The position numbers and the translations under genes are program-made. Below the pieces are notes generated by a model that saw only the letters and a list, made by a program, of their open reading frames with translations, was not told where the DNA came from and searched no databases. From the IMG/VR virus record IMGVR_UViG_3300032047_000003, positions 32,001 to 96,000 of that record: 64,000 nucleotides of DNA, one strand, 5' to 3'. Source of the stretch: a virus. Within the stretch, counting starts at the first letter, position 1. Each line of letters opens with the position of its first letter. Of the stretch, positions 1 through 64,000 are shown piece after piece.

Positions 1-3000
1 TCCAGTAGAAGACTTACTGACAATAGGAACATTTTCCACTACATTGCTTTTTAATTTATTGTTGAAATCTTCTAGAGCGTAAGTGTAAGTTTCTGAAGTA
101 AAAGACAAATACCTTCTGTGTCTAAAAGGATTTGTAAACTCAAAATCAAACCTATCTTTCGACAAACCTCCGCTTCCCAATAAATTTATTTGATAACCAG
201 CTTCCAATTCACTAAGAGAATCAAAAGAAGAAGTCAGCAGTTCCCCTGCTTTCGAAGAGTATTCATACAAATCAAACTCTACCCCTTCTCCCTTAAAATA
301 AATATTAACTTTGTCTTCATCACCAATACTTGATTTTCCAACAGTTAAAATTAGCTTTGCTTTCCATTTTGAAAAGAAATTTCTAAATGCATTCTTTGCT
401 AAAACCGAACTTTTTAAAGTTTTGTTAACGGAACCAAGACTTTTATAGTAGTCGTCTGCAGCATTAGGATGGTAATCTTTTTCAATATAATCTGGAATAG
501 AGCTGTATTCAGGAGTAAAGTATATATTTCTAGGATCCTCAACACAAGAGTCCGCAGGCCTCAACACTACACTGATCCCTGATAAATCTTGACTGGATAA
601 ACCTGACATGGATCGATAAGTCTCTCCATTCAAAGAAAGAGTTTGTTTAAATATTTCAGAAGAAGCGACTGATCCAAAAATACCTTCTAGAATGTTATCT
701 AAATTTTCTTCTATGTCCATGTTCTCATCAAAGCATTTGCTTCCGTTTTGATTCTTAAACATGTTGTATCCACTTAGTTGAATCTCATATCGTTTTCCTG
801 GCGCTAAACTTAAAGTTTGACTAGTGCAACTCCATCTATTTAGAAAAGCCTCCTGAGCATATGTTTCCAAGTTGTCAGGCACTCCTCCCAGCGAGTCAGA
901 TCCACCGCTAAAATTAACAGAAAGAACAGTGCCCGAAGGATTTGGAGAGGCATCTACAGTTGGTATTGAAGTATTACCATCAACTCCATGTTGAGATTGA
1001 GTCAAGTAAACAGAATAAGTGCTTTTTTGTATTGCTTTTAAAATTACAAACTTATCACTTGGACCATTTTGGTTGTGCCCGTTAGCTCCGTTTATTGCAT
1101 CAATAAAATTATCTAAAGCCTTTTCAAATCTTAAAACAGTTTGAGTAGTAGGACTTGAGCCCGTCAAATCGTCACCGTTCAAAAAGACAACTTCACTTCC
1201 ATCTAGGTCTCCGTTATTGTGAACGGCTGCGGAACTTGATTCACACCTATAAGTAATTGAAGTACCGTCTGTAGATTCTAGAGTAACTTTAGACCCTGAA
1301 GCTAAATTCGTGTTTCCAAAATCAGCCATAAACATGACTCTACCTTCAGCAGTGCCAGGGCCTCGAACTGGCAAACATTCAATAGTAGACGCCAAGCCTC
1401 CTGAAAATCCATTTAAAGTTACATAATTTAAAGAAGAACCATTTGAAGTGATCGGAGTATTAAATCTTTCACCATAGTCTCTTGCCTCTAAATTCACAGT
1501 AGCTTGAGTTACTACGGGGTTGAAATCAGCAGTAAATCCAGAAGCAGAAATTGCATCTCCTAAGTTGACTGCCATTTCCTCTTTGCTTAAGCCAGTATAA
1601 AAATAATAATTAAAAGTATTTGGATTTTGAGTTCCATCTAAAGCAGGATCGTTAGTTGATTCATATACAAGAATTTCATGAAAAATATTTAAATTTGGAA
1701 CATCGTCAACGACTCTTCTCAAGTTTACAATCCAACCTGGATTGGCAAATCCCAAATCAGTTATTTCTATACTTCCAGTAGCTTTTATTGGGCTCCCTGC
1801 CAAAGCCATATAAGCTGCTGCGTACTGATGTCCCGCTAGTTCAAATTTTGCAAACTCAGTAGAAAATTCAATTTCAGTTCCATTTCTTGCAATTCCGTCT
1901 ATTGTTTCTCCATTCACTCTAGAAACAATAGAAAGTTGACTAGCAATCGCATCCCCAACTTGATATCCACCAGAATCAAAAATAGCATCTTCTCCAAGCT
2001 CCCACCATTCTGCAACTTTATCGTTAACCCAACTGTTGGCTCCAAATATATCTTTGTATTTTCTTTCTCCAAAAATGCTACTTGCTTCAATTGAAGTCAA
2101 ACGGTCTGAGTAAATTACGAAATCTTCTAAAGCGCCTCTAAAGTCTCTGCAAGGAGAAACAGGAAAAGCGAACAAAGAATAATACTCTTGGCTAGAAATT
2201 CCAGAAGTATTGCCAGAATCAAGGATTCCGCTTAACGCATTACTATACAAGCTTCCGTCTAAGTAAAGCTCTACTGTTGAAGAGTTTGTAAATTCCAAAT
2301 CCAGAACAATTGAAAAATGCTTCCAATTCAATTCTAAACCTTCTTCCGTAATGTCTATTAATCGATACAAGAAGCCTGTAGAACTTTTAACGTACATTAC
2401 AAGATGCTCGTTCATTTCCTGACCTTGGCTTATAGTTACGTTAGAATATTCTGGATCCAAAGGATGGTTTTTAGGATAGTCTAAAATCAATTCAAAATTA
2501 ACAACATTGTTTGCGTCGTAAATGCAAAATATAACCTGTTTTCCCGCATCTCCGCCTATCCAGTCAGCATACTGCTTGTTTAACCAAAAAGACAAAGACA
2601 TTCCCCTTCCTCCTAGGGAAGAAGGCTCCAGAACGTATTCGTTTAAAGTCTGTATTTTACCTGACAAATTAGCAGCTGTACCACTGTTGATTGGGGAGCC
2701 AGAATTTATTTGCAAAGCTCTATCAATTACCGCGGGTACTTGAACATTATAATTATACTCAAAACAACATTCTGGTTCTAAAAAATCAGAATAGTAATCA
2801 ATTGCACGAATTGGAGAAATTGCTTTTTGACCCAATATGCTTTTAGAAGTCATTCCTATGCTTGAAGAATTATCTTCAATTACCATAGTAGAATCACTCA
2901 ATTTTGATACCGTTATGTTTCCTGAACCTTTTATAAAAGTTCCATCTACTTTTGTCGAATCCATGTTTAAAACTAATTCGACGCCATCTGCAGCAGTATC

Positions 3001-4044
3001 AACTTTATTAGAATATAGTTTCGCATCCACAGTGATGTTGTTGCTGCTTTCTGTCAAGGTAATACCGTTGCCTTCCCTCAACGCAATAGACGTAATATTG
3101 TTAGAGCTATCAGTTAAATCTAAACTGACGATAGTTGACGAAACCGTACTCGAAGTAAGAGTGTAAGTAGACCCACCAGAACCACCCGTAGAACTAATCT
3201 CTATTTGGTTGGTATTATTGTTGTATCCTACCGTGGTATTGCCTAGTCCAATAATTTCAACCCCATCATAAGCTACTCCATTGTTTTCCAATTTAATAGT
3301 CGCCCCACCATTAATAGAACCAGCTCCTATTTCTACTAATGGGCAGTTTGGATCCCAAGCTATATCGCAAGTGCTAATGTTTAAAAATAATTCAGGATAC
3401 GCATTCTCACAAGAAAAGTCTCCTGAAAGATCTGGCCCTCCTTTTATTACTTGAGAAAAAATTTCATATAAATGCCTTTGAAATGAAAATTGTAGCTTTT
3501 CGTTTCCACTACAATTAGGGTCCAAGTCGCAAGCGTATATATCTTTATACAAAGTTCTTATATTCAAATCATTGCAATGAATTAAAGATCTAATCTCTGA
3601 ATCATCATACTCTTCAATTTCAAACTCTTCGCTAAGGATTGAGTCAATTTTGGAAGAAAGGCAATAGATAGCCCCTGTAATGGAATTAGGTTGACCTCTA
3701 GTTCCATCCCATAAGCAAGGTAAACCATGCTCAGTCGCCCAAGGCTCGGCAGTAACTGTCCAGCCGCTTACCCCTCCTCTTTCTGGATCTAATATGTCAT
3801 ACTCAGCCCAAGGTGCTGATCTGAATCCAGAGTATTTTGCATAAGGGCTTCTTTCAGGCCCATTGAATACTGGATATATGAATCTCTGCCAGTTGTAAAC
3901 GTAATTCGATTCAAAGTTTTTAACAGACTTTAAGAAAGATATCCTATCTCCTTCTCTTTCCAAAGACATAATAGACACCGTCTGTTGATATACTTGTTTT
4001 ATTAAACTTTGAAAATTTTCCTTTCCTAATGTTTCGTTAATCAT
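1..4044 (-). CDS. Large tail fibre/receptor-binding protein with LamG (ConA-like lectin) domain, partial (runs off left edge, >1348 aa)
   Basis: Not in the ORF track, consistent with no stop inside the window. ATG at 4044 overlaps the TAA of the upstream gene (TAATG). Hand translation of spot-checked segments: MINETLGKENFQSLIKQ..., fibre-like segment (IALREGNGITLTESSNNITVDA), LamG-like motifs at ~2090-2700 (WKHFSIVLD...VELYLDGSL; DFRGALEDFVIYSDRLT). Confidence 0.8.
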   Translation of the reverse strand, partial: MINETLGKENFQSLIKQVYQQTVSIMSLEREGDRISFLKSVKNFESNYVYNWQRFIYPVFNGPERSPYAKYSGFRSAPWAEYDILDPERGGVSGWTVTAEPWATEHGLPCLWDGTRGQPNSITGAIYCLSSKIDSILSEEFEIEEYDDSEIRSLIHCNDLNIRTLYKDIYACDLDPNCSGNEKLQFSFQRHLYEIFSQVIKGGPDLSGDFSCENAYPELFLNISTCDIAWDPNCPLVEIGAGSINGGATIKLENNGVAYDGVEIIGLGNTTVGYNNNTNQIEISSTGGSGGSTYTLTSSTVSSTIVSLDLTDSSNNITSIALREGNGITLTESSNNITVDAKLYSNKVDTAADGVELVLNMDSTKVDGTFIKGSGNITVSKLSDSTMVIEDNSSSIGMTSKSILGQKAISPIRAIDYYSDFLEPECCFEYNYNVQVPAVIDRALQINSGSPINSGTAANLSGKIQTLNEYVLEPSSLGGRGMSLSFWLNKQYADWIGGDAGKQVIFCIYDANNVVNFELILDYPKNHPLDPEYSNVTISQGQEMNEHLVMYVKSSTGFLYRLIDITEEGLELNWKHFSIVLDLEFTNSSTVELYLDGSLYSNALSGILDSGNTSGISSQEYYSLFAFPVSPCRDFRGALEDFVIYSDRLTSIEASSIFGERKYKDIFGANSWVNDKVAEWWELGEDAIFDSGGYQVGDAIASQLSIVSRVNGETIDGIARNGTEIEFSTEFAKFELAGHQYAAAYMALAGSPIKATGSIEITDLGFANPGWIVNLRRVVDDVPNLNIFHEILVYESTNDPALDGTQNPNTFNYYFYTGLSKEEMAVNLGDAISASGFTADFNPVVTQATVNLEARDYGERFNTPITSNGSSLNYVTLNGFSGGLASTIECLPVRGPGTAEGRVMFMADFGNTNLASGSKVTLESTDGTSITYRCESSSAAVHNNGDLDGSEVVFLNGDDLTGSSPTTQTVLRFEKALDNFIDAINGANGHNQNGPSDKFVILKAIQKSTYSVYLTQSQHGVDGNTSIPTVDASPNPSGTVLSVNFSGGSDSLGGVPDNLETYAQEAFLNRWSCTSQTLSLAPGKRYEIQLSGYNMFKNQNGSKCFDENMDIEENLDNILEGIFGSVASSEIFKQTLSLNGETYRSMSGLSSQDLSGISVVLRPADSCVEDPRNIYFTPEYSSIPDYIEKDYHPNAADDYYKSLGSVNKTLKSSVLAKNAFRNFFSKWKAKLILTVGKSSIGDEDKVNIYFKGEGVEFDLYEYSSKAGELLTSSFDSLSELEAGYQINLLGSGGLSKDRFDFEFTNPFRHRRYLSFTSETYTYALEDFNNKLKSNVVENVPIVSKSSTG

Positions 4045-6014
4045 TAAATCACCCTTACGCTAAAAGAATTAATATGAGGAACAGTATTAGTATCTGAACT
4101 TCTGATTACTGCCTTTACATATAACTTGTTGTAATCGCTAGAACTACCTATTATTTTTAAACTGTTTTCTTCTTCAATCCATGAAGAGTCAGTTTCAATA
4201 ACATTTATTTTAAAAAAAGAATACCTTATTCCATTTTCAACTTGCTCTATTATAGTATAATTTTCTAAAGAATTCATAAAATCAAATTTTTCTTCCGGAA
4301 TGTATTTCATTTTAAAACTGAAATTCTTTTCAAAACCCAAATAAACTTTTTCTCCTAAAAAGCCACTAGGATAAGCATACCCTTGAAACAAATACTTATG
4401 GTTGTAGGGATATAGTATATCTTTTGATTCAAAAATTTCTTGATCTGTTAACATTTCCTCTACGTCTTCATAAGAACTTAAACTCACTTCAATTTCATGA
4501 ATTCCTTTTTCAAATTTTATTAAACCGCTTTTTATAAAACCGTTTATTCTTACAGAAGCGCTACCTGCATCCAAGTACTTGCCTTCGATGTTTTCTACTT
4601 CAATGCAAGTTTTATAAACTTCTTTAGTTTTATCAAAAAACCAACCATTATCACTATTGTAAAGTTTTTTGTTTTGTTTAATATTCCTTTTAAAAACGAT
4701 ATTGTTTCTAGTAACACCTTTTATTTTTTCGCTTTCAATTTTAAAGTTTAAAAAATAATTTCCTTTAATTTGCAAAATAGAATATTCCGATTTACTTGAA
4801 TCTATTTTAACTCCATTTTGAGTTAAATCTAAAGTATCAAATCTAATTATATTTTGATTTTCTTTCCAAAAAGCTTCTTTCCAGTTTTCGTCGTCTACGG
4901 AAAGGTAAAAATTTACACTTGTTTTTTCTGGGAATATACAACATGTATCGCTACCAAGCTTTGCCATGGAAAAAGAAATAGGTTCATTTTTAGAATTTAA
5001 AACTTCATACGGCCCTGCATACATGGTTCCTGAAGTTTTTTCAATCTTGTCTTTTCTTATTTTTATTTTCGATATGTTAAAAAGATAAGAATAACCTCCC
5101 CCCTGTTTTTTTACATCGTAGCTTTCTTTTATTAAAGATATCCTCAATCTCTTTACATTCTCTTCGTTTATACAAGTAAAATTCTCGCCTGTCGAAAATC
5201 GCTTTATCCTTGGCTGAATAGCTCTATAGCTAGAGTTTTCTACTTCCACTTCAGTGCCATAATACATCTTAGAATTGGTTTCCATAGCCTTCCCTTGAAT
5301 CATTAAAGAACCAATATAAAGACCTTCTTGTTCCTTTAAGTCTATGTCTATCTCCAGGACAACTCTACCTTGCATTTCAGAACTTACAAATTCTGCTATC
5401 CATTCTTTTCCATTTGAAGTTAATATTTCTTTCACTTCAAAATTAGACCCCTGACTAACTCTCTTTAAAGAACTTCTAAACGAATATTTTATCTCTTTCC
5501 CACCCAAATCTATATATTCTTTTTTTGAATTTAAAGTACAATACCCATTGAAAAAATCAACAGAGCTATTGTTTAAATTTAAAAAGTCTTGACTCTTAAA
5601 GTCTTCACTTATCGAATGCAAAAATATGTCACTGCTAGAATAATTAATCAAAAGGTTGTTGAGCCTTTTTTCTATCGAATCTAAAGAAGAAGAAGTTCTA
5701 TTCAAGTAAGATTGCACGTAACATTTATCTGCATCAAGGAGCCCCACTATAGATTTACTTTCCTTAGCATGGTAATCTAAATCTTCTGCGACCGTTTCCA
5801 TATTTTTGTTAATCTTTTCTGCTGAAGCTTTTTCTAAAAACGAGTATTTTTTTAGAAAAGAGCCACTAGCTCCATAAAAGTTTACTTGCGGATTTTTTTT
5901 CTGAAAACCAATCAAGTATTCATTGATTTGACTTTCGGTAGGAACCCTATTGTTTTTTTTCAAATAATCTTTTACAAAAAATTTTGTTATTATCTTTGAA
6001 TAACTCTTGTTCAT
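4044..6014 (-). CDS. Virion structural protein, peripheral baseplate/fibre-attachment family (paralogue 3 of 3)
   Basis: 656 aa ORF translationally coupled to both neighbours. N-terminal helical region, then beta-sandwich motifs shared with 6011-9031 and 9028-11196. Confidence 0.6.
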   Translation of the reverse strand: MNKSYSKIITKFFVKDYLKKNNRVPTESQINEYLIGFQKKNPQVNFYGASGSFLKKYSFLEKASAEKINKNMETVAEDLDYHAKESKSIVGLLDADKCYVQSYLNRTSSSLDSIEKRLNNLLINYSSSDIFLHSISEDFKSQDFLNLNNSSVDFFNGYCTLNSKKEYIDLGGKEIKYSFRSSLKRVSQGSNFEVKEILTSNGKEWIAEFVSSEMQGRVVLEIDIDLKEQEGLYIGSLMIQGKAMETNSKMYYGTEVEVENSSYRAIQPRIKRFSTGENFTCINEENVKRLRISLIKESYDVKKQGGGYSYLFNISKIKIRKDKIEKTSGTMYAGPYEVLNSKNEPISFSMAKLGSDTCCIFPEKTSVNFYLSVDDENWKEAFWKENQNIIRFDTLDLTQNGVKIDSSKSEYSILQIKGNYFLNFKIESEKIKGVTRNNIVFKRNIKQNKKLYNSDNGWFFDKTKEVYKTCIEVENIEGKYLDAGSASVRINGFIKSGLIKFEKGIHEIEVSLSSYEDVEEMLTDQEIFESKDILYPYNHKYLFQGYAYPSGFLGEKVYLGFEKNFSFKMKYIPEEKFDFMNSLENYTIIEQVENGIRYSFFKINVIETDSSWIEEENSLKIIGSSSDYNKLYVKAVIRSSDTNTVPHINSFSVRVI

Positions 6015-9000
6015 CTAAATTTAAACCTTAAGGAATATAGCAAAGGGGAAAAGTATTCTCTCACTTCTTCTAAGTTGTAACTGAATAAATTCTTTTTGTA
6101 AAATAAATAGCAATTGCCTCTATCCAAAAGGAATTCGGCTGAATTAATATTTATTTTTTTGCTTGAAAAATCTACTTTGTAATCGTTTACTTTTTTAAGT
6201 ATATCATATTCAGCTATATAATTCGATACATTGTACTGGATACTTGCTGTTTCGTTCTGAAGAACTGCACTAGAGAAAAATATAATACTGTTTTGATAAT
6301 CTACGCTATAGAAGTTTCCTTGATTTTGACTGTTCTTCTTTCTGTAATAGTAAGAGTATCTAATGTTTTTAGGAAGACTGTTACCACCTCCGACAAATAC
6401 AGTTACTTCTCCGTCGCTAGAAATAAACCAATCTCCAAGAGAAGTTACATCTGTTACTACATTCTGTTCTTGAGAAGGAACAAAGTACTCTCCTTCATCT
6501 TCAAAAATTATTCCGGTCTCTTTATAATATAAACCTCTAGCCCCTACCGAGAAACTAACAGTTCCAATTGAACTTAGTATTTGATTGGTAAATTCATCTT
6601 CTATATGGCCCAAGCCTAAAAACTCAGTATTGCCATCAATGTAACCCTTTTCTTTAAATGGTTTGTCAAATGGATTTTCTAATATGTTCTTATCAATTAC
6701 AAAAGATCCTTCAAGTATATTTTCGTGCGAAAGCTCAAATGCTCTTTGCTCGCTTCCTGAAGGTGAAGAATTGTCTAATGTTTTCTGTCTTGAAACTGTT
6801 ATATTTTCTATATTAGAAAATACGCTTGGAATAGACGTATAAAGTTTCTGACTTATTGTTTCAGATTTAAAATTCTCCTTTAAAATCTTGATTCCAACTG
6901 GAGCAGAATCTTTTTCCCAGATTTCATATTCATCATTTTTCAACTTCTTTTTCTCTCTGTAAAAGAAATTTACTTTTATTAGCTTTCCTCTATCTAGAAA
7001 ATCATTTAAATGAAAAACGCTAGATTTTTCATCAAAGTAATATGCATAACCACTACCAGAGTAATTACTTAAGTCTAATAAAGACGAGACTTCCGTAAAA
7101 GAAATACTTGAAGAAATAGAAATACTATCTTTTTCAATTCCATTTTTGCCAAAAAAGAATCTTTTCTTACCAGGTCTTAAGCTAAACTCTCCAGATCTCC
7201 TTATTGCAGACAAATATTTGATTTCAATTTGCTCTTTATTGACGTCAAAAAAGAAATCAAATTTAGAATAAACGTAATCTGATTTTGAAAAAAACCTTAA
7301 TTGCTCTGGTTTCAACCACCATCGCACACGACCCCTTGAAGGAAACATATCCTTTAGGAAAATAATACAATTTTCTCCATAAGATACGAAAAACGTTCCA
7401 TTGCCTAGCAGTTCTACGGCTTCAACTGGTTCGTAATCTACATTGTTAATACTAATACCCAAATCTTCTTTTTCAATTTTTAAATTTTTTAAAGATATAG
7501 GTATATCGACTTTTATATAAAGACCGTCAGGAGTTGCTTGAATGCCATCTATCATGATGTTCAACTTCATAGTATCGCTCTTAATGTACTTTAAAGTTTT
7601 ATACCTCTTGTTCTTAGAAGTTCTATTCAGTCCAGTATCGCAAAAAACTGAAATTTTTTCTTTTTTAACTTCTCCTTCGAAGCTCATATTGCACGGATTT
7701 ACTTTTTTGCTAACTGTTTTGTTTTTATAAATCAATTCAGACAAATTTTCTTCATAAGAAGACTTGTTTTTAAAATCAAAATCTTTTCTTTCTAAAAAAT
7801 ATTTCCATTTAAAAAACTTTTCGTCTCCATTCAGCAAGAAAGTATTCTCTTCCCGTTCAATTTCTTTCCACTTTCCTTGAGAGTAAACCCCAATGTTTTC
7901 TCCATACAGGTCTCTTTGCTTTGGAAATACTTCTATTTCTGCTTCCCCAGCAAAAACCTCCACACCTAAAGGTATACTTTTCGAATAAGAAGATCCTTCT
8001 TTCGTATACTTTATAGACTTTGGTTCAATGTACCTTATAGATATTGAAAATCTTTTTCTTTCTCTCTCTCTCAACCTTCTTTCTTTTTTAACAACATTTG
8101 AATTCTCTTGTTTAAAAAGGATGCAAAATGAATCGCATTTTATTGGAAGGAAATTTAAAGTATAGTTTTCTCCAGATTCGCTGCTTATGTAAAATGAAGA
8201 AGCTTTGCATAAACTTTTTATTGACACTGTCTTGCTGTTCTTTTTGTAAAACAATACGTCTTCTATTTCAAAACCCAAGTTCTCTTCATTTAAAAAAGGA
8301 AAAATATCTATGCTGTTTAGAATAGATTCTCTTGCTAATTCAAAATTAAGTTTCAATGTTAACGGCCCAGAATCAAGTTTTTCATATTCAAAATAAACTT
8401 TTTGATCCTTATTTAAAATGTTATCCAAGTTTTGAGTATTGGAATCAATGCTCAAATCTGAATTTCCCGGAACTCCATTGCCTTCCCCGAGGTACAAGGA
8501 CTTAACTATAGCAACATCTTCAGATTTTATCGGAAGAGTGCAAAGCCCCATGTCATGGTTAAAGTTCAAATTGTTGGTTCCAGTTTTAAGATAATCCATG
8601 TTTGTAAAATTTTCTAAATGCAAAAAAGAAATGTTTTCTTTCCACAAATTTAAAGCTGATTTTTTTTGATTAATTCTTTTTACTTTTCCACGTATCGATT
8701 CTAGAAGAAAATTAATTTCATTCAATTCTGTAAAAAGTCTACTTTCAATAAAATTAAATACGTTATAACTGTTTATCAACTTCCTGTTTAACAAAGTGAC
8801 ATTGAAACCATAGTTTTCAATTAAAAGCTCGTCTCTTTCATCTACTAAAACAACTTGATTCAATGTTTCATTTTCTATTATTCTTACGTAATCAAGGAAC
8901 AAGCTTTCGTGTTGAATTCTCTCCTCCAATGTAATTCTGGAAGAAAGTTTCCCCTTAAATAATTTTGCTAATCCAAAATAAACAAAAGAATTAAGATCAT

Positions 9001-9031
9001 CTTCAACTAAATAAAAATTATTTGAACTCAT
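6011..9031 (-). CDS. Virion structural protein, peripheral baseplate family (paralogue 2 of 3)
   Basis: 1006 aa ORF with 4-nt overlaps on both sides; beta-rich, with YxVDYxxxxIxF-type motifs common in phage tail proteins. Confidence 0.6.
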   Translation of the reverse strand: MSSNNFYLVEDDLNSFVYFGLAKLFKGKLSSRITLEERIQHESLFLDYVRIIENETLNQVVLVDERDELLIENYGFNVTLLNRKLINSYNVFNFIESRLFTELNEINFLLESIRGKVKRINQKKSALNLWKENISFLHLENFTNMDYLKTGTNNLNFNHDMGLCTLPIKSEDVAIVKSLYLGEGNGVPGNSDLSIDSNTQNLDNILNKDQKVYFEYEKLDSGPLTLKLNFELARESILNSIDIFPFLNEENLGFEIEDVLFYKKNSKTVSIKSLCKASSFYISSESGENYTLNFLPIKCDSFCILFKQENSNVVKKERRLRERERKRFSISIRYIEPKSIKYTKEGSSYSKSIPLGVEVFAGEAEIEVFPKQRDLYGENIGVYSQGKWKEIEREENTFLLNGDEKFFKWKYFLERKDFDFKNKSSYEENLSELIYKNKTVSKKVNPCNMSFEGEVKKEKISVFCDTGLNRTSKNKRYKTLKYIKSDTMKLNIMIDGIQATPDGLYIKVDIPISLKNLKIEKEDLGISINNVDYEPVEAVELLGNGTFFVSYGENCIIFLKDMFPSRGRVRWWLKPEQLRFFSKSDYVYSKFDFFFDVNKEQIEIKYLSAIRRSGEFSLRPGKKRFFFGKNGIEKDSISISSSISFTEVSSLLDLSNYSGSGYAYYFDEKSSVFHLNDFLDRGKLIKVNFFYREKKKLKNDEYEIWEKDSAPVGIKILKENFKSETISQKLYTSIPSVFSNIENITVSRQKTLDNSSPSGSEQRAFELSHENILEGSFVIDKNILENPFDKPFKEKGYIDGNTEFLGLGHIEDEFTNQILSSIGTVSFSVGARGLYYKETGIIFEDEGEYFVPSQEQNVVTDVTSLGDWFISSDGEVTVFVGGGNSLPKNIRYSYYYRKKNSQNQGNFYSVDYQNSIIFFSSAVLQNETASIQYNVSNYIAEYDILKKVNDYKVDFSSKKININSAEFLLDRGNCYLFYKKNLFSYNLEEVREYFSPLLYSLRFKFR

Positions 9032-11196
9032 AAGTCGTTTCCTCGCAGCTTATTTCCGAATTTCTTTTTTATAAAATTCTCTTCTCCCTTTTTCCCGTTC
9101 TGAAAGATAGTATTTATGTATTTGTTTATTAGAAATATTTCATTAGAATTGCCAAATACATTTCTTGCTGTAATTATATTTTGACAATATCCGTAATTAG
9201 GAAAAAGTTTTTGGTCTAGTTTTATTTTCTCATTAATAAGAAACACATTGTTTTTCTTAGAAAGAGTTTGCTCAGGCTCTATCTTGTATCTTACTTTGTA
9301 AACAGTCTTTTCCTTTTTAGGAATCGTAAGTTTTATTTTTAAATTTCCAGCTTTTTTATTTTGTATTTCAGATAAATAATATTCAGAATCAATAACGTTT
9401 CCATACCAAGAAACACCATTGTCCAAACTGTAAAGATAATCTAAACCTGGTTCTAAAAGGCGTTCACCTTCATGCACTTCTAAAAAAAACTCATTTCTAC
9501 CGTAAATGAATATTTCGTTTTCATTTATACTATTAGTAAAATCCTCTGGAGTATAATTTGAAAAATCGTAATCAGTTTTGGTAATTGCAATTAACCATGA
9601 ATTGCTCGAAGCTTTTCTAAACACAAATCCTATGGTGTTTACATCTTGACTTACCAAGAACCCTTCCTGCATCAAGTTGACCAAAAATCCACTTTGATCG
9701 ACTTCAGGGTTGAAACACTCATCTAAAACTATTTCATAAACGCTAAAATTGTTCCAACTCAAAAGCTTGTAATCGTTTATATCTAGCTCAACTTGCAACT
9801 CGCAGCTACCTTCAATCACATCTGGGTACAGTTTGCATCTTGCTTCAGTGGGAAAAAATAATAATATTTCTTCTTGAAAAGATTGAGAGTCTGGAAGCGG
9901 CAACACTTCTTCTACTTGTAGATTTCCATCTGCATCAATTAAGGATAATCCTAAATATGACTCTATCATGTACGAATCTGAAACTGCAGTGTATTCTAAA
10001 TTTGTCTTAGAAGAAACAAAATCAAATACTTCTATTGGCTTCGATTGCAAAAAACCATAGGTTTTAAAATGCATGCAACCTATTTCAATATCTTTAATTG
10101 ATAAGTCAAATACATTTCCCACTATTTCTTCGTAGTCTTCTTCCGTTCTTGAAAGAAATCCATTTTTTTGAAGACTTTCATTCAAATAAAAACTTTTTTT
10201 ATTCGATACGATTACTCGAGCATTTTCCAAAAATGCTCTTTGCTCGAATTTCAATTTGAACTTATGGCAGTAAATTCTTTGAAAAAATATATAAAATTTA
10301 TTGTCTATTGTTTTCGTTTCAAATTCTAAACTAAAATTCTCTTTTCCATCCTGGCATTCAATGCTTTTTAAAATAAAACCTTGCATCGAAACAGGGTCTA
10401 TTTTCAAGTAATTGACGGAAGAGTAACTTTCTAAATCTAATTCTAAAGTTAAGGTAGGAGCTAAACTGTAAGGATATTCTAGAAAAGATGTTTTCCTTTT
10501 GTAAAAACGACTTGAAGTATCAGAAGTAGACTTTACTATTGCGTATCTAAATATTTTTCCTTTTCTAAAAATATCATTAGGGTTTTCGTTATCAAATATT
10601 TTTTTTCGAGTATCCCCCACATTGGTTTCTTCATCGATGACAACACATCTGTCTACATTGTAAATCTCTCTTCTTTCTAAAGGCAACCCTATGCCTGATC
10701 CAAAAATACCTTCCATTAAATTTTTTCTTTGAAAGCTTAAGTTTGTTTTATAGTCTTTTCTAAAAATACTATTACTCGTATAGTCTATTTTATCTTTTTC
10801 TTTAGAAAAATTATTTACATGAACTAAGTCTGAATTCTCAAAGTATTTAACTTCTAGAGATTCAACTTCCGAATCAATTTCCCTTACTAAATCTCCTTGG
10901 GATTTTACCAAGTACTTACAGTACTCATTTAAATAAGTGCTACTTTCTTTTATTTTTTCCAACCTAGTATTCAAAATAGAAACTTGATATTTCAAACCTT
11001 TCAATCTTGAAGTTTCCCCACTAGAAAGAAATATATCATCTGCTGATACAATCATAGGTTGGGGTTGATAGTTTTCTTCTAAAGTGGAATTTAAAAATTC
11101 TTTTCGGTAAACAATATGCTTGCCAAAAGCTCTATCGTTCAAAAAGGTATTAGTGACTTCTCTTAATTTTTTTTTTAGATTTATATTTTTTTTCAT
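9028..11196 (-). CDS. Virion structural protein, peripheral baseplate family (paralogue 1 of 3)
   Basis: 722 aa ORF, 4-nt overlaps; N-terminal coiled-coil-like segment then beta-sandwich motifs shared with the two downstream genes. Confidence 0.6.
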   Translation of the reverse strand: MKKNINLKKKLREVTNTFLNDRAFGKHIVYRKEFLNSTLEENYQPQPMIVSADDIFLSSGETSRLKGLKYQVSILNTRLEKIKESSTYLNEYCKYLVKSQGDLVREIDSEVESLEVKYFENSDLVHVNNFSKEKDKIDYTSNSIFRKDYKTNLSFQRKNLMEGIFGSGIGLPLERREIYNVDRCVVIDEETNVGDTRKKIFDNENPNDIFRKGKIFRYAIVKSTSDTSSRFYKRKTSFLEYPYSLAPTLTLELDLESYSSVNYLKIDPVSMQGFILKSIECQDGKENFSLEFETKTIDNKFYIFFQRIYCHKFKLKFEQRAFLENARVIVSNKKSFYLNESLQKNGFLSRTEEDYEEIVGNVFDLSIKDIEIGCMHFKTYGFLQSKPIEVFDFVSSKTNLEYTAVSDSYMIESYLGLSLIDADGNLQVEEVLPLPDSQSFQEEILLFFPTEARCKLYPDVIEGSCELQVELDINDYKLLSWNNFSVYEIVLDECFNPEVDQSGFLVNLMQEGFLVSQDVNTIGFVFRKASSNSWLIAITKTDYDFSNYTPEDFTNSINENEIFIYGRNEFFLEVHEGERLLEPGLDYLYSLDNGVSWYGNVIDSEYYLSEIQNKKAGNLKIKLTIPKKEKTVYKVRYKIEPEQTLSKKNNVFLINEKIKLDQKLFPNYGYCQNIITARNVFGNSNEIFLINKYINTIFQNGKKGEENFIKKKFGNKLRGNDL

Positions 11197-11633
11197 TCCG
11201 CCACCATATTTATGAAAAGCCTTCTTGACAAAATAGAGCTAGGAGCTTCTACTTTGACGGTTAAAACTTTCCTTTCATCTATGTCAAAGGAACCCAAGTT
11301 AACTCCGTTACTTTTTTTAGAAGCTATGTCTTTGTTAAAAATGTATTCCTTTCCGTCGTAAATTACAATTAAACAACCAAAATTATTAGAATTTAAAACT
11401 TTTTCATTACCCAATTTGATTAAATCGTAATAGTCTATGTACGGTTCAAATGTAGCTGGATTGTCTAAAGATCCCAGCGTTTCGCTCTTTTCAAAATACA
11501 CTACAACTTTGCTTTTAAAAGCATTAGATACATTATGTATAATAAAATCAACTTCTGAACTTGTTCCAAAGTCAGTTTCTATTAAATGCGGATCGTATAT
11601 ATTTTCAAAATTACGGTTTTTTATTTCTATCAT
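11193..11633 (-). CDS. Small virion structural protein (beta-sandwich-like)
   Basis: 146 aa ORF overlapping both neighbours by 4 nt inside the structural operon. Confidence 0.55.
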   Translation of the reverse strand: MIEIKNRNFENIYDPHLIETDFGTSSEVDFIIHNVSNAFKSKVVVYFEKSETLGSLDNPATFEPYIDYYDLIKLGNEKVLNSNNFGCLIVIYDGKEYIFNKDIASKKSNGVNLGSFDIDERKVLTVKVEAPSSILSRRLFINMVAE

Positions 11634-13717
11634 CTTACATAAACCTCTCGATAATTATGCAAAGGGTATTCGTATCCTTTTTCTTTTATTGAAGCAGCGT
11701 AGTAATATATAGATCCCGAAAGAACGTCTTCGTCTACAAGCGTAAATCCACCCAAAGTTGATTTTACCGTACTGCACTGAACATATGCTTCTTCTTTTTT
11801 TGACTTTTTATAAAGTATATATTCTCTTTCTTTCCCACAGAAATTAAAATCAAAACGCAATTCACCTTTTTTAAAATTAGTTATTTCAAATTCCCCTTTA
11901 GGATACGTCCACTTTAGTACATTTTTTGAAAAACTTGGCATTTTGCTATTTATCAATTCTTTTACTTTGCTTTCTGAAAATGGCCCACCGTAAGTTTCAA
12001 GCAAAGACATCGGTACTTCTATGTAGTGGCAATTGCTTTTAGAATATCTTATGCCGCCCAGACTGTAGCCCAATCTGCTTTGTATAAGCTTTCTGTTTCT
12101 ATTTAAAACTTTTTTCTTTTCTTCTTTTTTTATTTTTCCGCCTTTTTCTTGATACTCAAAATGAAAGACCTCGTCAATGTTAGTCTTTTCCTGAAAAGAA
12201 ATTTCTCCTAGCACTTGATACCTAAACTGATTATCTCCTTCTGAAGAATAAAGAGCTTTAAATCCACCCTCTCCTTTATAGCTGCTTCCTACTACCGTAT
12301 TTGAGTTTGGGTTTCCACTTTCATCTGTAACCGAAAGACAAGGGTAGTTTGCTCTTTCCGATGCTAAACCATCTCCTTGGGAACAATATACTATGCTTCC
12401 ATATTTGTTCACTTTCAGATAGTGAATACTAGTTTCGTAATTATATAAATTCGGTATACAATAAAAAACGTAGTAATTCTTTAAAATGTCTTTATTGTAA
12501 ATAGGATTTAAATTTACTTTAGAATATTGAAAGTTTTTCTTTTTGTAGAAAAAAGAACCCTTGTAAGTACTTGTTGAATCTAAATCCTCTTTCAGCTCTA
12601 TAAAACCTTTTTCTTCGTCCACAGACGATATCATATCCGTTTCCCAAAATATATCTGATTTTTCAAACCTTTCATTAGTTTTAGTTTTATCAGTAGAAAA
12701 AACTCGACTCAACGTTTTGTCTTCAGAATACACAAATACTTCAACATTCAAGTTTTTTTCTTTTGAGTAAAAAATAGAATCAGTATCGCTTTTCAATGTG
12801 TTTTTGTTAACCCAATCCAATTCAAAATATACAACAAAACTGTAAGGGAAAAAAGGAGTAAAGTGTTGATTATAATACTCGTTTACTCGATATTTATACA
12901 AATAGTTTTCATAGGTTTTGCTAAAGTTTCCATTTTGTATCTCTAGATACCATGGCTCTCTCGAGCTTCGACCTTTCGGAGCATTGCATTTAATGTAATT
13001 CTCAGACAAAGGAAACCAATAGTACTCCCCAGGGCTATTCAAAAAGTAACTAAAATTACCAGCGTTTTCCACCTTTTCGTATCCGTAAACTCCTGCTTTT
13101 ACTTGGCCCGTAAAAGGATCTATATCTTCCCAAGTCAATTCATATACCACGTCTGAGGAGTCTAAAAGCTCTCTATAGGAATTTCCATTAACGTCTATCC
13201 AGTTGACATAAAACAACCTATATCTTCCCGACTTTTCATCAAAATGATTTATATAATTGTGGTAAATAGAATTATTAGCTATATCTACCTTGTAAACTTC
13301 GTCATATTCTTCTGACATATTTGTTTTGATTTCGATATTGGCTTCAACAGCCGAGTTTAAACGATGAACATAAAACAATGGGGTTTCAACATTGCTACTA
13401 TTTAAGTGAACGATATTAGTTACCTTAATAGAGTTATACTCAGTGTTAATAGAACTTCCATTTATAAGAAAATACTTTTCTTCTTTAGGCCCGCTATAAC
13501 CTGAATTCTTATTATTAATGCTTCTTAAGTCATTTATATTTAAGTTGCTATCGGAATATATTTTTTTACAATGTACATAAGTTAAGGGGATTCTTGTATC
13601 CTTTATTGTCTCTTTGTATACGAAACTTTCTAAAGGTTTTTTAACGTAAGACCTTACGTCAATCTCTTGGAATTGACGCTTTGAGTTATTAACAATTTCT
13701 AAAGTAACTTTATTCAT
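11630..13717 (-). CDS. Baseplate-associated structural protein with C-terminal FN3-like segment
   Basis: 695 aa; C-terminus YILYKK...FTLVDEDVLSGSIYYYAAS resembles a fibronectin type III strand pattern; position in baseplate cluster. Confidence 0.55.
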   Translation of the reverse strand: MNKVTLEIVNNSKRQFQEIDVRSYVKKPLESFVYKETIKDTRIPLTYVHCKKIYSDSNLNINDLRSINNKNSGYSGPKEEKYFLINGSSINTEYNSIKVTNIVHLNSSNVETPLFYVHRLNSAVEANIEIKTNMSEEYDEVYKVDIANNSIYHNYINHFDEKSGRYRLFYVNWIDVNGNSYRELLDSSDVVYELTWEDIDPFTGQVKAGVYGYEKVENAGNFSYFLNSPGEYYWFPLSENYIKCNAPKGRSSREPWYLEIQNGNFSKTYENYLYKYRVNEYYNQHFTPFFPYSFVVYFELDWVNKNTLKSDTDSIFYSKEKNLNVEVFVYSEDKTLSRVFSTDKTKTNERFEKSDIFWETDMISSVDEEKGFIELKEDLDSTSTYKGSFFYKKKNFQYSKVNLNPIYNKDILKNYYVFYCIPNLYNYETSIHYLKVNKYGSIVYCSQGDGLASERANYPCLSVTDESGNPNSNTVVGSSYKGEGGFKALYSSEGDNQFRYQVLGEISFQEKTNIDEVFHFEYQEKGGKIKKEEKKKVLNRNRKLIQSRLGYSLGGIRYSKSNCHYIEVPMSLLETYGGPFSESKVKELINSKMPSFSKNVLKWTYPKGEFEITNFKKGELRFDFNFCGKEREYILYKKSKKEEAYVQCSTVKSTLGGFTLVDEDVLSGSIYYYAASIKEKGYEYPLHNYREVYVR

Positions 13718-13726
13718 TTTATTTTT

Positions 13727-15961
13727 TTACCTATGAGTTAAATAAAAGATGCTAAGTCTTAGATCAAAAGGATTAGCTGGATATTCAAGAAGATGATCCG
13801 AATCCCAAAGGCATTTGTTACCATAAGGCAATACTACTCTGATGTATTCTTTAGTGTTTGGATCATCCGGAGTTTGGCTATACCTTAACATGATAGCAGG
13901 ACCAGTTAAGTGATCTTCCTGTGTTGTTTCGTTCGTGCCATGCCCCGATCCATTTATTGTAGTGTACGTATTTGAACTTTTATTTTTTATAATACCGGTT
14001 ATGTTTAATATTTGATTTGTAGTAATTCTTACGTCTATACCACTTGTTGCGGTACCATTCGAGGTTACATGTTGTTCTTCGCTCCCATTGCCTACCGATG
14101 GAAGAAGTATATCCAAGAAAAATGGAGATACTGTCACAAGCCCTAATCCCGAGCTGCTAGTATTCACTGGATACCTGTCGAAAGTAACGTCATTTAAGTA
14201 AATAGTTGCCATTCCAATACCAGGGCATTTCCATTGATTCCCACCCATAGTAGAATCATTAATCTTATCGCTATCTTCACAAACTATTTCGTCTCTCTTT
14301 TTAGCCAAGCCTAAACTCTGCGTAGAAGTTACTGTGCCGCCCTGATTGGTATTGAATGCATCTAATCCTTGAAAGTAGACTGGCCCGCCTCTAAAAACAA
14401 AACCTCCTGGTCTTTGAGTTGCAGAAGACCTGTACTCGTTTGGCTCACATTTAAAATCAAAGTCAGTGAAACGCTCTAAAACAATGTCCGAATTTGTATC
14501 ACTGGATTGAAAAGTGTTGTCGCCTCTAAGCGTCAAATCATATCCAGTACTAACTATATTACCTTCATTTCTTATAGATAACTGCGTACCACCTCTGCTA
14601 ATGGACGTATCTTCATTTCCAAAAAGCAATTTATAGCTACTTCCAGAACCAACATAAGATCCAGCAGATCCAGCAGATTTTCCTATAAGAAGATCCCCTC
14701 TCATGGCGTTTTGATCATTTAAACCAGTGTCGGTCACTCCATCGTAACCATCTCTATGTAAATACTGCGGAGCAAAATTAGAAACATTCTCAGATTTTGT
14801 AAACGGCCCAGAACTACCTTCCTTATCAGTAATAGATCCAATTGAAGAAACCGGAACAAGAGGTTCTCCAAACTCTCTTGAATGAGAGTGATGAAATTGT
14901 TTTAATTTTAAATCCTGTATAGAACTTGTTATGTCCGTTCCTATAGTCGCTATGCAAAAAATATCCGTTGAAGGGTTTTCTATTTCTATTCCCACTATTT
15001 TAATTTCAGTATCTGAAATAAAATAGTATTCACCTTGAGTATATATTTCGCCAGTACTATAGTTCTTTAAGTAAAGGAACCCCTCAGGAATAAGATGCTC
15101 GCCAATAACGCTTCCATTGTTGTCAAAGTAATCCGAACCGTAAAGCGCTCTTAAAACATTTGGTAGTTTTAATTGAACGCCATAATTTATTTCATTGGAT
15201 TCCAGAACTACTCCTTCTTCTGAAGTTAAATTCTGATGAGCAACACTAGGTATCAATACGCTGTAATAGTCTCCGTTCAAAGTTACAGTAACTCCAACTC
15301 CTTGAGAGTTCATATAAGCTTCATCTGGGATTAAATTTGCAGAAGAGCCAGTATAAGAGCTTCCTCCGTTATATTGACTAGGAATAGTAGTGTACTCAAT
15401 TACCCAGTCTGGACCAGACTTATCGTAGAAATAAACTACGCTTCTATCTGTATCGTAAAAGTAATCTCCACTAACAGAAAGCAAAGTCGAACTACTAACT
15501 AGATTGGTTGGAGACCCTGACCCTGTAATGCTTAAAATATTCGTTCCTGGATATTTCAAAGAATGAGAATAAACATTTTCCGAAATGTCTTCCACTATAT
15601 CTCTTTCTAAATCTACATTTACACGTCCATTGGAAAGACCTTCTGTCAGATTAAAAGGGTTCAATTTAGAGATAGGCCCTAATAATCTCCCTATACTAGG
15701 AATGTTCAAGCTATATCCTTTTTCATCGCTTCCTGGATTCAACTCAAAAGAAGTTTTTTTTGAAATATCTCCACTAAGTTTTCTATTCGTGCTAGAAACA
15801 TACGGTTCACTTTCAGCCCAAATATCTCCTATTGTTTTTTCCAAAACATAAAGGTTGGCTCTTGTTTGTATACTTATGCTATTGAACTTATTCGCACTTG
15901 GCTGTTCGCCGTCTACAAAGAAAGGAAAAATAGAAGAACCGCTTTTCTTTTTATCACTCAT
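13727..15961 (-). CDS. Tail fibre-like/baseplate structural protein
   Basis: 744 aa, G/S/T-rich; HSH and PQYLHRDG motifs of the kind seen in fibre shafts, followed by a beta-rich region. Confidence 0.5.
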   Translation of the reverse strand: MSDKKKSGSSIFPFFVDGEQPSANKFNSISIQTRANLYVLEKTIGDIWAESEPYVSSTNRKLSGDISKKTSFELNPGSDEKGYSLNIPSIGRLLGPISKLNPFNLTEGLSNGRVNVDLERDIVEDISENVYSHSLKYPGTNILSITGSGSPTNLVSSSTLLSVSGDYFYDTDRSVVYFYDKSGPDWVIEYTTIPSQYNGGSSYTGSSANLIPDEAYMNSQGVGVTVTLNGDYYSVLIPSVAHQNLTSEEGVVLESNEINYGVQLKLPNVLRALYGSDYFDNNGSVIGEHLIPEGFLYLKNYSTGEIYTQGEYYFISDTEIKIVGIEIENPSTDIFCIATIGTDITSSIQDLKLKQFHHSHSREFGEPLVPVSSIGSITDKEGSSGPFTKSENVSNFAPQYLHRDGYDGVTDTGLNDQNAMRGDLLIGKSAGSAGSYVGSGSSYKLLFGNEDTSISRGGTQLSIRNEGNIVSTGYDLTLRGDNTFQSSDTNSDIVLERFTDFDFKCEPNEYRSSATQRPGGFVFRGGPVYFQGLDAFNTNQGGTVTSTQSLGLAKKRDEIVCEDSDKINDSTMGGNQWKCPGIGMATIYLNDVTFDRYPVNTSSSGLGLVTVSPFFLDILLPSVGNGSEEQHVTSNGTATSGIDVRITTNQILNITGIIKNKSSNTYTTINGSGHGTNETTQEDHLTGPAIMLRYSQTPDDPNTKEYIRVVLPYGNKCLWDSDHLLEYPANPFDLRLSIFYLTHR

Positions 15962-15973
15962 TTAAAATACCTC

Positions 15974-18340
15974 TTATTTAAAATTCAAACCCAAACTTAG
16001 TTTATTTTTAGTTAATGGGTTTATACTCAAAAAATTTAATCCACCTACGCCCGACGAAACATCATCCGCTTGATCTATTATCCTAAAGCCATAAGGAACC
16101 GGTAACGATTCGTTGAAATCCACACCGTTAAGATACCTAGGAATATTTATTTTAGCCCTTACTCTATTAGAAACCACAGTGTTCCCAGTATATGGATCTT
16201 GACACCAAGCATACATAGTTACCATCCCGGGAGTAAGTATAACATAATCCCCAAGTTTTTCATCAGAATTATAAGGATCCGGTTCTTTTAATTTTTCTTC
16301 ATATACCAAAACGTTATTGCTAATACTAGAAGGTCTAAGGGGGTAATAGGCTCCTTTGTCCCCTGTCAGAGGGTGAGTTACGTCTTCATTCCATTTGAAA
16401 ACAACTCTAGTTAAACCAATTTTAGAATTAGAGCTCCACTCTAAAGAATTTTTTCTAAAAGCATAACACCTTGATCCCAAGTTACTTATAGTTCCATTGC
16501 TGTAGTTATTCTTTAAAAACACATACCAGTAATCTTTTTCTTCTAATATGTTACTAGTTTCTTCTTCAATCCAACCGGTCCCAGAAGAATTTTCTATAGA
16601 CACCTTGGTATATTGATACAAATCGTCATAGTTTCTGTTTCCTGTTTTTTTAAATTTTAAATAAGTTCTGTTATCGAAAGAACCGTCTGGGTTTTGATAC
16701 CGAATTGCTTTGCTTTCTATTTGAAGCAACTCGCCTCTTGTACCTGCATTATGATCGATCTTTAAAACTTCATACAGCTGAACATCCTCTGCAGAGAGAT
16801 TCAAAGGCAAGGGTTCTGTTTCAAATTCTGTATTGTTCGCGTTATATTTTGAAGAAATTATATCTTTTTTAATGTCTTCCCATTCGTAAGGAGCGTAATA
16901 CCCTGCTTCAATTTCTCCATTGGAATTAGAAACATCTACTACTTGTTTTCCTCCATTCAAGAAACCTGGACCAGACTCTATTGCTATGTATATATCAATT
17001 CCTTCTACTCCTTCCATTTCACTGTCTAAAGCTTGAGCAACTGCTCTCGCAAATGAACTTCCATAAAAAAGACCTTCATAGTAGTTTACTCCAACTTCTT
17101 CAATCCCTTCAAGTCTTAAATCCAATTTGACAACATGAACATCTTTTGTGCTAATTTGAATTACACCAGAATTGTTTATATTCTCAGAAGGCTTTACGTT
17201 TAGCTTTTCATCATTTACTAAACTTTTGTTGCAAATTCTAGTTGAGTCCCTTCCGAATTCTAAATCAATTCGAGGAATAGCGTTATACGATATATAAAAT
17301 TTATAGCTTGAAGCTATGTTTTTGCTAAAACTTTTAAGGCCTAACGTCTTTCCCTCGTTTAGTGTATCACCGCTATAAACGATATCCTCTAAAGAACTAG
17401 CGCCTTTAGAACCATAATAGAGGGTTTCTCCTTTTTTAGTTAAAATGAAACCAAAATTAGGATACGTTTTTAAATCTTCAAGATTTTTAATTCTTACTCT
17501 AGTGCTAAGGGTGCTTAAGGTTTCGTCTAGTATTAACTCAGGGTACACTTTAGACCCAACAGTAATTACACCCAAGTCTTCATCTAGTTCAAAGTAGTAC
17601 CCCTCTTCAGCTTCTAAAAACATGTTATTTGATTTTTCAAAAACAATCTTATTGTTTTCTGAAACGGCTACCACTCTTAAAGAGTTTTTTTCTAAAGGAA
17701 AGTATTCCGTGTATATCTTTCTTTCCGAATTGATACTGTACCCCTTGTCTTCCCAAGTTTTTTTGTAAAAAACCTCAGAGCCTACTGGCTTCTTATAGCT
17801 TTCATTAAACAAAACTTTAGGCCCCTCTATTTCGTAAACGTACTTTTTTTTACCTGTAGAAACTTTTTCTACAAATTTCTTAAAAGGGGTTTTTATTTTA
17901 TTTTTATTTCTTCTCCATATCGCAACATTGATTTGATCAAAGTCTTCTTCGATCTCACAGAAGCCTCCGTCCGCTTTTAAACAATAAGAAAAATCTGAAA
18001 AAAGTTGAATTTTTTTATTGTAGATCCAATAGTCGCCTAACTCGTACTTCGGTATCCATTTTAAGCTATCTTTTTCTTCATGTTGATATATCAAAGACAA
18101 AGGTATTTTTTCGTTAACGCCACTTTGCCAATCACTTGAAAGAACCCCATCCATTAAATAGGTTTTATAATTTCCTAAAACTTCTGGATACATTTTGGAT
18201 ACTTGTGCACTGCTTCCAAAAAAAGATCTATCAAACTGCAACGAAGAGTTTTCTAGATCAAGATAGCTTCCATAGCTAAGTAGCTCTTGTATTTTATTTG
18301 TTACCGTACACTCTAAGTCCACTTCTACGCTTTTAAACAT
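15974..18340 (-). CDS. Baseplate wedge/structural protein with Ig-like segment
   Basis: 788 aa; FELDEDLGVITVG and Ig-like GIDIYIAIESGPGFL...SNSNGEI segment; synteny after baseplate J-like gene. Confidence 0.5.
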   Translation of the reverse strand: MFKSVEVDLECTVTNKIQELLSYGSYLDLENSSLQFDRSFFGSSAQVSKMYPEVLGNYKTYLMDGVLSSDWQSGVNEKIPLSLIYQHEEKDSLKWIPKYELGDYWIYNKKIQLFSDFSYCLKADGGFCEIEEDFDQINVAIWRRNKNKIKTPFKKFVEKVSTGKKKYVYEIEGPKVLFNESYKKPVGSEVFYKKTWEDKGYSINSERKIYTEYFPLEKNSLRVVAVSENNKIVFEKSNNMFLEAEEGYYFELDEDLGVITVGSKVYPELILDETLSTLSTRVRIKNLEDLKTYPNFGFILTKKGETLYYGSKGASSLEDIVYSGDTLNEGKTLGLKSFSKNIASSYKFYISYNAIPRIDLEFGRDSTRICNKSLVNDEKLNVKPSENINNSGVIQISTKDVHVVKLDLRLEGIEEVGVNYYEGLFYGSSFARAVAQALDSEMEGVEGIDIYIAIESGPGFLNGGKQVVDVSNSNGEIEAGYYAPYEWEDIKKDIISSKYNANNTEFETEPLPLNLSAEDVQLYEVLKIDHNAGTRGELLQIESKAIRYQNPDGSFDNRTYLKFKKTGNRNYDDLYQYTKVSIENSSGTGWIEEETSNILEEKDYWYVFLKNNYSNGTISNLGSRCYAFRKNSLEWSSNSKIGLTRVVFKWNEDVTHPLTGDKGAYYPLRPSSISNNVLVYEEKLKEPDPYNSDEKLGDYVILTPGMVTMYAWCQDPYTGNTVVSNRVRAKINIPRYLNGVDFNESLPVPYGFRIIDQADDVSSGVGGLNFLSINPLTKNKLSLGLNFK

Positions 18341-18343
18341 ATT

Positions 18344-19210
18344 CTATACATCCCAATGGTTAGAAAAACTTTTAAAAAGTTCATTGTAGAATTCAATGCC
18401 TTTTTCGTTTAATTCTATTCTTTTTTGTTTTTCATTTTCTACTATATTGTTTTTTATCAAACTGTTAAAAGACTCATCTTTGCAACTTGAAATTTTAATA
18501 TTTTGTTTTTTCAAAAAAAATGGAAAATCAGCATACCCTACAGAAAGGCTAGCGGTCGTTTTGTCAAAAAACAATAATTCTCCATTGAGCCTATTAAAGC
18601 AATAGTCTCCTTCCTCTACAACTTCTTCAAAAGTGTCAACCTTGTTATATGCTCTTTCGTTTAAATTCAAATCAAAATACATAATGTTTTCTATACCTGT
18701 ATCGACTTTCTTTTTTTCTACAAAAGCAACATCTTTGTATTTTAAATTAGTTTCACATTTCAATTTATATGCGCTATCGTATTCATTGATGTTGGCGCCG
18801 TAAACTTCAATACAATCGAAAACTCCAGTAGAATTTATGTATTGTTTTATTTCAGAAAAATCCAAACTATCTCTATACTTAAACTTAAGCTCTTCTTCTT
18901 TGAAAACGTCTTTTACAATTATAAGATCACAAGCATCAATCCTTATACAGCTGTAAGGATATAATTCTTCCCCGTTGGCGTCCTTTGCTTTTTTAATCTC
19001 TAGCATGGGTGCTTCGGTCAAACCCAAACTATTGTTCAAAAAAGAACCTATGTCCTCTATCTTTGCAGACATTCCAGACCTGCATTGGTGCATTATTCTT
19101 TCTTGAAAAGACGCTGTGTCTTCTCCTCTTAGCCTTGTTAAAGAGTATTTAGATCCAATCTCATCAATTTCGTTAAAAAAATTAATCTTTCTAGTTTTAT
19201 ATTCAGACAT
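18344..19210 (-). CDS. Baseplate wedge protein
   Basis: 288 aa; N-terminal IDEIGSKYSLTRLRGEDTASFQERI resembles the LDxxG...R..GEsDxxYRxRI motif of wedge proteins, also present in the J-like protein here. Confidence 0.6.
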   Translation of the reverse strand: MSEYKTRKINFFNEIDEIGSKYSLTRLRGEDTASFQERIMHQCRSGMSAKIEDIGSFLNNSLGLTEAPMLEIKKAKDANGEELYPYSCIRIDACDLIIVKDVFKEEELKFKYRDSLDFSEIKQYINSTGVFDCIEVYGANINEYDSAYKLKCETNLKYKDVAFVEKKKVDTGIENIMYFDLNLNERAYNKVDTFEEVVEEGDYCFNRLNGELLFFDKTTASLSVGYADFPFFLKKQNIKISSCKDESFNSLIKNNIVENEKQKRIELNEKGIEFYNELFKSFSNHWDV

Positions 19211-21147
19211 TATGTAATCCTTGGCAAAGAATCGATATCAACTGCATCGATTTCTAACTTTAAATGCTTGTCGTTTTCACAATAAACAAAAAGCTTTTCT
19301 TTTAAATTGAAAAATAATTCTATTTTTTCATAATTCGAATTATCGCAAGCCGCAATGTAATCTAAAACGGTTTTCTTTTCTCCATCTATGTAGTATTCCA
19401 AATTAATCTTTGAATTAACAGCAAGATCTCTTTCTGCTTCTTTTGACACAAATAACTTGTCTTTATTTTTGCTCTTCTCTACTTGTAACAAACAATGCCG
19501 CTCATTAATTTTCAAATTGATCTTGTCGGTTGCCTTACCGTTCGCATAAAAAGTATACGTATTGCTTTCTTTTTTGGAAACCAAATGAAAAGGCATTATA
19601 ACCTCTACATCTGTTCTATCCCTTGTGACTAATTCTTCAAGCAACGGAGAGTAAGAAAAAGTATCATGAAACTGATCGTATACCATATAAGAATTAGCTA
19701 AAGACAAGCAAAGAGCTTTGTCTTTATTAAAGAAGATCCCATCAAATTTTTCTGAATTCTCAAAAGAATAACTTTTTTTAGGTTTCATATACTCGCAAAA
19801 AACAGTTGTTGCTATTACTTGAACTGGAAACTCTTCGTACTCTGCTTCTAAGTAAAACTCCCACTCTCCGTATTCATCAAAATAATTTTCAAAATCAAAA
19901 GAATAGGTGTCTGAATTTTTCCAAATATCTGTATTTAAAGATTGAGTTGTTTTAGAACTCGTCCAGGAGCCTTGGTCGTACCACTCAGTAACTCCTGAAG
20001 GTGATATTCTTTTAATTGAAAAACTTTTCACTTTTGCTCTTCTGTTTAAAAAAATCGCTCCAATGTCGTGTTCTTCTAAATATCCGCACCGATTAATCTC
20101 CCTGTAAAAGGACAGAAAAGAATTTCTATTATATGGCTCTGAAGGCCCTTTCATGTCGTGTAAATCGATTTCGTATACATGGATATTATTTTCGTCAGAC
20201 AAACAGTACAAATCGTAGTTCTGCTTATTGATTGCAAAATCAATAATTTTAATCTCTTTCAAATTCTCATCTAAAAAAAGACAATCTACGATATGTTCAG
20301 TCTTTTCAGAAGAACTCAATGTCTTGTCAAAAATATCTATTAGCTGTATTGCCTTTTCAAATTTTAAAAAACAGTATCCAGAATCTTCTTCTAAACTTAA
20401 TTTTAAATTTGTCAAATCTATCCCAGAGCTTGTAAATTTATCAAGAACAACTTCTTTCTTATAATTAGGGCTCTTTCTGCTCGTTAAATAGATCTTTATG
20501 TCTCCTTCAAAACCATCAAAATCAATTTCTTCTAATCTTTTAAATCTCAAAGACGTAACAACTGGCTCTCTATTAAAAACAACTAAACTTTCTTCAATCT
20601 TATTAAAAAACTTATCCCTTCCTTTAATTACAAGCCCATACTCATTGTGGTGGCTAAGTCTTTTGATTACTGATTCTTCATCTTGAAACTGAGATACAAA
20701 GCTGCTTATTCCTGAAAAATCAACCATTAAATTTTCGTCTTCATAAATGTCATTATAAAAATCGCTAGAGCTTTCCCAAATTAACCAATCGTTTACTTTG
20801 ATTTCTTTTTTCAAAATCCAAGCTTCTGGATTTCTATTTAAAAAATCTTTAAAAGAAGGAATGTATTTTAACCTTTTTGAATCTTTGAAAACTGCAGGCT
20901 CTAAAAAATATCCGAATTCATTTGAACTAAAATCTTTATAAGATAAGTTTATTTTATTCAAAAAACTTACCTGCTTAACTGGATTGGAAAACTTTTTATA
21001 ATTTCTAAATACTCTGTTTTCGTAATAGCTGTTTTCTAAAAAACCAGCTACACTATTATAGAGTTTAAATCCGTTTGACCCTTCTTCGTAATTAAACTTA
21101 AAGCTTTCCGGAAAATAAGAAACCATAAGATTGGTATAAAGACTCAT
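19210..21147 (-). CDS. Putative baseplate wedge protein
   Basis: 645 aa, TAATG-coupled to the baseplate J-like gene; function by synteny only. Confidence 0.5.
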   Translation of the reverse strand: MSLYTNLMVSYFPESFKFNYEEGSNGFKLYNSVAGFLENSYYENRVFRNYKKFSNPVKQVSFLNKINLSYKDFSSNEFGYFLEPAVFKDSKRLKYIPSFKDFLNRNPEAWILKKEIKVNDWLIWESSSDFYNDIYEDENLMVDFSGISSFVSQFQDEESVIKRLSHHNEYGLVIKGRDKFFNKIEESLVVFNREPVVTSLRFKRLEEIDFDGFEGDIKIYLTSRKSPNYKKEVVLDKFTSSGIDLTNLKLSLEEDSGYCFLKFEKAIQLIDIFDKTLSSSEKTEHIVDCLFLDENLKEIKIIDFAINKQNYDLYCLSDENNIHVYEIDLHDMKGPSEPYNRNSFLSFYREINRCGYLEEHDIGAIFLNRRAKVKSFSIKRISPSGVTEWYDQGSWTSSKTTQSLNTDIWKNSDTYSFDFENYFDEYGEWEFYLEAEYEEFPVQVIATTVFCEYMKPKKSYSFENSEKFDGIFFNKDKALCLSLANSYMVYDQFHDTFSYSPLLEELVTRDRTDVEVIMPFHLVSKKESNTYTFYANGKATDKINLKINERHCLLQVEKSKNKDKLFVSKEAERDLAVNSKINLEYYIDGEKKTVLDYIAACDNSNYEKIELFFNLKEKLFVYCENDKHLKLEIDAVDIDSLPRIT

Positions 21148-22376
21148 TATATTCTCTCAACTTTTATATTTAAATCCCCTAAAGTGAAAAATTCATTCGG
21201 TTCCAACTCATAAACAAATTGAATCAATTTTAATCTTTCGCTTGTAGAAAGGTGAGCTCCGCCATACCCTTTTCTTACATAAGCGGCTTCAATCATTTTA
21301 GACCTGTTAGTCCGATTTGAAATTCCAGAAAGTCTTGTAACTTTCTCTGAAACTTCATTGATCAGCGATATCAAGCTTATATTATTTTCTTCAATTTGAG
21401 ATATTATAAAATTTGAAGCAGCGCTATACACTTCATTTTTTATGTCTATTTCTTCTTCTAGCCCTACAGAGCTACTTACCCAAATAGTAATATCTAAATC
21501 CAAATAAACCCTTACTCCAGGCATGGCTACAATATTAGAGTAAACGCCAAGAGAACTGTTCAATTGATTTTGATACCTATTTACAGTAGATTGATTTATC
21601 TCCTTATTGCCTCCAAAAAGAAAAATTGCAGACTTTCCATAACCAAACCAATTCTTTACAAACCTTTGCGCAAATATTCCCGGTATTTCAAGAGCTTTAA
21701 CTCTCACTGAATTCTCAGTAATTGCAAAATCCGAACTATATTTATTATATATTCTATAACGATAATTTTCGTCTCCCTCAAGATCTCTTCCATTAGTTAT
21801 AGGAATTCTATTCGAACAATACAAGCTATTAGGAGTGCCGCTGTACTTGTTACAAGCATGCTCGGTCAACACGCTAGAGCTTACATTTGAGGCTTCTCCT
21901 GTAGATATTGCTTCAATCCCAACGTACATAAAAGAGGAATTTGCATTCAATATGGCTTTTTCTTTTGTTCTGTACTTTAGTAAATTTCCATTAGCGCCCG
22001 CTGCTCTTATTTCTGTTCCTTGATTTACAACAATATCGTTTCCAGAATTAATATCACCAAAACTCTGGCCTACTGTATAAAAGTAAAAATTATAATCAGA
22101 AGAATCTGTTTCCGCTCGGGTGATTCCTAAACGATCCATCCCATAAGTTCTTCCTATTTCGTCAAGATCTGAACCTTTTGCGCTTGATATACTAATAGAG
22201 TCTAGTACTGCTAAAGTCTGATTATTTACTCTAGCGAGCTCAGCTCCTATAGGCTCAATAATACTTCTTATTACTGAATCGGAATTCCAATTATTAATAC
22301 CAGTTTTGCTCTGAATGCTTTCTTTCATTTTATTATAAATATTCGAATAGCTATTTAAATTAAATTTTGTTGCCAT
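21147..22376 (-). CDS. Baseplate J-like wedge protein (T4 gp6/P2 gpJ/Mu gp47 family)
   Basis: AKGSDLDEIGRTYGMDR, VGIEAISTGEASNV and ITNGRDLEGDENYRYRI are characteristic Baseplate_J motifs. Confidence 0.88.
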   Translation of the reverse strand: MATKFNLNSYSNIYNKMKESIQSKTGINNWNSDSVIRSIIEPIGAELARVNNQTLAVLDSISISSAKGSDLDEIGRTYGMDRLGITRAETDSSDYNFYFYTVGQSFGDINSGNDIVVNQGTEIRAAGANGNLLKYRTKEKAILNANSSFMYVGIEAISTGEASNVSSSVLTEHACNKYSGTPNSLYCSNRIPITNGRDLEGDENYRYRIYNKYSSDFAITENSVRVKALEIPGIFAQRFVKNWFGYGKSAIFLFGGNKEINQSTVNRYQNQLNSSLGVYSNIVAMPGVRVYLDLDITIWVSSSVGLEEEIDIKNEVYSAASNFIISQIEENNISLISLINEVSEKVTRLSGISNRTNRSKMIEAAYVRKGYGGAHLSTSERLKLIQFVYELEPNEFFTLGDLNIKVERI

Positions 22377-22378
22377 TT

Positions 22379-22984
22379 TTAACTCCTGGGTAAATATTCT
22401 GCATAATCTATATTAGAAACACTAAGCAAATTAGAAGAAGTATTATAATTCATAGTGATTATAATTACTCTGTCTTTTATTTTAGCTTTAAAAAACATCC
22501 TTTCCTTAGGATCTGTAAATCCACTCAAAAGCCAATTTAAACTCGCTTTTGCAATTACCGAAACATTGACTGTGCTTTCAGTATACCTTGTAACTATAAC
22601 ACGAACATCCAAACCGTTAAGCGCGTCATCTGAAAATAATGCACTTTCTACGCTTGTTTTTATTGCATCCATTGCAGAATTACTCAATTCTGCACCATGG
22701 AATTCTACCAGATTTGAAGCCGGTCTAAAAAAAGATGCAGCTGCTTCTCTGCTTAAGGTCAAAAGTCCTTCTTTTAAATTTTCGGTAATGCTGTTTCCCC
22801 ATTCTACTTCCGATAAAGTCAATCTGTCAAAAATGCACTTTGCGACTATATCCATTGGATCTACTGTATGTGAAATATCAATATGGCCCAAGATTGGAGT
22901 TTGATTATAACCTGAATCTTGTGAAAAAATTAAATCTCCATCAGCACCCATTTTTAAATCTCTAGTGTTCCCTTCAAGTCTCAT
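22379..22984 (-). CDS. Baseplate sheath initiator (gp25/GPW-like)
   Basis: DLKMGADGDL N-terminus and IKTSVESALFSDD...VRVIV pattern; immediately upstream of baseplate J-like gene. Confidence 0.65.
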   Translation of the reverse strand: MRLEGNTRDLKMGADGDLIFSQDSGYNQTPILGHIDISHTVDPMDIVAKCIFDRLTLSEVEWGNSITENLKEGLLTLSREAAASFFRPASNLVEFHGAELSNSAMDAIKTSVESALFSDDALNGLDVRVIVTRYTESTVNVSVIAKASLNWLLSGFTDPKERMFFKAKIKDRVIIITMNYNTSSNLLSVSNIDYAEYLPRS

Positions 22985-23334
22985 TTTAAATTACTCCTCA
23001 AGATATAAGCAACTCCAGCAACAGAAATTGCAACTTTTGCAATACCGGTCATATCTGGTATTGCGCCTGGTGCTCCTGGAAACATTTTTGCTAAAACATT
23101 TGTTTCTTTTATTAAGCCCAAAAAGCTTTTATCTGGTCCGGCATAGCTTTTTTTTAATCCAGGTTTTAGAACTTCTGAAGACCCTCCTTCTGTTGGAATT
23201 CCAGAAGCAGGAGATATAAAAGATTTACTTCCCGCGCTTCCATTTCCAAAAGTTATGCTGGAATTGCCTTCAGGCGTAAAATTATAATTTAAAAAACTGT
23301 TGCCTCTACGACCTTGTGTAAAAGAATTTCTCAT
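22981..23334 (-). CDS. Hypothetical protein, possible spike-associated
   Basis: 117 aa G/P-rich ORF with hydrophobic C-terminus between hub and gp25-like genes; coupled overlap. Confidence 0.45.
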   Translation of the reverse strand: MRNSFTQGRRGNSFLNYNFTPEGNSSITFGNGSAGSKSFISPASGIPTEGGSSEVLKPGLKKSYAGPDKSFLGLIKETNVLAKMFPGAPGAIPDMTGIAKVAISVAGVAYILRSNLK

Positions 23335-23347
23335 ATTTACCTCTTAA

Positions 23348-23914
23348 TTAAGAATATAGCTTGCCCATTAAAAAACTATTAGCACCGTCAATTATACCAG
23401 AAAAACCTCCCGAAAAAAAGCCCATACTTTCTTCCAGTGGGTTTTCTTCCGTTTTGTATATTTGCGAATTCACATTCACTTGAGGTTCTTCGACTTCAAT
23501 TTTATTTCTTGCCACTCTTTCCCCTTTGACATCTCCAATATCCAGAACCCCCCTAAGGCCTTCTTTGATATCTTTGGGCAAAAAATCACCTCTATATTTA
23601 CAAGTTAAATTTAACCCAAGGTAGTTTTCTTCGCAATAGCCTATTTTTTCATAAGCTTCTTCTTTGGTAATATTTGGAGTTACCATTTCTATTCTTTTTT
23701 CATCTTCAAAAAAAACTCTAAACTTTAAAAAATCCCTCGCTTTGTCATGAGAACTTCCTAAAAACCCCTCGTCTGGCGAAGAAACCCCAATCACTTTTCC
23801 TCTGTAAGTTTTAACCTCTTCCCTATTCCTTCGACTTAAATCTTCTTTGCTGATTTGATTTACTTGTAGAGCGTGTCTACTGGTAGAAATTGGACTTATC
23901 ATTTTATAACTCAT
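23348..23914 (-). CDS. Hypothetical protein, possible central-spike OB-fold subunit
   Basis: 188 aa directly after hub gene; YRGKVIGV...KFRVFF resembles the start of gp5/gpV OB folds. Weak. Confidence 0.4.
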   Translation of the reverse strand: MSYKMISPISTSRHALQVNQISKEDLSRRNREEVKTYRGKVIGVSSPDEGFLGSSHDKARDFLKFRVFFEDEKRIEMVTPNITKEEAYEKIGYCEENYLGLNLTCKYRGDFLPKDIKEGLRGVLDIGDVKGERVARNKIEVEEPQVNVNSQIYKTEENPLEESMGFFSGGFSGIIDGANSFLMGKLYS

Positions 23915-23915
23915 A

Positions 23916-26900
23916 TTAATTACCTTTTATATATTGCAACAACTGTCCCGAATCTTTTAGATATTTCAATCCAGGATCGTTTGCTCTTTCTGGGTTTCTG
24001 GAAACTATATGTTTATAAAACTCAGTACCCATTGCTTCGTTTTCGTCAATCGTATCAAAAACGCCTCTAAATGCATCATCTATTCCTGACACAATATCTC
24101 CTAAAATATTTTGCCATACTGAAGTTGGAGACCTAGTACTTACCCCCGCAAATAAAGGCTTCCCTTCTTTTACAATGGGAACAATAGTAACTGCTTCACT
24201 TTCCAACAATTTAGAAAAAATTATTGGAGCTGCAATAAGGTAACTGGAGCTAAACCTATCTAAAACTTGACTCGAGTTGTAATAATACTGATTGTCAACA
24301 CCTGCCATATACACTCCTCCTGAACCCCCAACCCCAGCTGCTTTTAAAAGCCCACCCGCATTAAGTTTCCACTTCCCCAGAAGCAGCAAAGATAAACCCG
24401 CACCTGTAAGGCCTATAGCCTTAGTCGCGAATTGACCAGCTGTACCTGTCGTAGGATTCAATGCATCGGCTGCAAAAAAAGCAGAAACTCCAAGGTCAAA
24501 TAAACTTTCAACTGTAGAAACAGCTTGATCTTGAAAATCGCTAAAATCTGAATTCAAAGAAGGGTTCTGGTTTCCTAAATCCTTAAAAAGCTTTTCGAGA
24601 TTAACAGTTGCTTTAACATTATTTTCCGTATTAGTTGTCTCTCCAAAAATATTTTTATCTATATCGACAACTTCTTTATACTCAATAATTCCATTTCGCA
24701 CTAAATCGCTATAGCGTTCTATCATCGAACTAGAAGCTTCATAAGACAAATTAAAACCATCTATATTCAAAGATACGTCTGGTGATTCTGGAATTATTCC
24801 TAATCTTTGCCCAAGAGTACCATACCCTATCTCTCCCAATTCTCGCGAAGTACTTTCATTCATTCTTTTTATTGCAGTGTCTAACTCTTCTTTATCCTTA
24901 CTGGTTGTAAGAATTGCTGGCAGGTTTTTATCTCCACCATATTGCTCATTTACTGAGCTCGCATCTGAACTAGAGCCTCTGTCTATAACACTTCTTTCCC
25001 TTGCTATGGCTCCTCCTACATATACTTTTAAAGCTTCTAGTACTGGCCAACTTGAAGATTCATTTCCAACAACAATCGCGTTCGGAACTATTTCCGTTAT
25101 ATATCCTGTTTCAAAAGAAAATATATGGGTTACTGATTTTACTTCAACTGGCCCGGACATTTTACTTTGATCGTCAAATAAAAAACAAACATCCCATGGT
25201 TTTACAGAAGGGTCTCCTAATATGGATATCTCTCCAGAATACATTTCTTTAACTCCATATATTAAACTTCCAATACCGTATCTTGTAGCCATGGCTCTAT
25301 CTCTTATATCGTATTTGTCTACGTTTTGACTAATTAAATTGCTGTCAGGTATATTGGAACTTGCTTTCATAAAGACACTTTTTTTATTGTTCGCATCATG
25401 CATATCTTTGTAATATACGTTCACGGAATTAACTGCATTCCTTTGAGAAACTGTGAAGTTGTTTCTAATCAAATTTTCCCTAGATCTAATTAGGTGATAA
25501 TTTCTAAACGGAACAAAACGATTTTCTAACCCTGTTAAATACTCTTTTAAAAGTCTTCCTCTTAGTTCAATTGTATTTCTGTTTAATTCTAGATCGTCCT
25601 TACTAATCGTCTGACCCTCAACATACCTTTCATCGACATTATTTTCGTCAGCAAGAAAATTTTCGATTTTAGAACCAAAAGTAGAAAACCTGTGATCCGC
25701 TCTATTATTTATAAACTCAATTAGTTTTTTTCTATCATTAATGTCAGAAAACGTTTCGTCTGCACGAATATCCGTTTCTATCGATCTTGCTTTATCTTTA
25801 AGCTTCAGGCGAGCTTCCCCTTTAGCAGCCATTCGCTCAAACTTTCTTTTTAGCTCTCTTTGACTCATCCCAGAATAACGTTTTGGTTTCTTCAACATCT
25901 CCTCCATCAAAAATAGTAAATTACTTCCGGTCTCATCCCAGGAATTGGTTTCATAATAATTCTGTCTATCCTTAAGGTCTGCTTCAGTCACTATTGCGTC
26001 TGGATTGTAAACTCCAATTGCTATATTCCAAGTATCTGTAAATTTCCTTTTTGACATAGCGGCATGATACTCGGCTCTGTTGTACGTAGTTTTTACTTGA
26101 TTTGCAACAGCAAGTAAATTTCTTGCTTTTCCCTTGAATTTAGACATAAGATTTTTTCGAGCTTTTTTCTTAAATTCCTCGTATTCTGCATCAGATATCT
26201 TTTTGGTTTTGTAATCTTCGTTGTACCCTTGCTTGAAAAATCGTTTCAAATCATCTTCATCATCAACATTTGCTGTTAGCAGCTCTCTTACTGAATTCAT
26301 TCTTTGAATAAAACCAGGAGTGGCCGGCTTGCTCCAGTATCTTTGAGATGGGATTCCAAAAAACATAGTATACCTAAACTCCTTTCCATAAGGAACTGCG
26401 CTGTAAATCCAACCAGGATGCCTTAGCGTCATTTCGTGAAAAACATCCCATATAGTGCTATTCTGAAGTTTATACCTACAAGCGTCAGGATGAACTCTTT
26501 TTAAATACAAAAGTGGGTTTACGTTTTGCCAGTCCTTTAAAAACTCCATTGCGCTTTTACCTTCAGCTCCAGAAAAATCCGAAAAAGCCATTTGGAACAA
26601 CATTCCTACTTTTTCGCTAACAGTCTTTTCTATATGCGTAAGATTGTGCATGTAGTAAATTGGACTAGGAGGATACAAGTTGTCATCTGAAGGATTTAAT
26701 TTAAAATAAACCAGTTCTTTGGTAAACCAATTTTGATAAAGCCTTCGATATTCTTTATGAGTATCTGTAAAACTCTTTCCAAAAATACCCCCTCCAATAT
26801 AATCTACTGCAAAAAAGAAAAGAGAAGTTTTAAAAAATATTGCCGTAGAGTTAAAAGTTGCACTTAGAGCAGTTGTTCCTAAAAATAACGGCGTACTTCC

Positions 26901-29900
26901 CCCGGCTCCTCTGAAGCCTTGCAAATAAACACTTCTTGCAAATGAAGGTTGAGAAACAGCAGCTATCATAAACCTTTCACTCGCTTTAAAAAGGTCAAAA
27001 ACTCTTTTAGTCAATTGGGGATTAGCAAGAACATCATCTGCACCTGAGACTGCGGTTCTTCCTATAATGGCAAAAATTTCATCTATTTCTTTCGTAAGCG
27101 TTTTAAACACAGCATAGCTGCTTCCTCTCGGCACAGCCTTTAAAGCAGTCTCTACACTTAGTAAAGATTTTCTCAGTGCTGTTTGCGTTAAAGATGTCGT
27201 CGCTGCTGAAAGTACCTTTACTTCAGCTGCCACTGTCTTTACAACGCTACTAGCCGCTCTCACCAAATCGTCTCCTATCCCAATAAAAAGATGCTTAAAA
27301 GCTCCTAAAGCAGCATCTCCACCTTGCGCAAGCCCTCTGCGCAGAGCAGTATATCCGCTAACAGTGCTGAAACCTCCTCTCATCAATGAACCAACCCTGT
27401 TAAGCCCCACTCTAGAAGCTAATCTTCCTAAGCTTCCTGACACGAAAGGAAAGAATCTGGGATTCATTAAACTCGCAACTGCTGTCCTTATATAACTAAA
27501 TGGAAGTCTCCATGCGGTTCTTGGCGCTAACTTAGACCCTCCTTCCACTGCTTTTACCGTAAACCCTCTTAAGCCAAATCCCGGAAGACCTACTTTTCCC
27601 AAACCAAGTCTTTTTGTAAAAAGAAAACTGATTCCAATACCCACTGAAGCAATAGCGGTTTCAAGCCCCCAATCAGACAAAAATCCTGCCCACTGTTTAT
27701 AGCCTTGAAGAGCAGACGGATCGCTATTGTCCTTATACCTAAAGAAATCCAATCTAGCATCTTGAGCTTCGCCGTATTGAAAAATCCTACCAGTCTCCCA
27801 TCTTCCAAAATGTTTTAATTCTGGAGAAAGCATTAAGCTGCCTAAAACTTGATGAGTAGCAAAATACTCTTTATTTTTTGAGTCTTCTTCGATACCTTTT
27901 AAGTGTTGAACTAGTTCAGTCCCAAAACTTTGAACAACTATTTCGCAAGTATCTCCTGCTCCGCCCCAACTAATATCTGTCACTCTCCCTGAAATTAAAA
28001 CCTCTAAGTTATCTGGATTGTTAGAATATCCAGCTCTAAGCTGGATATTCATTCCAGGCCTTAAAACAACTGCACTGAAAGGTTGGTCTGTATCTGACTC
28101 TAAATTAGAGTTATCAGCAGAATAAGAAACCAAAGTATTCCTGTCTTTTTTTTCAGAAGACTTATTCTCTCTTTTTATTCTTTCTACTCTTTTTTTCGAA
28201 AAATAATCAACATCAATCGTAGCTCCTTTTCTTGTTCCATCTAAAGTGCCTGCAATATTTTGCAATGAAATGATTGCTGAGTCTGCAGCATTCTCCCTGG
28301 ATCTTGAAACTGAAAAAGATCTAACCCCGTTAAAAGAATAAAAGTCATCCATGTTTATAAATCTACTTTCAAATTCGTCCTCTTCTATAAAGAATAATTT
28401 AAAAGTAGGATAAGCTCGAGAAAGTTTTTTCTTTTCCGTAAAAAGCCTCGCAGAGGAAGCCTTAGCTAAACTATTTAAACCTTCAAGTGAAAAAGTTTGA
28501 TTATAATTTGTTTGAGCCCCAAGGCCTCTCAGCTTAACGTCATTGAGTAAGGTTTCTACAGCCTTGCTGTTTTCGCTTTTTTCTTCGATCAAATCGCCTA
28601 CATATCCCGCTCCATTTCCAAACATATTCTCTATTTGCATTACTTCGTCTGATAGCATCGCTACAGAATTGACTTCTTCAAGCAAGTTTCCATTTTCATG
28701 AACATACAAAGCACTTGAATCATAACTGTTGTTTTTCACAATTGCCTTTAGGGGCTCGACTCCTGTGATTTCATGAACACGGTTGAAACCACTAATTGCA
28801 TCTGAAGGGCTTTGAACCCCTTGCTGCCCGTCCATTATATAGGAAGTGTCTATTCCTACTGCCCACCCTCCTACAGTAGCTGCACTGTCATAAAGCATCC
28901 CACCGAAACCAGAAGCTCCATCAGTTATTTTTGCTGACCACGGCTTAGTTATGGAACGGTTGCCATCAGCATCTATGAATCTTAAATACCTGTAGAGGGA
29001 AGTTCTCTGAGCAACTACTTGCTCTCTTGTCTCGGCTACATAGCTATTATCGTAACTAGAGCCATCTCCATTTTGGTCAAATTTAAAAACAAAGCTATCT
29101 TTTCCTTCTGATTCTTGAATCAAAGTAACGATTTCTTTTTTCAACGAATCGGTCAAATCATTTCTTTTTGCCTGCCCTGTAAAAAACGGACTGTTCGCTT
29201 CTCCCAAGTTTTTATACAAAACGTAATGCCCGTTACTATCGTAATAAGTATCGTAAGGGTAAAGAACGTTGTCGGTACCTTCATTGTTAGTGCTAAGACC
29301 TGAAGTGTTGTCGTTTGTAACATCTGTCGCATCTGAATCCGCAACCCTAATAGCAGTAATACTTTTGGACTCCATCTTTTTTAAATGTTTGTATGCTCCC
29401 TCTAAATAAACCTTTGAATTCCTTTCGATTTCATCTAGAAACTCTTTAGTTATTTTTGCTCCTCCATCATTATAAATATCCCACATGTAAAAAGCGGCTC
29501 CAGTCTCAAAATTACTTTGAGTGTAAAAAGGATGATTGGGCAAACCTAAATCAGGATAACACTCTATGCCGCTATATCTTTCAGAAGGAGGCACATAGTT
29601 ATAAGACTCATTTAAAAAGTCGATTCCCAACGCATAACAAACTTCTCTGTTTTTTTTCACTTCTTCTACAAAGCTTTTCAATTCATTTCTAAAAGCTTCA
29701 AGTTTTTTTAGTTCGTCGTCAGCATTTATATAGTTTGACAAATTGATTTCTTTTAAAACCTCAAGATCTGTTCTAATATCTCTAAATCGAAAGTTATTTG
29801 AAAGAGCAGCGCCTTTAGCATAACGACTCTCGTTTGCTGTTTCGCTAAGATATTTTACATCAGTTCCCAACATGCTTTCAATTTTAAGGTTACCCTTATC

Positions 29901-32900
29901 GTCAACATCACTCTTGAAGTTCGAATGCAGCCTTGTCATTAATTCTTCGGCTTTTGTAGAGTAGTACTTACTTAATGCAGAATTTGATCGATTTATAAGC
30001 ATTGACGTGGCTGCCAGCTTGTTTAAAGTCTCTGCAGAAAGTTTACCTGTTGGATTTCCGAAAAGATCAAATTCTTTAGTATATATTCCCGTTGAAGTAG
30101 GGTTTCCAGTCTTTAGACTCAGGCCATCCACCTTAATGGACTGCGATCCATAATGCGCAGATCTAAAAACCGCTTCAGTCCCTACTTCAATTCCCGATCC
30201 GATAAGACCGTAAGGAGTAAGTCTCGCCACATCTTTTCCAGTTTTTAGTGATCTTGCAACATCGTACACTAATAATCCTCCCCCTACCCCTTTTGCAATC
30301 GCCGCACCATTAGAAGCGCTGTAATCGAGTTTGTCAGGGTTATACTCTCCGTGAGCCGTAGTCTGAAACATACCTCCAAAACCTCTTTCAATAGAATTGA
30401 GGCCTACATTGAAGCCAGATCGAAGATCGTCTAGTCCGAATTCATTAATAATTCTTGGTTCTAAAAACCACTCGGAATACTGTTCAAAATATGACTCCAA
30501 CTGCTTGAACATTATGAATTTTTGAATCTTAGGAGGAGCGTCTTTATACGCGTCTTTTGAAAATTTCATATAAGCGTATGACTTAAGCAAAGTGAAATTA
30601 TTCTCAAGTAAATCCATTCCTCCAACTTTTGCCAAATTAATAGTATCCAAATAGTTAATATATTTTCCATGAACTTGATCCCGAGCATCTTTAAAAGCCA
30701 AAGCTCTTAAAGTTAATTGGGTTACAGTCGTCCCATCAAAAGCACTTCCTTGATCTTCCCAAAATAGAGAGTTAAGTCCGGTATTCATTGCCCCACCCCA
30801 ACCCATAGAACCTGATGTCGTTTCAAAATTTCCCAATCTTTGAACATTCGAAGATAAAAAAGTATTAATCGCTTTTTCATCTTCTGGATGAACGTTCCAT
30901 ATCGCAGTGGGTCCTGGAGTCACATGTTCGATCCCCTTATCTAACCTAAGATAAAGTTGTTCCGATATATTAAAGTTATGACTCAATTCTTCAGTTTCAC
31001 CAAGAAGATGATCTGCTATAAAGGACGGACCAAACACAGGAATGCCTCCCTGCAGTTCAATCTTCATGTAGTCATGGAGCAACTGGTCTACAGGGTGAAG
31101 GGGCGTATACATTGAATGCCCTCCGCGAGAATAAACTAAGGTGTTTTTATTAACGATTCCCCTTGCCTTCTTATGTATTTCTGTTATTCCTTGAGTCTCG
31201 ACAATAGGAATCTCCTTAAATAAAAAACCTTGCGCCCATCCTCCATCCGCGGCTTCTTCTCTATATGCGCCAGGTTTTGAAATATTTTGCAGAATTGGAT
31301 CCTCGGACAAATTGTTTTCCTTAGAAATGTAATCATAAAGGATTTCATTTAAAAGGTCTTGCGCCCTGATATACAGGTCCTTGGTGAGTTGAGAACGAAC
31401 CGCGTCGTTATAAAGTCCCGCCTCCACCGCTGCATTCCACGCACGCTCAGCCAAAGCCCTACATGCTAAGAAATCATTCCGAAAATTATTTCCATCTGCA
31501 AGAACCCTGTTGCCGTCTCTATCAATGTAAAAAGGCATCGTGTCGTTGCCTATAATTTGTTTTCTAAAATTGTATATAATGGCCAATTCTTCTTGTTGTT
31601 TTTTATCCGCATTGTTTGGCAGGCCGTTGGTATCTATATTCAAGTTTATTAAATCTTCTTGTTTTATTTCTATACTCGCATCTGTTTTTATACCTAACCT
31701 TTGATACTCGTCATTCAAACCACTTGATACCAACCTTATGACTTCGGAACTGGACAGTTCAATATTACCCGAGCTGCCGATTGCTAAAAGAAATGTTGTA
31801 GAAAGAGCTCTATTTAACTCATAGTAGAAAGAAGCTTTAAGTGCGCTATCAGACCCTGAATTACTTGCTTTAAAATATTCTACTAAATCCACAGGGGTTT
31901 CAATTTCGGAAATTTCTGGAGCACTTCCATCAGCTGGCCCTGTAACTAAATTGAAAAAGAAAACGCTTGCAATTTTTTCGTATTCTTCTTCTAGATTGTC
32001 GTACTCATCATATAGAACTCCGTAGTCTATACTTTGCTGGAATCGCTCTAAATCTCCTTTTGTCCAACCTAGAGCTCCGTTAAGGCTATCAAAAACTCCA
32101 TCTCCAACAACTTTTTCTTTAAGGAAATTATAGTTATAGTAAATATAATTTCTCCATAAAGAAGGACTAGCATTTAAATAATAACCTTCTACTTCAGATT
32201 CTTCTCCAGAGACATCGCTAGAGTTTATACTCCATTTATTTAAATCATATAAAGTTTCGTATGCTACTTTTTTCGAAATACCGCCGGCACTTTCTTCTGC
32301 AATCGTATGCCGTATTTTGCTTTCTATCGTCCCTAAAAGTTGAATAAAATAAATTAATTCATTTATTGTATTTTCACCAGTAAGAGCTTCTCTATCCTTA
32401 AACCAAGGGTAATCATCATAGAACTCTCTAAAATCCTCTTCTTCTAAATAAGAAAAGAACCCACCGTCTATGGTTTCAATCTCTTCCCCCGCATTATAGT
32501 ATTGCTTTACTATGCCTTCAAATTCATCTTCCCCTATCATATTTATAACTTCCTCTCCAAATCTGCTTTGTGCTATTTGTAACACTTTGTCTGAATCAGG
32601 CATAAGGTAGCCATTGTAGCTTACTTGAGGAGCAGATGCGTCAGCACTAAGCCGAGCAGGCGAATAGGATTTCTCTATAAAGTCTTTTGTATCAAGATCG
32701 TATTCTAGCACAGAATACTCTCCATTTTCCCATTTCCCCTTAAACTCTTTCAAATAGTTAATGACAAGAGCTTTTTTTGCTTCATCTTTAAGGCCTTCAT
32801 AAGAGGCTTTTTTTATGGCCAGTAATACGTCTGAATACTCTATATCTTTCTTGATTAAACTCTTTCTTTCCTTTACTACTTGCAGTTGCTCCACCTGAAA

Positions 32901-35891
32901 GGGATTAGTTTCAGAAAGCTCCATTAGCATCAAATATCTTCCTGGAAAGCCTTCAACATTGCTCACTTGCGAACGGTTCACAACAACCCTTGGAGTTATG
33001 TCGACTCTTGTAGATGCGTCGAATTCGTTATCTTCATTCAATGTAAAAGACATGTCTACTGCTTTGAAACTTCCCAGAAGCCTAGTTAAAAAAGTATTCA
33101 AAGAAAAAGCATGACTGTCTGGCGCTTCCCTAAAATCTCTTGCTTGTTTTTGCAGCCTGTTTAAAACAGAGTGCAAATGTTTCATCGGAAGGCTCATTGA
33201 ATCCAAACCGTTGTCGCTTAATCCCGAATCAAAACTTTGAATTTCAAAAGCATAACCTGGCTCCATTGAGCCCATGTGCTGTGTTGTGGGAAATTCGTAA
33301 CCCACTATTGGTATGCTAGCCACGATATTGGAAAAAGAAGCAGAGCAAGAAGTTACAAAAACTTCTTGATGGACTTTTTTGCTTCCAAGTTTGTGATATA
33401 TCTCTTTTCTAATGTTTTCGTAATTCAAAATACTTGGGTCTGCTTGCAACCCTTTTTGAAATTCAAACATCTCTTGCATTAAAGCTGCGTCTTCGTTCGA
33501 ATCCAATATAGAGCTTAAGTTAGTTAAAGGAAGGTATTCGTTTTTATATAAAATATTTCCTGGACTACCACCTCTTAAGTAAGGTTGAAACCCAAGTTCG
33601 CTTAATTTAATCATTTTATTTATATACGTTTTAAAAATTAAATTTTCATCTTTAGTCAACGACTTAATGTCTATGTCTTTTTTCATTTGAAAATTATTTG
33701 CGTATGCTTCTACATCGGTTTTCAATCCTATCTTACTTGGGCCTTCTGGCTTTGATTCTTCTTTTGAAAATTTATGCATTAAGAGCGGATATGGCGGTAG
33801 CGCTTTCTTGCCTCCCGCAGCAAATACCCTTATTTCAAAATGCAAATGCTCTCCTTTAGAACCTCCCGTATTCCCCATAAAGCCAATAATGTCTCCTTTT
33901 TTGACCTGTTGACCTCTTTCTACAGCAATAAAAGCTAAATGCGCGTATTTGTGATAGAATACTTCGCCACCTCCAGTAGTGTCACTACTGGATAGCTCTG
34001 TGTAAAAACCATAGCCCGAAGCATTATTTTTTACAAATTCGACCACTGCGTCTTCCACTGCAAAGATCGGAGCTACTCCCTTCCCTTGAATAGTCCTAAG
34101 AGCGCTCTTATGATCATCAGTTGCAAAAGGCTTACTTGAATCTGCTATAAAAGTTTCAAATTTGTCTTTAAAAGATCTTATTTGACCCCTTGCTTTAGAA
34201 GTAGTCCCGCTAACTTTTTCACCTTTTAAAACCTTTTTTAAATCTTCGTAACTCATGTAAGCTTCTTTCTTTACAGCAAGATCTATACCTTTATGAGGCC
34301 TGTTTTTTTTCTTTGATACTGGGTGTATTGGTCTAATCCCATAACCGTCTGTTATAACTGCAGTAGCTTTTTTATCTATTAGAGAGCCTAGGGGCGGGTA
34401 CAAAGTTCCGCCGGAGTCTTCGTATTCTTGAATTGTTAAAATATTCTGACCGTAGCCTGTAAAACTGTAATCCTCTGGACTCGTTTTCGTTCCAAAATTC
34501 CATATTTTACTTACGTCTTTCGAGTTGACGTATTCTCTTCCGTATGAATGTCCATTTACTTTTCCAGTCTTGTACATTCCCTTTAAATTAAGCTGTCTGT
34601 TGTTAGGGAAAGCATAACTGGATAAAGGTACTATCTTGACTTCTTTTAAAAATTCTGCTTGAAGGTATTTTCGCTTGCACCTTTCTACGAATGGGGGCAT
34701 GTTAAGTCGAACAAAACCTCTGTAATTTAATTCAAAAGAAGCGTGATGTGAATGCATCTTAGATAAAATGGAATTTACAATTGAACTATCTTCCAAATGA
34801 AAAGATTGAACTTGATACCAAAGGAAGTTGTCGTTATCTACCGAACTGCTTGTTCTGTGTCCTTTTGTAAATTTTAAATAAGAGTTACTGTATTCAGGTC
34901 CCTTAGAGTTAGCTTCTGCTTCTTCCACGCCCCACTCAGGGTGATATTCTGAAAAAACATCAATCCCGAAATCCGAAAACAATGCTTCAAACTGCAAGTC
35001 GTTAATATAACGCTTGTAGATATTACTGTGGTAAGCAAAAGTTGCAACAGAAGGAGACATGTTATCTGGAAGCTCCATTCCGTCCATGAGAACTCCAGAA
35101 AAATTATTTAAACTATTTTCTAAACTCATATTGTTTGTTGAAGCGTCCAGTAGTGAATTGAAATCCTTATACCTTAAATGCGGATAGTTTTTATAATGTT
35201 TTTTGTCAATCTGCATGTCCATATACCCCCTTTTTAATTCAGGGCCTATTACAACTGGAATGGTTCTTTGAATCCAACTCGCTCCTGACGATATTGGCAA
35301 GGTGTAATAGTCTTTTTTATAGAGGTAGTTTGGAGTATAAGGCAAATAATTAAACCATTTCATGTCAAGTTTAACAATAAACGTACCTGGCAGCCCCGCT
35401 GCTTCGTTTATGTGAAAGTTGGTAACAACAAATGCCATCTGTTGGAAAATGTTATCGCCTTTTTCTGGACTCAAAGAAGGGTCTATTGCATCTTTTATAA
35501 AATTGTTTTGCACGCTAATGAAAGGTGAATTTCTTATTTCTACGATAAGTCTATGCAAGTGAAGAAGCAAGTCTGGAGTGAATATTATATTCACGGTAAC
35601 TTGACAAAAACCTTGCCCGCTCGGGACTTTTGTACTTTTCGAACTTCTTAAAGTTTTCCAGTTCCAATAAACGTCTTCTTTTGATATGTTTATATTTGTA
35701 GGCGGAATATTAAGAGCAATGTCATTGATGATAAAATTAGATTTTGGGTCAATTGTATAAACTATATTGTCGCTATTCTCGTTAGTAACATTAGATTTCC
35801 TTAACGAAGATTTGCCTCCTGGCAAAGCACTATTTTTATTGTAAGAATCTCGAAACAACCCTTTTCCTTTTTGCAACTTACTGCTTCCCAT
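23916..35891 (-). CDS. Giant baseplate hub/tail-associated lysin with M23 metallopeptidase (3991 aa)
   Basis: M23 motifs HKGIDL, YAHL, GDIIGFMGNTGGSKGEHLHFEIR at ~33820-34370. Hub-like (gp27/gp44/VgrG-type) motifs in the C-terminal third: RPGMNIQLRAGYSN...VQSFGTEL, YSGEISILGDPSVKPWD...GPVEVKSVTHIFSFETGYITEI. Confidence 0.8.
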   Translation of the reverse strand: MGSSKLQKGKGLFRDSYNKNSALPGGKSSLRKSNVTNENSDNIVYTIDPKSNFIINDIALNIPPTNINISKEDVYWNWKTLRSSKSTKVPSGQGFCQVTVNIIFTPDLLLHLHRLIVEIRNSPFISVQNNFIKDAIDPSLSPEKGDNIFQQMAFVVTNFHINEAAGLPGTFIVKLDMKWFNYLPYTPNYLYKKDYYTLPISSGASWIQRTIPVVIGPELKRGYMDMQIDKKHYKNYPHLRYKDFNSLLDASTNNMSLENSLNNFSGVLMDGMELPDNMSPSVATFAYHSNIYKRYINDLQFEALFSDFGIDVFSEYHPEWGVEEAEANSKGPEYSNSYLKFTKGHRTSSSVDNDNFLWYQVQSFHLEDSSIVNSILSKMHSHHASFELNYRGFVRLNMPPFVERCKRKYLQAEFLKEVKIVPLSSYAFPNNRQLNLKGMYKTGKVNGHSYGREYVNSKDVSKIWNFGTKTSPEDYSFTGYGQNILTIQEYEDSGGTLYPPLGSLIDKKATAVITDGYGIRPIHPVSKKKNRPHKGIDLAVKKEAYMSYEDLKKVLKGEKVSGTTSKARGQIRSFKDKFETFIADSSKPFATDDHKSALRTIQGKGVAPIFAVEDAVVEFVKNNASGYGFYTELSSSDTTGGGEVFYHKYAHLAFIAVERGQQVKKGDIIGFMGNTGGSKGEHLHFEIRVFAAGGKKALPPYPLLMHKFSKEESKPEGPSKIGLKTDVEAYANNFQMKKDIDIKSLTKDENLIFKTYINKMIKLSELGFQPYLRGGSPGNILYKNEYLPLTNLSSILDSNEDAALMQEMFEFQKGLQADPSILNYENIRKEIYHKLGSKKVHQEVFVTSCSASFSNIVASIPIVGYEFPTTQHMGSMEPGYAFEIQSFDSGLSDNGLDSMSLPMKHLHSVLNRLQKQARDFREAPDSHAFSLNTFLTRLLGSFKAVDMSFTLNEDNEFDASTRVDITPRVVVNRSQVSNVEGFPGRYLMLMELSETNPFQVEQLQVVKERKSLIKKDIEYSDVLLAIKKASYEGLKDEAKKALVINYLKEFKGKWENGEYSVLEYDLDTKDFIEKSYSPARLSADASAPQVSYNGYLMPDSDKVLQIAQSRFGEEVINMIGEDEFEGIVKQYYNAGEEIETIDGGFFSYLEEEDFREFYDDYPWFKDREALTGENTINELIYFIQLLGTIESKIRHTIAEESAGGISKKVAYETLYDLNKWSINSSDVSGEESEVEGYYLNASPSLWRNYIYYNYNFLKEKVVGDGVFDSLNGALGWTKGDLERFQQSIDYGVLYDEYDNLEEEYEKIASVFFFNLVTGPADGSAPEISEIETPVDLVEYFKASNSGSDSALKASFYYELNRALSTTFLLAIGSSGNIELSSSEVIRLVSSGLNDEYQRLGIKTDASIEIKQEDLINLNIDTNGLPNNADKKQQEELAIIYNFRKQIIGNDTMPFYIDRDGNRVLADGNNFRNDFLACRALAERAWNAAVEAGLYNDAVRSQLTKDLYIRAQDLLNEILYDYISKENNLSEDPILQNISKPGAYREEAADGGWAQGFLFKEIPIVETQGITEIHKKARGIVNKNTLVYSRGGHSMYTPLHPVDQLLHDYMKIELQGGIPVFGPSFIADHLLGETEELSHNFNISEQLYLRLDKGIEHVTPGPTAIWNVHPEDEKAINTFLSSNVQRLGNFETTSGSMGWGGAMNTGLNSLFWEDQGSAFDGTTVTQLTLRALAFKDARDQVHGKYINYLDTINLAKVGGMDLLENNFTLLKSYAYMKFSKDAYKDAPPKIQKFIMFKQLESYFEQYSEWFLEPRIINEFGLDDLRSGFNVGLNSIERGFGGMFQTTAHGEYNPDKLDYSASNGAAIAKGVGGGLLVYDVARSLKTGKDVARLTPYGLIGSGIEVGTEAVFRSAHYGSQSIKVDGLSLKTGNPTSTGIYTKEFDLFGNPTGKLSAETLNKLAATSMLINRSNSALSKYYSTKAEELMTRLHSNFKSDVDDKGNLKIESMLGTDVKYLSETANESRYAKGAALSNNFRFRDIRTDLEVLKEINLSNYINADDELKKLEAFRNELKSFVEEVKKNREVCYALGIDFLNESYNYVPPSERYSGIECYPDLGLPNHPFYTQSNFETGAAFYMWDIYNDGGAKITKEFLDEIERNSKVYLEGAYKHLKKMESKSITAIRVADSDATDVTNDNTSGLSTNNEGTDNVLYPYDTYYDSNGHYVLYKNLGEANSPFFTGQAKRNDLTDSLKKEIVTLIQESEGKDSFVFKFDQNGDGSSYDNSYVAETREQVVAQRTSLYRYLRFIDADGNRSITKPWSAKITDGASGFGGMLYDSAATVGGWAVGIDTSYIMDGQQGVQSPSDAISGFNRVHEITGVEPLKAIVKNNSYDSSALYVHENGNLLEEVNSVAMLSDEVMQIENMFGNGAGYVGDLIEEKSENSKAVETLLNDVKLRGLGAQTNYNQTFSLEGLNSLAKASSARLFTEKKKLSRAYPTFKLFFIEEDEFESRFINMDDFYSFNGVRSFSVSRSRENAADSAIISLQNIAGTLDGTRKGATIDVDYFSKKRVERIKRENKSSEKKDRNTLVSYSADNSNLESDTDQPFSAVVLRPGMNIQLRAGYSNNPDNLEVLISGRVTDISWGGAGDTCEIVVQSFGTELVQHLKGIEEDSKNKEYFATHQVLGSLMLSPELKHFGRWETGRIFQYGEAQDARLDFFRYKDNSDPSALQGYKQWAGFLSDWGLETAIASVGIGISFLFTKRLGLGKVGLPGFGLRGFTVKAVEGGSKLAPRTAWRLPFSYIRTAVASLMNPRFFPFVSGSLGRLASRVGLNRVGSLMRGGFSTVSGYTALRRGLAQGGDAALGAFKHLFIGIGDDLVRAASSVVKTVAAEVKVLSAATTSLTQTALRKSLLSVETALKAVPRGSSYAVFKTLTKEIDEIFAIIGRTAVSGADDVLANPQLTKRVFDLFKASERFMIAAVSQPSFARSVYLQGFRGAGGSTPLFLGTTALSATFNSTAIFFKTSLFFFAVDYIGGGIFGKSFTDTHKEYRRLYQNWFTKELVYFKLNPSDDNLYPPSPIYYMHNLTHIEKTVSEKVGMLFQMAFSDFSGAEGKSAMEFLKDWQNVNPLLYLKRVHPDACRYKLQNSTIWDVFHEMTLRHPGWIYSAVPYGKEFRYTMFFGIPSQRYWSKPATPGFIQRMNSVRELLTANVDDEDDLKRFFKQGYNEDYKTKKISDAEYEEFKKKARKNLMSKFKGKARNLLAVANQVKTTYNRAEYHAAMSKRKFTDTWNIAIGVYNPDAIVTEADLKDRQNYYETNSWDETGSNLLFLMEEMLKKPKRYSGMSQRELKRKFERMAAKGEARLKLKDKARSIETDIRADETFSDINDRKKLIEFINNRADHRFSTFGSKIENFLADENNVDERYVEGQTISKDDLELNRNTIELRGRLLKEYLTGLENRFVPFRNYHLIRSRENLIRNNFTVSQRNAVNSVNVYYKDMHDANNKKSVFMKASSNIPDSNLISQNVDKYDIRDRAMATRYGIGSLIYGVKEMYSGEISILGDPSVKPWDVCFLFDDQSKMSGPVEVKSVTHIFSFETGYITEIVPNAIVVGNESSSWPVLEALKVYVGGAIARERSVIDRGSSSDASSVNEQYGGDKNLPAILTTSKDKEELDTAIKRMNESTSRELGEIGYGTLGQRLGIIPESPDVSLNIDGFNLSYEASSSMIERYSDLVRNGIIEYKEVVDIDKNIFGETTNTENNVKATVNLEKLFKDLGNQNPSLNSDFSDFQDQAVSTVESLFDLGVSAFFAADALNPTTGTAGQFATKAIGLTGAGLSLLLLGKWKLNAGGLLKAAGVGGSGGVYMAGVDNQYYYNSSQVLDRFSSSYLIAAPIIFSKLLESEAVTIVPIVKEGKPLFAGVSTRSPTSVWQNILGDIVSGIDDAFRGVFDTIDENEAMGTEFYKHIVSRNPERANDPGLKYLKDSGQLLQYIKGN

Positions 35892-35893
35892 TT

Positions 35894-38800
35894 TTAATCT
35901 CCAAAAAACTTTCGTCGAATATAATTTTCACTTACAGGACCCCTTGTATCATTTATAGTAAAATGACTTTGTCCTCCCATTGCTCCCACAATGTAAGATA
36001 GCTCTGATACTGATCTCATATTATGAGCCATTCCTCTCATTTGAAAACCACCTGGACTGTCTGCTAAAACTTGACCTATATTTATCTGCCTATTCATTAT
36101 ATCATTTTCTATCGAATTCTGCATATTTTGAACTGCTTCTTGACTCGGTCCCGCCTCAAAAGCGTTACCTTCTCTGATAGCGGCTTTTAATTCTGGCGAA
36201 ACCATTTCGCCTTCCATTGATAAAGGCACAGGGTCGTAACCACCATAACCCAAACCCGATCCAAGGGCCATAGTTGCAGCTAAACCAACCCCAAGACTTC
36301 CAATCCTTCCTCTGGAGCCAATTTCTACAGCATTCGTCCTCATAAGAGTACCAATAGTCCTCATCGCCTCTTCAAGGTCACTCATTGTGGTCTGCTCTAT
36401 ATTAGAACCCATTAGTTGCCCTTGAACATTGTTCCTTAGAAGCCCTTGAAACATTTCGTGATAAGCACCGAGTTCTTGCTTGGAAGCAATACTTAAACGT
36501 CTTTCTGTTTTTGCATGCAAATAACCTGCTTCGCTTACATGAGGAAGCAAGCTTCTTAGATAAGGCATTACATAGCTAAGAGCGTCTTCTGCAGAATTGG
36601 TTCCTCCCGGAGCAAACAGATTTATAACTTTTTGACCTTCCAGACTGTCCGCTAGTACGTCCACCCCACCTCCCACTACATTTGTCTTACCAAATGTAAC
36701 ATCGAGATCTACTTCTCTAAAAAGATAGTCTTTAAAAAGTTTTTCGACAGTATCAAAAGCACTAACGTCTCCTTGTATTGCTGCATTAATATTTCTCGAT
36801 ATTGCTTCAGCCAAAGGTATATCAGTTGGAAGTTTTTTGGCTTTAATAACTGCGACTTCTTGTATTGCGGACAACAAGTTCAAAGCATCAGATGCAACCT
36901 TTCTTGTTGATTCATCAGCAGTATTAACGATTCCCAATCTTAAAGCGTCAAAACTAACATCAATTGGCCCTACGTTTTTACCCAGCTGCTCCTGTCTTGC
37001 CTTTACAGCGATTTCTTCAATAAGACTTCTATCAACATCCCCAATGGATCTTCTGAGATTGTCAATACCTTCTCCTGCCATACTAAACAAAACCCTTGTT
37101 TTAGCTCTATAAAGAAGTTTTTGTTTTGCTATGTTTTCTAAATTAGCCTTACCCTTCTTCCCTAAAAGGTTTATTTCTTTTTCTCCTAGATTGCTTCTAG
37201 TAGGAAATAAAAGCTGGTAAATGTCCCCGTCAAAGTCACCTATCATACCACCCGCTAAAGATAAGTCCATTCTTTCCATCTTGCCACCATAGTGAACATC
37301 TACCATAAACTGAGGAATACTAATACGCCCACCGCCCACTCCAGGAGAAATTTCACCCATATGATTTCTCATTGCATCGAAAAAACTTCTTAGAACTTTA
37401 TGCCTTTCCCCTTTGACTGTAACTCGATTTTTAATCTTTGTCATTCCCGCTTGGAGTTCTTGGTCGTAGTTGCCGCTAGCAATCGCTTGATCAATTCTTG
37501 TATTCTTTCCCTTGATATCGTCAATGCTTTGCTGTAGCTCAGCCATACTTTCTGGATCTGACATACTCAACAAGCTTTCTTCCATGCTTTCGATTTTTAA
37601 CAAATTCCTTCCTTTCATATAATCCAGCACATGTTGATCACTAGGTGTTTGTATATTTTTCGGTCCTTGCTTTACAAAAGTCAGCAAATCTTTAAAACCT
37701 TTAACTTCATTACCTGTTAAATTATAAAAGTCCTGCGCAGCCCTTTTGCCGCCTTTAGTTTCAAGAAGCTTTTCAAAAATATTATCCTTCCCGCGCAATT
37801 CAGAAAGTTCTCTAAACGCTCCAACGAACTCTACGTGGGCGCTCCCCATCACGGGATGTCTCGATGCAATAGCAATATTTGCCAAACTTGGGCTAGATTG
37901 ATCATATGAGCTTAGAAAGAAGTATTGAAGGGCATCTCTTGTTGCCCTTTTGCTATCTACCCTAGCTTTTTTAACTGCTTGCTTTGGATCAACTCCTTTT
38001 GATACTGCATTTTGCATTACATATTGAGCATTTACTCCAGATGAAAAACTAGACATTGCATTCAAAAAAGAAGTACTGTCTTGAAAAACAGCATGACCGA
38101 ATGTTACTCTTTGAATTTTTCTCATTAAATATTTTTCTTCATTCGTATAATTGGTAGACCCTAAAGACTTAGACAGATAACCTTTCATTTCGTCTTTACC
38201 GATAACAACATTGTTTAAAATATTCATCCCCTTTCTTTTTGCTGCATCTCTTTCCTTTTGACTTATTCGAGTGTTCTTGCTTTCCCTCATGGTAGAAACG
38301 TAAGTATCGTACGTTTGTTTATCTAAAGAAGAAGCAAAATCTGAAAATATGTCTACTCGTTTTTGAAGACCAACAGATTGGTTCATCCTGTAGTTGCCGC
38401 TTTTTGTTTTTTCGAAAACGTTTCCAGTTATTTCTATTTCTCCGCTTTCCCTGCCTATCTTCAAACCTAAAAACTCATCATGAAACCTACCAGTGTCTAC
38501 AGTTCCACCTAACCCAAAAGTAGATCCAGACATTTTACCTCTTAAAGTCTTTCTAAAAGAGATACCAAAAAATTCACTCATTGAATCTTTAAAATCGTCC
38601 AGCCCTCTAAGGGCCATGCCTATCGCTTCAGTATTGCTTTGTGCTTTAGAAACTTCAACTAAACTTCTACTAAACCTACTTAGCGTTTTGATATAATCTG
38701 CGTCTATTTCTCTAAAAGCATCATCAGTAGGAATCAAAGTTCTTTCTCGTTCAAGAAGCTCCAAGAAGTTATCTCCACCTGGAAGATATATCTGTGAAGG

Positions 38801-41800
38801 AAAACCAGAAGAAGCCATTCTGTTTGTCAGCGTTTTGTCTCCTGACAAGTCTAATAAAAAACCACCTTTTTGTTTTGAAAGAAAACTTCTAATTTCTTTT
38901 TCTGATGAATTCTGAACAAACTCATCCACTGAAACTCTTGGAACGTCTTCTTCAAATAAACTTCTGCTTGCAAAAGACTCCATCGTCTTTGAATATTCCC
39001 TTGCCATTGCAATATCTTCACCAGTATTTTTCTTTCTCGAAAGAATAGAAAACATAAAGTTGGAAACTTTTTCTTTGCTAACGCCCATTTCCTGAGTTAA
39101 TTTATGAGACAAAAAATTATATAAACGCGGCTCAATTGATCCCATATTCTGTCCCAAGCTAGAACTTTGAGGACCGATTTCCAAATTAGTCAAACCTAAT
39201 GCGACACCTTTCGAAACTTGTTTTTTTAATTTTTCTATGTACTTTTCGTAAGAACTGTTTTGGTCAACTGGAAGGCCCATTTCTCTATGTGTGTCTCTTA
39301 CTAAATTTTCAAAATCGCTTCCAGATACGCCTTCAACCGAATCGCCAAACATGCTTTTTGCAAAATAACCAAAAGTCAATCCCTGCTTTTCTATTGCTGT
39401 ATCGCTAATGTCGGTACCATATTTTTTAACTGCTAATTTTATTGCATTTTTTACCAAAGTATTATTTTGCTGAGATACGCTAAGATCGTTAAAAGCTTCT
39501 AGCGACATACCCCCTCTTTTGGTATCTGTCACTAAGCTTTCCAACTCTCTGCTAAAATCACTTTTAGCCACTCCCATTAAGATATCCAACGAGCTGCCAA
39601 TTTGCTCTGCTAAGTTCATTGATGCTTTTTTCAACATAGCCGCATCAGTTGTAAAAACGCCGCTAACATTATTATTGGCTGAACCAACTCTTCCAATAAT
39701 TGTATCGGTCAAACTAGAGCTTATTCCAGCTCTTTGTGTCAAAGTAGACCTCATGGTCTTTTCATTTGTTTTTTCAATTGTACCCTTGAACATAGTAGAA
39801 AAGATCTTCATAAAAGGATTATCTGTATCTCTGAAACCAGTAATCGAATACTTCCTAAGACCTCTTCCTTGACTGTCCAGTTCTTCCGTCAAGCCAAACT
39901 CTAAACCTTCAAGACCCGCATATCGCGGCAAGTATTGACGCCTTCCATCAATCATTCCAAGGTACAATCCAAAATTATCTTCCTTTGCTCCAAACAATCT
40001 AAAGAAATCAGTTATATCAGAATATATTAACTGGTTGGATTCAATTCTAACTTTACCTTCTAGACCTTTTTTAGTAATTAAATCGCTAACCACCTTGGAA
40101 GTTTTTTGAGTTTCTCCTCCCTTCACAACGCTTCCAAAAAAATCTGTAACAAATTCGCCCTGAGCATTTGTTCTCGTTCCAATATTGATATTTCGAATGC
40201 TTTCATCCCCCGTAGCAACTCTATGCTTTAGCTCTTCAAAAAGCACATTAGAGGCTCCCCCAAATTGTTGTGGATCGTAAACAGGTTTATTTATAGCTTT
40301 AGTAACTACTGTTTCTCCAAAATAATTTGCGGTACCTTCTCCTATTCCAAAAATATTTCTTCCCAAATTAAAAACATCTTTATCTCCTTTTCTTGACCCA
40401 GCTAAGACGTCCATAACAGCAATGCCCTTTGGTCTTCGCATTTCTACGCCTCCTTCATAAAGATTGATTGGCGGCGATTGATTTCCGGGATGCATATTGT
40501 ATCCAGCCCTACGTTTGCCTCCTCCCTGTCTTAAAAACTCTTCTCTATTGTACATCTGCCTAAATCTTGCAGTAATCGGCTGAGTTGCTCTATTGGTTAA
40601 AAGCCCTCCAAACTGCCTTTGAGCAGTTTCTATAACTCCGTCAGCAAAATTGCCCCCATACATCTGTTGCAAGAAAGCGCTACGCAATCCAATATCTCCC
40701 ATGCTTTGATTAAAATTACCAGAAGTAAATGGATTTGCTGAAAAGCCAAATAGATCCATTACTTGAGAAAGCATAGGTCTGAGATCCTTTTGATCTGCAG
40801 GCCCCAATCCTAAAGGGTTTATTATCTTCAAGCTATGTCCAGTTTGCCTATACTTTTGCTCTAGAAACATGGAGGTAGTTTCAGAGCCCGTAGAGCCTGT
40901 CCGAGCGCCAAACCTATCGATAAACTCTAAAGATTGCTGCATATTTTGATTTATTAAACTTATATCTCTAGAAGAAACTTTATCAATTCCACCTCTTTTG
41001 TCGACATTCGATATAAACATTTCCGCCAACGCTTGCTCCGGAGTCATAAACTTTCCTTTGGAAATTTTATCTAAAATCATTTGTTTCCTACCTGCAACGT
41101 CTTTTATTTTTGCTACCTCATTTAAATCTGACGCCTTAGCGTAAACTCCAGAACCCGCATACATGGTATTCATATTTCCATATCTAACTGGAAAAACTCC
41201 CTGACTGCTAAAATTACCCAAGCTCAAAGGTAAACTTTGAAGCTTTCTTCCACCTCTGTGTATTTCTACATAAGGCACCACTCCCGTTGTACTGCCTACT
41301 CTTTCCGTTCTAGTGTTAAATTGAAACGAGACTCCCGATCCAGAAAAAGCACTTTCTAAAGCTTGAAAAACTTTTGTGTTTTTGTATTTATTTATTAAGC
41401 CACTGCCTGATTCTATTGAATTCAATCCAGGTTGTATTCCCGAAAGGTTAACCTTTTGAGGTTGAACTAAAAGATCTGAAACGGGATGAAAAGGACTACT
41501 AGCGTATCCTGAAATTTTACTAATCCTATTGCTTCCAGAGGTTTCCGATTCAACAATTTCGTTAATTATTTCTTTTAAAGAATCAGAGTTTTGAGTTAAA
41601 TTTAATTCTCCTTGAAAAGACTGTTGAATTAAGTCTTCGACTACTTTCATCATAGTTCCAGTGCTATCTGAAATATTTGGATCTGCTAATACGGTTTTTA
41701 AATTAGCCAAAAAAGCAGTTTGTTCTTCCGCTTGCCTGACTGCTAATTTTCCTAAAAACTCATCAACATTTTTGAATCTTTTAATCGCGTTTTCTTTTGC

Positions 41801-42058
41801 AGCGGCTTTCACTTGAGACCTGACCATCTGATACCGGTCGAAAGACTCACCTACTTTCGAATGCACATCTCCCATCTGATTAGTAGGTAGATTTGCTAAA
41901 AAATTAGGATTATTAGACTTCATAGATTGAACGCTTTGATAGGACGCAAATCCTAATGGTCCTAAACCAAAAGCAGTATTAAGTAAAGCATTTCCTTTTG
42001 CTTTTAAATCATCAACAGTGTCTGAATCTTTATTAAAAAACGGTAATTTAAAAGCCAT
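35894..42058 (-). CDS. Putative single-chain two-barrel (double-psi beta-barrel) virion RNA polymerase with tape-measure-like termini
   Basis: GDFDGD (DFDGD at 37223-37237), RHP (~37853-37861), LRGK (~38534-38545) and MKIFSTMFKGT (~39779-39811) occur in beta-then-beta' order. Start moved from the GTG at 42064 to the ATG at 42058, which follows a GAGGTG SD. Confidence 0.75.
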   Translation of the reverse strand: MAFKLPFFNKDSDTVDDLKAKGNALLNTAFGLGPLGFASYQSVQSMKSNNPNFLANLPTNQMGDVHSKVGESFDRYQMVRSQVKAAAKENAIKRFKNVDEFLGKLAVRQAEEQTAFLANLKTVLADPNISDSTGTMMKVVEDLIQQSFQGELNLTQNSDSLKEIINEIVESETSGSNRISKISGYASSPFHPVSDLLVQPQKVNLSGIQPGLNSIESGSGLINKYKNTKVFQALESAFSGSGVSFQFNTRTERVGSTTGVVPYVEIHRGGRKLQSLPLSLGNFSSQGVFPVRYGNMNTMYAGSGVYAKASDLNEVAKIKDVAGRKQMILDKISKGKFMTPEQALAEMFISNVDKRGGIDKVSSRDISLINQNMQQSLEFIDRFGARTGSTGSETTSMFLEQKYRQTGHSLKIINPLGLGPADQKDLRPMLSQVMDLFGFSANPFTSGNFNQSMGDIGLRSAFLQQMYGGNFADGVIETAQRQFGGLLTNRATQPITARFRQMYNREEFLRQGGGKRRAGYNMHPGNQSPPINLYEGGVEMRRPKGIAVMDVLAGSRKGDKDVFNLGRNIFGIGEGTANYFGETVVTKAINKPVYDPQQFGGASNVLFEELKHRVATGDESIRNINIGTRTNAQGEFVTDFFGSVVKGGETQKTSKVVSDLITKKGLEGKVRIESNQLIYSDITDFFRLFGAKEDNFGLYLGMIDGRRQYLPRYAGLEGLEFGLTEELDSQGRGLRKYSITGFRDTDNPFMKIFSTMFKGTIEKTNEKTMRSTLTQRAGISSSLTDTIIGRVGSANNNVSGVFTTDAAMLKKASMNLAEQIGSSLDILMGVAKSDFSRELESLVTDTKRGGMSLEAFNDLSVSQQNNTLVKNAIKLAVKKYGTDISDTAIEKQGLTFGYFAKSMFGDSVEGVSGSDFENLVRDTHREMGLPVDQNSSYEKYIEKLKKQVSKGVALGLTNLEIGPQSSSLGQNMGSIEPRLYNFLSHKLTQEMGVSKEKVSNFMFSILSRKKNTGEDIAMAREYSKTMESFASRSLFEEDVPRVSVDEFVQNSSEKEIRSFLSKQKGGFLLDLSGDKTLTNRMASSGFPSQIYLPGGDNFLELLERERTLIPTDDAFREIDADYIKTLSRFSRSLVEVSKAQSNTEAIGMALRGLDDFKDSMSEFFGISFRKTLRGKMSGSTFGLGGTVDTGRFHDEFLGLKIGRESGEIEITGNVFEKTKSGNYRMNQSVGLQKRVDIFSDFASSLDKQTYDTYVSTMRESKNTRISQKERDAAKRKGMNILNNVVIGKDEMKGYLSKSLGSTNYTNEEKYLMRKIQRVTFGHAVFQDSTSFLNAMSSFSSGVNAQYVMQNAVSKGVDPKQAVKKARVDSKRATRDALQYFFLSSYDQSSPSLANIAIASRHPVMGSAHVEFVGAFRELSELRGKDNIFEKLLETKGGKRAAQDFYNLTGNEVKGFKDLLTFVKQGPKNIQTPSDQHVLDYMKGRNLLKIESMEESLLSMSDPESMAELQQSIDDIKGKNTRIDQAIASGNYDQELQAGMTKIKNRVTVKGERHKVLRSFFDAMRNHMGEISPGVGGGRISIPQFMVDVHYGGKMERMDLSLAGGMIGDFDGDIYQLLFPTRSNLGEKEINLLGKKGKANLENIAKQKLLYRAKTRVLFSMAGEGIDNLRRSIGDVDRSLIEEIAVKARQEQLGKNVGPIDVSFDALRLGIVNTADESTRKVASDALNLLSAIQEVAVIKAKKLPTDIPLAEAISRNINAAIQGDVSAFDTVEKLFKDYLFREVDLDVTFGKTNVVGGGVDVLADSLEGQKVINLFAPGGTNSAEDALSYVMPYLRSLLPHVSEAGYLHAKTERRLSIASKQELGAYHEMFQGLLRNNVQGQLMGSNIEQTTMSDLEEAMRTIGTLMRTNAVEIGSRGRIGSLGVGLAATMALGSGLGYGGYDPVPLSMEGEMVSPELKAAIREGNAFEAGPSQEAVQNMQNSIENDIMNRQINIGQVLADSPGGFQMRGMAHNMRSVSELSYIVGAMGGQSHFTINDTRGPVSENYIRRKFFGD

Positions 42059-45000
42059 ATTCACCTCTAATGTATTGCTCTATAATAGCACTTCTGTCAT
42101 CATTCATGTAGAAAACTCCAGAAGTATTTGTTCCAAATCTATTTACATTCATTTGCCCTGTAAAAGGAACGTTGTCCAATTCAGATCTACCTGCAGTTCT
42201 TAAAACAGAACCTAAGTTTAAGCCTCTTCCCATTTCTTCTACAATTGGGTTTTCTACGCCTTCCAAATAGGGCATTCGGGCCTGAAGCCTTAATCTTTGA
42301 TTATACATGTCTAAGTCTCCTAAATCGATTCCAGTTCTATCTGCATATCTTATCTTTACGTCATCCATTTCTACATCTTCGTGCCATCCCACCCAGTCTG
42401 TGCCTGGCATAGGTTTTTCGTAAAAATATTCTTCCAAGCTGGCCAACTTCATTTTTAAATACCTTTCATCAATTTGATTTTTATAGCCTGGGTTTAAAGT
42501 TGGATCGCCAGCATCCAATCTACTCCAAAGACCTATGTAAAGGTCCCTGTTGTCTTCCGGAACCATTTCAAGAATTCTCTCTCTATCTTTTTCTGAAGCC
42601 ATAGAAAAAGCATCAAAAAAAGCTTTTTCTCCTTCTGGCAATGCTTCGTAAATAGCCATAGCATGAGCCTGAGGATTAACCCCAAAAGTAGTCTTAGAAG
42701 CCCTGTAAAGAGCCTGCCTTTTTAAATTACTATCTCCCATTGCTTCAGCTCTATCTGCAATTTTCATCTGTTGAATGAACTGCAATTTGTCAAAATATTC
42801 ATTAGTTTCATTTGCTTTTCTTCTAAAACCTGGGACGTCGCTATAGCCCATTATATGAGCAGCAGAATAGAAGGAAGGTCTAAACCAATCACGAATAGGC
42901 TTATCCCAAAAAGAATTAACCGTACCATAAAGTCTTTCTTGCTCATAAGACTCTATAGCAGAAATCCCCATGTAAGAAGGATCTGTTAATAGCTTTTGCG
43001 AAGGTCTAAATCCCATTGGAACCAAATATTCTGCAGGGGCTAGCCCTGTTTTTAAAACACTCCTAGCAGTTCTACCTATAGCCCTTGTTGTATCGCCCAG
43101 AAAGGGGATGTCATATGCATCTGGATCCATTTCCCTAATACTTTTGTCAGACATTTTTTCATTAAGCATTTTGTCCGTTTTATCCATGTAGGATTCAACA
43201 GCTCTATTCATTTTGCCCGAAGCTCTTTGCTTGTACATGTTTTCTCTAAGCATAATAAACTCTCTAGAGTGAGGAGCTATATCTGCTAGAATGGAATATT
43301 TAAAAATATCTGGGTAGTTTTCAGGACTTATGTTTTTTAATTCAGGATGAATAGCAGCATAACCTGCTCCAGGAAGTCTTACCTCGCCATACTTTACATT
43401 TCTATATGGATCTCCATATTTAAACCTATCAGGCATCCAAGTAGGCATTGAATTGACAATTGGATTATAGTGTTGAATCATAGACCTTTCTCTTGGCAGA
43501 AAACGTCTAATCGGTTCAGTAGTAAAGAACCCGCCGCCTAGTTCTTTTTTCCAAAAGTCTTCTTTTGCCGAAAACATTTTACCCGCACTTTCTAAAACAG
43601 GTCTTTGTATTCCAAAAGTTTCTTCTCCCGTAAGAGCTTTTGTATACATGTTTTTAGCCCAACCGGTAAGACCTTCAAGCTCTCTAAACTGATACTGCAA
43701 TTCTCCCGCTACAAAACTGCTGGAAAACGGAGACATTGGCTTGCCAGGGCTAATACCCCCCAGCTTTCCGCTAGGCCCTTTGTATTCGTTTCTGTGAGCA
43801 AACTCAACGTCTCCTTGTTCGTTAACCCTCATAAACTCATTTACATGCATCAACTTTGGAGGTTTAATTAAACGGCCTACCGTGGCTGACAAAAGCTTTC
43901 CAATTACCGGCACATTTTCAAAAGCTCCCCCAGTTATAGGATAGGGCCTGTCGTAGTAGTTTTCTCTTTCCAGTTGATAAGTAAAGTTTTCTAACAAAAA
44001 GTTGTGTATCGGAGATCGATTGACTTTATACCTTGCTTTATCTGTCGCCTGAGACATGTAAGCTACATAGTCATGTGGTCTGAAATACGAAACACCCTTA
44101 CCTTCATAAGAACTTCCGCCGCCCTCCCACCAGCGCCCTTTTCTCACCTCTACTAGTTGCCTTCCAGAGTATATTTCATTAAGCTCTGTAGGACCCTTCA
44201 TAGACCCAAGAAGGCCACCAGTTACAAACTGTTGAGCTAGCAGACCTCCAAGAAATAAACTTCCGTATCTGCCAAATTTAGTTTTATAGTTTAATTTCTT
44301 CGCAGCCTCAGTAAAGCCTTCACCTTCTTTTGTTGCTCCAAAAAACGAATGTATTATAGAAGCGTTAGCAGTTTCAATTTTCTTTCTAATCCCGCCAAAC
44401 ATTGAAGTGTCATCTATATACCTTGCGTCAATTTCTTCAAGCTTTCTTAAAAAAGACTGATTCATCGGATTGTTTAACCCTGATTCCATTTCTTTTTTAA
44501 CTGCAAGTCCTTGCTCGAATCTTAACGACAGCTCTTCTTGAATCGCTGCAAGTCCTTTTTCACCGAATTCCCTTTTGCTGACGTCCATAAGTAACGAAGA
44601 CAATTTCATTCTTGAGAAATTAGATTCAGATTCCAATAACTCTCTAAGTAAAATATTTTCGTCAACCGTCATTGCGTCGATTAACGTTCTAGGCCCTTTA
44701 AAAATTCTATCTGCTTTTTCGGTTAAAAACCCTTCGCCCTTTATTCCTGCTTGCGTAAATTCTTTTGCTACTGGAAACTCTGTAAAAAACATCGATCTTA
44801 CAGATTGCTTTTGGTAGTATCGTAAACCTCTACTAACTAAAGCATTTTCGTCAAATGCAATTTCAGGAGAAATGCCTAGTTTTATTTTTTGCGATTCATC
44901 TAACTTTTCATATATTCTGCTAGAGATAGGTTTGCCACTGGCTCCACTGGCTAGAGCCAAAGAAAGACCTACAAAAGCCCCCGTCTTCCAATCGGAAACT

Positions 45001-46286
45001 CCTGGAAGAATGCCTTCCATAGTCCTCCTGTAAGAATTCATGAATGTGACTTCTCCTAAAGCTGCGGTTGCGATATGAGCATTCTTGTACATGGTATAGG
45101 CGCCGGCTCCAATTCCTTGATCGAAGCCGGGCAGTATAAGCTGAGCTGCAAAAGCAGCGCCTGCAAACATTCTAGTTTTTTTAGGATCTAAAGTTTTAAA
45201 TAGTTTTTGAGCAGCATGCCCACCCGCCAAAGAAGTCGCAGCGGAAAATACAACATTTCCTAAAAAACCAGTTTCACTTCTCCAATAGTCGGCTTCTTTT
45301 AAACCTACTCCCAATGCACCGAGCTTAAAGGCTTTAAAGCCAAACCTCATAAACATTTCAGAAGCCCTTCCAGGCTTAACCGTAAGCCCTAAGCCAAAAG
45401 AGCTTTCTAATTTGCTTGAAAGCCTATTAACTACAGGGACTTGCTCTGTAGCAGTTTCAAGAAGTCTGTTGGTTCTGTCTAAGCCAAAAGCAAAAATACT
45501 TCTAAAGAAAGTAAACTTGTCGTTTGACTTCACAGACTTTATCGGAAGGAACATCGATTTGTTTTCTTTTTTTACGTCATCGATTACTTCTGAATAAGAA
45601 AATATCCTTTCAAATGCTCTTCTAGTATTGGTTCCAAAATCATCGGCAAAGCCTTGAGCCAAACCATACGCATAAGCTACCGGATTCGTAACTGGAAGTC
45701 GAGAGCCAAATCTTCCGCTCCTACTATCGAAAGAAGTTCGTTGAAGCAAAGACACCTTGTTCGAAACAAGACGTCTTTCATCTCCCTGTTCGAAGAACAA
45801 AGAACCTTGAGTAGACCCTTTTTCTATCTCATAGGAAAAGCTATATCGACCCTTGCCTATGTCTAAGAAAGCAGACCCAAACTCTTCTTCAAGAACTTTT
45901 AACTCTTTTCCAAATTCTTTTTCAAGAAAAACTCTAGTCTCTTTAGAAGCAGACATTTTTTCATCAAAAACGTACTTATAGAAACCATCTTTTTCAACTA
46001 AATCAAGTCCAGAAGGCGAACTAAATGGAGATAAAAATTCAGCAGGTCTAAAGGTATTAAGTAAAGCGGCAGGCGAATTATACGCTATTTGGCGACCGTA
46101 CCTTCTAACGTGATCTAGATAGGTTCCCTCTCCGTATTTTATCTGACTTGAAGCAAATGCCGCTCCGCCTAGGAGACCAAGACCTCCTAGGTAAAACGCA
46201 CCTCTTTCGGTAGGGTTTTCGTAAGGTTCATATTGCGAAGCACTGTACAGTAAAGACTCGCTACCATATCCAATTCCAGGCGGCAT
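42048..46286 (-). CDS. Tape-measure-like / ejected membrane-associated protein (1412 aa)
   Basis: Occupies the canonical tape-measure slot right after the tail assembly chaperones; helical-looking, with several Gly/Ala-rich hydrophobic segments (LGGLGLLGGAAFA, FAGAAFAAQLILPG, GAFVGLSLALASG, GSLFLGGLLAQQFVTGGLLG). Confidence 0.6.
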   Translation of the reverse strand: MPPGIGYGSESLLYSASQYEPYENPTERGAFYLGGLGLLGGAAFASSQIKYGEGTYLDHVRRYGRQIAYNSPAALLNTFRPAEFLSPFSSPSGLDLVEKDGFYKYVFDEKMSASKETRVFLEKEFGKELKVLEEEFGSAFLDIGKGRYSFSYEIEKGSTQGSLFFEQGDERRLVSNKVSLLQRTSFDSRSGRFGSRLPVTNPVAYAYGLAQGFADDFGTNTRRAFERIFSYSEVIDDVKKENKSMFLPIKSVKSNDKFTFFRSIFAFGLDRTNRLLETATEQVPVVNRLSSKLESSFGLGLTVKPGRASEMFMRFGFKAFKLGALGVGLKEADYWRSETGFLGNVVFSAATSLAGGHAAQKLFKTLDPKKTRMFAGAAFAAQLILPGFDQGIGAGAYTMYKNAHIATAALGEVTFMNSYRRTMEGILPGVSDWKTGAFVGLSLALASGASGKPISSRIYEKLDESQKIKLGISPEIAFDENALVSRGLRYYQKQSVRSMFFTEFPVAKEFTQAGIKGEGFLTEKADRIFKGPRTLIDAMTVDENILLRELLESESNFSRMKLSSLLMDVSKREFGEKGLAAIQEELSLRFEQGLAVKKEMESGLNNPMNQSFLRKLEEIDARYIDDTSMFGGIRKKIETANASIIHSFFGATKEGEGFTEAAKKLNYKTKFGRYGSLFLGGLLAQQFVTGGLLGSMKGPTELNEIYSGRQLVEVRKGRWWEGGGSSYEGKGVSYFRPHDYVAYMSQATDKARYKVNRSPIHNFLLENFTYQLERENYYDRPYPITGGAFENVPVIGKLLSATVGRLIKPPKLMHVNEFMRVNEQGDVEFAHRNEYKGPSGKLGGISPGKPMSPFSSSFVAGELQYQFRELEGLTGWAKNMYTKALTGEETFGIQRPVLESAGKMFSAKEDFWKKELGGGFFTTEPIRRFLPRERSMIQHYNPIVNSMPTWMPDRFKYGDPYRNVKYGEVRLPGAGYAAIHPELKNISPENYPDIFKYSILADIAPHSREFIMLRENMYKQRASGKMNRAVESYMDKTDKMLNEKMSDKSIREMDPDAYDIPFLGDTTRAIGRTARSVLKTGLAPAEYLVPMGFRPSQKLLTDPSYMGISAIESYEQERLYGTVNSFWDKPIRDWFRPSFYSAAHIMGYSDVPGFRRKANETNEYFDKLQFIQQMKIADRAEAMGDSNLKRQALYRASKTTFGVNPQAHAMAIYEALPEGEKAFFDAFSMASEKDRERILEMVPEDNRDLYIGLWSRLDAGDPTLNPGYKNQIDERYLKMKLASLEEYFYEKPMPGTDWVGWHEDVEMDDVKIRYADRTGIDLGDLDMYNQRLRLQARMPYLEGVENPIVEEMGRGLNLGSVLRTAGRSELDNVPFTGQMNVNRFGTNTSGVFYMNDDRSAIIEQYIRGEYGF

Positions 46287-46291
46287 AATAC

Positions 46292-46963
46292 TTATCTCCT
46301 TCTACTGTCCAATTTCCTCGCTTGACCTTTGGTTAGGTTCGAGCTCTTTTTGCTATCGGCTATATTATTATAAGCGTCCTCAACATCCATTGGGTTTTGA
46401 TTCTTCATTATAGCAGCATTTTCTGCTGCAAAGTCAATTCCATGAGATGGTTTATTTTTCTTTTTAGGCTGCTTGCCCACTTTGCTTAAATCCAAAAGCT
46501 CATAGTCGCTTTGTTTTTTCTTTAAAACATTTTCAGAAATACTAAACTTTTCAATAAACTCTACTCTCGTCCAAGACTCTATATCTTCTAAAGAGTACAT
46601 GGGGAAAGCTGTTACTATCACTGCTCTCATATACTCATGCAAAGTATCGGGCGGATTCTTTCTTCTAAAAGAACTTATATCTGAAATGATCGTTTTCGTA
46701 TCGCAATCACCAGATAAAAAAAGTATAAGCTTACCCAAAGAAACAGTTATTCCAGCATGCAAGGATTCAGGCAGCAAGCCTGTGTTACCTACATAGCAGT
46801 ACTTGAAAACTTGTTCTTCTAACTCGTTTGGAAGGAAAATCCCAGACGATCTTAGCGAAACAATCTTTCTGTACTCTTTTATAGATAAAAGCTTGTATCT
46901 AAACACTCCAATTCCAGGAATTTGAGTAGAATAAAGGTCTGTTTTGAGTAAGCTTTCTAACAC
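46292..46963 (-). CDS. Tail assembly chaperone (paralogue 2)
   Basis: FRYKLLSIKEYRKI...FKYCYV...HAGITVSLGKLILFLSG mirrors the upstream chaperone; GTG start 4 nt after the upstream stop. Confidence 0.65.
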   Translation of the reverse strand: MLESLLKTDLYSTQIPGIGVFRYKLLSIKEYRKIVSLRSSGIFLPNELEEQVFKYCYVGNTGLLPESLHAGITVSLGKLILFLSGDCDTKTIISDISSFRRKNPPDTLHEYMRAVIVTAFPMYSLEDIESWTRVEFIEKFSISENVLKKKQSDYELLDLSKVGKQPKKKNKPSHGIDFAAENAAIMKNQNPMDVEDAYNNIADSKKSSNLTKGQARKLDSRRR

Positions 46964-46967
46964 GGAA

Positions 46968-47717
46968 TTACAACTGTGTCGTCAATAGCATCAATTGTTG
47001 CGGAGATAAAAATCCAGATTGAATCATAATTGCTTCATACAAGCCGTCTACAACTCCTGCTCTAGAGTTATAAAAGAACTCAACAGGCAATGGCTTTGGC
47101 CACAAAACGCAATTCTGTACAACTTTTTCTTTCAACATGTTTTCAATGTTAATGTCTCCAGTCTCTTGCGCTTTTCTTACAATTTCTTGAATTTTCTGAT
47201 GTTGTCCCCTAGTAAGGAATGAATAAATATACACGTCTGACTCACTAAAAGCCATAACGTAAACAGAGTTTCTTCCTCTTTGCTGCTTCCACAAGTTGAT
47301 CTGAGCTTCGTTCGGTGCGTTTTTTAACTTCCCTAAAGCGCCCAAAATTTGATTTTTCATTGCGTCTTCATTGCTTTCCGGAGCTGTTGCTTCTTCTGTT
47401 GCAGAATTGACAGCTGCTTTTTTTTCTGCCAGCTTTCTCTCTAGCTCTTCTAATTCGTTTTCTAAACTTTGCGATTCCATCATTTCCTCTCTTTGAATTA
47501 CTTTCTTTTGTTTTGAATTTTTTCTTACGATCTTTCTAGCGCCAGTATCGCTTTTCATTTTCTTTTCACTTGGTAACTTTTTGTTGCTTTCGTTTATCTC
47601 TTCATTGAAGTCTTCCAAGTGTTCAAGTATTTCGTCACCCGTAGGGGAAACGCTTTTTAAAGCATTCATTTGCTTTTGATTTAAATCTGCACCAAGTTTA
47701 ATTTTTTCTTGATTCAT
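46968..47717 (-). CDS. Tail assembly chaperone (paralogue 1)
   Basis: INLWKQQRG...YIYSFLTRGQHQKI...VVQNCVLWP...AGVVDGLYEAIMIQSGF pattern; lies between tube genes and tape-measure slot; charged N-terminal extension. Confidence 0.7.
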   Translation of the reverse strand: MNQEKIKLGADLNQKQMNALKSVSPTGDEILEHLEDFNEEINESNKKLPSEKKMKSDTGARKIVRKNSKQKKVIQREEMMESQSLENELEELERKLAEKKAAVNSATEEATAPESNEDAMKNQILGALGKLKNAPNEAQINLWKQQRGRNSVYVMAFSESDVYIYSFLTRGQHQKIQEIVRKAQETGDINIENMLKEKVVQNCVLWPKPLPVEFFYNSRAGVVDGLYEAIMIQSGFLSPQQLMLLTTQL

Positions 47718-47729
47718 TCATTCTCCTTA

Positions 47730-48518
47730 TCAATTAGATATAATGTCTTTTCCAAAAAAAGAAAATTCTTGCAAAAGTACATCTTCGTTTATTTGTATTG
47801 TTCCGCCAATTTGATTAATATAACAAGATACAATTTCCATATGATTTTTTGCTGCAACTGTATTTTGCTCTGGTCGATCGCCAAAATATATCTTAATGTT
47901 AAATGGACCGCTTAACAAAGCGTTAATTGTACTTCTATTAGCAATCCCTGATGGAATTTTAACTGGATTTTCTTTTGATTGCAAACTAAAATCCTCTAAA
48001 AGATTTTGCCCTAAAGAAATTGCATCAAATTTATCATATGTATCACTATACATTATCCGCTCAACATATTCATAAAAAGCGTCATGTTTATTAGGCAAAA
48101 GACTTACTCCTCCTTCATTACAAAAATTTTGCCTAATATGTTTCATATGATATTGATAAGCGTTCATATAACCATCAAGGCCTTCGCTACTCGCAGAATA
48201 AGGGGAACTGTAACTTCCTATACTTTCTCCTGCTTTAAACTTAGTATACTCTTTTCCACTTCCAGCTTTAATTCTTTTAGAAAGAATGCTTTTTGCTACT
48301 GTGTTGAATTCCACAAAGTTTACTACAAATGTTCCTCTAACTATTTTTTGACCAGGCGCTACAGCATCAAAAGTTCTAGAAGCATATCCGTAAATGGGTG
48401 TTGAGCTATCTTGAAGCTGATAAGATATACCAGCAACATCCAGTTGCTCCTTTTCGCTAAAAAAAACGCTTACATTCGCTCCACAAAAATATTCATAGTT
48501 ATATTGCTTTACTGACAT
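47730..48518 (-). CDS. Tail tube-fold protein (tube initiator, gp48/gp54-like role)
   Basis: YFCGANVSV...ISYQL...PIYGY...GQKIVRGTF aligns by eye with the tail tube protein; AAGGAG SD. Confidence 0.7.
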   Translation of the reverse strand: MSVKQYNYEYFCGANVSVFFSEKEQLDVAGISYQLQDSSTPIYGYASRTFDAVAPGQKIVRGTFVVNFVEFNTVAKSILSKRIKAGSGKEYTKFKAGESIGSYSSPYSASSEGLDGYMNAYQYHMKHIRQNFCNEGGVSLLPNKHDAFYEYVERIMYSDTYDKFDAISLGQNLLEDFSLQSKENPVKIPSGIANRSTINALLSGPFNIKIYFGDRPEQNTVAAKNHMEIVSCYINQIGGTIQINEDVLLQEFSFFGKDIISN

Positions 48519-48521
48519 TAA

Positions 48522-49736
48522 TTACTCCTTATTTTCTTTATCTATACTTGCGTTAGTAGTAAACCCTATATTGTCGTAACCTTCATCTGTTTTTACCACT
48601 ATGGAGTATTCTTCTGTATTCGTATCGTAAATCACATCCACATTTTGCTCATCTAAATCATTCCTATTTTCAAGTTCTTTTAAAAATTCATATGTAGAGC
48701 TTTCAGGATCTGACAGTTTTCTTAAAATAGCATTTTGAATTCCATCAAATTGGTTGGCTATTCTATTGTACTTTGATAAAGGTTTTATATCTTGAGCAAT
48801 AAACTGATATGATATTTCTGTTACCATGTCGTTTACAGAAGTAACTATACCTTCTGAGATGAACCTTATCCCCTCTATGTAAACGCCGACAGTGTTAAAA
48901 TCTCCATTTGAATTATTCAAACTTGCTTTCCCTAAATTGAATGTTTGATTATTCTTTGGTCGCGACCAATCTACTTTTTGTTTTTTAATGTAATCCTTTT
49001 TAAATTCTTTTTTATCGATAACAACAGAATTATCACCAACCTTTATCTGTTTGACAGCCGATTCTTCAACTTGACGGTTGCCTCCACTAGTCAATTGAGA
49101 ACCAATATACCTATTATCTTGATCTAGTTTTAAAACCGATGAAATATAAGTATCGTGGGTGGCCAAATTCATCGATGGATCCTTTCCATATTTAAACGAT
49201 ACTTCATTATAATCAGCTATACTGTTTGGATCGTAATACTCTGATACATATTCTAAAAATAAATTGAAAGTTGGTATTAATGGAGCTATTCTGTTTACCA
49301 TCTCAAGATCATCATTAGTACCACCGGCATCTAGCATAGTTTTCAAATCACTAAAATACCCCATGCCAAAGCTGTTATTCATATCTCTTGACCATTTCAC
49401 TTTTTGATTGTTATCGGAAGTCAATTTCAAAAGACCCTTTAGAGGATTATCGTCTATTACTGTAACTACAATTGTTCCGGCAATTTCTCTTACCGAACTA
49501 GCGTATCCCCTTACGCCTCTAGAACCCAAAGCTCTTGCTCTTCCGACAGGCTCATACACCTGGACTGAAACCGTACTCAAAGATTCAACCATTTCAGTTT
49601 TAAAACCTGAGTCTGAATCGTTTTCTACTACCCACCAGCCCTTAACATCGCTTCCCGAGTAAGAGTATTTCACATCTAAGCTCGTTTTAGCTCTGTTTTG
49701 ATTACCATCTTTAATACTTTTTTTATAATTGGCCAT
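48522..49736 (-). CDS. Tail tube-fold protein with insertion (tube initiator-like)
   Basis: YSYSGSDVK...REIAGTIV and IEGIRFISEGIVTSVNDMVTEISYQFIA align with the tube protein. Start moved to ATG 49736 (GGAG SD); the track start at 49787 lies in a terminator-like hairpin. Confidence 0.7.
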   Translation of the reverse strand: MANYKKSIKDGNQNRAKTSLDVKYSYSGSDVKGWWVVENDSDSGFKTEMVESLSTVSVQVYEPVGRARALGSRGVRGYASSVREIAGTIVVTVIDDNPLKGLLKLTSDNNQKVKWSRDMNNSFGMGYFSDLKTMLDAGGTNDDLEMVNRIAPLIPTFNLFLEYVSEYYDPNSIADYNEVSFKYGKDPSMNLATHDTYISSVLKLDQDNRYIGSQLTSGGNRQVEESAVKQIKVGDNSVVIDKKEFKKDYIKKQKVDWSRPKNNQTFNLGKASLNNSNGDFNTVGVYIEGIRFISEGIVTSVNDMVTEISYQFIAQDIKPLSKYNRIANQFDGIQNAILRKLSDPESSTYEFLKELENRNDLDEQNVDVIYDTNTEEYSIVVKTDEGYDNIGFTTNASIDKENKE

Positions 49737-49742
49737 TGCAGT

Positions 49743-49797
49743 CTCCAAAAAGAATATCCTTCTCCTGGATATTATAACATATGTCAAGAGAAGGATA
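49743..49797 (-). terminator. Probable intrinsic terminator after tail tube gene
   Basis: Minus strand TATCCTTCTCTTG...CAGGAGAAGGATA (13-bp stem with one G-U pair) followed by TTCTTTTT, 30 nt after the tube stop codon; loop is long. Confidence 0.6.
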
Positions 49798-49826
49798 AAA
49801 TTGTTTTTTAAACTAGAAAGATACTA

Positions 49827-50489
49827 TTAGTAACTTCCAGGATCTGCACTGAACGATCCGCTGCCAGACATATCCCAAGAACCCATCGGTTGCCACGGCA
49901 ACAAGGTTCTACAAACGTAGGTCATTTGATTCTCTATGACGATATCGTCAATAGAGAAACCAGAACCCTCGTTAAGGATTTCACAGCCATAAATTCTCAT
50001 TTGAGCCGCTTTTCCATATTCGTTTACTGCAATAATAGTAGTATCGAATGGAGGCAGTTGATCCACGTAGCTCGTTTTCTGAAGTGACCAGTCAGCGCTC
50101 AAAGCGCTTGCGTTTGCTGACTGACTAGGCTCGTTCAAGTCATTCAAGCCTACTCCCGAATCACTAACTCTCAAAGAGTCCAAGTCGTCTGCTGTTGCAA
50201 AGATTTCTTCTGAATCCGCCAAATACTGCTTGCTAGCAAAAGGCTCCTCAAACAATAAATGCTTATCAAGCATTAAAGAAATCATAGTTCCAGCAATACC
50301 TCTTTTTCCTCTCGAAAAAGAAAGTGGATCTACTTTACCCATGACATAAATTGGAGCTTTTTCCCTTTGGACTGCATACGAAACCGCTTGCATTTGTCCA
50401 ATTGGAGTGCCGCCAATAATTACTTTGATATCTACACCAGAAAAACTGGTGTAGGTTCTCGCTAAATCTAATGATGATTGATTACTCAT
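49827..50489 (-). CDS. Tail tube protein
   Basis: 220 aa directly after the sheath; YTSFSGVDIK...REKAPIYVMG...RGKRGIAGT...IYGCEILNEGSGFSIDD...TYVCR; followed by terminator-like hairpin. Confidence 0.85.
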   Translation of the reverse strand: MSNQSSLDLARTYTSFSGVDIKVIIGGTPIGQMQAVSYAVQREKAPIYVMGKVDPLSFSRGKRGIAGTMISLMLDKHLLFEEPFASKQYLADSEEIFATADDLDSLRVSDSGVGLNDLNEPSQSANASALSADWSLQKTSYVDQLPPFDTTIIAVNEYGKAAQMRIYGCEILNEGSGFSIDDIVIENQMTYVCRTLLPWQPMGSWDMSGSGSFSADPGSY

Positions 50490-50501
50490 TTTTTACTTCT
50501 C

Positions 50502-53396
50502 CTATTGTAAATTAGATTCGTCTGCAATGAGACTTGTTATTATGTTGATGCTTTCAATTGCATACGGAGGCACCATTGTCAATCTTATTGTAATATTGCC
50601 CAACATTCTATCTTCTCTACTAAAGGCAATTTGAGCAACAGCTCCATTGTGAATCCCTGCAGTTTGTTCAGAACGCAAATATCCGTTTATTGCGGTTCTA
50701 AGAGAAGCCACATTAGCGGAGTTGTAAGCAAGACCTATGTAGTCTTGTGCCAGATTTCTAACACCTTGAACTACTCTGTTAACGGCTCTAATAGTAGACA
50801 CTTTTCTGTAATCAGAGTATCTATGAGCCAAAGTTCTCATATTGTTTAAGTAAACCCCTCTCACTGGATTGTAAACCACAGTAGTGTAACCGGCTTGAGC
50901 CAATTTACCAATACTTCTAGCCTGAATAGTGCTTGCAAAAGTAGCTCTAACTCCAGATACAGATCCATTAACAGGACCAATCGGTTCATTTCCAATTGGA
51001 GTGATTCCAATCATACCGGTAACTACACCAGTCAAATCTCCGTAGTACTGATCGAATGCATTGCTGTGAGTCACCCACATAGCGGTTGGAACAATATATT
51101 TTCCAATGTCAACTCCAAAACCTTTTACATCAGTTGCTTCGTCGCTATCATCAATGCCGTAGGGCTCTATTCCTGAAGGAAGGTTGTCCCCTTTAGTAAG
51201 AATAAGTCCACCGTAAGCATAACCGTCAGAAGAACTCGCAATGGAACCTAACACTTGAGCGCGGTAGGCAGGAGCTCCTGCAGAAAACTTATAGCCAAGG
51301 ATACCTTTACCACCTTCGGAAGCGGTATCAATTGCTAGTTTACCCGCAATAGAAGTGTATGTTGGAATTTTTCCAATTGTAACAGCAGCATTAGGAGTAG
51401 CCGGCCCTTCAAAAGTCATACATGTCATAATAGTCTTCCATGTTGAAGAAGATTTATGGCACCAGCTTCCCATCAAGTGAGCAAAAGAACACTCTCTGAA
51501 TTCTCCAGGAAGACCAGCTTCAAATAGAGCTGTAACTTCAGTTGGAATTTCCTCCCCAGTTAATTCTTCGTGATCAAGATAATTGTTAGTATAGTCCAGT
51601 TCGGCTTCAACAGGGAAGGCGCCTTGCAAAACTCCATCTATTTTTGCAACTGCCAATGAAGAATCAGCAGAAGCTGGAGTACCCGTACTAACAGCATTAC
51701 TCAAAGTAAATGCACCCGTATCGCCAGTAATAGTAGGAGTACCAAATAGTGTATTCAACCCTGAGAGATTTGTAGCAGCATCAAAAGTAATTGTTAATAC
51801 TTGTCCATCAGAAGTAGTTGATTCTACAAGTGAATCTCCAGCACCGGCAACAATATGAACTTCATATGGATCCAAAGTTCTGTCGAACTCAATATCAATA
51901 GACTCTGAAGCACTACCATTCAAAGTAGTTTGACCAAGCTGAGCAGAACCAGTAATGGCTTCTAGTAAGTGTGCAGAGTTTGCTGCGTGACTTACAGATA
52001 TAGTTCCAGTAGTAATACCAGTCGCTGTTCGCACTCTTGCTTCCAGAAGGTTTTCCACGTAGTTTATAACATCGCCTAATGTAGCACCAAGTTCACCAAT
52101 TTCAATACTGATTGCATTAGCAACATAAGTTGGAGCATTTGCATCTAGAACAGAAACGGGATCTGCTGTTGTTGCAATCGATGTAGCACCACCATCTTTC
52201 CATTCAGGCCCTAAGGTTAAATCAAAGGTTGTAGTACCAGAAGCATGAGTAACACTAAAAGAAACAACTTGATCTGGAACTTCTACCGTAAAAGTCTGGG
52301 TCATTGCATCAAACAAATCCCAGCCTTTTTTCGAAGACATGTAGTAATATTTTTCACCTTCGAATTCCGTTTGCCACAACCATCCAAGAACATTATTAGA
52401 ATCAATGCTTAGGTCAGCAGAAGGCTTGGAGGGTCCGGTTCCAATTGGAAGTGAAGAAAAATCTACAGAAGAGTGAACTGGTTGCGCTCCTTGAAGTTCA
52501 TGGTGCACGATCAATCCGCCTGAAACACTGTCAGCAATATTCGGTGAATCAAGGTGATACCCTCCACAAGGGAGAATATAGTCAAATTCCTTAAACGTTA
52601 AAGACTCTAAAGCTCTATCCATAAAAACGTATTTCTGAACAAGGGGAATGGTTTGCCCATCGTTACCCTGTCTTTTAATAGTGGCTATAAAAGTGTCAGT
52701 GCTTTGTGTGTCGCTCCAAATGTAATGCTTTGCAAAATCAGCGATAGCATAATCCGAAGTTATACTACTACTTGGTTCATAGCCTGATTCATCTACATCT
52801 AATAAGGGAAGAATTTCTCCTGGATGGAATACACCATCTGAACCAATTCCATGAACAAGCGGGTTCCCGCTCGAATCTGCAAAATCTCCAGTTTGTTCCA
52901 CGAGAAAAGGTTTTTCTGCAATTTGAAGAATGGAATGACTATCCCAAACATATCCTTCTTCCTCGATGTCATAGACGATTACTCTTTGTTCGTCCACGCC
53001 GTTAACAGTATGAGAAGTCAAAAGAACTTTAAGTCTAGCAGAAGCTTCTCTGTCACTATAATGAAGTGGGGTCAAAGTAATGGTTCCACCGGCAGAACTT
53101 TCTAATTCAATTTTTGGTGCAATCCCACCAATTCTCATAACATAAATGTAATAAGCTTCTGTTCCAGCTTGCGCTATAATTTCAGCTACTTTTTTCTGCA
53201 TTTCAGTGTCTTGCCCGTACAGTCTTTTTACGTCTCCATCTTCAACAACAAGTTGAGGAAAATTAGTAGGACCTTCAGAAGCAGGCCCAACAATTAGAAT
53301 TGTAGGTCTTGAACCGGTAGCAGCTAGGCTCAGGCCTCCGTCATTTAATTCTGAACGAACTAAACTTAAGCCTGAATAAAAACTAGGTTGTGACAT
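50502..53396 (-). CDS. Contractile tail sheath protein with large central insertion
   Basis: N-terminal TILIVGPASEGP; C-terminal YRKVSTIRAVNRVVQGVRNLAQDYIG...ITIRLTMVPPYAIESINI sheath signature; GGAG SD. Confidence 0.9.
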   Translation of the reverse strand: MSQPSFYSGLSLVRSELNDGGLSLAATGSRPTILIVGPASEGPTNFPQLVVEDGDVKRLYGQDTEMQKKVAEIIAQAGTEAYYIYVMRIGGIAPKIELESSAGGTITLTPLHYSDREASARLKVLLTSHTVNGVDEQRVIVYDIEEEGYVWDSHSILQIAEKPFLVEQTGDFADSSGNPLVHGIGSDGVFHPGEILPLLDVDESGYEPSSSITSDYAIADFAKHYIWSDTQSTDTFIATIKRQGNDGQTIPLVQKYVFMDRALESLTFKEFDYILPCGGYHLDSPNIADSVSGGLIVHHELQGAQPVHSSVDFSSLPIGTGPSKPSADLSIDSNNVLGWLWQTEFEGEKYYYMSSKKGWDLFDAMTQTFTVEVPDQVVSFSVTHASGTTTFDLTLGPEWKDGGATSIATTADPVSVLDANAPTYVANAISIEIGELGATLGDVINYVENLLEARVRTATGITTGTISVSHAANSAHLLEAITGSAQLGQTTLNGSASESIDIEFDRTLDPYEVHIVAGAGDSLVESTTSDGQVLTITFDAATNLSGLNTLFGTPTITGDTGAFTLSNAVSTGTPASADSSLAVAKIDGVLQGAFPVEAELDYTNNYLDHEELTGEEIPTEVTALFEAGLPGEFRECSFAHLMGSWCHKSSSTWKTIMTCMTFEGPATPNAAVTIGKIPTYTSIAGKLAIDTASEGGKGILGYKFSAGAPAYRAQVLGSIASSSDGYAYGGLILTKGDNLPSGIEPYGIDDSDEATDVKGFGVDIGKYIVPTAMWVTHSNAFDQYYGDLTGVVTGMIGITPIGNEPIGPVNGSVSGVRATFASTIQARSIGKLAQAGYTTVVYNPVRGVYLNNMRTLAHRYSDYRKVSTIRAVNRVVQGVRNLAQDYIGLAYNSANVASLRTAINGYLRSEQTAGIHNGAVAQIAFSREDRMLGNITIRLTMVPPYAIESINIITSLIADESNLQ

Positions 53397-53405
53397 TTTA
53401 ATCTC

Positions 53406-54146
53406 CTATTTATTAATAATATCTGTTTGTATATTTTGTATAATTGGGTTTGATTTAACTTCAAACTCTCTAAATCTAACAAAAAAATTCAAAGGTCGAT
53501 AGAAAAGTCTTTGACCTGCGCTCATCATATACGTATCAGCGCCTCTATCTAGCCAATGAAATCTTTCTATCCCTTGGGTTTCAAATACCCAGGAATGGTT
53601 AATGAATAACTTTTCTAACCACAAAGCCCTCTTGTTGCATTCTTTATTTGTTTTGGCCCAACAAGTAAATTCAATTCTATGGTCTACTGGTCTTGACTCA
53701 ACTAAAATGTTTCTATTCGGAGCATGTGGCGAATTGTAATCGTAGTAATAAGTTGACTTTCTGTGCGGCCTACCAGATGCTTTTATATTCATATTGGCAG
53801 GTTCACGCTTAATTAGTCTGAAGCAAATTATTTCGCTTCCAACTTTGTCGAATCTTTCCGGAGGGTATTCCTCCGTAAGGATAACTCTATCTTCTGAATC
53901 TACACCTGATTTTTCCTGAGCATGATCTATAAGCTCACAAGCTAATCTGTAAAATCTATCTAAAGTCATATTAGTTGAATTAGGCAAAAATCGATTTACA
54001 TCAAACTCATAAGGATTGTCTATCTTTACAGATATTTCCTCTTGGTAAGAAACTTGATCTTCATTCATGACGACAATGTTGTAATTAGATTTTTCAAAAA
54101 TTGAATTATCTAATTTGTCGAATAACTTGCTAAATTCTTTTTTCAT
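53406..54146 (-). CDS. Tail terminator/completion protein
   Basis: 246 aa immediately upstream of the sheath; IEFTCWAKTNKECNKRALWLEKLF is consistent with the gpU/gp15-type fold. Confidence 0.6.
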   Translation of the reverse strand: MKKEFSKLFDKLDNSIFEKSNYNIVVMNEDQVSYQEEISVKIDNPYEFDVNRFLPNSTNMTLDRFYRLACELIDHAQEKSGVDSEDRVILTEEYPPERFDKVGSEIICFRLIKREPANMNIKASGRPHRKSTYYYDYNSPHAPNRNILVESRPVDHRIEFTCWAKTNKECNKRALWLEKLFINHSWVFETQGIERFHWLDRGADTYMMSAGQRLFYRPLNFFVRFREFEVKSNPIIQNIQTDIINK

Positions 54147-54148
54147 AT

Positions 54149-54724
54149 CTAATAATCGTTCCTAATGGCATCTTGCTCTTTGCAGTAAACTGATATAAAT
54201 TCAATTCTCCCAAAATCAGATCTGTTTTCTGAAATTGTTTCAGGTCTATATATACTTTCTATAACATATGGTACTATTGGTTCGCCTTCATAATCAAGTT
54301 TTACTTCAATAATTTTATCACAATACTTTATACTTTCTAAATGTTCAAAATAAAAAACTTTATAATCCGTTCTTATTTCCCCTAACTTCAGCATTCTCGT
54401 CCTATTAGCAAGTCCACCATCGGCACCTATATAACTTGAGTAAGTTTCTTTCCATGCCTCATCCCAAAAATACCCTTCTCCAGAGCAAAAGTTGCATTCT
54501 TTGCTTGGTTCTAAGGTGACTTCCGACAAGCAAGTGCAAGGTATCCTTTTATTAGAATCATCTAATCTAAATATTCTAAGAAGTACTTTCTTTGCGTGAG
54601 GTAAAGTTGTTCCGTCACCAAACAAAAGAGACTGAAAGTTAGACCTTAAGTCTATCTCTTTCTGCCCTGGTGACTTTACAGAACTGTTTTTTTTAGGGTA
54701 AAGATTTCGTTTAAAAGACTTCAT
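54149..54724 (-). CDS. Neck/head-closure protein with CxC...CxxC metal-binding motif
   Basis: CTC-x11-CNFCSGEGY motif; position between adaptor and terminator genes. Confidence 0.6.
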   Translation of the reverse strand: MKSFKRNLYPKKNSSVKSPGQKEIDLRSNFQSLLFGDGTTLPHAKKVLLRIFRLDDSNKRIPCTCLSEVTLEPSKECNFCSGEGYFWDEAWKETYSSYIGADGGLANRTRMLKLGEIRTDYKVFYFEHLESIKYCDKIIEVKLDYEGEPIVPYVIESIYRPETISENRSDFGRIEFISVYCKEQDAIRNDY

Positions 54725-55749
54725 TAATCTGGCTCCTTAATTCTTTTGCCGAATTCATCGACAATAAAATCTACAAAACCTTTTTTTGCTTTTATTTCGC
54801 CTTTAGCTACAGAGGAAAAATTTCCAGCTGGTTGCTTGTAGGGATATTTATAAGAAGAGTGCCAATTCCTTCCAATGAGTCCTCGGTTTGGATCCTTTAT
54901 GCCTTTGACTGCATAAGTAGGGCTTAATCCCTGTCCAGGAACAATTCCTCCGCCAGCGTTTACAACCCTATACCACTCTTCTCTTATCTTTTTCAATTCC
55001 GGTATAACATCTTTAAAAGATGATTCGTTCTGAATCATCAGATCACCCAACTTTTTTGTTTTTCCTGCCAGGTTTACAGGCAGCATCAACGCTCTTAAAA
55101 CCGTATCGTAAATTACGAATTTGGTTCTTGCCAGATTGTACATTTCTCTACTTCTTACTTTTGCTCCAGTTATTGCATTTGCTTCCATTGAAGCCCAATG
55201 TATAAACAAGCTTAAGGTGTCGTCGGGAATAGGGTCTAGCATTTGTCCAACTTCAAGTCTTACTAAATCCGGAGAAGCGTAATAAGGGCTATACTTTGTA
55301 CTGAAAGAAAGCTGATATTCTTCTCCTAAAGTGTTTCCTGAAGTATCGGCAATATCAGGAGAAAGAAGAATTACAACTAAAGTGTTTTTACCAATTACTT
55401 GAAGTTCTATTTTATTTTTTCTTTTAATATTAAAAGAAAAATAAGCATAACTTTTTATACCGTTTATTTCTACGACCCATAGGTCGTTCCAGGTTCCAGC
55501 ATCTACATCTGGAACAAGATAGCTTGCTTCATAAAAACCCTCACCGACCTTTTCTATAGAAGTAAGGGAATCATAAGCTTCACTATAGTCATCCTCGTCT
55601 ACAATGGTCTCAAAGTCTTTGGAGGGCACCTCGCTGTAAATGTAAACTGTACCTTTGTCTATTGAAACAGGCAGTCCTGAAGGATCACTAAACATCGCTC
55701 TTAAAGTTACATATTGTCCAACAGGAGCAGTTTTTCTAGAATAAGACAT
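54724..55749 (-). CDS. Head-tail adaptor/neck protein with N-terminal Ig-like domain
   Basis: N-terminal GEGFYEASY...GTWNDLW beta-sandwich; C-terminal YYASPDLVRL...KTKKLGDLMI adaptor-like pattern. Confidence 0.6.
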   Translation of the reverse strand: MSYSRKTAPVGQYVTLRAMFSDPSGLPVSIDKGTVYIYSEVPSKDFETIVDEDDYSEAYDSLTSIEKVGEGFYEASYLVPDVDAGTWNDLWVVEINGIKSYAYFSFNIKRKNKIELQVIGKNTLVVILLSPDIADTSGNTLGEEYQLSFSTKYSPYYASPDLVRLEVGQMLDPIPDDTLSLFIHWASMEANAITGAKVRSREMYNLARTKFVIYDTVLRALMLPVNLAGKTKKLGDLMIQNESSFKDVIPELKKIREEWYRVVNAGGGIVPGQGLSPTYAVKGIKDPNRGLIGRNWHSSYKYPYKQPAGNFSSVAKGEIKAKKGFVDFIVDEFGKRIKEPD

Positions 55750-55750
55750 A

Positions 55751-56854
55751 TTACAACTCTATGATTATTTTATTATCTTCTACTGTAAGTTTCTTTCTTA
55801 ACTGTTTTGGTTCCTGCTGTGAGTTTCCTCCAGAATAAAAACCAGAAACAGGATAAGTGTAAACTATTACAGTTTCATCATCAACGGTAGATTCGTCTAC
55901 ATCGTTGTCAAAAGTCAACGTTATTGTTTTATCTTGAAAAAGCATATTTGTGCTTCCATCGTCCGGACTCATCTCTAACAATGACAAGCCACCTTCTTCT
56001 GAAGTAAGAACTATTTTGGTCCCAATCGGACTAGTTGACATTGTTTCCGGAACCTCTTCTATAAAATCAGAAGAAGTTTTAAAACTAAACTGATAAGAGT
56101 CTTCCATAAATTCAGGTTTATAAACCTCTATAGAATAAACATCTCCTTTTTCAAAAGAGCTTCCAGAAAATCTAACCTGCAAGTTCTTTTTTATCTTTCT
56201 AAACCTTCTGGAGGAAACCTTTCCTTCGTCAGAAGAAGTTTTTCCTGATTTTTCAAACCAACAAGAATATTCACAAGTTCCAATGTTCCCTGCTTTCGTA
56301 ATTTCTATAAACAACTTGTCATCCGTATTGGAATCATATCCACCATACACATGAACAAAGCCCGTTGAAGAATTGACCAGGCTGTAGTCAGGATCGTATA
56401 AAGTTCTTTTTGTAATTCCTTTTTTTAAATTATCTTCAACTTCTCCTATAGCAAAAACTTTATAATTATTTTTTTCAGACAATAATTTTTTAGGAATTAA
56501 ACAAACTTTATAATAAGCGGACAGATACTCTTCTGCTTCGAAAGAAGTTATTTCACTTGTTTCCAGTTCTTCCCCTGTATCCGGATTGACATAAACCCCT
56601 TCAATAGAATACTCAACTATACCTTTAAATCCAGCAGTTTTTAAAAAATCCGACTCTCCGATGTCGCTTTGGTTCAGCCAAATGGTATCATTCGGTCCAG
56701 TCATTATTTCAGACTCTTCTCCATAAACAACTACATTGTTCCTTACGCTTTCTAAATCAACTGATTTGTCAAAAGTAATACATATCTTTGCTCCAACAGG
56801 AACAGAAGTAGATTCATTACTTGGAAATACGCTTATTATCTTTGGGGCGCTCAT
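55751..56854 (-). CDS. Ig-like (SbsA/Big_5-type) domain virion protein
   Basis: Two Ig-like starts: IISVFPSNESTSVPVGAKICITFDKSVD and MSPDDGSTNM...ITLTFDNDVDESTV. Start moved to ATG 56854 (MSAPKII) from the GTG at 56902. Confidence 0.75.
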   Translation of the reverse strand: MSAPKIISVFPSNESTSVPVGAKICITFDKSVDLESVRNNVVVYGEESEIMTGPNDTIWLNQSDIGESDFLKTAGFKGIVEYSIEGVYVNPDTGEELETSEITSFEAEEYLSAYYKVCLIPKKLLSEKNNYKVFAIGEVEDNLKKGITKRTLYDPDYSLVNSSTGFVHVYGGYDSNTDDKLFIEITKAGNIGTCEYSCWFEKSGKTSSDEGKVSSRRFRKIKKNLQVRFSGSSFEKGDVYSIEVYKPEFMEDSYQFSFKTSSDFIEEVPETMSTSPIGTKIVLTSEEGGLSLLEMSPDDGSTNMLFQDKTITLTFDNDVDESTVDDETVIVYTYPVSGFYSGGNSQQEPKQLRKKLTVEDNKIIIEL

Positions 56855-56981
56855 TTTTTTCTTCACCTTTATTATCTTTTTCAAGAATCTCTTGCTTTGC
56901 ACCGGATTTAATTTCTACAGTTTCCCAACCTTCATCAAAAACGCTTTTGTCAAAAGGATTTTTACTTTCTTTTTTCCACAT
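56817..56981 (-). CDS. Small charged hypothetical protein (54 aa), absent from ORF track
   Basis: GGAG SD then ATG: MWKKESKNPFDKSVFDEGWETVEIKSGAKQEILEKDNKGEEKNERPKDNKRISK*; fills the gap after the capsid terminator and overlaps the next gene by 38 nt. Confidence 0.65.
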   Translation of the reverse strand: MWKKESKNPFDKSVFDEGWETVEIKSGAKQEILEKDNKGEEKNERPKDNKRISK

Positions 56982-57000
56982 ATTGTTCTCCAGTTAAATT

Positions 57001-57031
57001 AACAAAGGGAGGCAGAACCTCCGCCTCCCTT
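57001..57031 (-). terminator. Intrinsic terminator after major capsid gene
   Basis: Minus strand AAGGGAGGCGGA-GGT-TCTGCCTCCCTT then TGTT; GC-rich hairpin 33 nt after the capsid stop. Confidence 0.85.
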
Positions 57032-57064
57032 ATGGTTTTTGTAAAAGTACTACTCTAAGTTAAC

Positions 57065-58372
57065 TTAGAGAGGTGAAGCGGCAGGATTATGTGCAGCAAC
57101 TGTAGCGTCAGGACTAAAAGTACCATCCCACTCGTTAGCAGCAGCTTTAACATTCTTAAGTACACCAACACCTTGACCTTCGTGCGCAACAGCAAAGCCA
57201 TAACGTTCACGAATCTTAACTTTAACAACTTCAGTATTTTCATCTCTCCATTCTACGGTAGTAGGATCTTCATCAACAAGATGAAAGCCAACGTTCCCTG
57301 AAGAAAGAAGGAAGATGTCTCCGACCATTTCATCTGGATCAAATGGACACAGAGGTGAAACAAGAATTCTAAAGTTGAACGGGAAGTAAGATGGCAAATT
57401 GGGAGCAGAAGTAGCTTGCTGTGAGCGACCTGCTAAAGGTGTAGCAGCTGCACTAGCGGGATTGCCGCCAGGAACAATTGAACGACCGTTAGAAGGACCC
57501 ATAGCACCCATAGCGCCATTATTATATGGAAGCTGAGGACCTGGATTGCCAGTGTAAGGGTTAAAGTAAGACCCGCCACCATGCGCAAGCATCATATTTC
57601 TGAGAACAGGATCTTGAACCATAGCATAGTAGAACAATGGATGCATCAATAGGGTATCAGCAGCAAAGCCTTCTTCAGCCATGTGAGCCATACCTTTCAT
57701 CAAGTTATCCATTGTCAAAGAGCCATTTGCAGCCAGTGCATTGTTAGTTGCGTCAAAACCACGACCAGAAGTAGAACCGTAAAGAGACTCTGCTGGAGTG
57801 AGATTGTCAAAAAGAGTAGTACCAAGAGCTCTCAAGAAAGAGGCTGCTTTTTGTTCTTTGTGACGAGCAAGAGCATTCCCCATAAGCTTAAGGTTCATTG
57901 CCATGATATCGTAAGTAGAGTAACGAAGCGCTTCATCAGTAAATGAAGCAGCGATACCTGACTTTCCGATATAAGCAGTCGAAACCGCACCACCGATTTG
58001 AAAGTTAACTTCAGGGTAAGTACCATGCTCTTGTACATCTTGCGCATAAACTGCACCGATAGCACCAGCTAATACTTGAGTTGACATTCCTTCTGCTTGA
58101 ACTCTATTGAACAAAGAAGTAATAATCAATGAAGGTTCTACAGGCTCTCTAATAAGAATTTCCATAGACTTCTGAAGCAAAGGCGTGATCTCTGAAGATC
58201 TTACTAAGTCTTTTTGATTGGGAGCGATGACTTCTACAAATTCTGACCAAGAAACTTTCTCTTCAGAATCTGGAAGCTGTCCGTTGTTAGCGATCATGTC
58301 TGCAAGATAACGAGCACTTTGTCGCTCTCCTCCAGGAAGATCAATAGTTTTATTTCCAAATTTGATATTCAT
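57065..58372 (-). CDS. Major capsid protein (HK97 fold)
   Basis: DVQEHGTYPEV...KSGIAASFTDEALRYS...ALARHKEQK, DTLLMHP, VKIRERYGFAV; strong AAGGAG SD; followed by terminator. Confidence 0.9.
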   Translation of the reverse strand: MNIKFGNKTIDLPGGERQSARYLADMIANNGQLPDSEEKVSWSEFVEVIAPNQKDLVRSSEITPLLQKSMEILIREPVEPSLIITSLFNRVQAEGMSTQVLAGAIGAVYAQDVQEHGTYPEVNFQIGGAVSTAYIGKSGIAASFTDEALRYSTYDIMAMNLKLMGNALARHKEQKAASFLRALGTTLFDNLTPAESLYGSTSGRGFDATNNALAANGSLTMDNLMKGMAHMAEEGFAADTLLMHPLFYYAMVQDPVLRNMMLAHGGGSYFNPYTGNPGPQLPYNNGAMGAMGPSNGRSIVPGGNPASAAATPLAGRSQQATSAPNLPSYFPFNFRILVSPLCPFDPDEMVGDIFLLSSGNVGFHLVDEDPTTVEWRDENTEVVKVKIRERYGFAVAHEGQGVGVLKNVKAAANEWDGTFSPDATVAAHNPAASPL

Positions 58373-58392
58373 AATATAATCTCCTTTATATA

Positions 58393-59841
58393 TTAAAATC
58401 TTACGATAATTGTTGCTAACTCGTCCGCGACAACTTCGCCGGAAAGAGTAATCATGTCTGAGAAACCTTTAGTAGCAGTACCTGGCATTTTCGCAGAAGC
58501 AGAAAATGAAGAACCTTTAAATGCAGTTTCTACTCTATCTAATAAACCTCTAGGCTCACGAATAATTTCCATTACTCTACCTAAAGAATTAACATTTGAA
58601 GTATGAAGTTGGTGAGCATCCACATCCGTTTTCCCCATTAGACAGAAGTTTGATTGATTGTCATAAGACAACTTCATTCCTGGTCTTACGGGACCAGATA
58701 TATGTGCGTGTCTGTATTGTTGAGAAACTCCTTCTTTTGCAAAGAAACTCACATCCGTCATAGTAGTAGTTATAATTGTACCAGTAGTCCAATCTGCAGC
58801 AGAATCATACATAAGCACAATTCCAGCTTCAGCATCTATAAGAAAGTCTCCCGCTCTTTTAACTAAAGCGATTGAATTTTTTTCAGATGTCAAAAAGCCA
58901 CTTCCTTCTGCAAATGGAGTTCTATCAGTATTCGAAGATACACCAGCAGGATCCAACATCAATCCTTGAATATTTGAACCAATGTCTTCGTAACGCTTAA
59001 GAGCTACCAAATCCGCATTAGCCAACTCAGTACCAGTAGCCTGACCAAAAATGGGACCAGATGAATAAGCACTTGAAGCGCTAATAGCAGTAGCGCCACT
59101 AGAGCTACTTTCAGCAATAACAGGTAGTCTCAATTGAACTTCAGTCAAAAACTGAATCAAATGTTGCTTTTGATAGTTCGTGAACACAAGCTCGTCTGGA
59201 GTATCTCCAGCCCAAACGAATACATCATAAGCTGCAACACCAACTGGTTCAGAAAAGAAAGCATTGATTACAAGTAAGCAATCATCAAGCAAATCACTTG
59301 CAGTCTTACTACCTGTATGTTCAAGAGTAGCTGTACCGCCACTAAATGGAGCAGTACTTCCTAAATCTCTACTCACATTTACTAATCCTTGATCCAACAA
59401 CCCTTGGGCAATTTGATCAATAAATAGCGTGCCAGCAGCTGCAGCTTCTCCAGTAGCAATACTGTATACACCGTATGCAACGTCAGTTGAGTCATAAGTT
59501 ATAATGGAATGGGTACTAGCACCACCAGGTAAACCGCCAACACTAATGTCTGCACTAAAACTAGTAGTAGCTACATTACCGCCACTTTTTATTTGCTGGC
59601 AAGCAGCCTTAATACACATGTCAGCAACTCTCCCAGTTGCATCTAAACAAACAACCTTTCCAGAAGAAATAACGAATGCATCTTTTGAAGCTTCGCCAGT
59701 CCATTGTACGGGTAAATATCTTGCAGGTTTCCATTCTCCTGCGGGAACAGCAATGTGCGGTTGGACAACGTTATTAGGAGTGATGTTGTCCATCACGTCA
59801 TTGCGAGTTTTAAATGTTGAACTAAATCTTTTAATAGCCAT
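58393..59841 (-). CDS. Head decoration/cement-like structural protein
   Basis: 482 aa between scaffold and capsid; AAGGAG SD; VISSGKVVCLD and EPVGVAAYDVF motifs; function by synteny. Confidence 0.6.
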   Translation of the reverse strand: MAIKRFSSTFKTRNDVMDNITPNNVVQPHIAVPAGEWKPARYLPVQWTGEASKDAFVISSGKVVCLDATGRVADMCIKAACQQIKSGGNVATTSFSADISVGGLPGGASTHSIITYDSTDVAYGVYSIATGEAAAAGTLFIDQIAQGLLDQGLVNVSRDLGSTAPFSGGTATLEHTGSKTASDLLDDCLLVINAFFSEPVGVAAYDVFVWAGDTPDELVFTNYQKQHLIQFLTEVQLRLPVIAESSSSGATAISASSAYSSGPIFGQATGTELANADLVALKRYEDIGSNIQGLMLDPAGVSSNTDRTPFAEGSGFLTSEKNSIALVKRAGDFLIDAEAGIVLMYDSAADWTTGTIITTTMTDVSFFAKEGVSQQYRHAHISGPVRPGMKLSYDNQSNFCLMGKTDVDAHQLHTSNVNSLGRVMEIIREPRGLLDRVETAFKGSSFSASAKMPGTATKGFSDMITLSGEVVADELATIIVRF

Positions 59842-59866
59842 TTTTTTAATTCTCCTTAATAATTAA

Positions 59867-61663
59867 TTAAATATATTTTTTTGGGTCAAAGCCCTTTTTG
59901 AGATAACGAGATTTTACAAAGTAAAAATTGTTTGCTTTGAGCTCCCCATCTTCTTCTAGTATTTTTTTGTAATCTTTAATAAAATTCTTTTCATAACTTC
60001 CAAGTTCAGAATTCTTCTTTACATCTGTAATTGAAGATTCATCGGTAGAAGCAATTGAAGGATTTTCGACAGTATTGTCTTCAGTAATAATAACTTCTTC
60101 TTCTTTAGAATCCAAAGAAAGTTTTTCTTTTAAAGCCTTAATTTCTTTTTTTAATGAAGAAATTTCTTTATCAAAGTCCTGATTCACTTCTTTAGTTTCG
60201 CATTTCATTGAAGTAGACTTTCTGTCTACGCAATCAAGTACTTTCTTTTTCTGTTGATCTGAAAGCTTTGCTCTACCAATAAGTCTTTTTGCTGCAGTTA
60301 CGTGAGCGCAATCATTTACCGGAAACGAACGTTCGGGTCCACAAAAGACGGAATCAGGAAGCTCTTTTCTTTGCTCAGTAGTTAAAGCTTTATCTCCAAG
60401 CTCAAAAGTAAGAGCACAATCTAAAAGATACCAGTCTACTTCAATGTCTTCATTGATCAATTGATTGATATCTCCATCTGTGTCCCCAACTACTTTTTCT
60501 TCACTTGCTGTTTCATCCTGTACGCTAGCTTGTAGCCCCCGTACGCCGGCCCCATCGCCACTTTCTTTTTCTTGCTTTTCGTCAGCTTGCTCATCTTTCT
60601 GTTCGTTAACTTGCTCAAGGTCTTTGGATTCAACTTCTTTTTCTTCTTTTTTGATTTCGCTTTTTTCTTCATCTTCTCTCTCCTTTAGTTTAGAAAAAAT
60701 ATCAGAAAATTTTTCAGTAATAATCCGAGTTACTTTTTCTACTATTTTGTCTTCCAAAGATTCTTCTTGAGTTTGAGTTTCCGAATCAGAATTATCTTCA
60801 GCAGTCTTTTCGACTACTTTTTCTTCTTCTATTTTCATATCAGTCTCCTCTAAACTGTAAAATGAATCAGTAATTATAATACCAGAAGAATCAATTTTGA
60901 AATCAGATGAATCAAAATTTTCTAAACCGTCTTCGGATATTAACTCCATTGATTGTAATTGTGACAAATCGTCCGCAGGCATATTTACTACAGAGCCTTC
61001 CATAACATTAAAAGCTCCAGTAACAAAAACGCATACATCTCCGTCATAAATTTTTCCATGTCTATGTTCGCACATATCTCCTTTAGCCCAATCTGAACTG
61101 CAAATAGAACACACATGCCTATCTGTGCTCGATCCTGCAGAAAAAGTGATGTATCTTCCATCCAAAAACTTTTGAATAGCTTCTTTATCTGTGATCTGAG
61201 CTTTAACCCTCATCCTTCCCATTCCAGGCCAATCCTTGTTAGACAAGAGATTGTATTTTTTCATTGCCTGATAAATGTTTTCTGGAGAGTCAGAATCATA
61301 AGCAGCTTTAACTTCCATAAAGTCTTCTATTCTATTGAAAAACCCTATTGCTTCGTTTGACAAGTCTTCCCATTCTGCAGAAACAAATCTTCCAATAGGA
61401 TCTCTAGATTTATCATGATGCTGCAAAATAGGCTTAGGGTAAGGTTTTAAAACAGTATTTATTCCTGCTTGCTGTCCAGCTGTAGGGTAGATCCTATTAT
61501 TAATTCTTCTTCCAGAGTGAGACAAATCGTAAGTAATAAATAAACCCTTTTTAGTTTTTTTAGTTTTTGTAAACTCGTCTAAAAGGATTTCTTTTTCCGA
61601 GTCTGTCATAGAGACAAGTTTTTCATCTGGTTTTATAGATATAAAGTCATTTAATTTAAACAT
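59867..61663 (-). CDS. Prohead (capsid maturation) protease fused to acidic scaffold
   Basis: INNRIY, KPILQHHD..DPIGR, AIQKFLDGRYITFSAGS, CSIC...CEH, EGSVVNMPAD are HK97/assemblin-type protease motifs; E/K-rich C-terminal half. Start uncertain (61663, 61675 or 61684). Confidence 0.85.
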   Translation of the reverse strand: MFKLNDFISIKPDEKLVSMTDSEKEILLDEFTKTKKTKKGLFITYDLSHSGRRINNRIYPTAGQQAGINTVLKPYPKPILQHHDKSRDPIGRFVSAEWEDLSNEAIGFFNRIEDFMEVKAAYDSDSPENIYQAMKKYNLLSNKDWPGMGRMRVKAQITDKEAIQKFLDGRYITFSAGSSTDRHVCSICSSDWAKGDMCEHRHGKIYDGDVCVFVTGAFNVMEGSVVNMPADDLSQLQSMELISEDGLENFDSSDFKIDSSGIIITDSFYSLEETDMKIEEEKVVEKTAEDNSDSETQTQEESLEDKIVEKVTRIITEKFSDIFSKLKEREDEEKSEIKKEEKEVESKDLEQVNEQKDEQADEKQEKESGDGAGVRGLQASVQDETASEEKVVGDTDGDINQLINEDIEVDWYLLDCALTFELGDKALTTEQRKELPDSVFCGPERSFPVNDCAHVTAAKRLIGRAKLSDQQKKKVLDCVDRKSTSMKCETKEVNQDFDKEISSLKKEIKALKEKLSLDSKEEEVIITEDNTVENPSIASTDESSITDVKKNSELGSYEKNFIKDYKKILEEDGELKANNFYFVKSRYLKKGFDPKKYI

Positions 61664-63320
61664 GTATGATACCATCGTTTTCATTTAATATTTCTAATAC
61701 AATTTTATCCAAGACATTGGATTCTATACCATTGTTAATAATACAATTGTATTCATCTTTTTGCAATAATTCAAGCTTTTCCAAAAAAAGTATTTTATTT
61801 TTTTTAATAATATCATCTATATTATAATTAATATCTTTATTAGAATAATACATTATACTTTTTTCTTCAACTTTTTTTAAAGTTTCTTGTAAAAAGTCTT
61901 GACTTGCTTTCGGGCCGTCAAGCTTACCGTGTTGGTTTTCAGGTCTAGAAATAGACTCACTTAATTTTTGAGCTCCCTCAGCCGATGGAGCTTTAACTGG
62001 TGGAACCTTTAACTCCGCTAAAGGGAGAGTGTGTTTTTCATAATAAGTTCCTTCCTGTTGTATTTCTGGCCTAAGGCCCAATCTCATTCTTCCTTCGTTT
62101 AAGCTAATAAGATTATTGGTATAAAGCTGAATTGCTTGATTTTCTTGCTTTGATTTGATTTCGAAATCTACCACACCGAATCTTATTTCAACTCTATTTC
62201 CATCCTCTAGGGGGTCGAGGCCACCTTCTAGTAAAAGCTCATTAAAAACATTATATTCTATAAAGTTCTTTAAAGTTTTCTGCATCGCTTCAACGTCTTG
62301 AATCGCGGATTTAGACAAAGCGTTTGCAGTGCTTCTGTTGGCCGTATCTCCCTCTCCCATATCAACTCCAGAAACTCCAAGACCAGTAAAAATTCTTTTT
62401 TTGAAATACTCCAAATATTGTTGTATCGCTAAAGCTTTTCCTTGAGAGCCAATAGCAGTAATTTTATGCCTATGGTCCGAAACGTAAACACCTCCTGCGG
62501 GCATATATTCAACAGTATTTTTTACTATGTCGGTTTCTTTGTGACCTTCAGGAGAATACCTTTCTGGAAAAGCATCTGAACCCACTTGATAATGGAACAA
62601 GGGATACAAATTGCTTTCTATCAATGACTCAACATTTTCTTCCAACCGCCTAAGTAAGGCGATGTCGTCCAATACTGTTAACGTGTCAGGGGTTCCCATT
62701 GCAAAGCCAGGTTTTTTATTATCGTAAAAATGAATAACATCTCTAGGGTAAAAATCCTTCCACTCTCCGCTTGGAGTTTCTTGTCTTATCTTTTTTATAT
62801 CTCCATTCCGTTTAGTTTTAAAAGCTAAAGTTTCGAAAGGTAATATAAAGTAACCTGCAACTGGTTCTACTTCGATTTCAGTTCCAGGGATTTTGCGCAT
62901 CTTTCCAGAAGATGCAAAATTGTTTCTTGATTTAACCCACATGCAATTAGAAAACCTAAACAAATCGTGAGCAGTTTCGCCTATTAAAATATCCCAAGGC
63001 TTTCCAGAAGCATATTCTATTTCTTTTATTCTTCTTTTTATATATCTTACTGCTTCTGGATTCTCTCCAGTTATTTCCCAGCCAGAAACTATCAATCTGT
63101 TCGTTTTTCTTTTCAAAGCCCTATATAAAAAAGAATCTGTATCTTGAGCTATTTGTATTTCTGCTAAGTTGTATTCAGGCTTAAACCAAATCCCTCTATG
63201 TCTTTCTGTATAAGATAGAGTCTTATTAGTTATTTTTTTAAAACCTGGTTTCGAAAGAATGCTGTCTTTTAAAGGAGCACTTTTTTTTGATAAAACTTTT
63301 TCATAAAACTTGTAATTCAT
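61656..63320 (-). CDS. Portal protein
   Basis: 554 aa upstream of the protease; DLFRFSNCMW, DVIHFYDNKKPGFAMGTP, RIFTGLGVSGVDMGEGDTANRSTA, LISLNEGRMRLGL are typical portal motifs. Confidence 0.88.
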   Translation of the reverse strand: MNYKFYEKVLSKKSAPLKDSILSKPGFKKITNKTLSYTERHRGIWFKPEYNLAEIQIAQDTDSFLYRALKRKTNRLIVSGWEITGENPEAVRYIKRRIKEIEYASGKPWDILIGETAHDLFRFSNCMWVKSRNNFASSGKMRKIPGTEIEVEPVAGYFILPFETLAFKTKRNGDIKKIRQETPSGEWKDFYPRDVIHFYDNKKPGFAMGTPDTLTVLDDIALLRRLEENVESLIESNLYPLFHYQVGSDAFPERYSPEGHKETDIVKNTVEYMPAGGVYVSDHRHKITAIGSQGKALAIQQYLEYFKKRIFTGLGVSGVDMGEGDTANRSTANALSKSAIQDVEAMQKTLKNFIEYNVFNELLLEGGLDPLEDGNRVEIRFGVVDFEIKSKQENQAIQLYTNNLISLNEGRMRLGLRPEIQQEGTYYEKHTLPLAELKVPPVKAPSAEGAQKLSESISRPENQHGKLDGPKASQDFLQETLKKVEEKSIMYYSNKDINYNIDDIIKKNKILFLEKLELLQKDEYNCIINNGIESNVLDKIVLEILNENDGIIHV

Positions 63321-63337
63321 TTTTCAAAAAATTCCTT

Positions 63338-64000
63338 TTAGGTAAAATCGTTGTCGTATATATCTAAAAGCCAATTTAGATTTCCTTCTGCACTGTACTT
63401 ATAGTTTAGGTTTTGACTTCTTTCTTCTTGAGTGACTTCATTCACTATACCACATTTAATTGAATCAATATCATATATACCACTATCTATTCTAACTTGT
63501 CCATTTTCTAAAGCTTCAATATCAAAAATACTATTAGTGTTATAAAGATATTTTAGCAAAGCGTCAAAACCCTTGAAGTCTCCCTTTTCTAAAGATTCGC
63601 AAACACCCCCACTAAATGAAAACTTTGAATCAGCCATAGAAAGTAACAAATTTACCATATCGCTCAAAAACAAAATAAGACCTCCGAGCTTTACAGTAGT
63701 GCTAAAACCTTGGCTCATCATAGTGTCCAAGCTTTTAATTGACAAAAGCAATGAAGACAAAAGTCCTTTTATGTAGCTTTCCGCACTATTCAACACTGCA
63801 AGTAATCTTCCTATTATTTCAGTATTTGCAGCTCCAATAGTATTGCCCGCCGCCTGATAGGCTTTTGCAGCTCCCTTCATATTCCCGGCAGGTTTATTCA
63901 AACCAAACATTCTTTCCAAAGACTCCCCTTCTTGCCCATATTCAAAAGCAAATGAATTAAGTACGCCTTTCTTTTTGAAATTGCTACCCGAAGGATAATT
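63338..64000 (-). CDS. Hypothetical protein, partial (5' end beyond the window)
   Basis: The frame of the listed 193 aa ORF stays open from 63919 to the window edge, so the TTG start in the track is probably not the real start. Confidence 0.6.
   Translation of the reverse strand, partial: NYPSGSNFKKKGVLNSFAFEYGQEGESLERMFGLNKPAGNMKGAAKAYQAAGNTIGAANTEIIGRLLAVLNSAESYIKGLLSSLLLSIKSLDTMMSQGFSTTVKLGGLILFLSDMVNLLLSMADSKFSFSGGVCESLEKGDFKGFDALLKYLYNTNSIFDIEALENGQVRIDSGIYDIDSIKCGIVNEVTQEERSQNLNYKYSAEGNLNWLLDIYDNDFT

What the first reader, a model, noticed from the sequence alone, without database searches (positions are those of the whole stretch)
23916..46286. Three giant tandem genes (22 kb) may form an injection-and-transcription module
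Seen: where one tape-measure gene and a modest hub are expected there are three tightly coupled giants: 1412 aa (many hydrophobic Gly/Ala segments), ~2054 aa (RNAP motifs, hydrophobic ends) and 3991 aa (M23 peptidase, hydrophobic basic insert, hub motifs), about 35% of the window. Inference: they act together to cut peptidoglycan, form a membrane channel and deliver or tether the RNAP, possibly coupling transcription to genome entry. This is analogous to the three large ejected proteins of crAss-like phages, but here in a sheath-tube-baseplate context.
Basis: inference. Interest (0 to 1): 0.8.

Follow-up and report, generated by a model that had tools for sequence, protein, structure and literature searches.

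The report
Tail-gene trio with hidden RNA polymerase
Three giant back-to-back tail genes of an uncultured marine contractile-tailed phage are a conserved set, and the middle one is a hidden single-chain RNA polymerase, so the phage probably delivers its own transcription enzyme through the tail.

Summary
Three tightly coupled minus-strand genes (G1 1412 aa, G2 2056 aa or 2054 from the ATG, G3 3991 aa) fill 35% of the window. They lie between the tail-chaperone-like genes and the baseplate wedge of a myovirus of the Bacillus phage 0305phi8-36 lineage.

- **Synteny:** the trio is kept in the same order in 13 of 13 related IMG/VR loci. Phages 0305phi8-36, vB_BceM_WH1 and Acinetobacter ME3 have the same layout, and in 0305phi8-36 the first two proteins were found in virions by mass spectrometry.
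- **G2:** it has no Pfam, PHROG, NCBIfam or PDB sequence match. Its family keeps DxDxD, RxP and a lysine pair invariant, or nearly so, at about 20-25% identity. A confident AF2 model (pLDDT 84) is closest to RDR2 and QDE-1 (Z about 10, more than 300 aligned residues) and to RNA polymerase beta-prime-type subunits.
- **G3:** it is the hub, with an intact M23 peptidase.
- **G1:** it is a large, strongly conserved helical family of unknown fold with Gly/Ala-rich hydrophobic segments. Some relatives carry inteins.

Delivery through the tail, channel formation and coupling of transcription to DNA entry are inference only. The closest precedent is the tape-measure-fused virion polymerase of Thermus phage P23-45, not the crAss-like phages. 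This scan has already flagged this same gene, and similar tape-measure-slot polymerases on other DNA.

The parts
42048..46286 (-). G1, 1412 aa: conserved helical virion-protein family (homolog of 0305phi8-36 gp145, WH1 gp096 and ME3 gp035). Fold and function unknown.
   Evidence: tblastn and phmmer to gp145 and gp035; at least 219 database clusters at 42-88% identity with no Pfam domain; AF2 pLDDT 74, mostly helical, no PDB fold match above Z 6; BFVD matches to gp145 and WH1 gp096.
44925..45356 (-). G1 residues 311-454: cluster of four Gly/Ala-rich hydrophobic helices, the candidate membrane-active part.
   Evidence: Kyte-Doolittle 1.07-1.09. AF2 places helices here, and weak VIA matches (Z about 5) to transmembrane helix hairpins fall within G1 residues about 325-400. 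Membrane insertion is inference.
42051..42110 (-). G1 C-terminal motif (..MNDDR..I..), shared with the C-terminus of G2.
   Evidence: Conserved in G1 and G2 homologs of 10 loci; D1396 and R1398 are invariant in G1.
35894..42064 (-). G2, 2056 aa (probably 2054 from the ATG at 42058): single-chain two-barrel RNA polymerase in the tape-measure slot.
   Evidence: 111 representative homologs; invariant motifs; AF2 model plus VIA and BFVD fold matches.
36395..39967 (-). G2 residues 700-1890: the modelled polymerase core. A beta-like barrel region lies at the start and a beta-prime-like region at about 1032-1886.
   Evidence: AF2 pLDDT 83.8, pTM 0.81. RDR2 Z 10.2 over 318 aa and QDE-1 Z 10.1 over 349 aa. 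Vaccinia, Pol I and Pol II largest subunits and bacterial beta-prime give Z 7-8.3 over 350-417 aa.
37223..37237 (-). G2 D1610-F-D-G-D1614, the metal-binding aspartate triad.
   Evidence: All three Asp are invariant in 57/57 full-length homologs.
37853..37861 (-). G2 R1402-H-P1404, an RxP motif like Rpb1 R446/P448.
   Evidence: R in 56/57 and P in 57/57; ME3 gp036 has ASREP 43 residues before its GGDHDQD.
39785..39808 (-). G2 K753..K760, a conserved lysine pair in a beta hairpin; candidate counterpart of the two active-site lysines of the beta-type barrel.
   Evidence: K753 56/57, F755 56/57, K760 54/57. They lie in strands 54-56 and 61-63 of the model, inside the range aligned to QDE-1 and RDR2. 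Residue-level equivalence was not shown.
35897..36304 (-). G2 C-terminal tail: hydrophobic Gly-rich segment 1921-1939 and the terminal motif INDTR.P....YI.R..G.
   Evidence: KD 1.39. D2039, R2041 and P2043 are invariant. The motif resembles the G1 C-terminus and the end of 0305phi8-36 gp146.
23916..35891 (-). G3, 3991 aa: baseplate hub megaprotein (homolog of 0305phi8-36 gp147 and ME3 gp037).
   Evidence: phmmer E 4e-32 and 8e-25; collinear BLAST blocks; PHROG 20474 and 8809; gp147 is a T4 gp27/P2 gpD hub homolog according to PMC2147016.
33825..34082 (-). G3 residues 604-689: M23 peptidoglycan metallopeptidase.
   Evidence: Pfam PF01551 E 3.2e-17, 63 bits against a cut-off of 28.7; PDB and NCBIfam M23 matches; HKGID and HLH motifs present.
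27762..28664 (-). G3 residues about 2410-2710: conserved hub block 1; overlaps the match to gp147 residues 843-1010.
26637..27764 (-). G3 residues 2710-3085: acid-poor, hydrophobic insert splitting the hub blocks.
   Evidence: D+E 6.6%, G+A+S 29.5%, LIVFM 31%; hydrophobic peaks at 2741-2764 and 3002-3042; partly conserved in relatives.
24879..25661 (-). G3 residues 3411-3671: conserved hub block 2; matches gp147 1336-1411 and ME3 gp037 1803-1971.
   Evidence: There is also a weak profile hit (E 0.015) to chain 9euf_E, named 'Peptidase C51 domain-containing protein | ORF56'.
46292..47717 (-). Two small genes (223 and 249 aa) just upstream of G1, always found with the trio. The 249-aa protein matches the 0305phi8-36 gp143 'tail chaperonin' ORF and the corresponding ME3 ORF.
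   Evidence: phmmer E 2e-5 (0305phi8-36) and 3e-9 (ME3); conserved in all 13 loci.

Best explanation
The three genes are the tail-core set of a marine branch of the 0305phi8-36 myovirus lineage.

Shown here:
- G3 is the baseplate hub and carries an M23 cell-wall peptidase.
- G2, in the slot where these phages are annotated to have their tape measure, is a single-chain two-barrel RNA polymerase with a fully conserved active-site signature.
- G1 is a conserved, largely helical protein with Gly/Ala-rich hydrophobic helices.
- G1 and G2 end in a related C-terminal motif.
- The three genes are always found together and in this order.

Inferred:
- G1 and G2 are made late and loaded, elongated, into the tail tube, with their similar C-termini docked at the hub.
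- On contraction, the hub peptidase cuts peptidoglycan, and G1 and G2 are expelled ahead of the DNA.
- Their hydrophobic segments, and possibly the G3 insert, help to cross the inner membrane.
- G2 refolds at the cytoplasmic face and transcribes the first genes of the entering genome. The likely start sites are the T-rich repeated signal heading the small-gene cassettes at one genome end.

Which of G1 and G2 sets tail length is unresolved.
For: **Conserved trio**
- Order tube, tube paralog, three small genes, G1, G2, G3 in 13/13 IMG/VR loci.
- Same layout in 0305phi8-36, ME3 and WH1.
- 0305phi8-36 gp145 and gp146 are virion proteins by mass spectrometry, according to the record's annotation.

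**G2 as a polymerase**
- 57/57 full-length homologs at about 20-25% identity keep D-x-D-x-D. R1402 (56/57), P1404 (57/57), K753 (56/57) and K760 (54/57) are also kept.
- AF2 model: pLDDT 83.8, pTM 0.81.
- In an unbiased comparison with 48,161 PDB chains, ranks 1 and 2 are RDR2 (Z 10.2, 318 aa) and QDE-1 (Z 10.1, 349 aa). All eight rows with more than 150 aligned residues are two-barrel RNA polymerases, including the non-virion polymerase gp62 of P74-26.
- A second look gave about 40 RNAP largest-subunit chains, mostly bacterial beta-prime, with 270-417 aligned residues.
- A same-size G1 model gave no such hits, which serves as a negative control.

**Link to a cultured phage**
- A BFVD piece from ME3 that matches, by its length, the second half of gp036 is hit with probability 1.00.
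- gp036 has ASREP followed by GGDHDQD.

**Late expression argues for packaging**
- G2 sits inside the tail operon, overlapping G1 and 2 nt from G3.

**Other support**
- Shared C-terminal motif of G1, G2 and gp146.
- Phage-specific T-rich signal in about 7 copies (6 to 8 by family) before small genes at genome position 108.3-111.1 kb, and absent from the window.
- Experimental precedent for a tail-borne two-barrel polymerase with a DFDGD motif: P23-45 gp96 (PMC10770324).
Against: - There is no direct evidence that any of the three proteins is in this phage's virion, in the tail lumen, or ejected.
- No segment reaches the usual transmembrane hydrophobicity threshold.
- Structural Z scores are moderate (7-10). 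I had no residue-level superposition, so the equivalence of K753/K760 to the beta-barrel lysines is not proven. No counterpart of Rpb2 D837 was identified.
- G2 has no detectable sequence similarity to gp96, gp146, gp036 or the YonO-like orf99.
- 0305phi8-36 gp146 and WH1 gp095, in the same slot, lack a DxDxD triad, so the slot does not always hold an active polymerase.
- A folded 226-kDa enzyme does not fit a tube lumen of roughly 4 nm (general knowledge), so an unfolded or extended state must be assumed.
Confidence: 0.6

Rival explanations
1. G2 is an active virion RNA polymerase, but it is stored in the capsid as an ejection protein, like N4 vRNAP or the crAss-like polymerases. In that case G1 is the true tape measure, and the trio is a gene-order habit rather than a physical unit in the tube.
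For: - G1 follows the chaperone-like genes directly, is mostly long helices, and has a nearly constant length: 1306-1478 aa in the loci, and 1338-1495 aa for the full-length database homologs once fragments and insert-bearing forms are set aside.
- G2 length varies from 1668 to 3049 aa.
- A large globular enzyme is easier to house in a capsid (general knowledge).
Against: - G2 lies between the tail chaperones and the hub, and is translationally coupled to both neighbours.
- It shares its C-terminal motif with G1 and with gp146, the protein assigned as tape measure in 0305phi8-36.
- In P23-45, the one tested case of a polymerase in this slot, it is part of the tape measure protein (PMC10770324).
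Confidence: 0.17
2. G2 is only a structural tail protein (tape measure or plug) that descends from a polymerase. The fold is exapted and no transcription is carried out.
For: - The proteins in the same slot of WH1 and 0305phi8-36 have no aspartate triad.
- WH1 gp095 is nevertheless the best BFVD structural match (E 1.5e-5, probability 1.00).
- 0305phi8-36 has a separate YonO-like polymerase, orf99.
Against: In the G2 family the three Asp are invariant, and the RxP motif and the lysine pair nearly so, across 57 sequences that share only about 20-25% identity. That pattern is expected for a working active site, not a relic. No other RNA polymerase was found in the 111.6-kb record, although it is only about 73% complete.
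Confidence: 0.1
3. G2 is a non-virion polymerase that happens to be encoded in the tail operon. It is made late and used in the same cell, for example for late transcription or priming, and is not packaged.
For: The top fold matches are RNA-dependent polymerases (RDR2, QDE-1), so the template and role are open. The archaeal DNA polymerase PolD also belongs to the two-barrel class (PMC10770324).
Against: - The position is strictly fixed between G1 and the hub in every relative.
- The C-terminal tail is shared with neighbouring virion-type proteins.
- A polymerase first made with the tail genes comes too late to drive the infection cycle (inference).
- The counterpart in 0305phi8-36 is a virion protein.
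Confidence: 0.08

Closest known systems
Thermus phage P23-45 gp96, a tape-measure-fused virion two-barrel RNA polymerase (Chaban et al. 2024, PMC10770324; PDB 8H2M, 8H2N)
   Same: - A two-barrel polymerase with a DFDGD triad, encoded in the tape-measure position of the tail module.
- No sequence similarity to other polymerases, so it is recognisable only by motif and fold.
- A proposed role in transcribing the first genes from AT-rich phage-specific promoters as the DNA enters.
   Different: - P23-45 is a non-contractile siphovirus. Its polymerase is the N-terminal fifth of one 5,002-residue protein that also holds the ruler, membrane and metallopeptidase parts.
- Here the phage is contractile-tailed, and the polymerase core fills the C-terminal two thirds of a separate 2,056-residue protein.
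- The peptidase sits on the hub (G3) and the hydrophobic helical protein (G1) is a separate gene.
- No sequence homology was detected.
- gp96 lacks a clamp, whereas the G2 model aligns with beta-prime from its N-terminal region onward.
gp145 / gp146 / gp147 of Bacillus phage 0305phi8-36 (Hardies et al. 2007, PMC2147016), with the same set in vB_BceM_WH1 and Acinetobacter phage ME3
   Same: - Same gene order after sheath, tube and chaperonin genes.
- G1 is homologous to gp145 and G3 to the hub gp147.
- gp145 and gp146 are virion proteins.
- The C-terminal tail of gp146 resembles that of G2.
   Different: - gp146 and WH1 gp095 have no aspartate triad and no detectable sequence similarity to G2.
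- gp146 was assigned as tape measure from tail length.
- 0305phi8-36 encodes a separate YonO-like polymerase (orf99).
- ME3 gp036 does carry the RxP and DxDxD motifs, but it has not been described as a polymerase in the papers searched.
QDE-1 / RDR2 / YonO / phi14:2 gp66 clade of single-chain two-barrel polymerases
   Same: The best structural matches are RDR2 and QDE-1. G2 is a single chain with the beta-like barrel ahead of the beta-prime-like barrel.
   Different: Pfam RdRP (PF05183) does not match G2. A profile comparison with the YonO-like orf99 found nothing. The barrel carrying the triad has an insertion of about 200 residues between RxP and DxDxD.
Ejected giant proteins of crAss-like phages
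   Same: Several very large proteins, one of them a two-barrel virion polymerase, are thought to leave the particle with the DNA.
   Different: From my own knowledge, crAss-like phages are podoviruses whose cargo is stored in the capsid and muzzle, and the genes are not placed between tail chaperones and a contractile-tail hub. No homology to G1, G2 or G3 was found in the phage records.

Membership tests
Two-barrel (double-psi beta-barrel) RNA polymerase superfamily (G2) | DxDxD metal-binding triad in the beta-prime-type barrel | tested here: met
   DFDGD at 1610-1614; all three Asp are invariant in 57/57 full-length homologs.
Two-barrel (double-psi beta-barrel) RNA polymerase superfamily (G2) | Conserved R-x-P upstream of the triad (Rpb1 R446/P448; PMC2919709) | tested here: met
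   R1402 in 56/57 and P1404 in 57/57, at the end of a strand of the barrel in the model. The equivalence rests on motif, order and fold, not on a residue-level superposition.
Two-barrel (double-psi beta-barrel) RNA polymerase superfamily (G2) | Two invariant lysines in the beta-type barrel (Rpb2 K979/K987) | tested here: inconclusive
   K753 (56/57) and K760 (54/57) lie in a beta hairpin upstream, inside the range aligned to QDE-1 and RDR2. No residue-level alignment was available.
Two-barrel (double-psi beta-barrel) RNA polymerase superfamily (G2) | Acidic residue of the beta-type barrel (Rpb2 D837) | tested here: inconclusive
   No conserved acidic column was identified near 700-750 in the 57-sequence alignment.
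Two-barrel (double-psi beta-barrel) RNA polymerase superfamily (G2) | Overall fold like the catalytic core of known members | tested here: met
   AF2 pLDDT 83.8. RDR2 Z 10.2 (rmsd 4.2, 318 aa), QDE-1 Z 10.1 (rmsd 7.4, 349 aa), vaccinia Rpo147 Z 8.1 (382 aa), P74-26 gp62 Z 7.8 (304 aa). About 40 RNAP largest-subunit chains, mostly bacterial beta-prime, give Z 6.7-8.3 over 270-417 aa.
Two-barrel (double-psi beta-barrel) RNA polymerase superfamily (G2) | Template-dependent RNA synthesis | not testable with these tools
   Needs an enzyme assay.
Tape-measure-fused virion RNAP of the P23-45 gp96 type (G2) | Polymerase encoded in the tape-measure position of the tail module | tested here: met
   G2 lies between the chaperone-like genes (one gene removed) and the hub in all loci.
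Tape-measure-fused virion RNAP of the P23-45 gp96 type (G2) | Same polypeptide carries a long ruler region with membrane and metallopeptidase domains | tested here: not met
   G2 is conserved along its whole length. It has one short C-terminal hydrophobic segment and no peptidase; the M23 domain is on G3.
Tape-measure-fused virion RNAP of the P23-45 gp96 type (G2) | Sequence homology to gp96 | tested here: inconclusive
   Neither phmmer nor a 22-sequence profile against all PDB chains gave a polymerase hit. The paper states that gp96 structures are deposited in the PDB. gp96 itself has no detectable similarity to other polymerases (PMC10770324).
Tape-measure-fused virion RNAP of the P23-45 gp96 type (G2) | Presence in virions and transcription of the earliest genes | not testable with these tools
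   This is an uncultured phage. There is only indirect support: the 0305phi8-36 protein in the same slot is a virion protein, and a T-rich signal array lies at the genome end.
0305phi8-36-type tail-core trio | G1 homologous to gp145, G3 homologous to hub gp147, same order after sheath, tube and chaperonins | tested here: met
   phmmer E 1e-45 (G1/gp145) and 4e-32 (G3/gp147). The tube, sheath and chaperone-like genes also match.
0305phi8-36-type tail-core trio | Middle giant homologous to gp146 | tested here: inconclusive
   No significant BLAST, HMM or hhalign match. The best local hit is the last 66 residues (E 0.06), which share the ..DDR..YIDRG tail.
Peptidase M23 (G3 residues 604-689) | Pfam PF01551 above the gathering score, with HxxxD and HxH zinc ligands | tested here: met
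   63 bits against a cut-off of 28.7; HKGID and HLH present.
T4 gp27 / P2 gpD baseplate hub (G3) | Homology to hub domains 1 and 3 | tested here: inconclusive
   The link is only transitive. G3 2484-2663 and 3532-3607 match gp147 (E 2e-14 and 1e-14), and PMC2147016 links gp147 to gp27/gpD. There was no direct Pfam hit, and profiles against the PDB gave only E 0.015 to chain 9euf_E, 'Peptidase C51 domain-containing protein | ORF56'.
Tail tape measure protein (G1 or G2) | Protein length sets tail length | not testable with these tools
   No particle images exist. G1 length is nearly constant and G2 length varies 1.8-fold.

The most novel reading that the evidence does not exclude
In the whole 0305phi8-36 lineage the 'tape measure' slot holds a descendant of a tail-borne two-barrel RNA polymerase. 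It is still active in the marine branch and in Acinetobacter phage ME3. In the Bacillus branch it has become catalytically dead and purely structural, and a YonO-like enzyme took over transcription there. G1, G2 and the hub would then form a three-part machine in which a contractile tail injects a polymerase that starts transcription at the membrane while the DNA enters. G1 would have an essential, still unknown active site, marked by three intein insertion points.
Probability: 0.3. Interest if true: 0.85.

Novelty: new variant of a known kind. Interest (0 to 1): 0.66.

Why it matters
Only one tail-borne virion polymerase has been shown experimentally, in a long-tailed hot-spring siphovirus. 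This locus shows a sequence-unrelated polymerase family in the same slot of contractile-tailed phages. The family is widespread in marine metagenomes: 111 representative clusters for G2 and more than 219 clusters for G1. Here the job is split among three conserved giant genes rather than fused into one.

A likely member exists in a cultured phage, ME3 gp036. How a 226-kDa enzyme travels through a contractile tail, and whether transcription is coupled to DNA entry, therefore becomes directly testable. The result also questions the 'tape measure' label on the middle giant in this lineage, and singles out G1 as a large conserved family of unknown function.

Tried and rejected
- **Family libraries:** Pfam, PHROGs and NCBIfam gave nothing for G1 or G2.
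- **PDB by sequence:** single sequences and profiles gave nothing relevant for G1 or G2.
- **tblastn:** G2 against 50,697 phage records gave no match.
- **Foldseek:** the G2 model against the PDB gave only helical-repeat noise. The polymerase signal appeared only with VIA-align.
- **ESM Atlas:** no usable lead for G1 or G2.
- **Profile comparisons:** HMM and hhalign comparisons of the G2 family with 0305phi8-36 gp146, ME3 gp036 and the YonO-like orf99 found nothing significant.
- **RdRP in the genome:** Pfam RdRP was not found in the window's genome. That search also rang in no control genome over the cut-off, so it says little.
- **Possible second polymerase:** I neither confirmed nor excluded that reading.
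- **G1 fold:** the best PDB match was Z 6.0 over about 55 residues of helical hairpin, so no assignment was made.
- **G3 hub profiles:** no clear PDB hub match.
- **Technical failures:** a 57-sequence full-length alignment failed in the alignment tool and timed out in a script. A faster MAFFT mode and a 22-sequence set were used instead.
- **Complex prediction:** not run, because the hub region is too long for the size limit and the docking site is unknown.

Full report
**Observation.** All genes of the window lie on the minus strand.
- G1: 42048-46286, 1412 aa.
- G2: 35894-42064, 2056 aa from a GTG.
- G3: 23916-35891, 3991 aa.

Together they cover 22,371 nt, 35% of the window. They are tightly packed: G1 and G2 overlap, G2 and G3 are 2 nt apart, and G3 and the next gene 1 nt apart.

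PHROG scans place them in a contractile-tail structural module. Portal, major capsid protein, a 964-aa sheath, tube and a tube paralog lie upstream, and a gp6/J-like baseplate wedge lies downstream.

**Lineage and synteny.** G1 matches virion proteins of Bacillus phages 0305phi8-36 and vB_BceM_WH1 and of Acinetobacter phage ME3. The annotated records show the same layout in each: sheath, tube, tube paralog, 'tail chaperonins', then three giants.
- 0305phi8-36: gp145 1930 aa, gp146 2537 aa ('hypothetical tape measure'), gp147 1903 aa (hub/'endolysin').
- ME3: gp035, gp036, gp037.
- WH1: gp096, gp095, gp094.

Hardies et al. assigned gp146 as tape measure mainly from tail length, and showed gp147 to be a divergent T4 gp27/P2 gpD hub (PMC2147016).

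A scan of IMG/VR with a G2 alignment returned 13 loci. In every one the order is tube, tube paralog, three small genes, G1, G2, G3. G1 is the best conserved of the three and G2 the least.

**G2 is a two-barrel RNA polymerase.** G2 has no Pfam, PHROG, NCBIfam, PDB or phage-record match. An exhaustive HMMER search found 111 representative homologs, about 60 of them full-length (1650-2400 aa).

Every full-length homolog has a D-x-D-x-D motif, usually GDFDGD, about 440 residues from the C-terminus. In a 57-sequence alignment at about 20-25% identity:
- D1610, D1612 and D1614 are invariant.
- R1402 (56/57) and P1404 (57/57) form an RxP motif like Rpb1 R446/P448.
- K753, F755 and K760 are kept in 54-56 of 57.

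These correspond to seven of the eight residues that Ruprich-Robert and Thuriaux list as universal for this class (PMC2919709). The eighth, an acidic residue, I could not place.

An AF2 model of residues 700-1890 is confident (pLDDT 83.8, pTM 0.81). Foldseek against the PDB gave only noise. An exhaustive VIA-align comparison with 48,161 chains ranked maize RDR2 first (Z 10.2, rmsd 4.2, 318 aa) and QDE-1 second (Z 10.1, 349 aa). All eight rows with more than 150 aligned residues were two-barrel RNA polymerases:
- the vaccinia, Pol I, Pol II, Pol IV and archaeal largest subunits;
- the non-virion polymerase gp62 of Thermus phage P74-26.

A second look produced about 40 RNAP largest-subunit chains, mostly bacterial beta-prime, with 270-417 aligned residues spanning model residues 333-1187. 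An equally large G1 model gave nothing of this kind, so the result is not a generic effect of model size. I had no coordinates, so residue-level equivalences remain inferred.

**Relation to cultured phages.** In BFVD the G2 model matched two phage proteins at probability 1.00.
- One is an 802-residue second piece of an ME3 protein.
- The other is a 1258-residue second piece of A0A7R7G2L5.

The piece lengths equal half of ME3 gp036 (1603 aa) and half of WH1 gp095 (2515 aa). The companion accession A0A7R7G1P3 matches G1, with the half-length of WH1 gp096. These identifications are inferred from lengths.

ME3 gp036 carries ASREP at 1172-1176 (R at 1174) and GGDHDQD from 1215, with its first Asp at 1217. 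This parallels ASRHP and GDFDGD in G2. WH1 gp095 and 0305phi8-36 gp146 have no such triad. 0305phi8-36 has a separate YonO-like polymerase, orf99. The slot may therefore hold an active polymerase in some branches and a degenerate one in others. This is a hypothesis.

ME3, Acinetobacter and 0305phi8-36 do not appear in the supplementary files of Chaban et al., which include their survey of viral two-barrel polymerases. No paper found in the searches describes gp036 as a polymerase.

**G3.**
- Pfam M23 matches residues 604-689 above the cut-off, and both zinc motifs are present.
- Collinear conserved blocks are shared with relatives: 48-320, 608-1084, 2060-2250, 2410-2830, 2975-3240, 3410-3670 and 3823-3967.
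- Blocks at 2484-2663 and 3532-3607 match the hub gp147.
- The insert at 2710-3085 is acid-poor and hydrophobic, and it is partly conserved.
- A direct link to gp27 could not be shown.

**G1.** G1 belongs to a large family: at least 219 clusters, 42-88% identical over the C-terminal 800 residues. Full-length members have nearly constant length, and none has a Pfam domain.

The AF2 model of residues 213-1412 (pLDDT 74) is mostly helical, with helices of up to 55 residues. It has no PDB match above Z 6. Six Gly/Ala-rich segments are moderately hydrophobic.

Three relatives show large insertions. In two of them, canonical inteins (Cys start, HN|S end) interrupt the most conserved motifs, GRWWE|GGG, |EPIRRFLPR and DWxGWH|. 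This points to an essential site.

G1 and G2 end in a related motif ([IVM]-N-D-[DT]-R ..), and 0305phi8-36 gp146 ends similarly. A common docking site is a reasonable inference, but I did not test it.

**Mechanism.**
- Shown: a hub with a wall peptidase; a polymerase with an intact catalytic signature; a conserved helical, hydrophobic partner; strict co-occurrence; and a late-operon position.
- Inferred: loading of G1 and G2 in the tube; ejection on contraction; membrane passage helped by the hydrophobic segments; and early transcription by G2.

In support of the last step, a T-rich signal (about CTTTTTTaTTT....TTTAGTGG) precedes small plus-strand genes in about 7 copies (6 to 8 by family) at genome position 108.3-111.1 kb. 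It is absent from the window. This recalls the AT-rich pre-early promoters read by P23-45 gp96 (PMC10770324). Which of G1 and G2 measures the tail is open: G1 has the constant length and G2 the slot.

**Comparison and novelty.** The closest known system is P23-45 gp96, but there are three differences:
- The family here is sequence-unrelated to gp96.
- It sits in a contractile tail.
- The ruler, membrane, peptidase and polymerase parts are spread over three genes.

I rate it a new variant of a known kind. Earlier notes of this scan flagged this same gene as a candidate polymerase (e1-6054924, e1-6054932). They also report tape-measure-slot polymerases on other DNA (for example e1-6049976 and e1-5632467). 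I did not rely on those notes for evidence.

Noticed in passing
G1 homologs P0171 and P0220 (proteins); the sites correspond to window G1 residues about 721, 924 and 1302: Canonical inteins (Cys start..HN|S end, Hint/LAGLIDADG Pfam domains) interrupt three different highly conserved motifs of the G1 family. This is unusual for a supposed structural tail protein and hints at an essential active site.
   Followed up: partly
L016:12290-15115 (genome 108,290-111,115, beyond the window's end): About 7 copies (6 to 8 by family) of a T-rich signal (about CTTTTTTaTTT....TTTAGTGG) lie about 50 nt ahead of small plus-strand genes with a shared ribosome-binding-site context. One weaker copy lies at genome position 22,592 and none in the window. 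It is a candidate promoter for the phage polymerase.
   Followed up: partly
L018:19517-27064 (WH1 gp095) and L001:22002-29615 (0305phi8-36 gp146): The middle giants of the Bacillus phages lack any DxDxD triad and show no BLAST similarity to each other or to G2. Yet the second half of WH1 gp095 is the best BFVD structural match to the G2 polymerase core. It may be a degenerate polymerase serving as tape measure.
   Followed up: partly
L002:20646-25457 (ME3 gp036): This 'hypothetical protein' of a cultured Acinetobacter jumbo phage carries ASREP at 1172-1176 (R at 1174) and GGDHDQD from 1215 (first Asp at 1217). A BFVD piece from ME3 of the matching half-length fits the G2 core at probability 1.00. 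It is probably an unannotated polymerase.
   Followed up: partly
window 47730-50489: The tube gene (220 aa) is followed by two genes with tube-like parts (421 and 262 aa), as in 0305phi8-36. PHROG 9206, which matches the tube, is labelled 'major head protein'; this appears to be inherited mis-annotation.
   Followed up: no
L016:6709-10968 (minus strand; genome 102,709-106,968): A 1420-aa ORF two genes (by transcription order) before the large terminase gene has a staphylococcal-nuclease domain (E 6e-15) and nothing else recognisable. The hub homolog of BtI1 is also reported to carry such a domain (PMC2147016).
   Followed up: no
window 1-19210: Seven large ORFs (656-1348 aa) downstream of the baseplate genes have no PHROG match at all, and the one also scanned against Pfam (window 1-4044) has no Pfam match. 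They are presumably fibers or outer baseplate parts of a poorly sampled lineage.
   Followed up: no
window 42058-42064: The ORF finder starts G2 at a GTG, but all homologs align from the ATG two codons downstream, so 42058 is the likelier start.
   Followed up: yes

Follow-up and report, generated by a model that had tools for sequence, protein, structure and literature searches.

The window, a 64,000-nucleotide stretch of a contig from an uncultured marine phage with a contractile tail, carries on its minus strand three consecutive giant open reading frames, ORF A, ORF B and ORF C, embedded in the tail genes (Table 1). ORF B, the middle one, lies in one co-directional structural operon, with the tail chaperones on one side and the baseplate on the other. 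Upstream are the sheath and tube genes together with tube paralogues and chaperone-like genes; downstream come ORF C, which encodes an M23 peptidase domain in a hub-related protein, and a Baseplate_J gene. This agrees with the preliminary description, which had placed an RNA polymerase (RNAP) gene inside the tail module of a myovirus. The start and stop of ORF B are coupled to the adjoining genes: the frame is closed by a stop codon and ORF C begins 2 nt later in a different frame. Eight distinct related contigs show the sheath, the tube, the chaperones and then A, B and C in this succession, and the tail-module position of ORF B is conserved in every relative examined.

The longest reading of ORF B (35894..42064) starts at a GTG and spans 2,056 aa. 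The ATG at 42058, with GAGGTG just before it, is the likely start and gives a protein of 2,054 aa, identical to the database protein P0002. Throughout, residue 1 is the GTG at 42064, so that residue numbers exceed by 2 those counted from the ATG.

Table 1. Features of the tail operon and of ORF B (positions in the window)
Feature	Residues	Position	Strand	Basis or remark
Joint span of tube (220 aa) and sheath (964 aa), listed singly below		49827..53396	-	
Tail sheath		50502-53396	-	
Tail tube		49827-50489	-	
Gene pair (223 and 249 aa) in tail-chaperone position		46292..47717	-	position; the 249-aa product resembles 0305phi8-36 gp143/gp144
ORF A, first of the trio, 1,412 aa		42048..46286	-	homologue of 0305phi8-36 gp145 and ME3_35
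ORF B, single-chain two-barrel RNAP candidate, 2,054 aa		35894..42058	-	reading frame, predicted fold
N-terminal Gly-rich hydrophobic segment, P36 conserved	31-42	41939..41974	-	sequence, model
Alpha/beta region, weakly like lobe/protrusion of second-largest RNAP subunits	~230-594	40283..41377	-	
Near-invariant P496/R500/Q503/R507 motif, within the alpha/beta region		40541-40597	-	
Beta-like barrel, strand-rich, invariant K753 and K760 at its end	~671-764	39773..40054	-	model, alignment
Motif MKIFSTMFKGT	752-762	39779-39811	-	
Motif LGQNMGSIEPR	970-980	39125-39157	-	
SxEPR motif	976-980	39125..39139	-	alignment
Region aligning with N-terminal clamp part of beta'-type subunits	~1032-1175	38540..38971	-	
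Motif LRGKMSGS	1174-1181	38522-38545	-	
Double-psi barrel, beta'-like, interrupted by long helical insertions	~1176-1621	37202..38539	-	
Motif ASRHPVMG	1400-1407	37844-37867	-	
DFDGD, putative Mg-binding triad D1610, D1612, D1614	1610-1614	37223-37237	-	
Long helices past the catalytic loop, invariant E1736 and K1743	~1636-1790	36695..37159	-	model, alignment
C-terminal Gly/Ala-rich hydrophobic segment, conserved in family	1922-1943	36236..36301	-	sequence
C-terminal INDTRxP tail, ~15 residues before the end of ORF B		35936..35956	-	
ORF C, third of the trio, 3,991 aa, hub-related (gp147, ME3_37)		23916..35891	-	profile similarity
M23 peptidase domain of ORF C	604-689	33825-34082	-	

The reading frame of about 2,054 aa and the five RNAP-like motifs, in the order first proposed, were all recovered; four of the motif positions were exact, and that of LGQNMGSIEPR had been given 1 nt off. 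The pattern D[FY]DGD occurs a single time across the six frames of the window, and the DFDGD of ORF B is the sole RNAP-like DxDxD within the 111.6-kb contig. A profile search retrieved 178 related clusters (50% identity), none of them named and most from marine metagenomes. Conservation was counted in an alignment of 59 sequences of relatives, with identity down to 16%. K753, K760, P1404, D1610, D1612, D1614, E1736 and K1743 are each found in 59/59 sequences, R980 in 58/59 and E978 in 56/59; position 1402 is R in 58 sequences and K in one, and position 1177 is K in 52 and R in four. The aspartates of DFDGD, the RxP motif and both lysines, whose invariance had been proposed as a check, therefore stood up to it, R1402 being a single sequence short. 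The motifs of ORF B exceed what chance would give.

As predicted, ORF B escapes the annotation libraries. Pfam and PHROGs scans gave no family for ORF B and none for ORF A, and a search of PDB sequences returned nothing with ORF B alone and only chance matches, e.g. CodY, with the family profile. Neither ORF B nor two distant relatives matched any of 50,697 GenBank phage records by tblastn, which leaves the family with no cultured member there, and a scan of GTDB genomes with the family pattern found no relative, hence neither a prophage nor a clue to the host. An ESM Atlas search with ORF A gave no lead. When the family profile was aligned with gp66 of phage phi14:2 (GenBank gp077), hhalign gave an E value of 0.15 over 70 columns, covering the DFD loop only, so that neither this comparison nor Pfam, PHROGs and the PDB sequences provided a sequence-level link to a known RNAP. 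Relative to Pfam, PHROGs, the PDB and GenBank phages, ORF B would thus found a new, unannotated family.

The AF2 model of residues 660-1790 has a pLDDT of 88.9 and a pTM of 0.87, and for residues 60-1790 as a whole the prediction is one of compact alpha/beta domains (pTM 0.71 and 0.87). The best superpositions of the confident model are with two-barrel polymerases and span both barrels, the top matches being the RNA-dependent QDE-1 and RDR2 and the non-virion P74-26 gp62. In a second structural ranking, beta' or largest subunits account for 47 of the best 50 chains, with 258-366 residues aligned, colinearly, from beta' residue ~14 to ~1250. The long alpha/beta alignments of the N-terminal part are all to second-largest RNAP subunits, the resemblance to lobe/protrusion being weak. 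The model supports the claim of a single-chain two-barrel RNAP.

In the predicted catalytic core, a pair of domains with the double-psi beta-barrel (DPBB) fold face each other. The beta'-type barrel contains a GK motif (1176-1177), R1402-x-P1404 and the DxDxD metal-binding loop (DFDGD, 1610-1614), and the beta' elements (clamp, RxP, DxDxD barrel and bridge-helix region) are colinear, with the long helices past the catalytic loop as the candidate bridge-helix region. The beta-type barrel contributes two basic residues, K753 and K760, which sit at the end of the strand-rich N-terminal domain, on its last strands; their order and the fold suggest that they are equivalent to the beta lysines, and rigid superposition of the model on QDE-1 suggests that the lysines and DFDGD converge in space. 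The SxEPR motif resembles the GEME region of beta.

Foldseek, for its part, retrieved only helical-repeat noise from the PDB and weak rows from BFVD (TM <= 0.27), and the lack of a PDB match would favor an artefact of chance motifs and an over-confident model. We nevertheless give this explanation a very low probability, since the five motifs are conserved in canonical order over 59 to 178 clusters and since two independent rankings assign nearly all long alignments to RNAP subunits, with the colinear order correct.

As its best structural matches, QDE-1 and RDR2, are RNA-dependent, the template of ORF B may be DNA or RNA. P74-26 gp62 / P23-45 gp64, QDE-1 and plant RDR2 are likewise single-chain two-barrel enzymes, QDE-1 and RDR2 being eukaryotic, but they are non-virion proteins, their solved chains (592-995 residues) are far smaller than ORF B and they display no detected sequence similarity to it.

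To our knowledge, crAss-like podoviruses and the siphovirus P23-45 are the only phages in which experiments have shown virion-borne two-barrel RNAPs. The former are represented by gp66 of the crAss-like Cellulophaga phage phi14:2 (10.1101/2020.03.07.982082; PDB 6VR4). Both gp66 and ORF B comprise about 2,100-2,200 residues, carry the catalytic DxDxD about two-thirds along the chain (1361 of 2180 and 1610 of 2056, respectively), come from the second gene in a row of three giant ones for virion proteins (1797, 2180 and 1421 aa in phi14:2; 1412, 2054 and 3991 aa here) and are unrecognisable to ordinary sequence searches. However, phi14:2 is a podovirus whose gp66 is presumed to travel in the capsid, whereas the phage encoding ORF B is contractile-tailed. 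Note that gp66 is absent from the structural match lists of ORF B.

The second case is gp96 of Thermus phage P23-45 (also found in P74-26, G20c and TSP4), a two-barrel RNAP of the virion that forms one chain with the tape measure (PMC10770324; PDB 8H2M/8H2N). ORF B shares with gp96 the single-chain two-barrel architecture, the DFDGD motif, the location within the tail module, at its tape-measure region, and the proposed role, namely to carry out pre-early transcription once delivered through the tail. In both cases a giant tail protein with a peptidase directly follows or is fused. By contrast, the gp96-type RNAP and tape measure form a single polypeptide with membrane and metallopeptidase domains, while ORF B is separate and the M23 peptidase lies in the next gene; the tail is contractile here and that of a siphovirus in P23-45; ORF B has a beta'-type clamp-like region, while the published account of gp96 is of a flat enzyme that lacks a clamp (PMC10770324); and no sequence similarity is detectable between the two. 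The spacing from RxP to DxDxD is 108-209 residues in the ORF B family, beyond the 20-100 filter of the published screen (PMC10770324), which may explain why such families get missed. By analogy with gp66 and gp96, the strategy of ORF B would be a variant of a known one.

The trio itself has counterparts in cultured phages. Its order is that of gp145-gp146-gp147 in Bacillus phage 0305phi8-36 and of ME3_35-36-37 in Acinetobacter phage ME3, the portals of which are 32-36% identical to that of the present phage. ORF A is homologous to the virion structural proteins gp145 (1e-18) and ME3_35 (7e-54), and ORF C is related to the hub proteins gp147 (1.6e-13) and ME3_37 (3e-16). The middle slot is occupied by ORF B here, by gp146 in 0305phi8-36 and by ME3_36 in ME3. 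GenBank notes record that mass spectrometry detected gp145 and gp146 in virions. Unlike ORF B, gp146 lacks a DxDxD, and its similarity to ORF B is marginal (residues 541-635 against gp146 residues 499-600, 8.6e-4 over ~100 residues), so that its presence in virions carries over to ORF B by position only. ME3_36 carries GGDHDQDQ at residue 1217, with a non-significant profile match to the ORF B family. Comparisons of the family profile with gp145, gp146 and ME3_36 (hhalign or hmmsearch) gave nothing significant, and we do not claim gp146 and ME3_36 as homologues of ORF B. A YonO-like RNAP is encoded elsewhere in the 0305phi8-36 genome (PMC7824862).

In GenBank, gp146 is annotated "hypothetical tape measure protein", and the interval from the tail chaperones to the hub, where a tape measure is looked for, is taken up by both of the giant ORFs A and B. 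This annotation and the marginal similarity to gp146 would also fit a protein that is mainly a tape measure or a structural protein of the tail lumen, its polymerase-like core being an inactive relic or a scaffold. So would the Gly-rich hydrophobic segments at both ends of ORF B, as such end segments are frequent in tape measures. In ORF B, their hydrophobicity is only mild, the N-terminal one falling within residues 1-60, which are modelled as disordered, and none of the three giant proteins showed a strong transmembrane helix (mean KD > 1.5) when scanned simply for hydropathy. We nonetheless consider this explanation improbable: residues 60-1790 are predicted to fold into compact domains, not into an extended helical ruler, and invariance of the catalytic residues in a family diverged to 16% identity is not expected of a relic.

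We therefore favor, with a probability of about 0.8, the reading in which ORF B is a catalytically competent, one-chain, Mg-dependent RNAP that is built into the virion, delivered with the DNA and used to transcribe the first phage genes. It builds on the predicted fold, the colinear order of the motifs, the strictly conserved catalytic residues and a place in the tail-core trio that is conserved as well. With all catalytic residues intact in a predicted RNAP encoded among tail genes, the phage would probably take the enzyme along in the virion to launch its own transcription. The polypeptide, in which a beta-like half precedes a beta'-like one, would be made late, together with the tail proteins, and incorporated into the virion; the protein would enter the host along with the DNA, from the tail lumen or the capsid, and would act on a DNA template, presumably the first phage genes, with no need for the host polymerase. 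Virion presence and injection are suggested by the gene position and, by analogy, by the mass-spectrometry notes on the 0305phi8-36 counterparts.

The fold evidence is silent on packaging, and ORF B could instead be a true two-barrel but non-virion RNAP (or an RNA-dependent or primer-making polymerase) that lies among the tail genes by coincidence and acts in the cytoplasm after its synthesis, as the RNA dependence of QDE-1 and RDR2 and the non-virion nature of P74-26 gp62 would allow. No second DxDxD polymerase was found in the 111.6-kb contig searched, ~43 kb of the phage lying outside it, so that ORF B could be the sole polymerase of the phage. We hold this alternative to be unlikely, because the gene is surrounded by late structural genes in a tightly coupled operon, with the chaperones and the hub on either side, in every relative examined, a position from which an enzyme needed early would come too late unless borne by the particle. 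In addition, ORF B resembles DNA-dependent enzymes in its clamp-like part and, weakly, in its beta-lobe-like one, and it has its Gly-rich N-terminal and NDxR C-terminal features in common with the structural ORF A, although the likeness between the NDDR tail that terminates ORF A and the tail of ORF B is weak (hhalign E 0.031).

As to the route taken by a virion-borne ORF B, a folded protein of ~230 kDa cannot fit inside the tail tube, and delivery through the tail therefore needs an unfolded or extended state. We tentatively put forward, as a possibility that we hold with considerable doubt, that ORF B, and not ORF A, occupies the tape-measure slot: a complete beta-beta' RNAP would be stored extended in the lumen of the contractile tail, loaded via the Gly-rich N-terminal and NDxR C-terminal signals shared with ORF A; contraction would expel it, and after refolding in the cytoplasm it would transcribe early genes. 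A candidate target of such a tail-delivered ORF B is a cluster of small genes with a repeated TCTTTTTTATTT-N3-5-CTTTAGTGGAG element; CTTTAGTGGAG, at contig positions 108,248-111,084, is the candidate motif at which pre-early transcripts would begin.

The ORF B family is sizeable (178 clusters at 50% identity), annotated by no library and located in the tail-core trio of contractile-tailed phages. If ORF B is injected, host-independent early transcription would be far commoner in large myoviruses than recognised, the labels "tape measure" and "hypothetical" in the middle slot of the trio would need re-reading, and the passage of a ~230-kDa enzyme through a contractile tail would pose a mechanistic problem. 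If storage in the tail lumen holds true, tail-delivered polymerases would be common among 0305phi8-36-like myoviruses and not the curiosity of one Thermus phage.

ORF B (35894–42058, minus strand; 2,054 aa, or 2,056 aa when read from the GTG at 42064) is the second of three giant ORFs, and a 2,054-aa protein identical to it is present in the database. Its start is probably the ATG at 42058, which has GAGGTG in front and precedes the ORF A stop by 11 nt; ORF C begins 2 nt past the ORF B stop. The preliminary description had quoted five motifs from this protein, as those of a candidate single-chain two-barrel RNA polymerase. Each of the five occurs in the sequence, although one position had been given 1 nt off.

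A two-barrel polymerase needs two basic residues from one barrel, and RxP plus an aspartate triad from the other (PMC7824862, PMC10770324). We aligned 59 sequences of the ORF B family, down to 16% identity to the query. Both lysines and the three aspartates of DFDGD proved invariant, as the same description had led us to look for, and so did the proline of RxP, whose arginine is replaced once, by lysine (see the table). From these column counts, it follows that, in a protein that otherwise evolves fast, conservation is highest at the residues required by a two-barrel polymerase. Their order is beta, then beta'. This invariance argues against the view that ORF B encodes a ruler with a relic polymerase core. 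RxP and DxDxD are 108–209 residues apart in the family; a published screen for viral RNA polymerases demanded a spacing of 20–100 (PMC10770324).

Features of the window and of ORF B (residues counted from the GTG at 42064 (+2); conservation in the 59-sequence alignment)
Feature	Position	Strand	Remark
Portal	61656-63320	-	
Major head protein	57065-58372	-	
Tail sheath	50502-53396	-	
Tube	49827-50489	-	
Two tube-like paralogues	within 47730-50489	-	421 and 262 aa; after tail tube gene
Two small chaperone-position genes		-	between tube paralogues and giant ORFs
Giant ORFs A, B, C	after chaperone-position genes	-	1,412, 2,056, 3,991 aa
Peptidase_M23 in ORF C (23916-35891)	33825-34082	-	ORF C residues 604-689
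Small genes, then Baseplate_J/wedge gene	21147-22376 (Baseplate_J/wedge)	-	
Gly-rich N-terminal segment	residues 31-42		
Putative beta-lobe-like region	residues ~230-594		
Putative beta-like barrel	residues ~671-764		K753 59/59; K760 59/59
Putative helical region with SxEPR	after residue 764		E978 56/59; R980 58/59
Putative clamp-like region	residues ~1032-1175		
Putative beta'-like barrel, interrupted by long helical inserts	residues ~1176-1621		GK: G1176 57/59, K1177 52 K + 4 R; RHP: R1402 58 R + 1 K, P1404 59/59; DFDGD: D1610, D1612, D1614 59/59 each
Long helices	residues ~1636-1790		E1736 59/59; K1743 59/59
Gly/Ala-rich segment	residues 1922-1943		C-terminal region
INDTRxP tail	near C-terminus		conserved

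Another rival, very unlikely, is that the motif pattern and the fold match are artefacts. The AlphaFold2 model of residues 660–1790, built with the 59-sequence alignment, reached a pLDDT of 88.9 and a pTM of 0.87. Foldseek returned no match to it in the PDB. In a VIA-align search of 48,161 chains, which does not depend on Foldseek, each of the top three matches covers the two barrels together, as a single rigid unit; we infer that the lysines and aspartates of the model face each other as in the single-chain polymerase QDE-1. When Foldseek's top 1,000 were examined again, 47 of the 50 best chains proved to be either beta' subunits of bacteria or largest subunits of eukaryotes, with 258–366 residues aligned (model 373..1129 against beta' ~14..1250).

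At the sequence level, ORF B has no match in Pfam, PHROGs, PDB sequences or GenBank phages. A word-based search found eight relatives (24–78% identity), and scans of viral and metagenome contigs eight distinct loci, mostly marine. When a profile of the core (residues 600–1790) was scored against 1.84 billion representatives, 178 clusters passed E <= 0.001, and 135 of these also passed E <= 1e-30; most are 1,650–1,800 aa long, and none of the ten clusters looked up bears a functional name. The literature searched holds no description of this family, which is new, as is the arrangement, a separate polymerase ORF with a clamp-like region in a contractile-tail trio; the strategy itself, a virion-borne polymerase, is already known.

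The window, from a tailed phage, consists of one long operon of structural genes on the minus strand. All eight distinct related contigs keep its succession from sheath and tube through the paralogues and the two chaperone-position genes to A, B and C; among them, ORF A is better conserved (37–40% identity) than ORF B (24–31%). In PHROGs, the tube-like family goes under 'major head protein' (phrog_9206), apparently a wrong label; Bacillus phage 0305phi8-36 has such a pair of paralogues too (gp141/gp142).

The best reading, by analogy with phi14:2 gp66 (10.1101/2020.03.07.982082) and P23-45 gp96 (PMC10770324), is that the ORF B product would be synthesized late, together with the tail, and built into the phage particle; entering the host along with the DNA, it would then initiate transcription. 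One rival reading is a polymerase that is non-virion or RNA-dependent; the late-operon position speaks against a purely cytoplasmic early enzyme. On the best reading, the polymerase may travel through the tail lumen, because its gene sits between chaperones and hub, because of the P23-45 precedent and, weakly, because of terminal features that it shares with ORF A. A Gly-rich hydrophobic stretch opens both proteins (ORF B, 41939–41974; ORF A, ~46180–46230), and both carry aromatic-x-ND[DT]R about 15 residues before the C-terminus (ORF B, 35936–35956; ORF A, 42051–42110), conserved in eight relatives of each. These ends, whose similarity is statistically weak (hhalign E 0.031), may form a common loading or processing signal. 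Alternatively, the protein may be stored in the capsid, as in crAss-like phages. In phi14:2, too, three giant genes for virion proteins follow one another, the second being that of the polymerase.

In the 111.6 kb analysed of a 154-kb contig, DnaE is split and bears an intein; RecA, a primase-helicase, ThyX and TerL are encoded as well, and a search for a second DxDxD polymerase found none. Outside the window, DnaE (DNA polymerase III alpha) occupies at least three ORFs (L012:3499-4812, 5371-6987, 9077-10330), the second closed by an intein-splicing domain, and a 1,420-aa ORF whose only assigned part is a staphylococcal-nuclease (SNase) domain at residues 1128–1236 (L014:7706-11968, minus strand) adjoins the large terminase. 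Also outside the window, eight copies of a hairpin with TCTTTTTTATTT-N3-5-CTTTAGTGGAG lie within 2.9 kb (contig positions 108,248-111,084, plus strand; L014:13248-16084). Every small ORF on the plus strand has one such copy in front of it, and many of them also have a conserved ribosome-binding site and start in common, GGAGGTAAATCATGGCAAAA. Elsewhere in the contig, the element has loose matches only. It looks like the terminator-promoter cassette of an early-gene cluster and may act as promoter for a polymerase of the phage.

By portal (32–36% identity), the nearest cultured phages are Bacillus Edson, WH1 and 0305phi8-36, Moorella MTATph1 and Acinetobacter ME3. Both 0305phi8-36 and ME3 possess the same giant trio, with homologues of ORF A (gp145, 1e-18; ME3_35, 7e-54) and of ORF C, namely hub proteins that resemble it in blocks (gp147, 1.6e-13; ME3_37, 3e-16). 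The product of the middle gene of 0305phi8-36, gp146, annotated in GenBank as "hypothetical tape measure protein", shows only marginal similarity to ORF B (8.6e-4) and contains no DxDxD. A GenBank note records that gp145 and gp146 were detected in virions by mass spectrometry. ME3_36 (1,603 aa, 'hypothetical protein', L018:19173-23984) has no significant match to the ORF B family profile; its GGDHDQDQ at residue 1217 resembles the GDFDGD loop of ORF B by place and context. Since a YonO-like RNA polymerase is reportedly encoded elsewhere in the 0305phi8-36 genome (PMC7824862), this lineage may have several means of achieving early transcription.

What the first reader, a model, noticed from the sequence alone, without database searches (positions are those of the whole stretch)
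35900..42113. Shared C-terminal motif on the tape-measure-like protein and the putative RNAP
Seen: the 1412 aa protein ends FYMNDDRSAIIEQYIRGEYGF (~42051-42113) and the RNAP candidate ends FTINDTRGPVSENYIRRKFFGD (~35897-35962), giving F-x-[MI]-N-D-x-R-x4-E-x-Y-I-R with identical spacing. The 3991 aa protein ends more loosely in LLQYIKGN. Established: tape-measure C-termini anchor in the baseplate hub. Inference: this is a common docking or loading signal, so both proteins may be co-loaded as a hetero-oligomeric tape, or the RNAP gene arose from a duplicated tape-measure gene.
Basis: partly seen in the sequence, partly recalled or inferred. Interest (0 to 1): 0.72.

Follow-up and report, generated by a model that had tools for sequence, protein, structure and literature searches.

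The report
Shared C-terminal tag on two tail giants
Two neighbouring giant proteins in the tail gene block of an uncultured contractile-tailed phage, one of them an RNA-polymerase-like enzyme, end in the same conserved 25-residue tag. It is most likely the handle that anchors both at the tail tip so that they are loaded into the tail and injected ahead of the DNA.

Summary
The 1412-aa protein (P1) and the 2056-aa protein (P2) both end in phi-x-phi-N-D-x-R followed by an amphipathic helix, 14 and 15 residues from their stops. A pairwise BLASTP alone is not significant. The motif is nevertheless conserved in 59% of 174 distinct P1 ends and 52% of 64 distinct P2 ends. It is absent from 111 third-protein (P3) ends and from 603 other ORFs. 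Profile-profile P is 8e-5 to 2e-4, with 0 of 300 shuffles reaching the observed score. Codon choice shows that selection acts on the protein.

Similarity stops at the last 26-27 residues, so a whole-gene duplication is not supported. The 3991-aa protein does not share the tag.

P2 sits in the tape-measure slot and carries a conserved DxDxD loop. Its predicted fold is closest to two-barrel RNA polymerases. P1 is a relative of 0305phi8-36 gp145, not a classical tape measure.

Best reading (about 0.5): a common hub or spike docking tag for two tail-lumen cargo proteins. Binding itself is not shown. The scan has already found the polymerase in the tail slot on other DNA; the shared tag is the new point here.

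The parts
42048..46286 (-). P1 (P0001), 1412 aa. Relative of the 0305phi8-36 gp145 / WH1 gp096 / ME3 gp35 virion structural proteins. Conserved globular domain at about residues 700-1350, fold unknown.
42051..42128 (-). P1 C-terminal tag (last 26 aa, residues 1387-1412): beta strand, N-D-D-R turn, amphipathic helix. The last codons overlap the Shine-Dalgarno site and start of P2.
35894..42064 (-). P2 (P0002), 2056 aa (probable ATG start at 42058). Occupies the tape-measure slot and carries a two-barrel RNA-polymerase-like core.
35897..35974 (-). P2 C-terminal tag (last 26 aa, residues 2031-2056): h-I-N-D-T-R-x-P-I-[ST]-x-x-Y-I-x-R. The last codons carry the GGAG Shine-Dalgarno site of P3.
36365..39247 (-). 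P2 residues 940-1900: predicted RNA-polymerase core (AF2 pLDDT 83.8, pTM 0.81).
37223..37237 (-). DFDGD metal-binding loop of P2 (residues 1610-1614). The DxDxD column is kept in all aligned homologues.
36248..36304 (-). Hydrophobic, membrane-like segment of P2 (residues 1921-1939).
23916..35891 (-). P3 (P0003), 3991 aa, hub-like giant protein. Does not carry the tag.
33825..34082 (-). Peptidase_M23 domain of P3 (residues 604-689).
24999..25571 (-). Most conserved block of P3 (residues 3441-3631). Its nearest Atlas clusters are the hub families YqbQ, Mu gpP and Phage_GPD (a lead only).
23348..23914 (-). 188-aa protein (P0286) just after the hub gene. Candidate central spike, by position only.
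46292..48518 (-). Three small ORFs (223, 249 and 262 aa) between the tube genes and P1. Candidate tail assembly chaperones, by position only.
48522..53396 (-). Tail sheath (964 aa), tube-like protein (220 aa) and tube paralogue (421 aa).
21147..22376 (-). Baseplate J-like wedge protein.

Best explanation
The last ~25 residues of P1 and P2 form a shared C-terminal docking tag: a beta strand, an invariant N-D-x-R turn and an amphipathic helix. During tail assembly the tag most likely anchors each protein at the tail-tip initiator (the gp27-like hub part of P3 and/or the N-terminus of the central spike). The tube then polymerises around both proteins, and both leave the tail ahead of the DNA on contraction.

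P2 would then deliver a two-barrel RNA polymerase, as the tape-measure-fused polymerase of Thermus phage P23-45 does. P1 would deliver a conserved domain of unknown function.

The two tags are family-specific variants. P2 always has R-x-P after the turn; P1 usually has an acidic residue three positions after R. This fits two related but non-identical sites, for example the quasi-sixfold tube-like domains of a trimeric hub, or three of six lumen chains each.

Shown: the motif, its conservation, its restriction to these two C-termini, protein-level selection, the gene context and the RNAP-like core. Inferred: the location in the lumen, the partner, the stoichiometry and ejection.
For: Motif and statistics:
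- The motif is present at both ends.
- It is conserved in >200 P1 homologues and in all 12 P2 homologues found, and in 79 IMG/VR loci that keep the order P1-P2-P3.
- It is enriched only at P1 and P2 ends: 59% and 52% against 0/111 P3 ends and 0/603 other ORFs.
- Profile-profile P is 2e-4 and 8e-5, with 0/300 shuffles reaching the score.
- The N, D and R codons vary synonymously (R uses AGA, AGG and CGN), so selection acts on the protein.

Structure and gene context:
- AF2 predicts a hairpin plus helix with low pLDDT (47-67), not packed on P1's confident globular domain, as expected for an element that folds on a partner.
- The gene order is sheath, tube, small ORFs, P1, P2, hub-like P3, candidate spike, baseplate J. 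It is syntenic with 0305phi8-36 gp143/144 chaperonins, gp145, gp146 (tape measure) and gp147 (hub).
- The gene junctions abut or overlap in 57/65 and 47/54 loci, which suggests coupled translation.

Literature and distribution:
- Only the last 60 aa of 0305phi8-36 gp146 are conserved with its prophage relative (PMC2147016).
- In myophage A-1(L), the C-terminal 20 residues of three tape-measure chains form a tripod with the spike N-terminal helices, while the lumen bundle looks sixfold (PMC10966104).
- The tag also occurs on P2 proteins without any DxDxD (6 loci, and by eye on 0305phi8-36 gp146). It therefore goes with the slot, not with the polymerase.
Against: - No physical or modelled contact with a hub or spike protein was obtained.
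- In both proteins a large, confidently folded domain lies directly upstream of the tag: the RNAP core ends ~130 aa before it and P1's 650-aa domain ~40 aa before it. These domains would have to sit unfolded or extended at the baseplate end of a ~4 nm lumen, or in a hub cavity. In P23-45 the polymerase is at the opposite, N-terminal end.
- Some lineages have lost the N-D-x-R core on P1 while keeping it on P2.
- The candidate spike evolves fast, with only 8 homologues found. That fits poorly with an invariant N-D-x-R unless the conserved hub block is the partner.
- A single-family HMM of P1 ends finds the P2 end only at E=2.8, rank 6 of 543 genome ORFs.
- For the Bacillus phage P2-equivalents the match is weak (i-E 0.25-4.3, though at the right position).
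Confidence: 0.5

Rival explanations
1. The tag is an oligomerisation element. The hairpin-helix ends of P1 and P2 pack with each other into a mixed bundle or small barrel, giving a hetero-oligomeric tape. The hub contact, if any, is made by the assembled bundle.
For: The two proteins share the element and are translated from abutting genes. In A-1(L) and Pam3 the lumen bundle appears sixfold while only three distal ends are seen (PMC10966104), which leaves room for a 3+3 arrangement. The tag is disordered on its own in the AF2 model.
Against: Similarity between the P1 and P2 tags within a genome is not clearly higher than between genomes (33 genomes, permutation p=0.087). Some lineages lack the core on P1 but keep it on P2. 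No model of the mixed bundle was made.
Confidence: 0.15
2. The tag is the recognition site for the tail assembly chaperones encoded just upstream. The chaperones keep both giant proteins soluble and recruit tube subunits, and the tag has no role in the finished tail.
For: Three small ORFs lie between the tube genes and P1. In 0305phi8-36 the equivalent gp143 and gp144 are called tail chaperonins and are not virion proteins. Two clients sharing one chaperone system would explain a shared tag.
Against: In lambda, as I recall, the G and GT chaperones coat the tape measure along its length rather than binding a C-terminal peptide. The small ORFs here have no family assignment, and the domain-sharing pattern described for gp143/gp144 was not found between the 249-aa and 223-aa ORFs.
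Confidence: 0.12
3. The tag acts after ejection. For example, it could tether the polymerase (P2) and P1 to the trans-envelope channel or to a host component, so that transcription is coupled to DNA entry.
For: [quoted passage not shown] P2 has a hydrophobic segment ~90 aa before the tag.
Against: The tag also occurs on slot proteins with no DxDxD. A host partner would not be expected to keep N-D-x-R invariant across phages as distant as those of Bacillus and those from metagenomes.
Confidence: 0.1
4. The tag is the relic of a whole-gene duplication of a tape-measure gene, with everything else diverged beyond recognition and no common function today.
For: The genes are adjacent, both are giant, and they share an end.
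Against: Full-length hhalign of the two family profiles finds only the last 27 columns, and the 110-aa tails align only over 26 columns. P1's body is one of the best conserved proteins of the clade (38% mean column identity over 58 sequences), so decay beyond recognition is unlikely. A relic without function would not stay invariant in both families.
Confidence: 0.04
5. The resemblance is due to chance, or is a by-product of nucleotide signals for the next gene's ribosome binding site.
For: Pairwise BLASTP gives E=0.37. The last 3-5 codons of both genes do encode the Shine-Dalgarno sequence of the next gene (GAGGTG and GGAG), which can explain the terminal G-[DE].
Against: The N-D-x-R core lies 45-55 nt upstream of the next start and shows free synonymous variation. 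The family-level enrichment and the shuffle controls also argue against chance.
Confidence: 0.01

Closest known systems
C-terminal distal helices of myophage and siphophage tape measure proteins (Anabaena myophage A-1(L) gp13 residues 666-689; also 80alpha, T5, lambda; PMC10966104)
   Same: It lies at the extreme C-terminus of a protein encoded between the tail chaperones and the hub. It is about 20-25 residues long and ends in a helix. The proposed role is to grip the spike or hub, where tube assembly starts.
   Different: Here it is a defined sequence motif (phi-x-phi-N-D-x-R plus helix) preceded by a predicted hairpin. It is carried by two different giant proteins in the same tail, one of them an enzyme. 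No structure shows it bound. P2 gpT has a look-alike end by eye (…QLDRQLQDALEKY…), but the motif HMMs do not detect it.
Thermus phage P23-45 gp96, the tape-measure-fused virion RNA polymerase (PMC10770324)
   Same: A DFDGD-bearing two-barrel polymerase encoded in the tape-measure position of a long-tailed phage, with a membrane-like segment in the same chain. The presumed role is injection for pre-early transcription.
   Different: P23-45 is a siphovirus, and its polymerase is at the N-terminus of a 5002-aa chain. Here the tail is contractile, the core lies in the C-terminal half next to the tag, and a second tagged giant protein accompanies it. The family profile found no sequence match in the PDB sequence set, although relatives of the P23-45 polymerases are deposited there. 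The structural hits are to QDE-1, RDR2, P74-26 gp62 and cellular RNAPs.
Bacillus phage 0305phi8-36 gp145 / gp146 / gp147 (and WH1 gp096/095/094, Acinetobacter phage ME3 gp35/36/37)
   Same: The same three-giant-gene layout follows the tail chaperonins. P1 is a detectable homologue of gp145, gp096 and gp35 (tblastn E 1e-13 to 4e-48). gp145 and gp146 are virion proteins by mass spectrometry (record notes). The ends of gp145 and gp146 look like the tag. Hardies et al. noted that only the last 60 aa of gp146 are conserved.
   Different: P2 has no BLAST-detectable similarity to gp146 or gp095. 0305phi8-36 gp146 has no DxDxD. HMM support for the tag on the Bacillus P2-equivalents is weak. The shared tag on gp145 and gp146 is not mentioned in the paper I read.
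Cargo-loading signals of extracellular contractile injection systems (PVC/Afp payload N-terminal signals; from my own knowledge, not checked here)
   Same: A short, portable peptide that decides which proteins ride inside a contractile tube.
   Different: Those signals are N-terminal and disordered, and they sit on small effectors. This one is C-terminal and sits on giant proteins in the ruler position.

Membership tests
Tape-measure C-terminal hub/spike-docking element | Located at the extreme C-terminus of a protein encoded between the tail chaperone genes and the hub gene | tested here: met
   The gene order and the positions 14 and 15 residues from the stops.
Tape-measure C-terminal hub/spike-docking element | About 20 terminal residues form a helix that bundles as a trimer | tested here: inconclusive
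   AF2 predicts a helix at residues 1399-1409 after a hairpin, but with pLDDT 47-67. The oligomeric state was not modelled.
Tape-measure C-terminal hub/spike-docking element | Physical contact with the central spike N-terminus or the gp27-like hub | not testable with these tools
   Needs cryo-EM, cross-linking or pull-down. No usable model was obtained.
Tape measure protein (length ruler) | Protein length scales with tail length; extended helical body | not testable with these tools
   No tail lengths are available. P2 length varies more (749-3222 aa) than P1 length (1109-2123 aa; interquartile range 1301-1438). P1's C-terminal half is a confident globular domain.
Two-barrel (DPBB) RNA polymerases | Conserved DxDxD metal loop in a beta-prime-like barrel, with the upstream R-x-P...H...F block | tested here: met
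   DFD[GA]D is present in all 12 homologues. The DxDxD column is kept in 17 aligned P2 proteins, and the RHP..G.HV..FR and IKAKK blocks are conserved.
Two-barrel (DPBB) RNA polymerases | Overall two-barrel fold | tested here: met
   AF2 pLDDT 83.8. All VIA-align hits with more than 220 aligned residues are RNAPs: RDR2 Z 9.8 (271 aligned, rmsd 4.8), QDE-1 Z 9.7 (239, 4.1), P74-26 gp62 Z 8.0 (229, 4.8), archaeal RNAP Z 8.0 (264, 6.0), Pol I Z 7.9 (384, 5.2). The Z values are moderate, and Foldseek against PDB gave nothing below E=1e-3.
Two-barrel (DPBB) RNA polymerases | RNA synthesis activity and presence in the virion | not testable with these tools
   Needs a biochemical assay and virion proteomics.
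0305phi8-36 gp145 family of virion proteins (for P1) | Significant sequence similarity over the conserved C-terminal half | tested here: met
   tblastn gives ME3 E=4e-48, Moorella phage 3e-18, WH1 1e-17 and 0305phi8-36 1e-13.
P1/P2 as whole-gene paralogues | Homology outside the terminal tag | tested here: not met
   hhalign of A2 against A1 aligns only 27 terminal columns. BLASTP finds nothing else.
Tag shared by the third giant protein (P3) | N-D-x-R tag, or a conserved 'QYIKGN' end, in P3 homologues | tested here: not met
   0/111 P3 ends carry the strict motif. The ending is kept only in the two nearest relatives.

The most novel reading that the evidence does not exclude
The tag is a portable 'load me into the tail' address. 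A contractile-tailed phage lineage would use it to dock two different giant cargo proteins (an RNA polymerase and an unknown conserved enzyme-sized domain) side by side at quasi-equivalent hub sites. That would give a mixed 3+3 lumen bundle that is injected before the DNA. Such a tag could then be transplanted to load foreign proteins into phage tails.
Probability: 0.2. Interest if true: 0.8.

Novelty: new variant of a known kind. Interest (0 to 1): 0.55.

Why it matters
How large enzymes get into and out of phage tails is an open question. It was raised by the single described case of a tape-measure-fused polymerase, P23-45.

A short, sequence-defined C-terminal tag shared by two otherwise unrelated giant tail proteins, across hundreds of mostly uncultured phages, gives a concrete handle on that question. 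The tag tells which proteins are likely tail cargo. It points to where to look in cryo-EM maps of cultured relatives (0305phi8-36, WH1, ME3). It can also be deleted or transplanted to test loading.

If the tag is portable, it would be a loading signal for contractile tails that differs from the N-terminal signals known for extracellular contractile injection systems.

Tried and rejected
- Complex prediction with the candidate spike P0286 x3 and the P2 C-terminal 45 aa x3 gave 'no answer' (score 0.00; the machine was busy). This counts neither for nor against binding.
- hmmsearch with a P1-ends HMM against all genome ORFs found the P2 end only at rank 6, E=2.8, so single-family HMMs are too weak for a 25-aa element.
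- A test for co-variation of the P1 and P2 tags within genomes gave p=0.087 and is inconclusive. Anchoring was imperfect for the distant loci.
- Pfam and PHROGs gave nothing for P1 or P2, or for their last 110 aa.
- PDB sequence profiles gave nothing.
- Foldseek against PDB gave nothing for either model.
- VIA-align gave no convincing fold for P1's domain (best Z 6.7), and the Atlas gave nothing for P1.
- tblastn of P2 against 50,697 phage records found no match.
- The domain sharing reported for the 0305phi8-36 chaperonins was not seen between the 249-aa and 223-aa ORFs.
- Pfam found no family in ten short P3-family fragments.
- The P2 gpT C-terminus looks similar by eye, but the HMMs do not support it. 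I do not count it as evidence.
- My first statement that the Bacillus and ME3 P2-equivalents lack a DxDxD rested on too narrow a pattern. WH1 gp095 has ADHDGDN and ME3 gp36 has GGDHDQDQ. Only 0305phi8-36 gp146 and Moorella gp27 have none.
- A literature search for dual tape measures found nothing relevant.

Full report
**Anatomy**

All genes of the window lie on the minus strand. From high to low coordinates the tail block reads as follows:
- a sheath of 964 aa, a tube-like protein and a tube paralogue;
- three small ORFs without a family assignment;
- three giant genes: P1 (42048-46286, 1412 aa), P2 (35894-42064, 2056 aa) and P3 (23916-35891, 3991 aa, with a Peptidase_M23 domain);
- a 188-aa protein, two small ORFs and a Baseplate_J wedge protein.

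This layout is syntenic with the Bacillus jumbo myophage 0305phi8-36. There the order is gp143/144 tail chaperonins, gp145 virion protein, gp146 'hypothetical tape measure' and gp147 hub with wall-degrading domains, followed by a P2 gpV-like protein. It is also syntenic with phages WH1 and ME3. P1 is a detectable homologue of gp145, gp096 and ME3 gp35. P2 has no BLAST-level relative among 50,697 phage records.

**The observation**

The core phi-x-phi-N-D-x-R ends 14 residues (P1) and 15 residues (P2) before the stop.

BLASTP of the two proteins ranks this alignment first, but at E=0.37. The case therefore rests on conservation.

**Conservation**

The P1 family has more than 200 members. Almost all listed members end in ...h-Y-N-D-[DN]-R-x-x-[ED]-I....

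The P2 family evolves much faster. Twelve homologues were found, down to 24% identity, and every one keeps h-I-N-D-T-R-x-P-I-[ST]-x-x-Y-I-x-R at its end.

A scan of IMG/VR gave 79 loci that keep the order P1-P2-P3. The tag is visible on both proteins in most of them, including very distant ones. In locus L076, for example, P1 ends ...RYNVQVQDGRRDLVEQAYKQLGA and P2 ends ...VNIRTRDDRSILDPRMLANKIHERL.

Counts for the strict motif in the last 30 residues:

| Set | With motif |
|---|---|
| Distinct P1 ends | 102 of 174 |
| Distinct P2 ends | 33 of 64 |
| P3 ends | 0 of 111 |
| Other ORFs of the same loci | 0 of 603 |

Inside the proteins the motif density is about 0.0003 per 30 residues. In the phage's own 111.6-kb contig the motif occurs three times: the two ends and one internal site.

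Profile-profile comparison of the two sets of ends gives P=2e-4 over 25 columns. A column-shuffle null never comes near the observed score of 19.3 (null mean 5.6, max 11.5, 0 of 300 shuffles). With 110-residue tails the alignment is again only the last 26 columns, at P=8e-5.

The N, D and R codons vary synonymously, so selection acts on the peptide and not on an RNA or DNA signal. Only the last three to five codons double as the Shine-Dalgarno sequence of the next gene.

**What does not hold**

- The 'E-x-Y-I-R' face on P1 is confined to this phage and its nearest relative.
- The 'LLQYIKGN' end of P3 is kept only in its two nearest relatives, and the P3 family has no N-D-x-R.
- Full-length profile comparison of the P1 and P2 families finds nothing but the last 27 columns. 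A whole-gene duplication is therefore not supported. What the two proteins share is a small terminal module.

**What the two proteins are**

P2 carries an invariant DxDxD loop (DFDGD at residues 1610-1614) preceded by an R-H-P..G.H-V..F-R block. This is the pattern of the beta-prime double-psi barrel. An AF2 model of residues 940-1900 is confident (pLDDT 83.8, pTM 0.81). Foldseek found nothing significant in the PDB. In the exhaustive VIA-align search, however, every hit with more than 220 aligned residues is a two-barrel polymerase:

| Hit | Z | Aligned residues |
|---|---|---|
| RDR2 | 9.8 | 271 |
| QDE-1 | 9.7 | 239 |
| P74-26 gp62 | 8.0 | 229 |
| Archaeal RNAP | 8.0 | 264 |
| Pol I | 7.9 | 384 |
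| Vaccinia RNAP | 7.9 | 317 |

The protein sits in the tape-measure slot, which recalls P23-45 gp96 (PMC10770324).

P1 has a very conserved 650-residue globular domain with no match in Pfam, PHROGs or the PDB. It is not an obvious ruler.

In the AF2 model of P1 the last 60 residues form a hairpin (1377-1384 and 1387-1394) and a helix (1399-1409). Their pLDDT is low (47-67), and they do not pack against the domain. The tag itself is the second strand, the N-D-D-R turn and the helix.

**Mechanism**

Solved tails show that the last ~20 residues of tape-measure chains form helices that grip the spike or hub. In A-1(L) the lumen bundle looks sixfold while only three distal ends are seen (PMC10966104). 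For 0305phi8-36, only the last 60 residues of gp146 were found conserved with its prophage relative (PMC2147016).

The simplest reading is that the tag is this docking element, and that both P1 and P2 use it in this lineage. The two family-specific variants (R-x-P in P2, an acidic residue in P1) suggest related but non-identical sites.

The most conserved block of P3 (residues 3441-3631) resembles gpD, Mu gpP and YqbQ hub families in the Atlas. This is a lead only. That block would be a conserved partner suited to an invariant N-D-x-R.

Tight or overlapping gene junctions in most loci fit coupled production of the proteins. The tag also occurs on slot proteins with no DxDxD, so it belongs to the slot and not to the polymerase.

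**Open problems**

- Both proteins have large folded domains directly upstream of the tag. It is hard to see how these fit at the distal end of a narrow lumen.
- P1 has lost the N-D-x-R core in some lineages.
- No contact with any partner was modelled or measured. Rivals (self-association, chaperone recognition, a post-ejection role) cannot be excluded.

**Relation to earlier scan notes**

Other notes of this scan already describe a polymerase in the tail slot of myoviruses on other DNA, and candidate promoters for an injected polymerase in this genome. None of those shown mentions the shared C-terminal tag.

Noticed in passing
P1 homologues P0057 (2181 aa) and P0119 (1733 aa): Two P1 homologues carry intein and homing-endonuclease domains (PF14528, PF14890; P0057 also PF01079). 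Inteins therefore invade this tail gene in some phages.
   Followed up: no
window 42250-44190 (-), P1 residues ~700-1350: A very conserved 650-aa globular, mostly helical domain (blocks GRWWEGGG, NYYDRPYPIT, ARLPGAGYAALHPEL). It has a confident AF2 model but no Pfam, PHROG, PDB-sequence, Foldseek or VIA match. It could be an unknown injected enzyme.
   Followed up: partly
window 42048-42064 and 35889-35905 (-): The last codons of P1 and P2 encode the ribosome binding sites of the next genes (AGAGGTGAATATG with an overlapping start; GGAGATTAAAAATG). The three giant genes are probably translationally coupled.
   Followed up: partly
window 11630-13717 (-), residue 62 of the 695-aa ORF: This is the only other occurrence of the strict motif in the genome (NLNINDLRS). 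It is internal and near the N-terminus of a downstream tail or baseplate-region protein, and is probably chance.
   Followed up: no
L001 (WH1 gp095, residue 1996) and L082 (ME3 gp36, residue 1217): The P2-equivalents of cultured phages WH1 and ME3 carry beta-prime-like loops: KADHDGDN and GGDHDQDQ. A BFVD model of an ME3 protein matches the P2 polymerase model (Foldseek E=0.018, prob 1.00, TM 0.32/0.38). The 'tape measure' of these isolates may hide a polymerase too. 0305phi8-36 gp146 has no DxDxD.
   Followed up: partly
P2 homologues in L005, L015, L022, L026, L032: The middle residues of the metal loop vary (DFDKD, DMDGD, DADGD, DNDGD), while the three aspartates stay.
   Followed up: no
L083 (Moorella phage MTATph1) 19422-20909: A transposase gene sits directly after the P2-equivalent, which lacks the tag. 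This may be a disrupted tail module.
   Followed up: no
P3 family C-termini: Many P3 homologues end with a loosely conserved Y-G-x-x-x-W-R-R ... T-G-[ED] pattern, which is unrelated to the P1/P2 tag.
   Followed up: no
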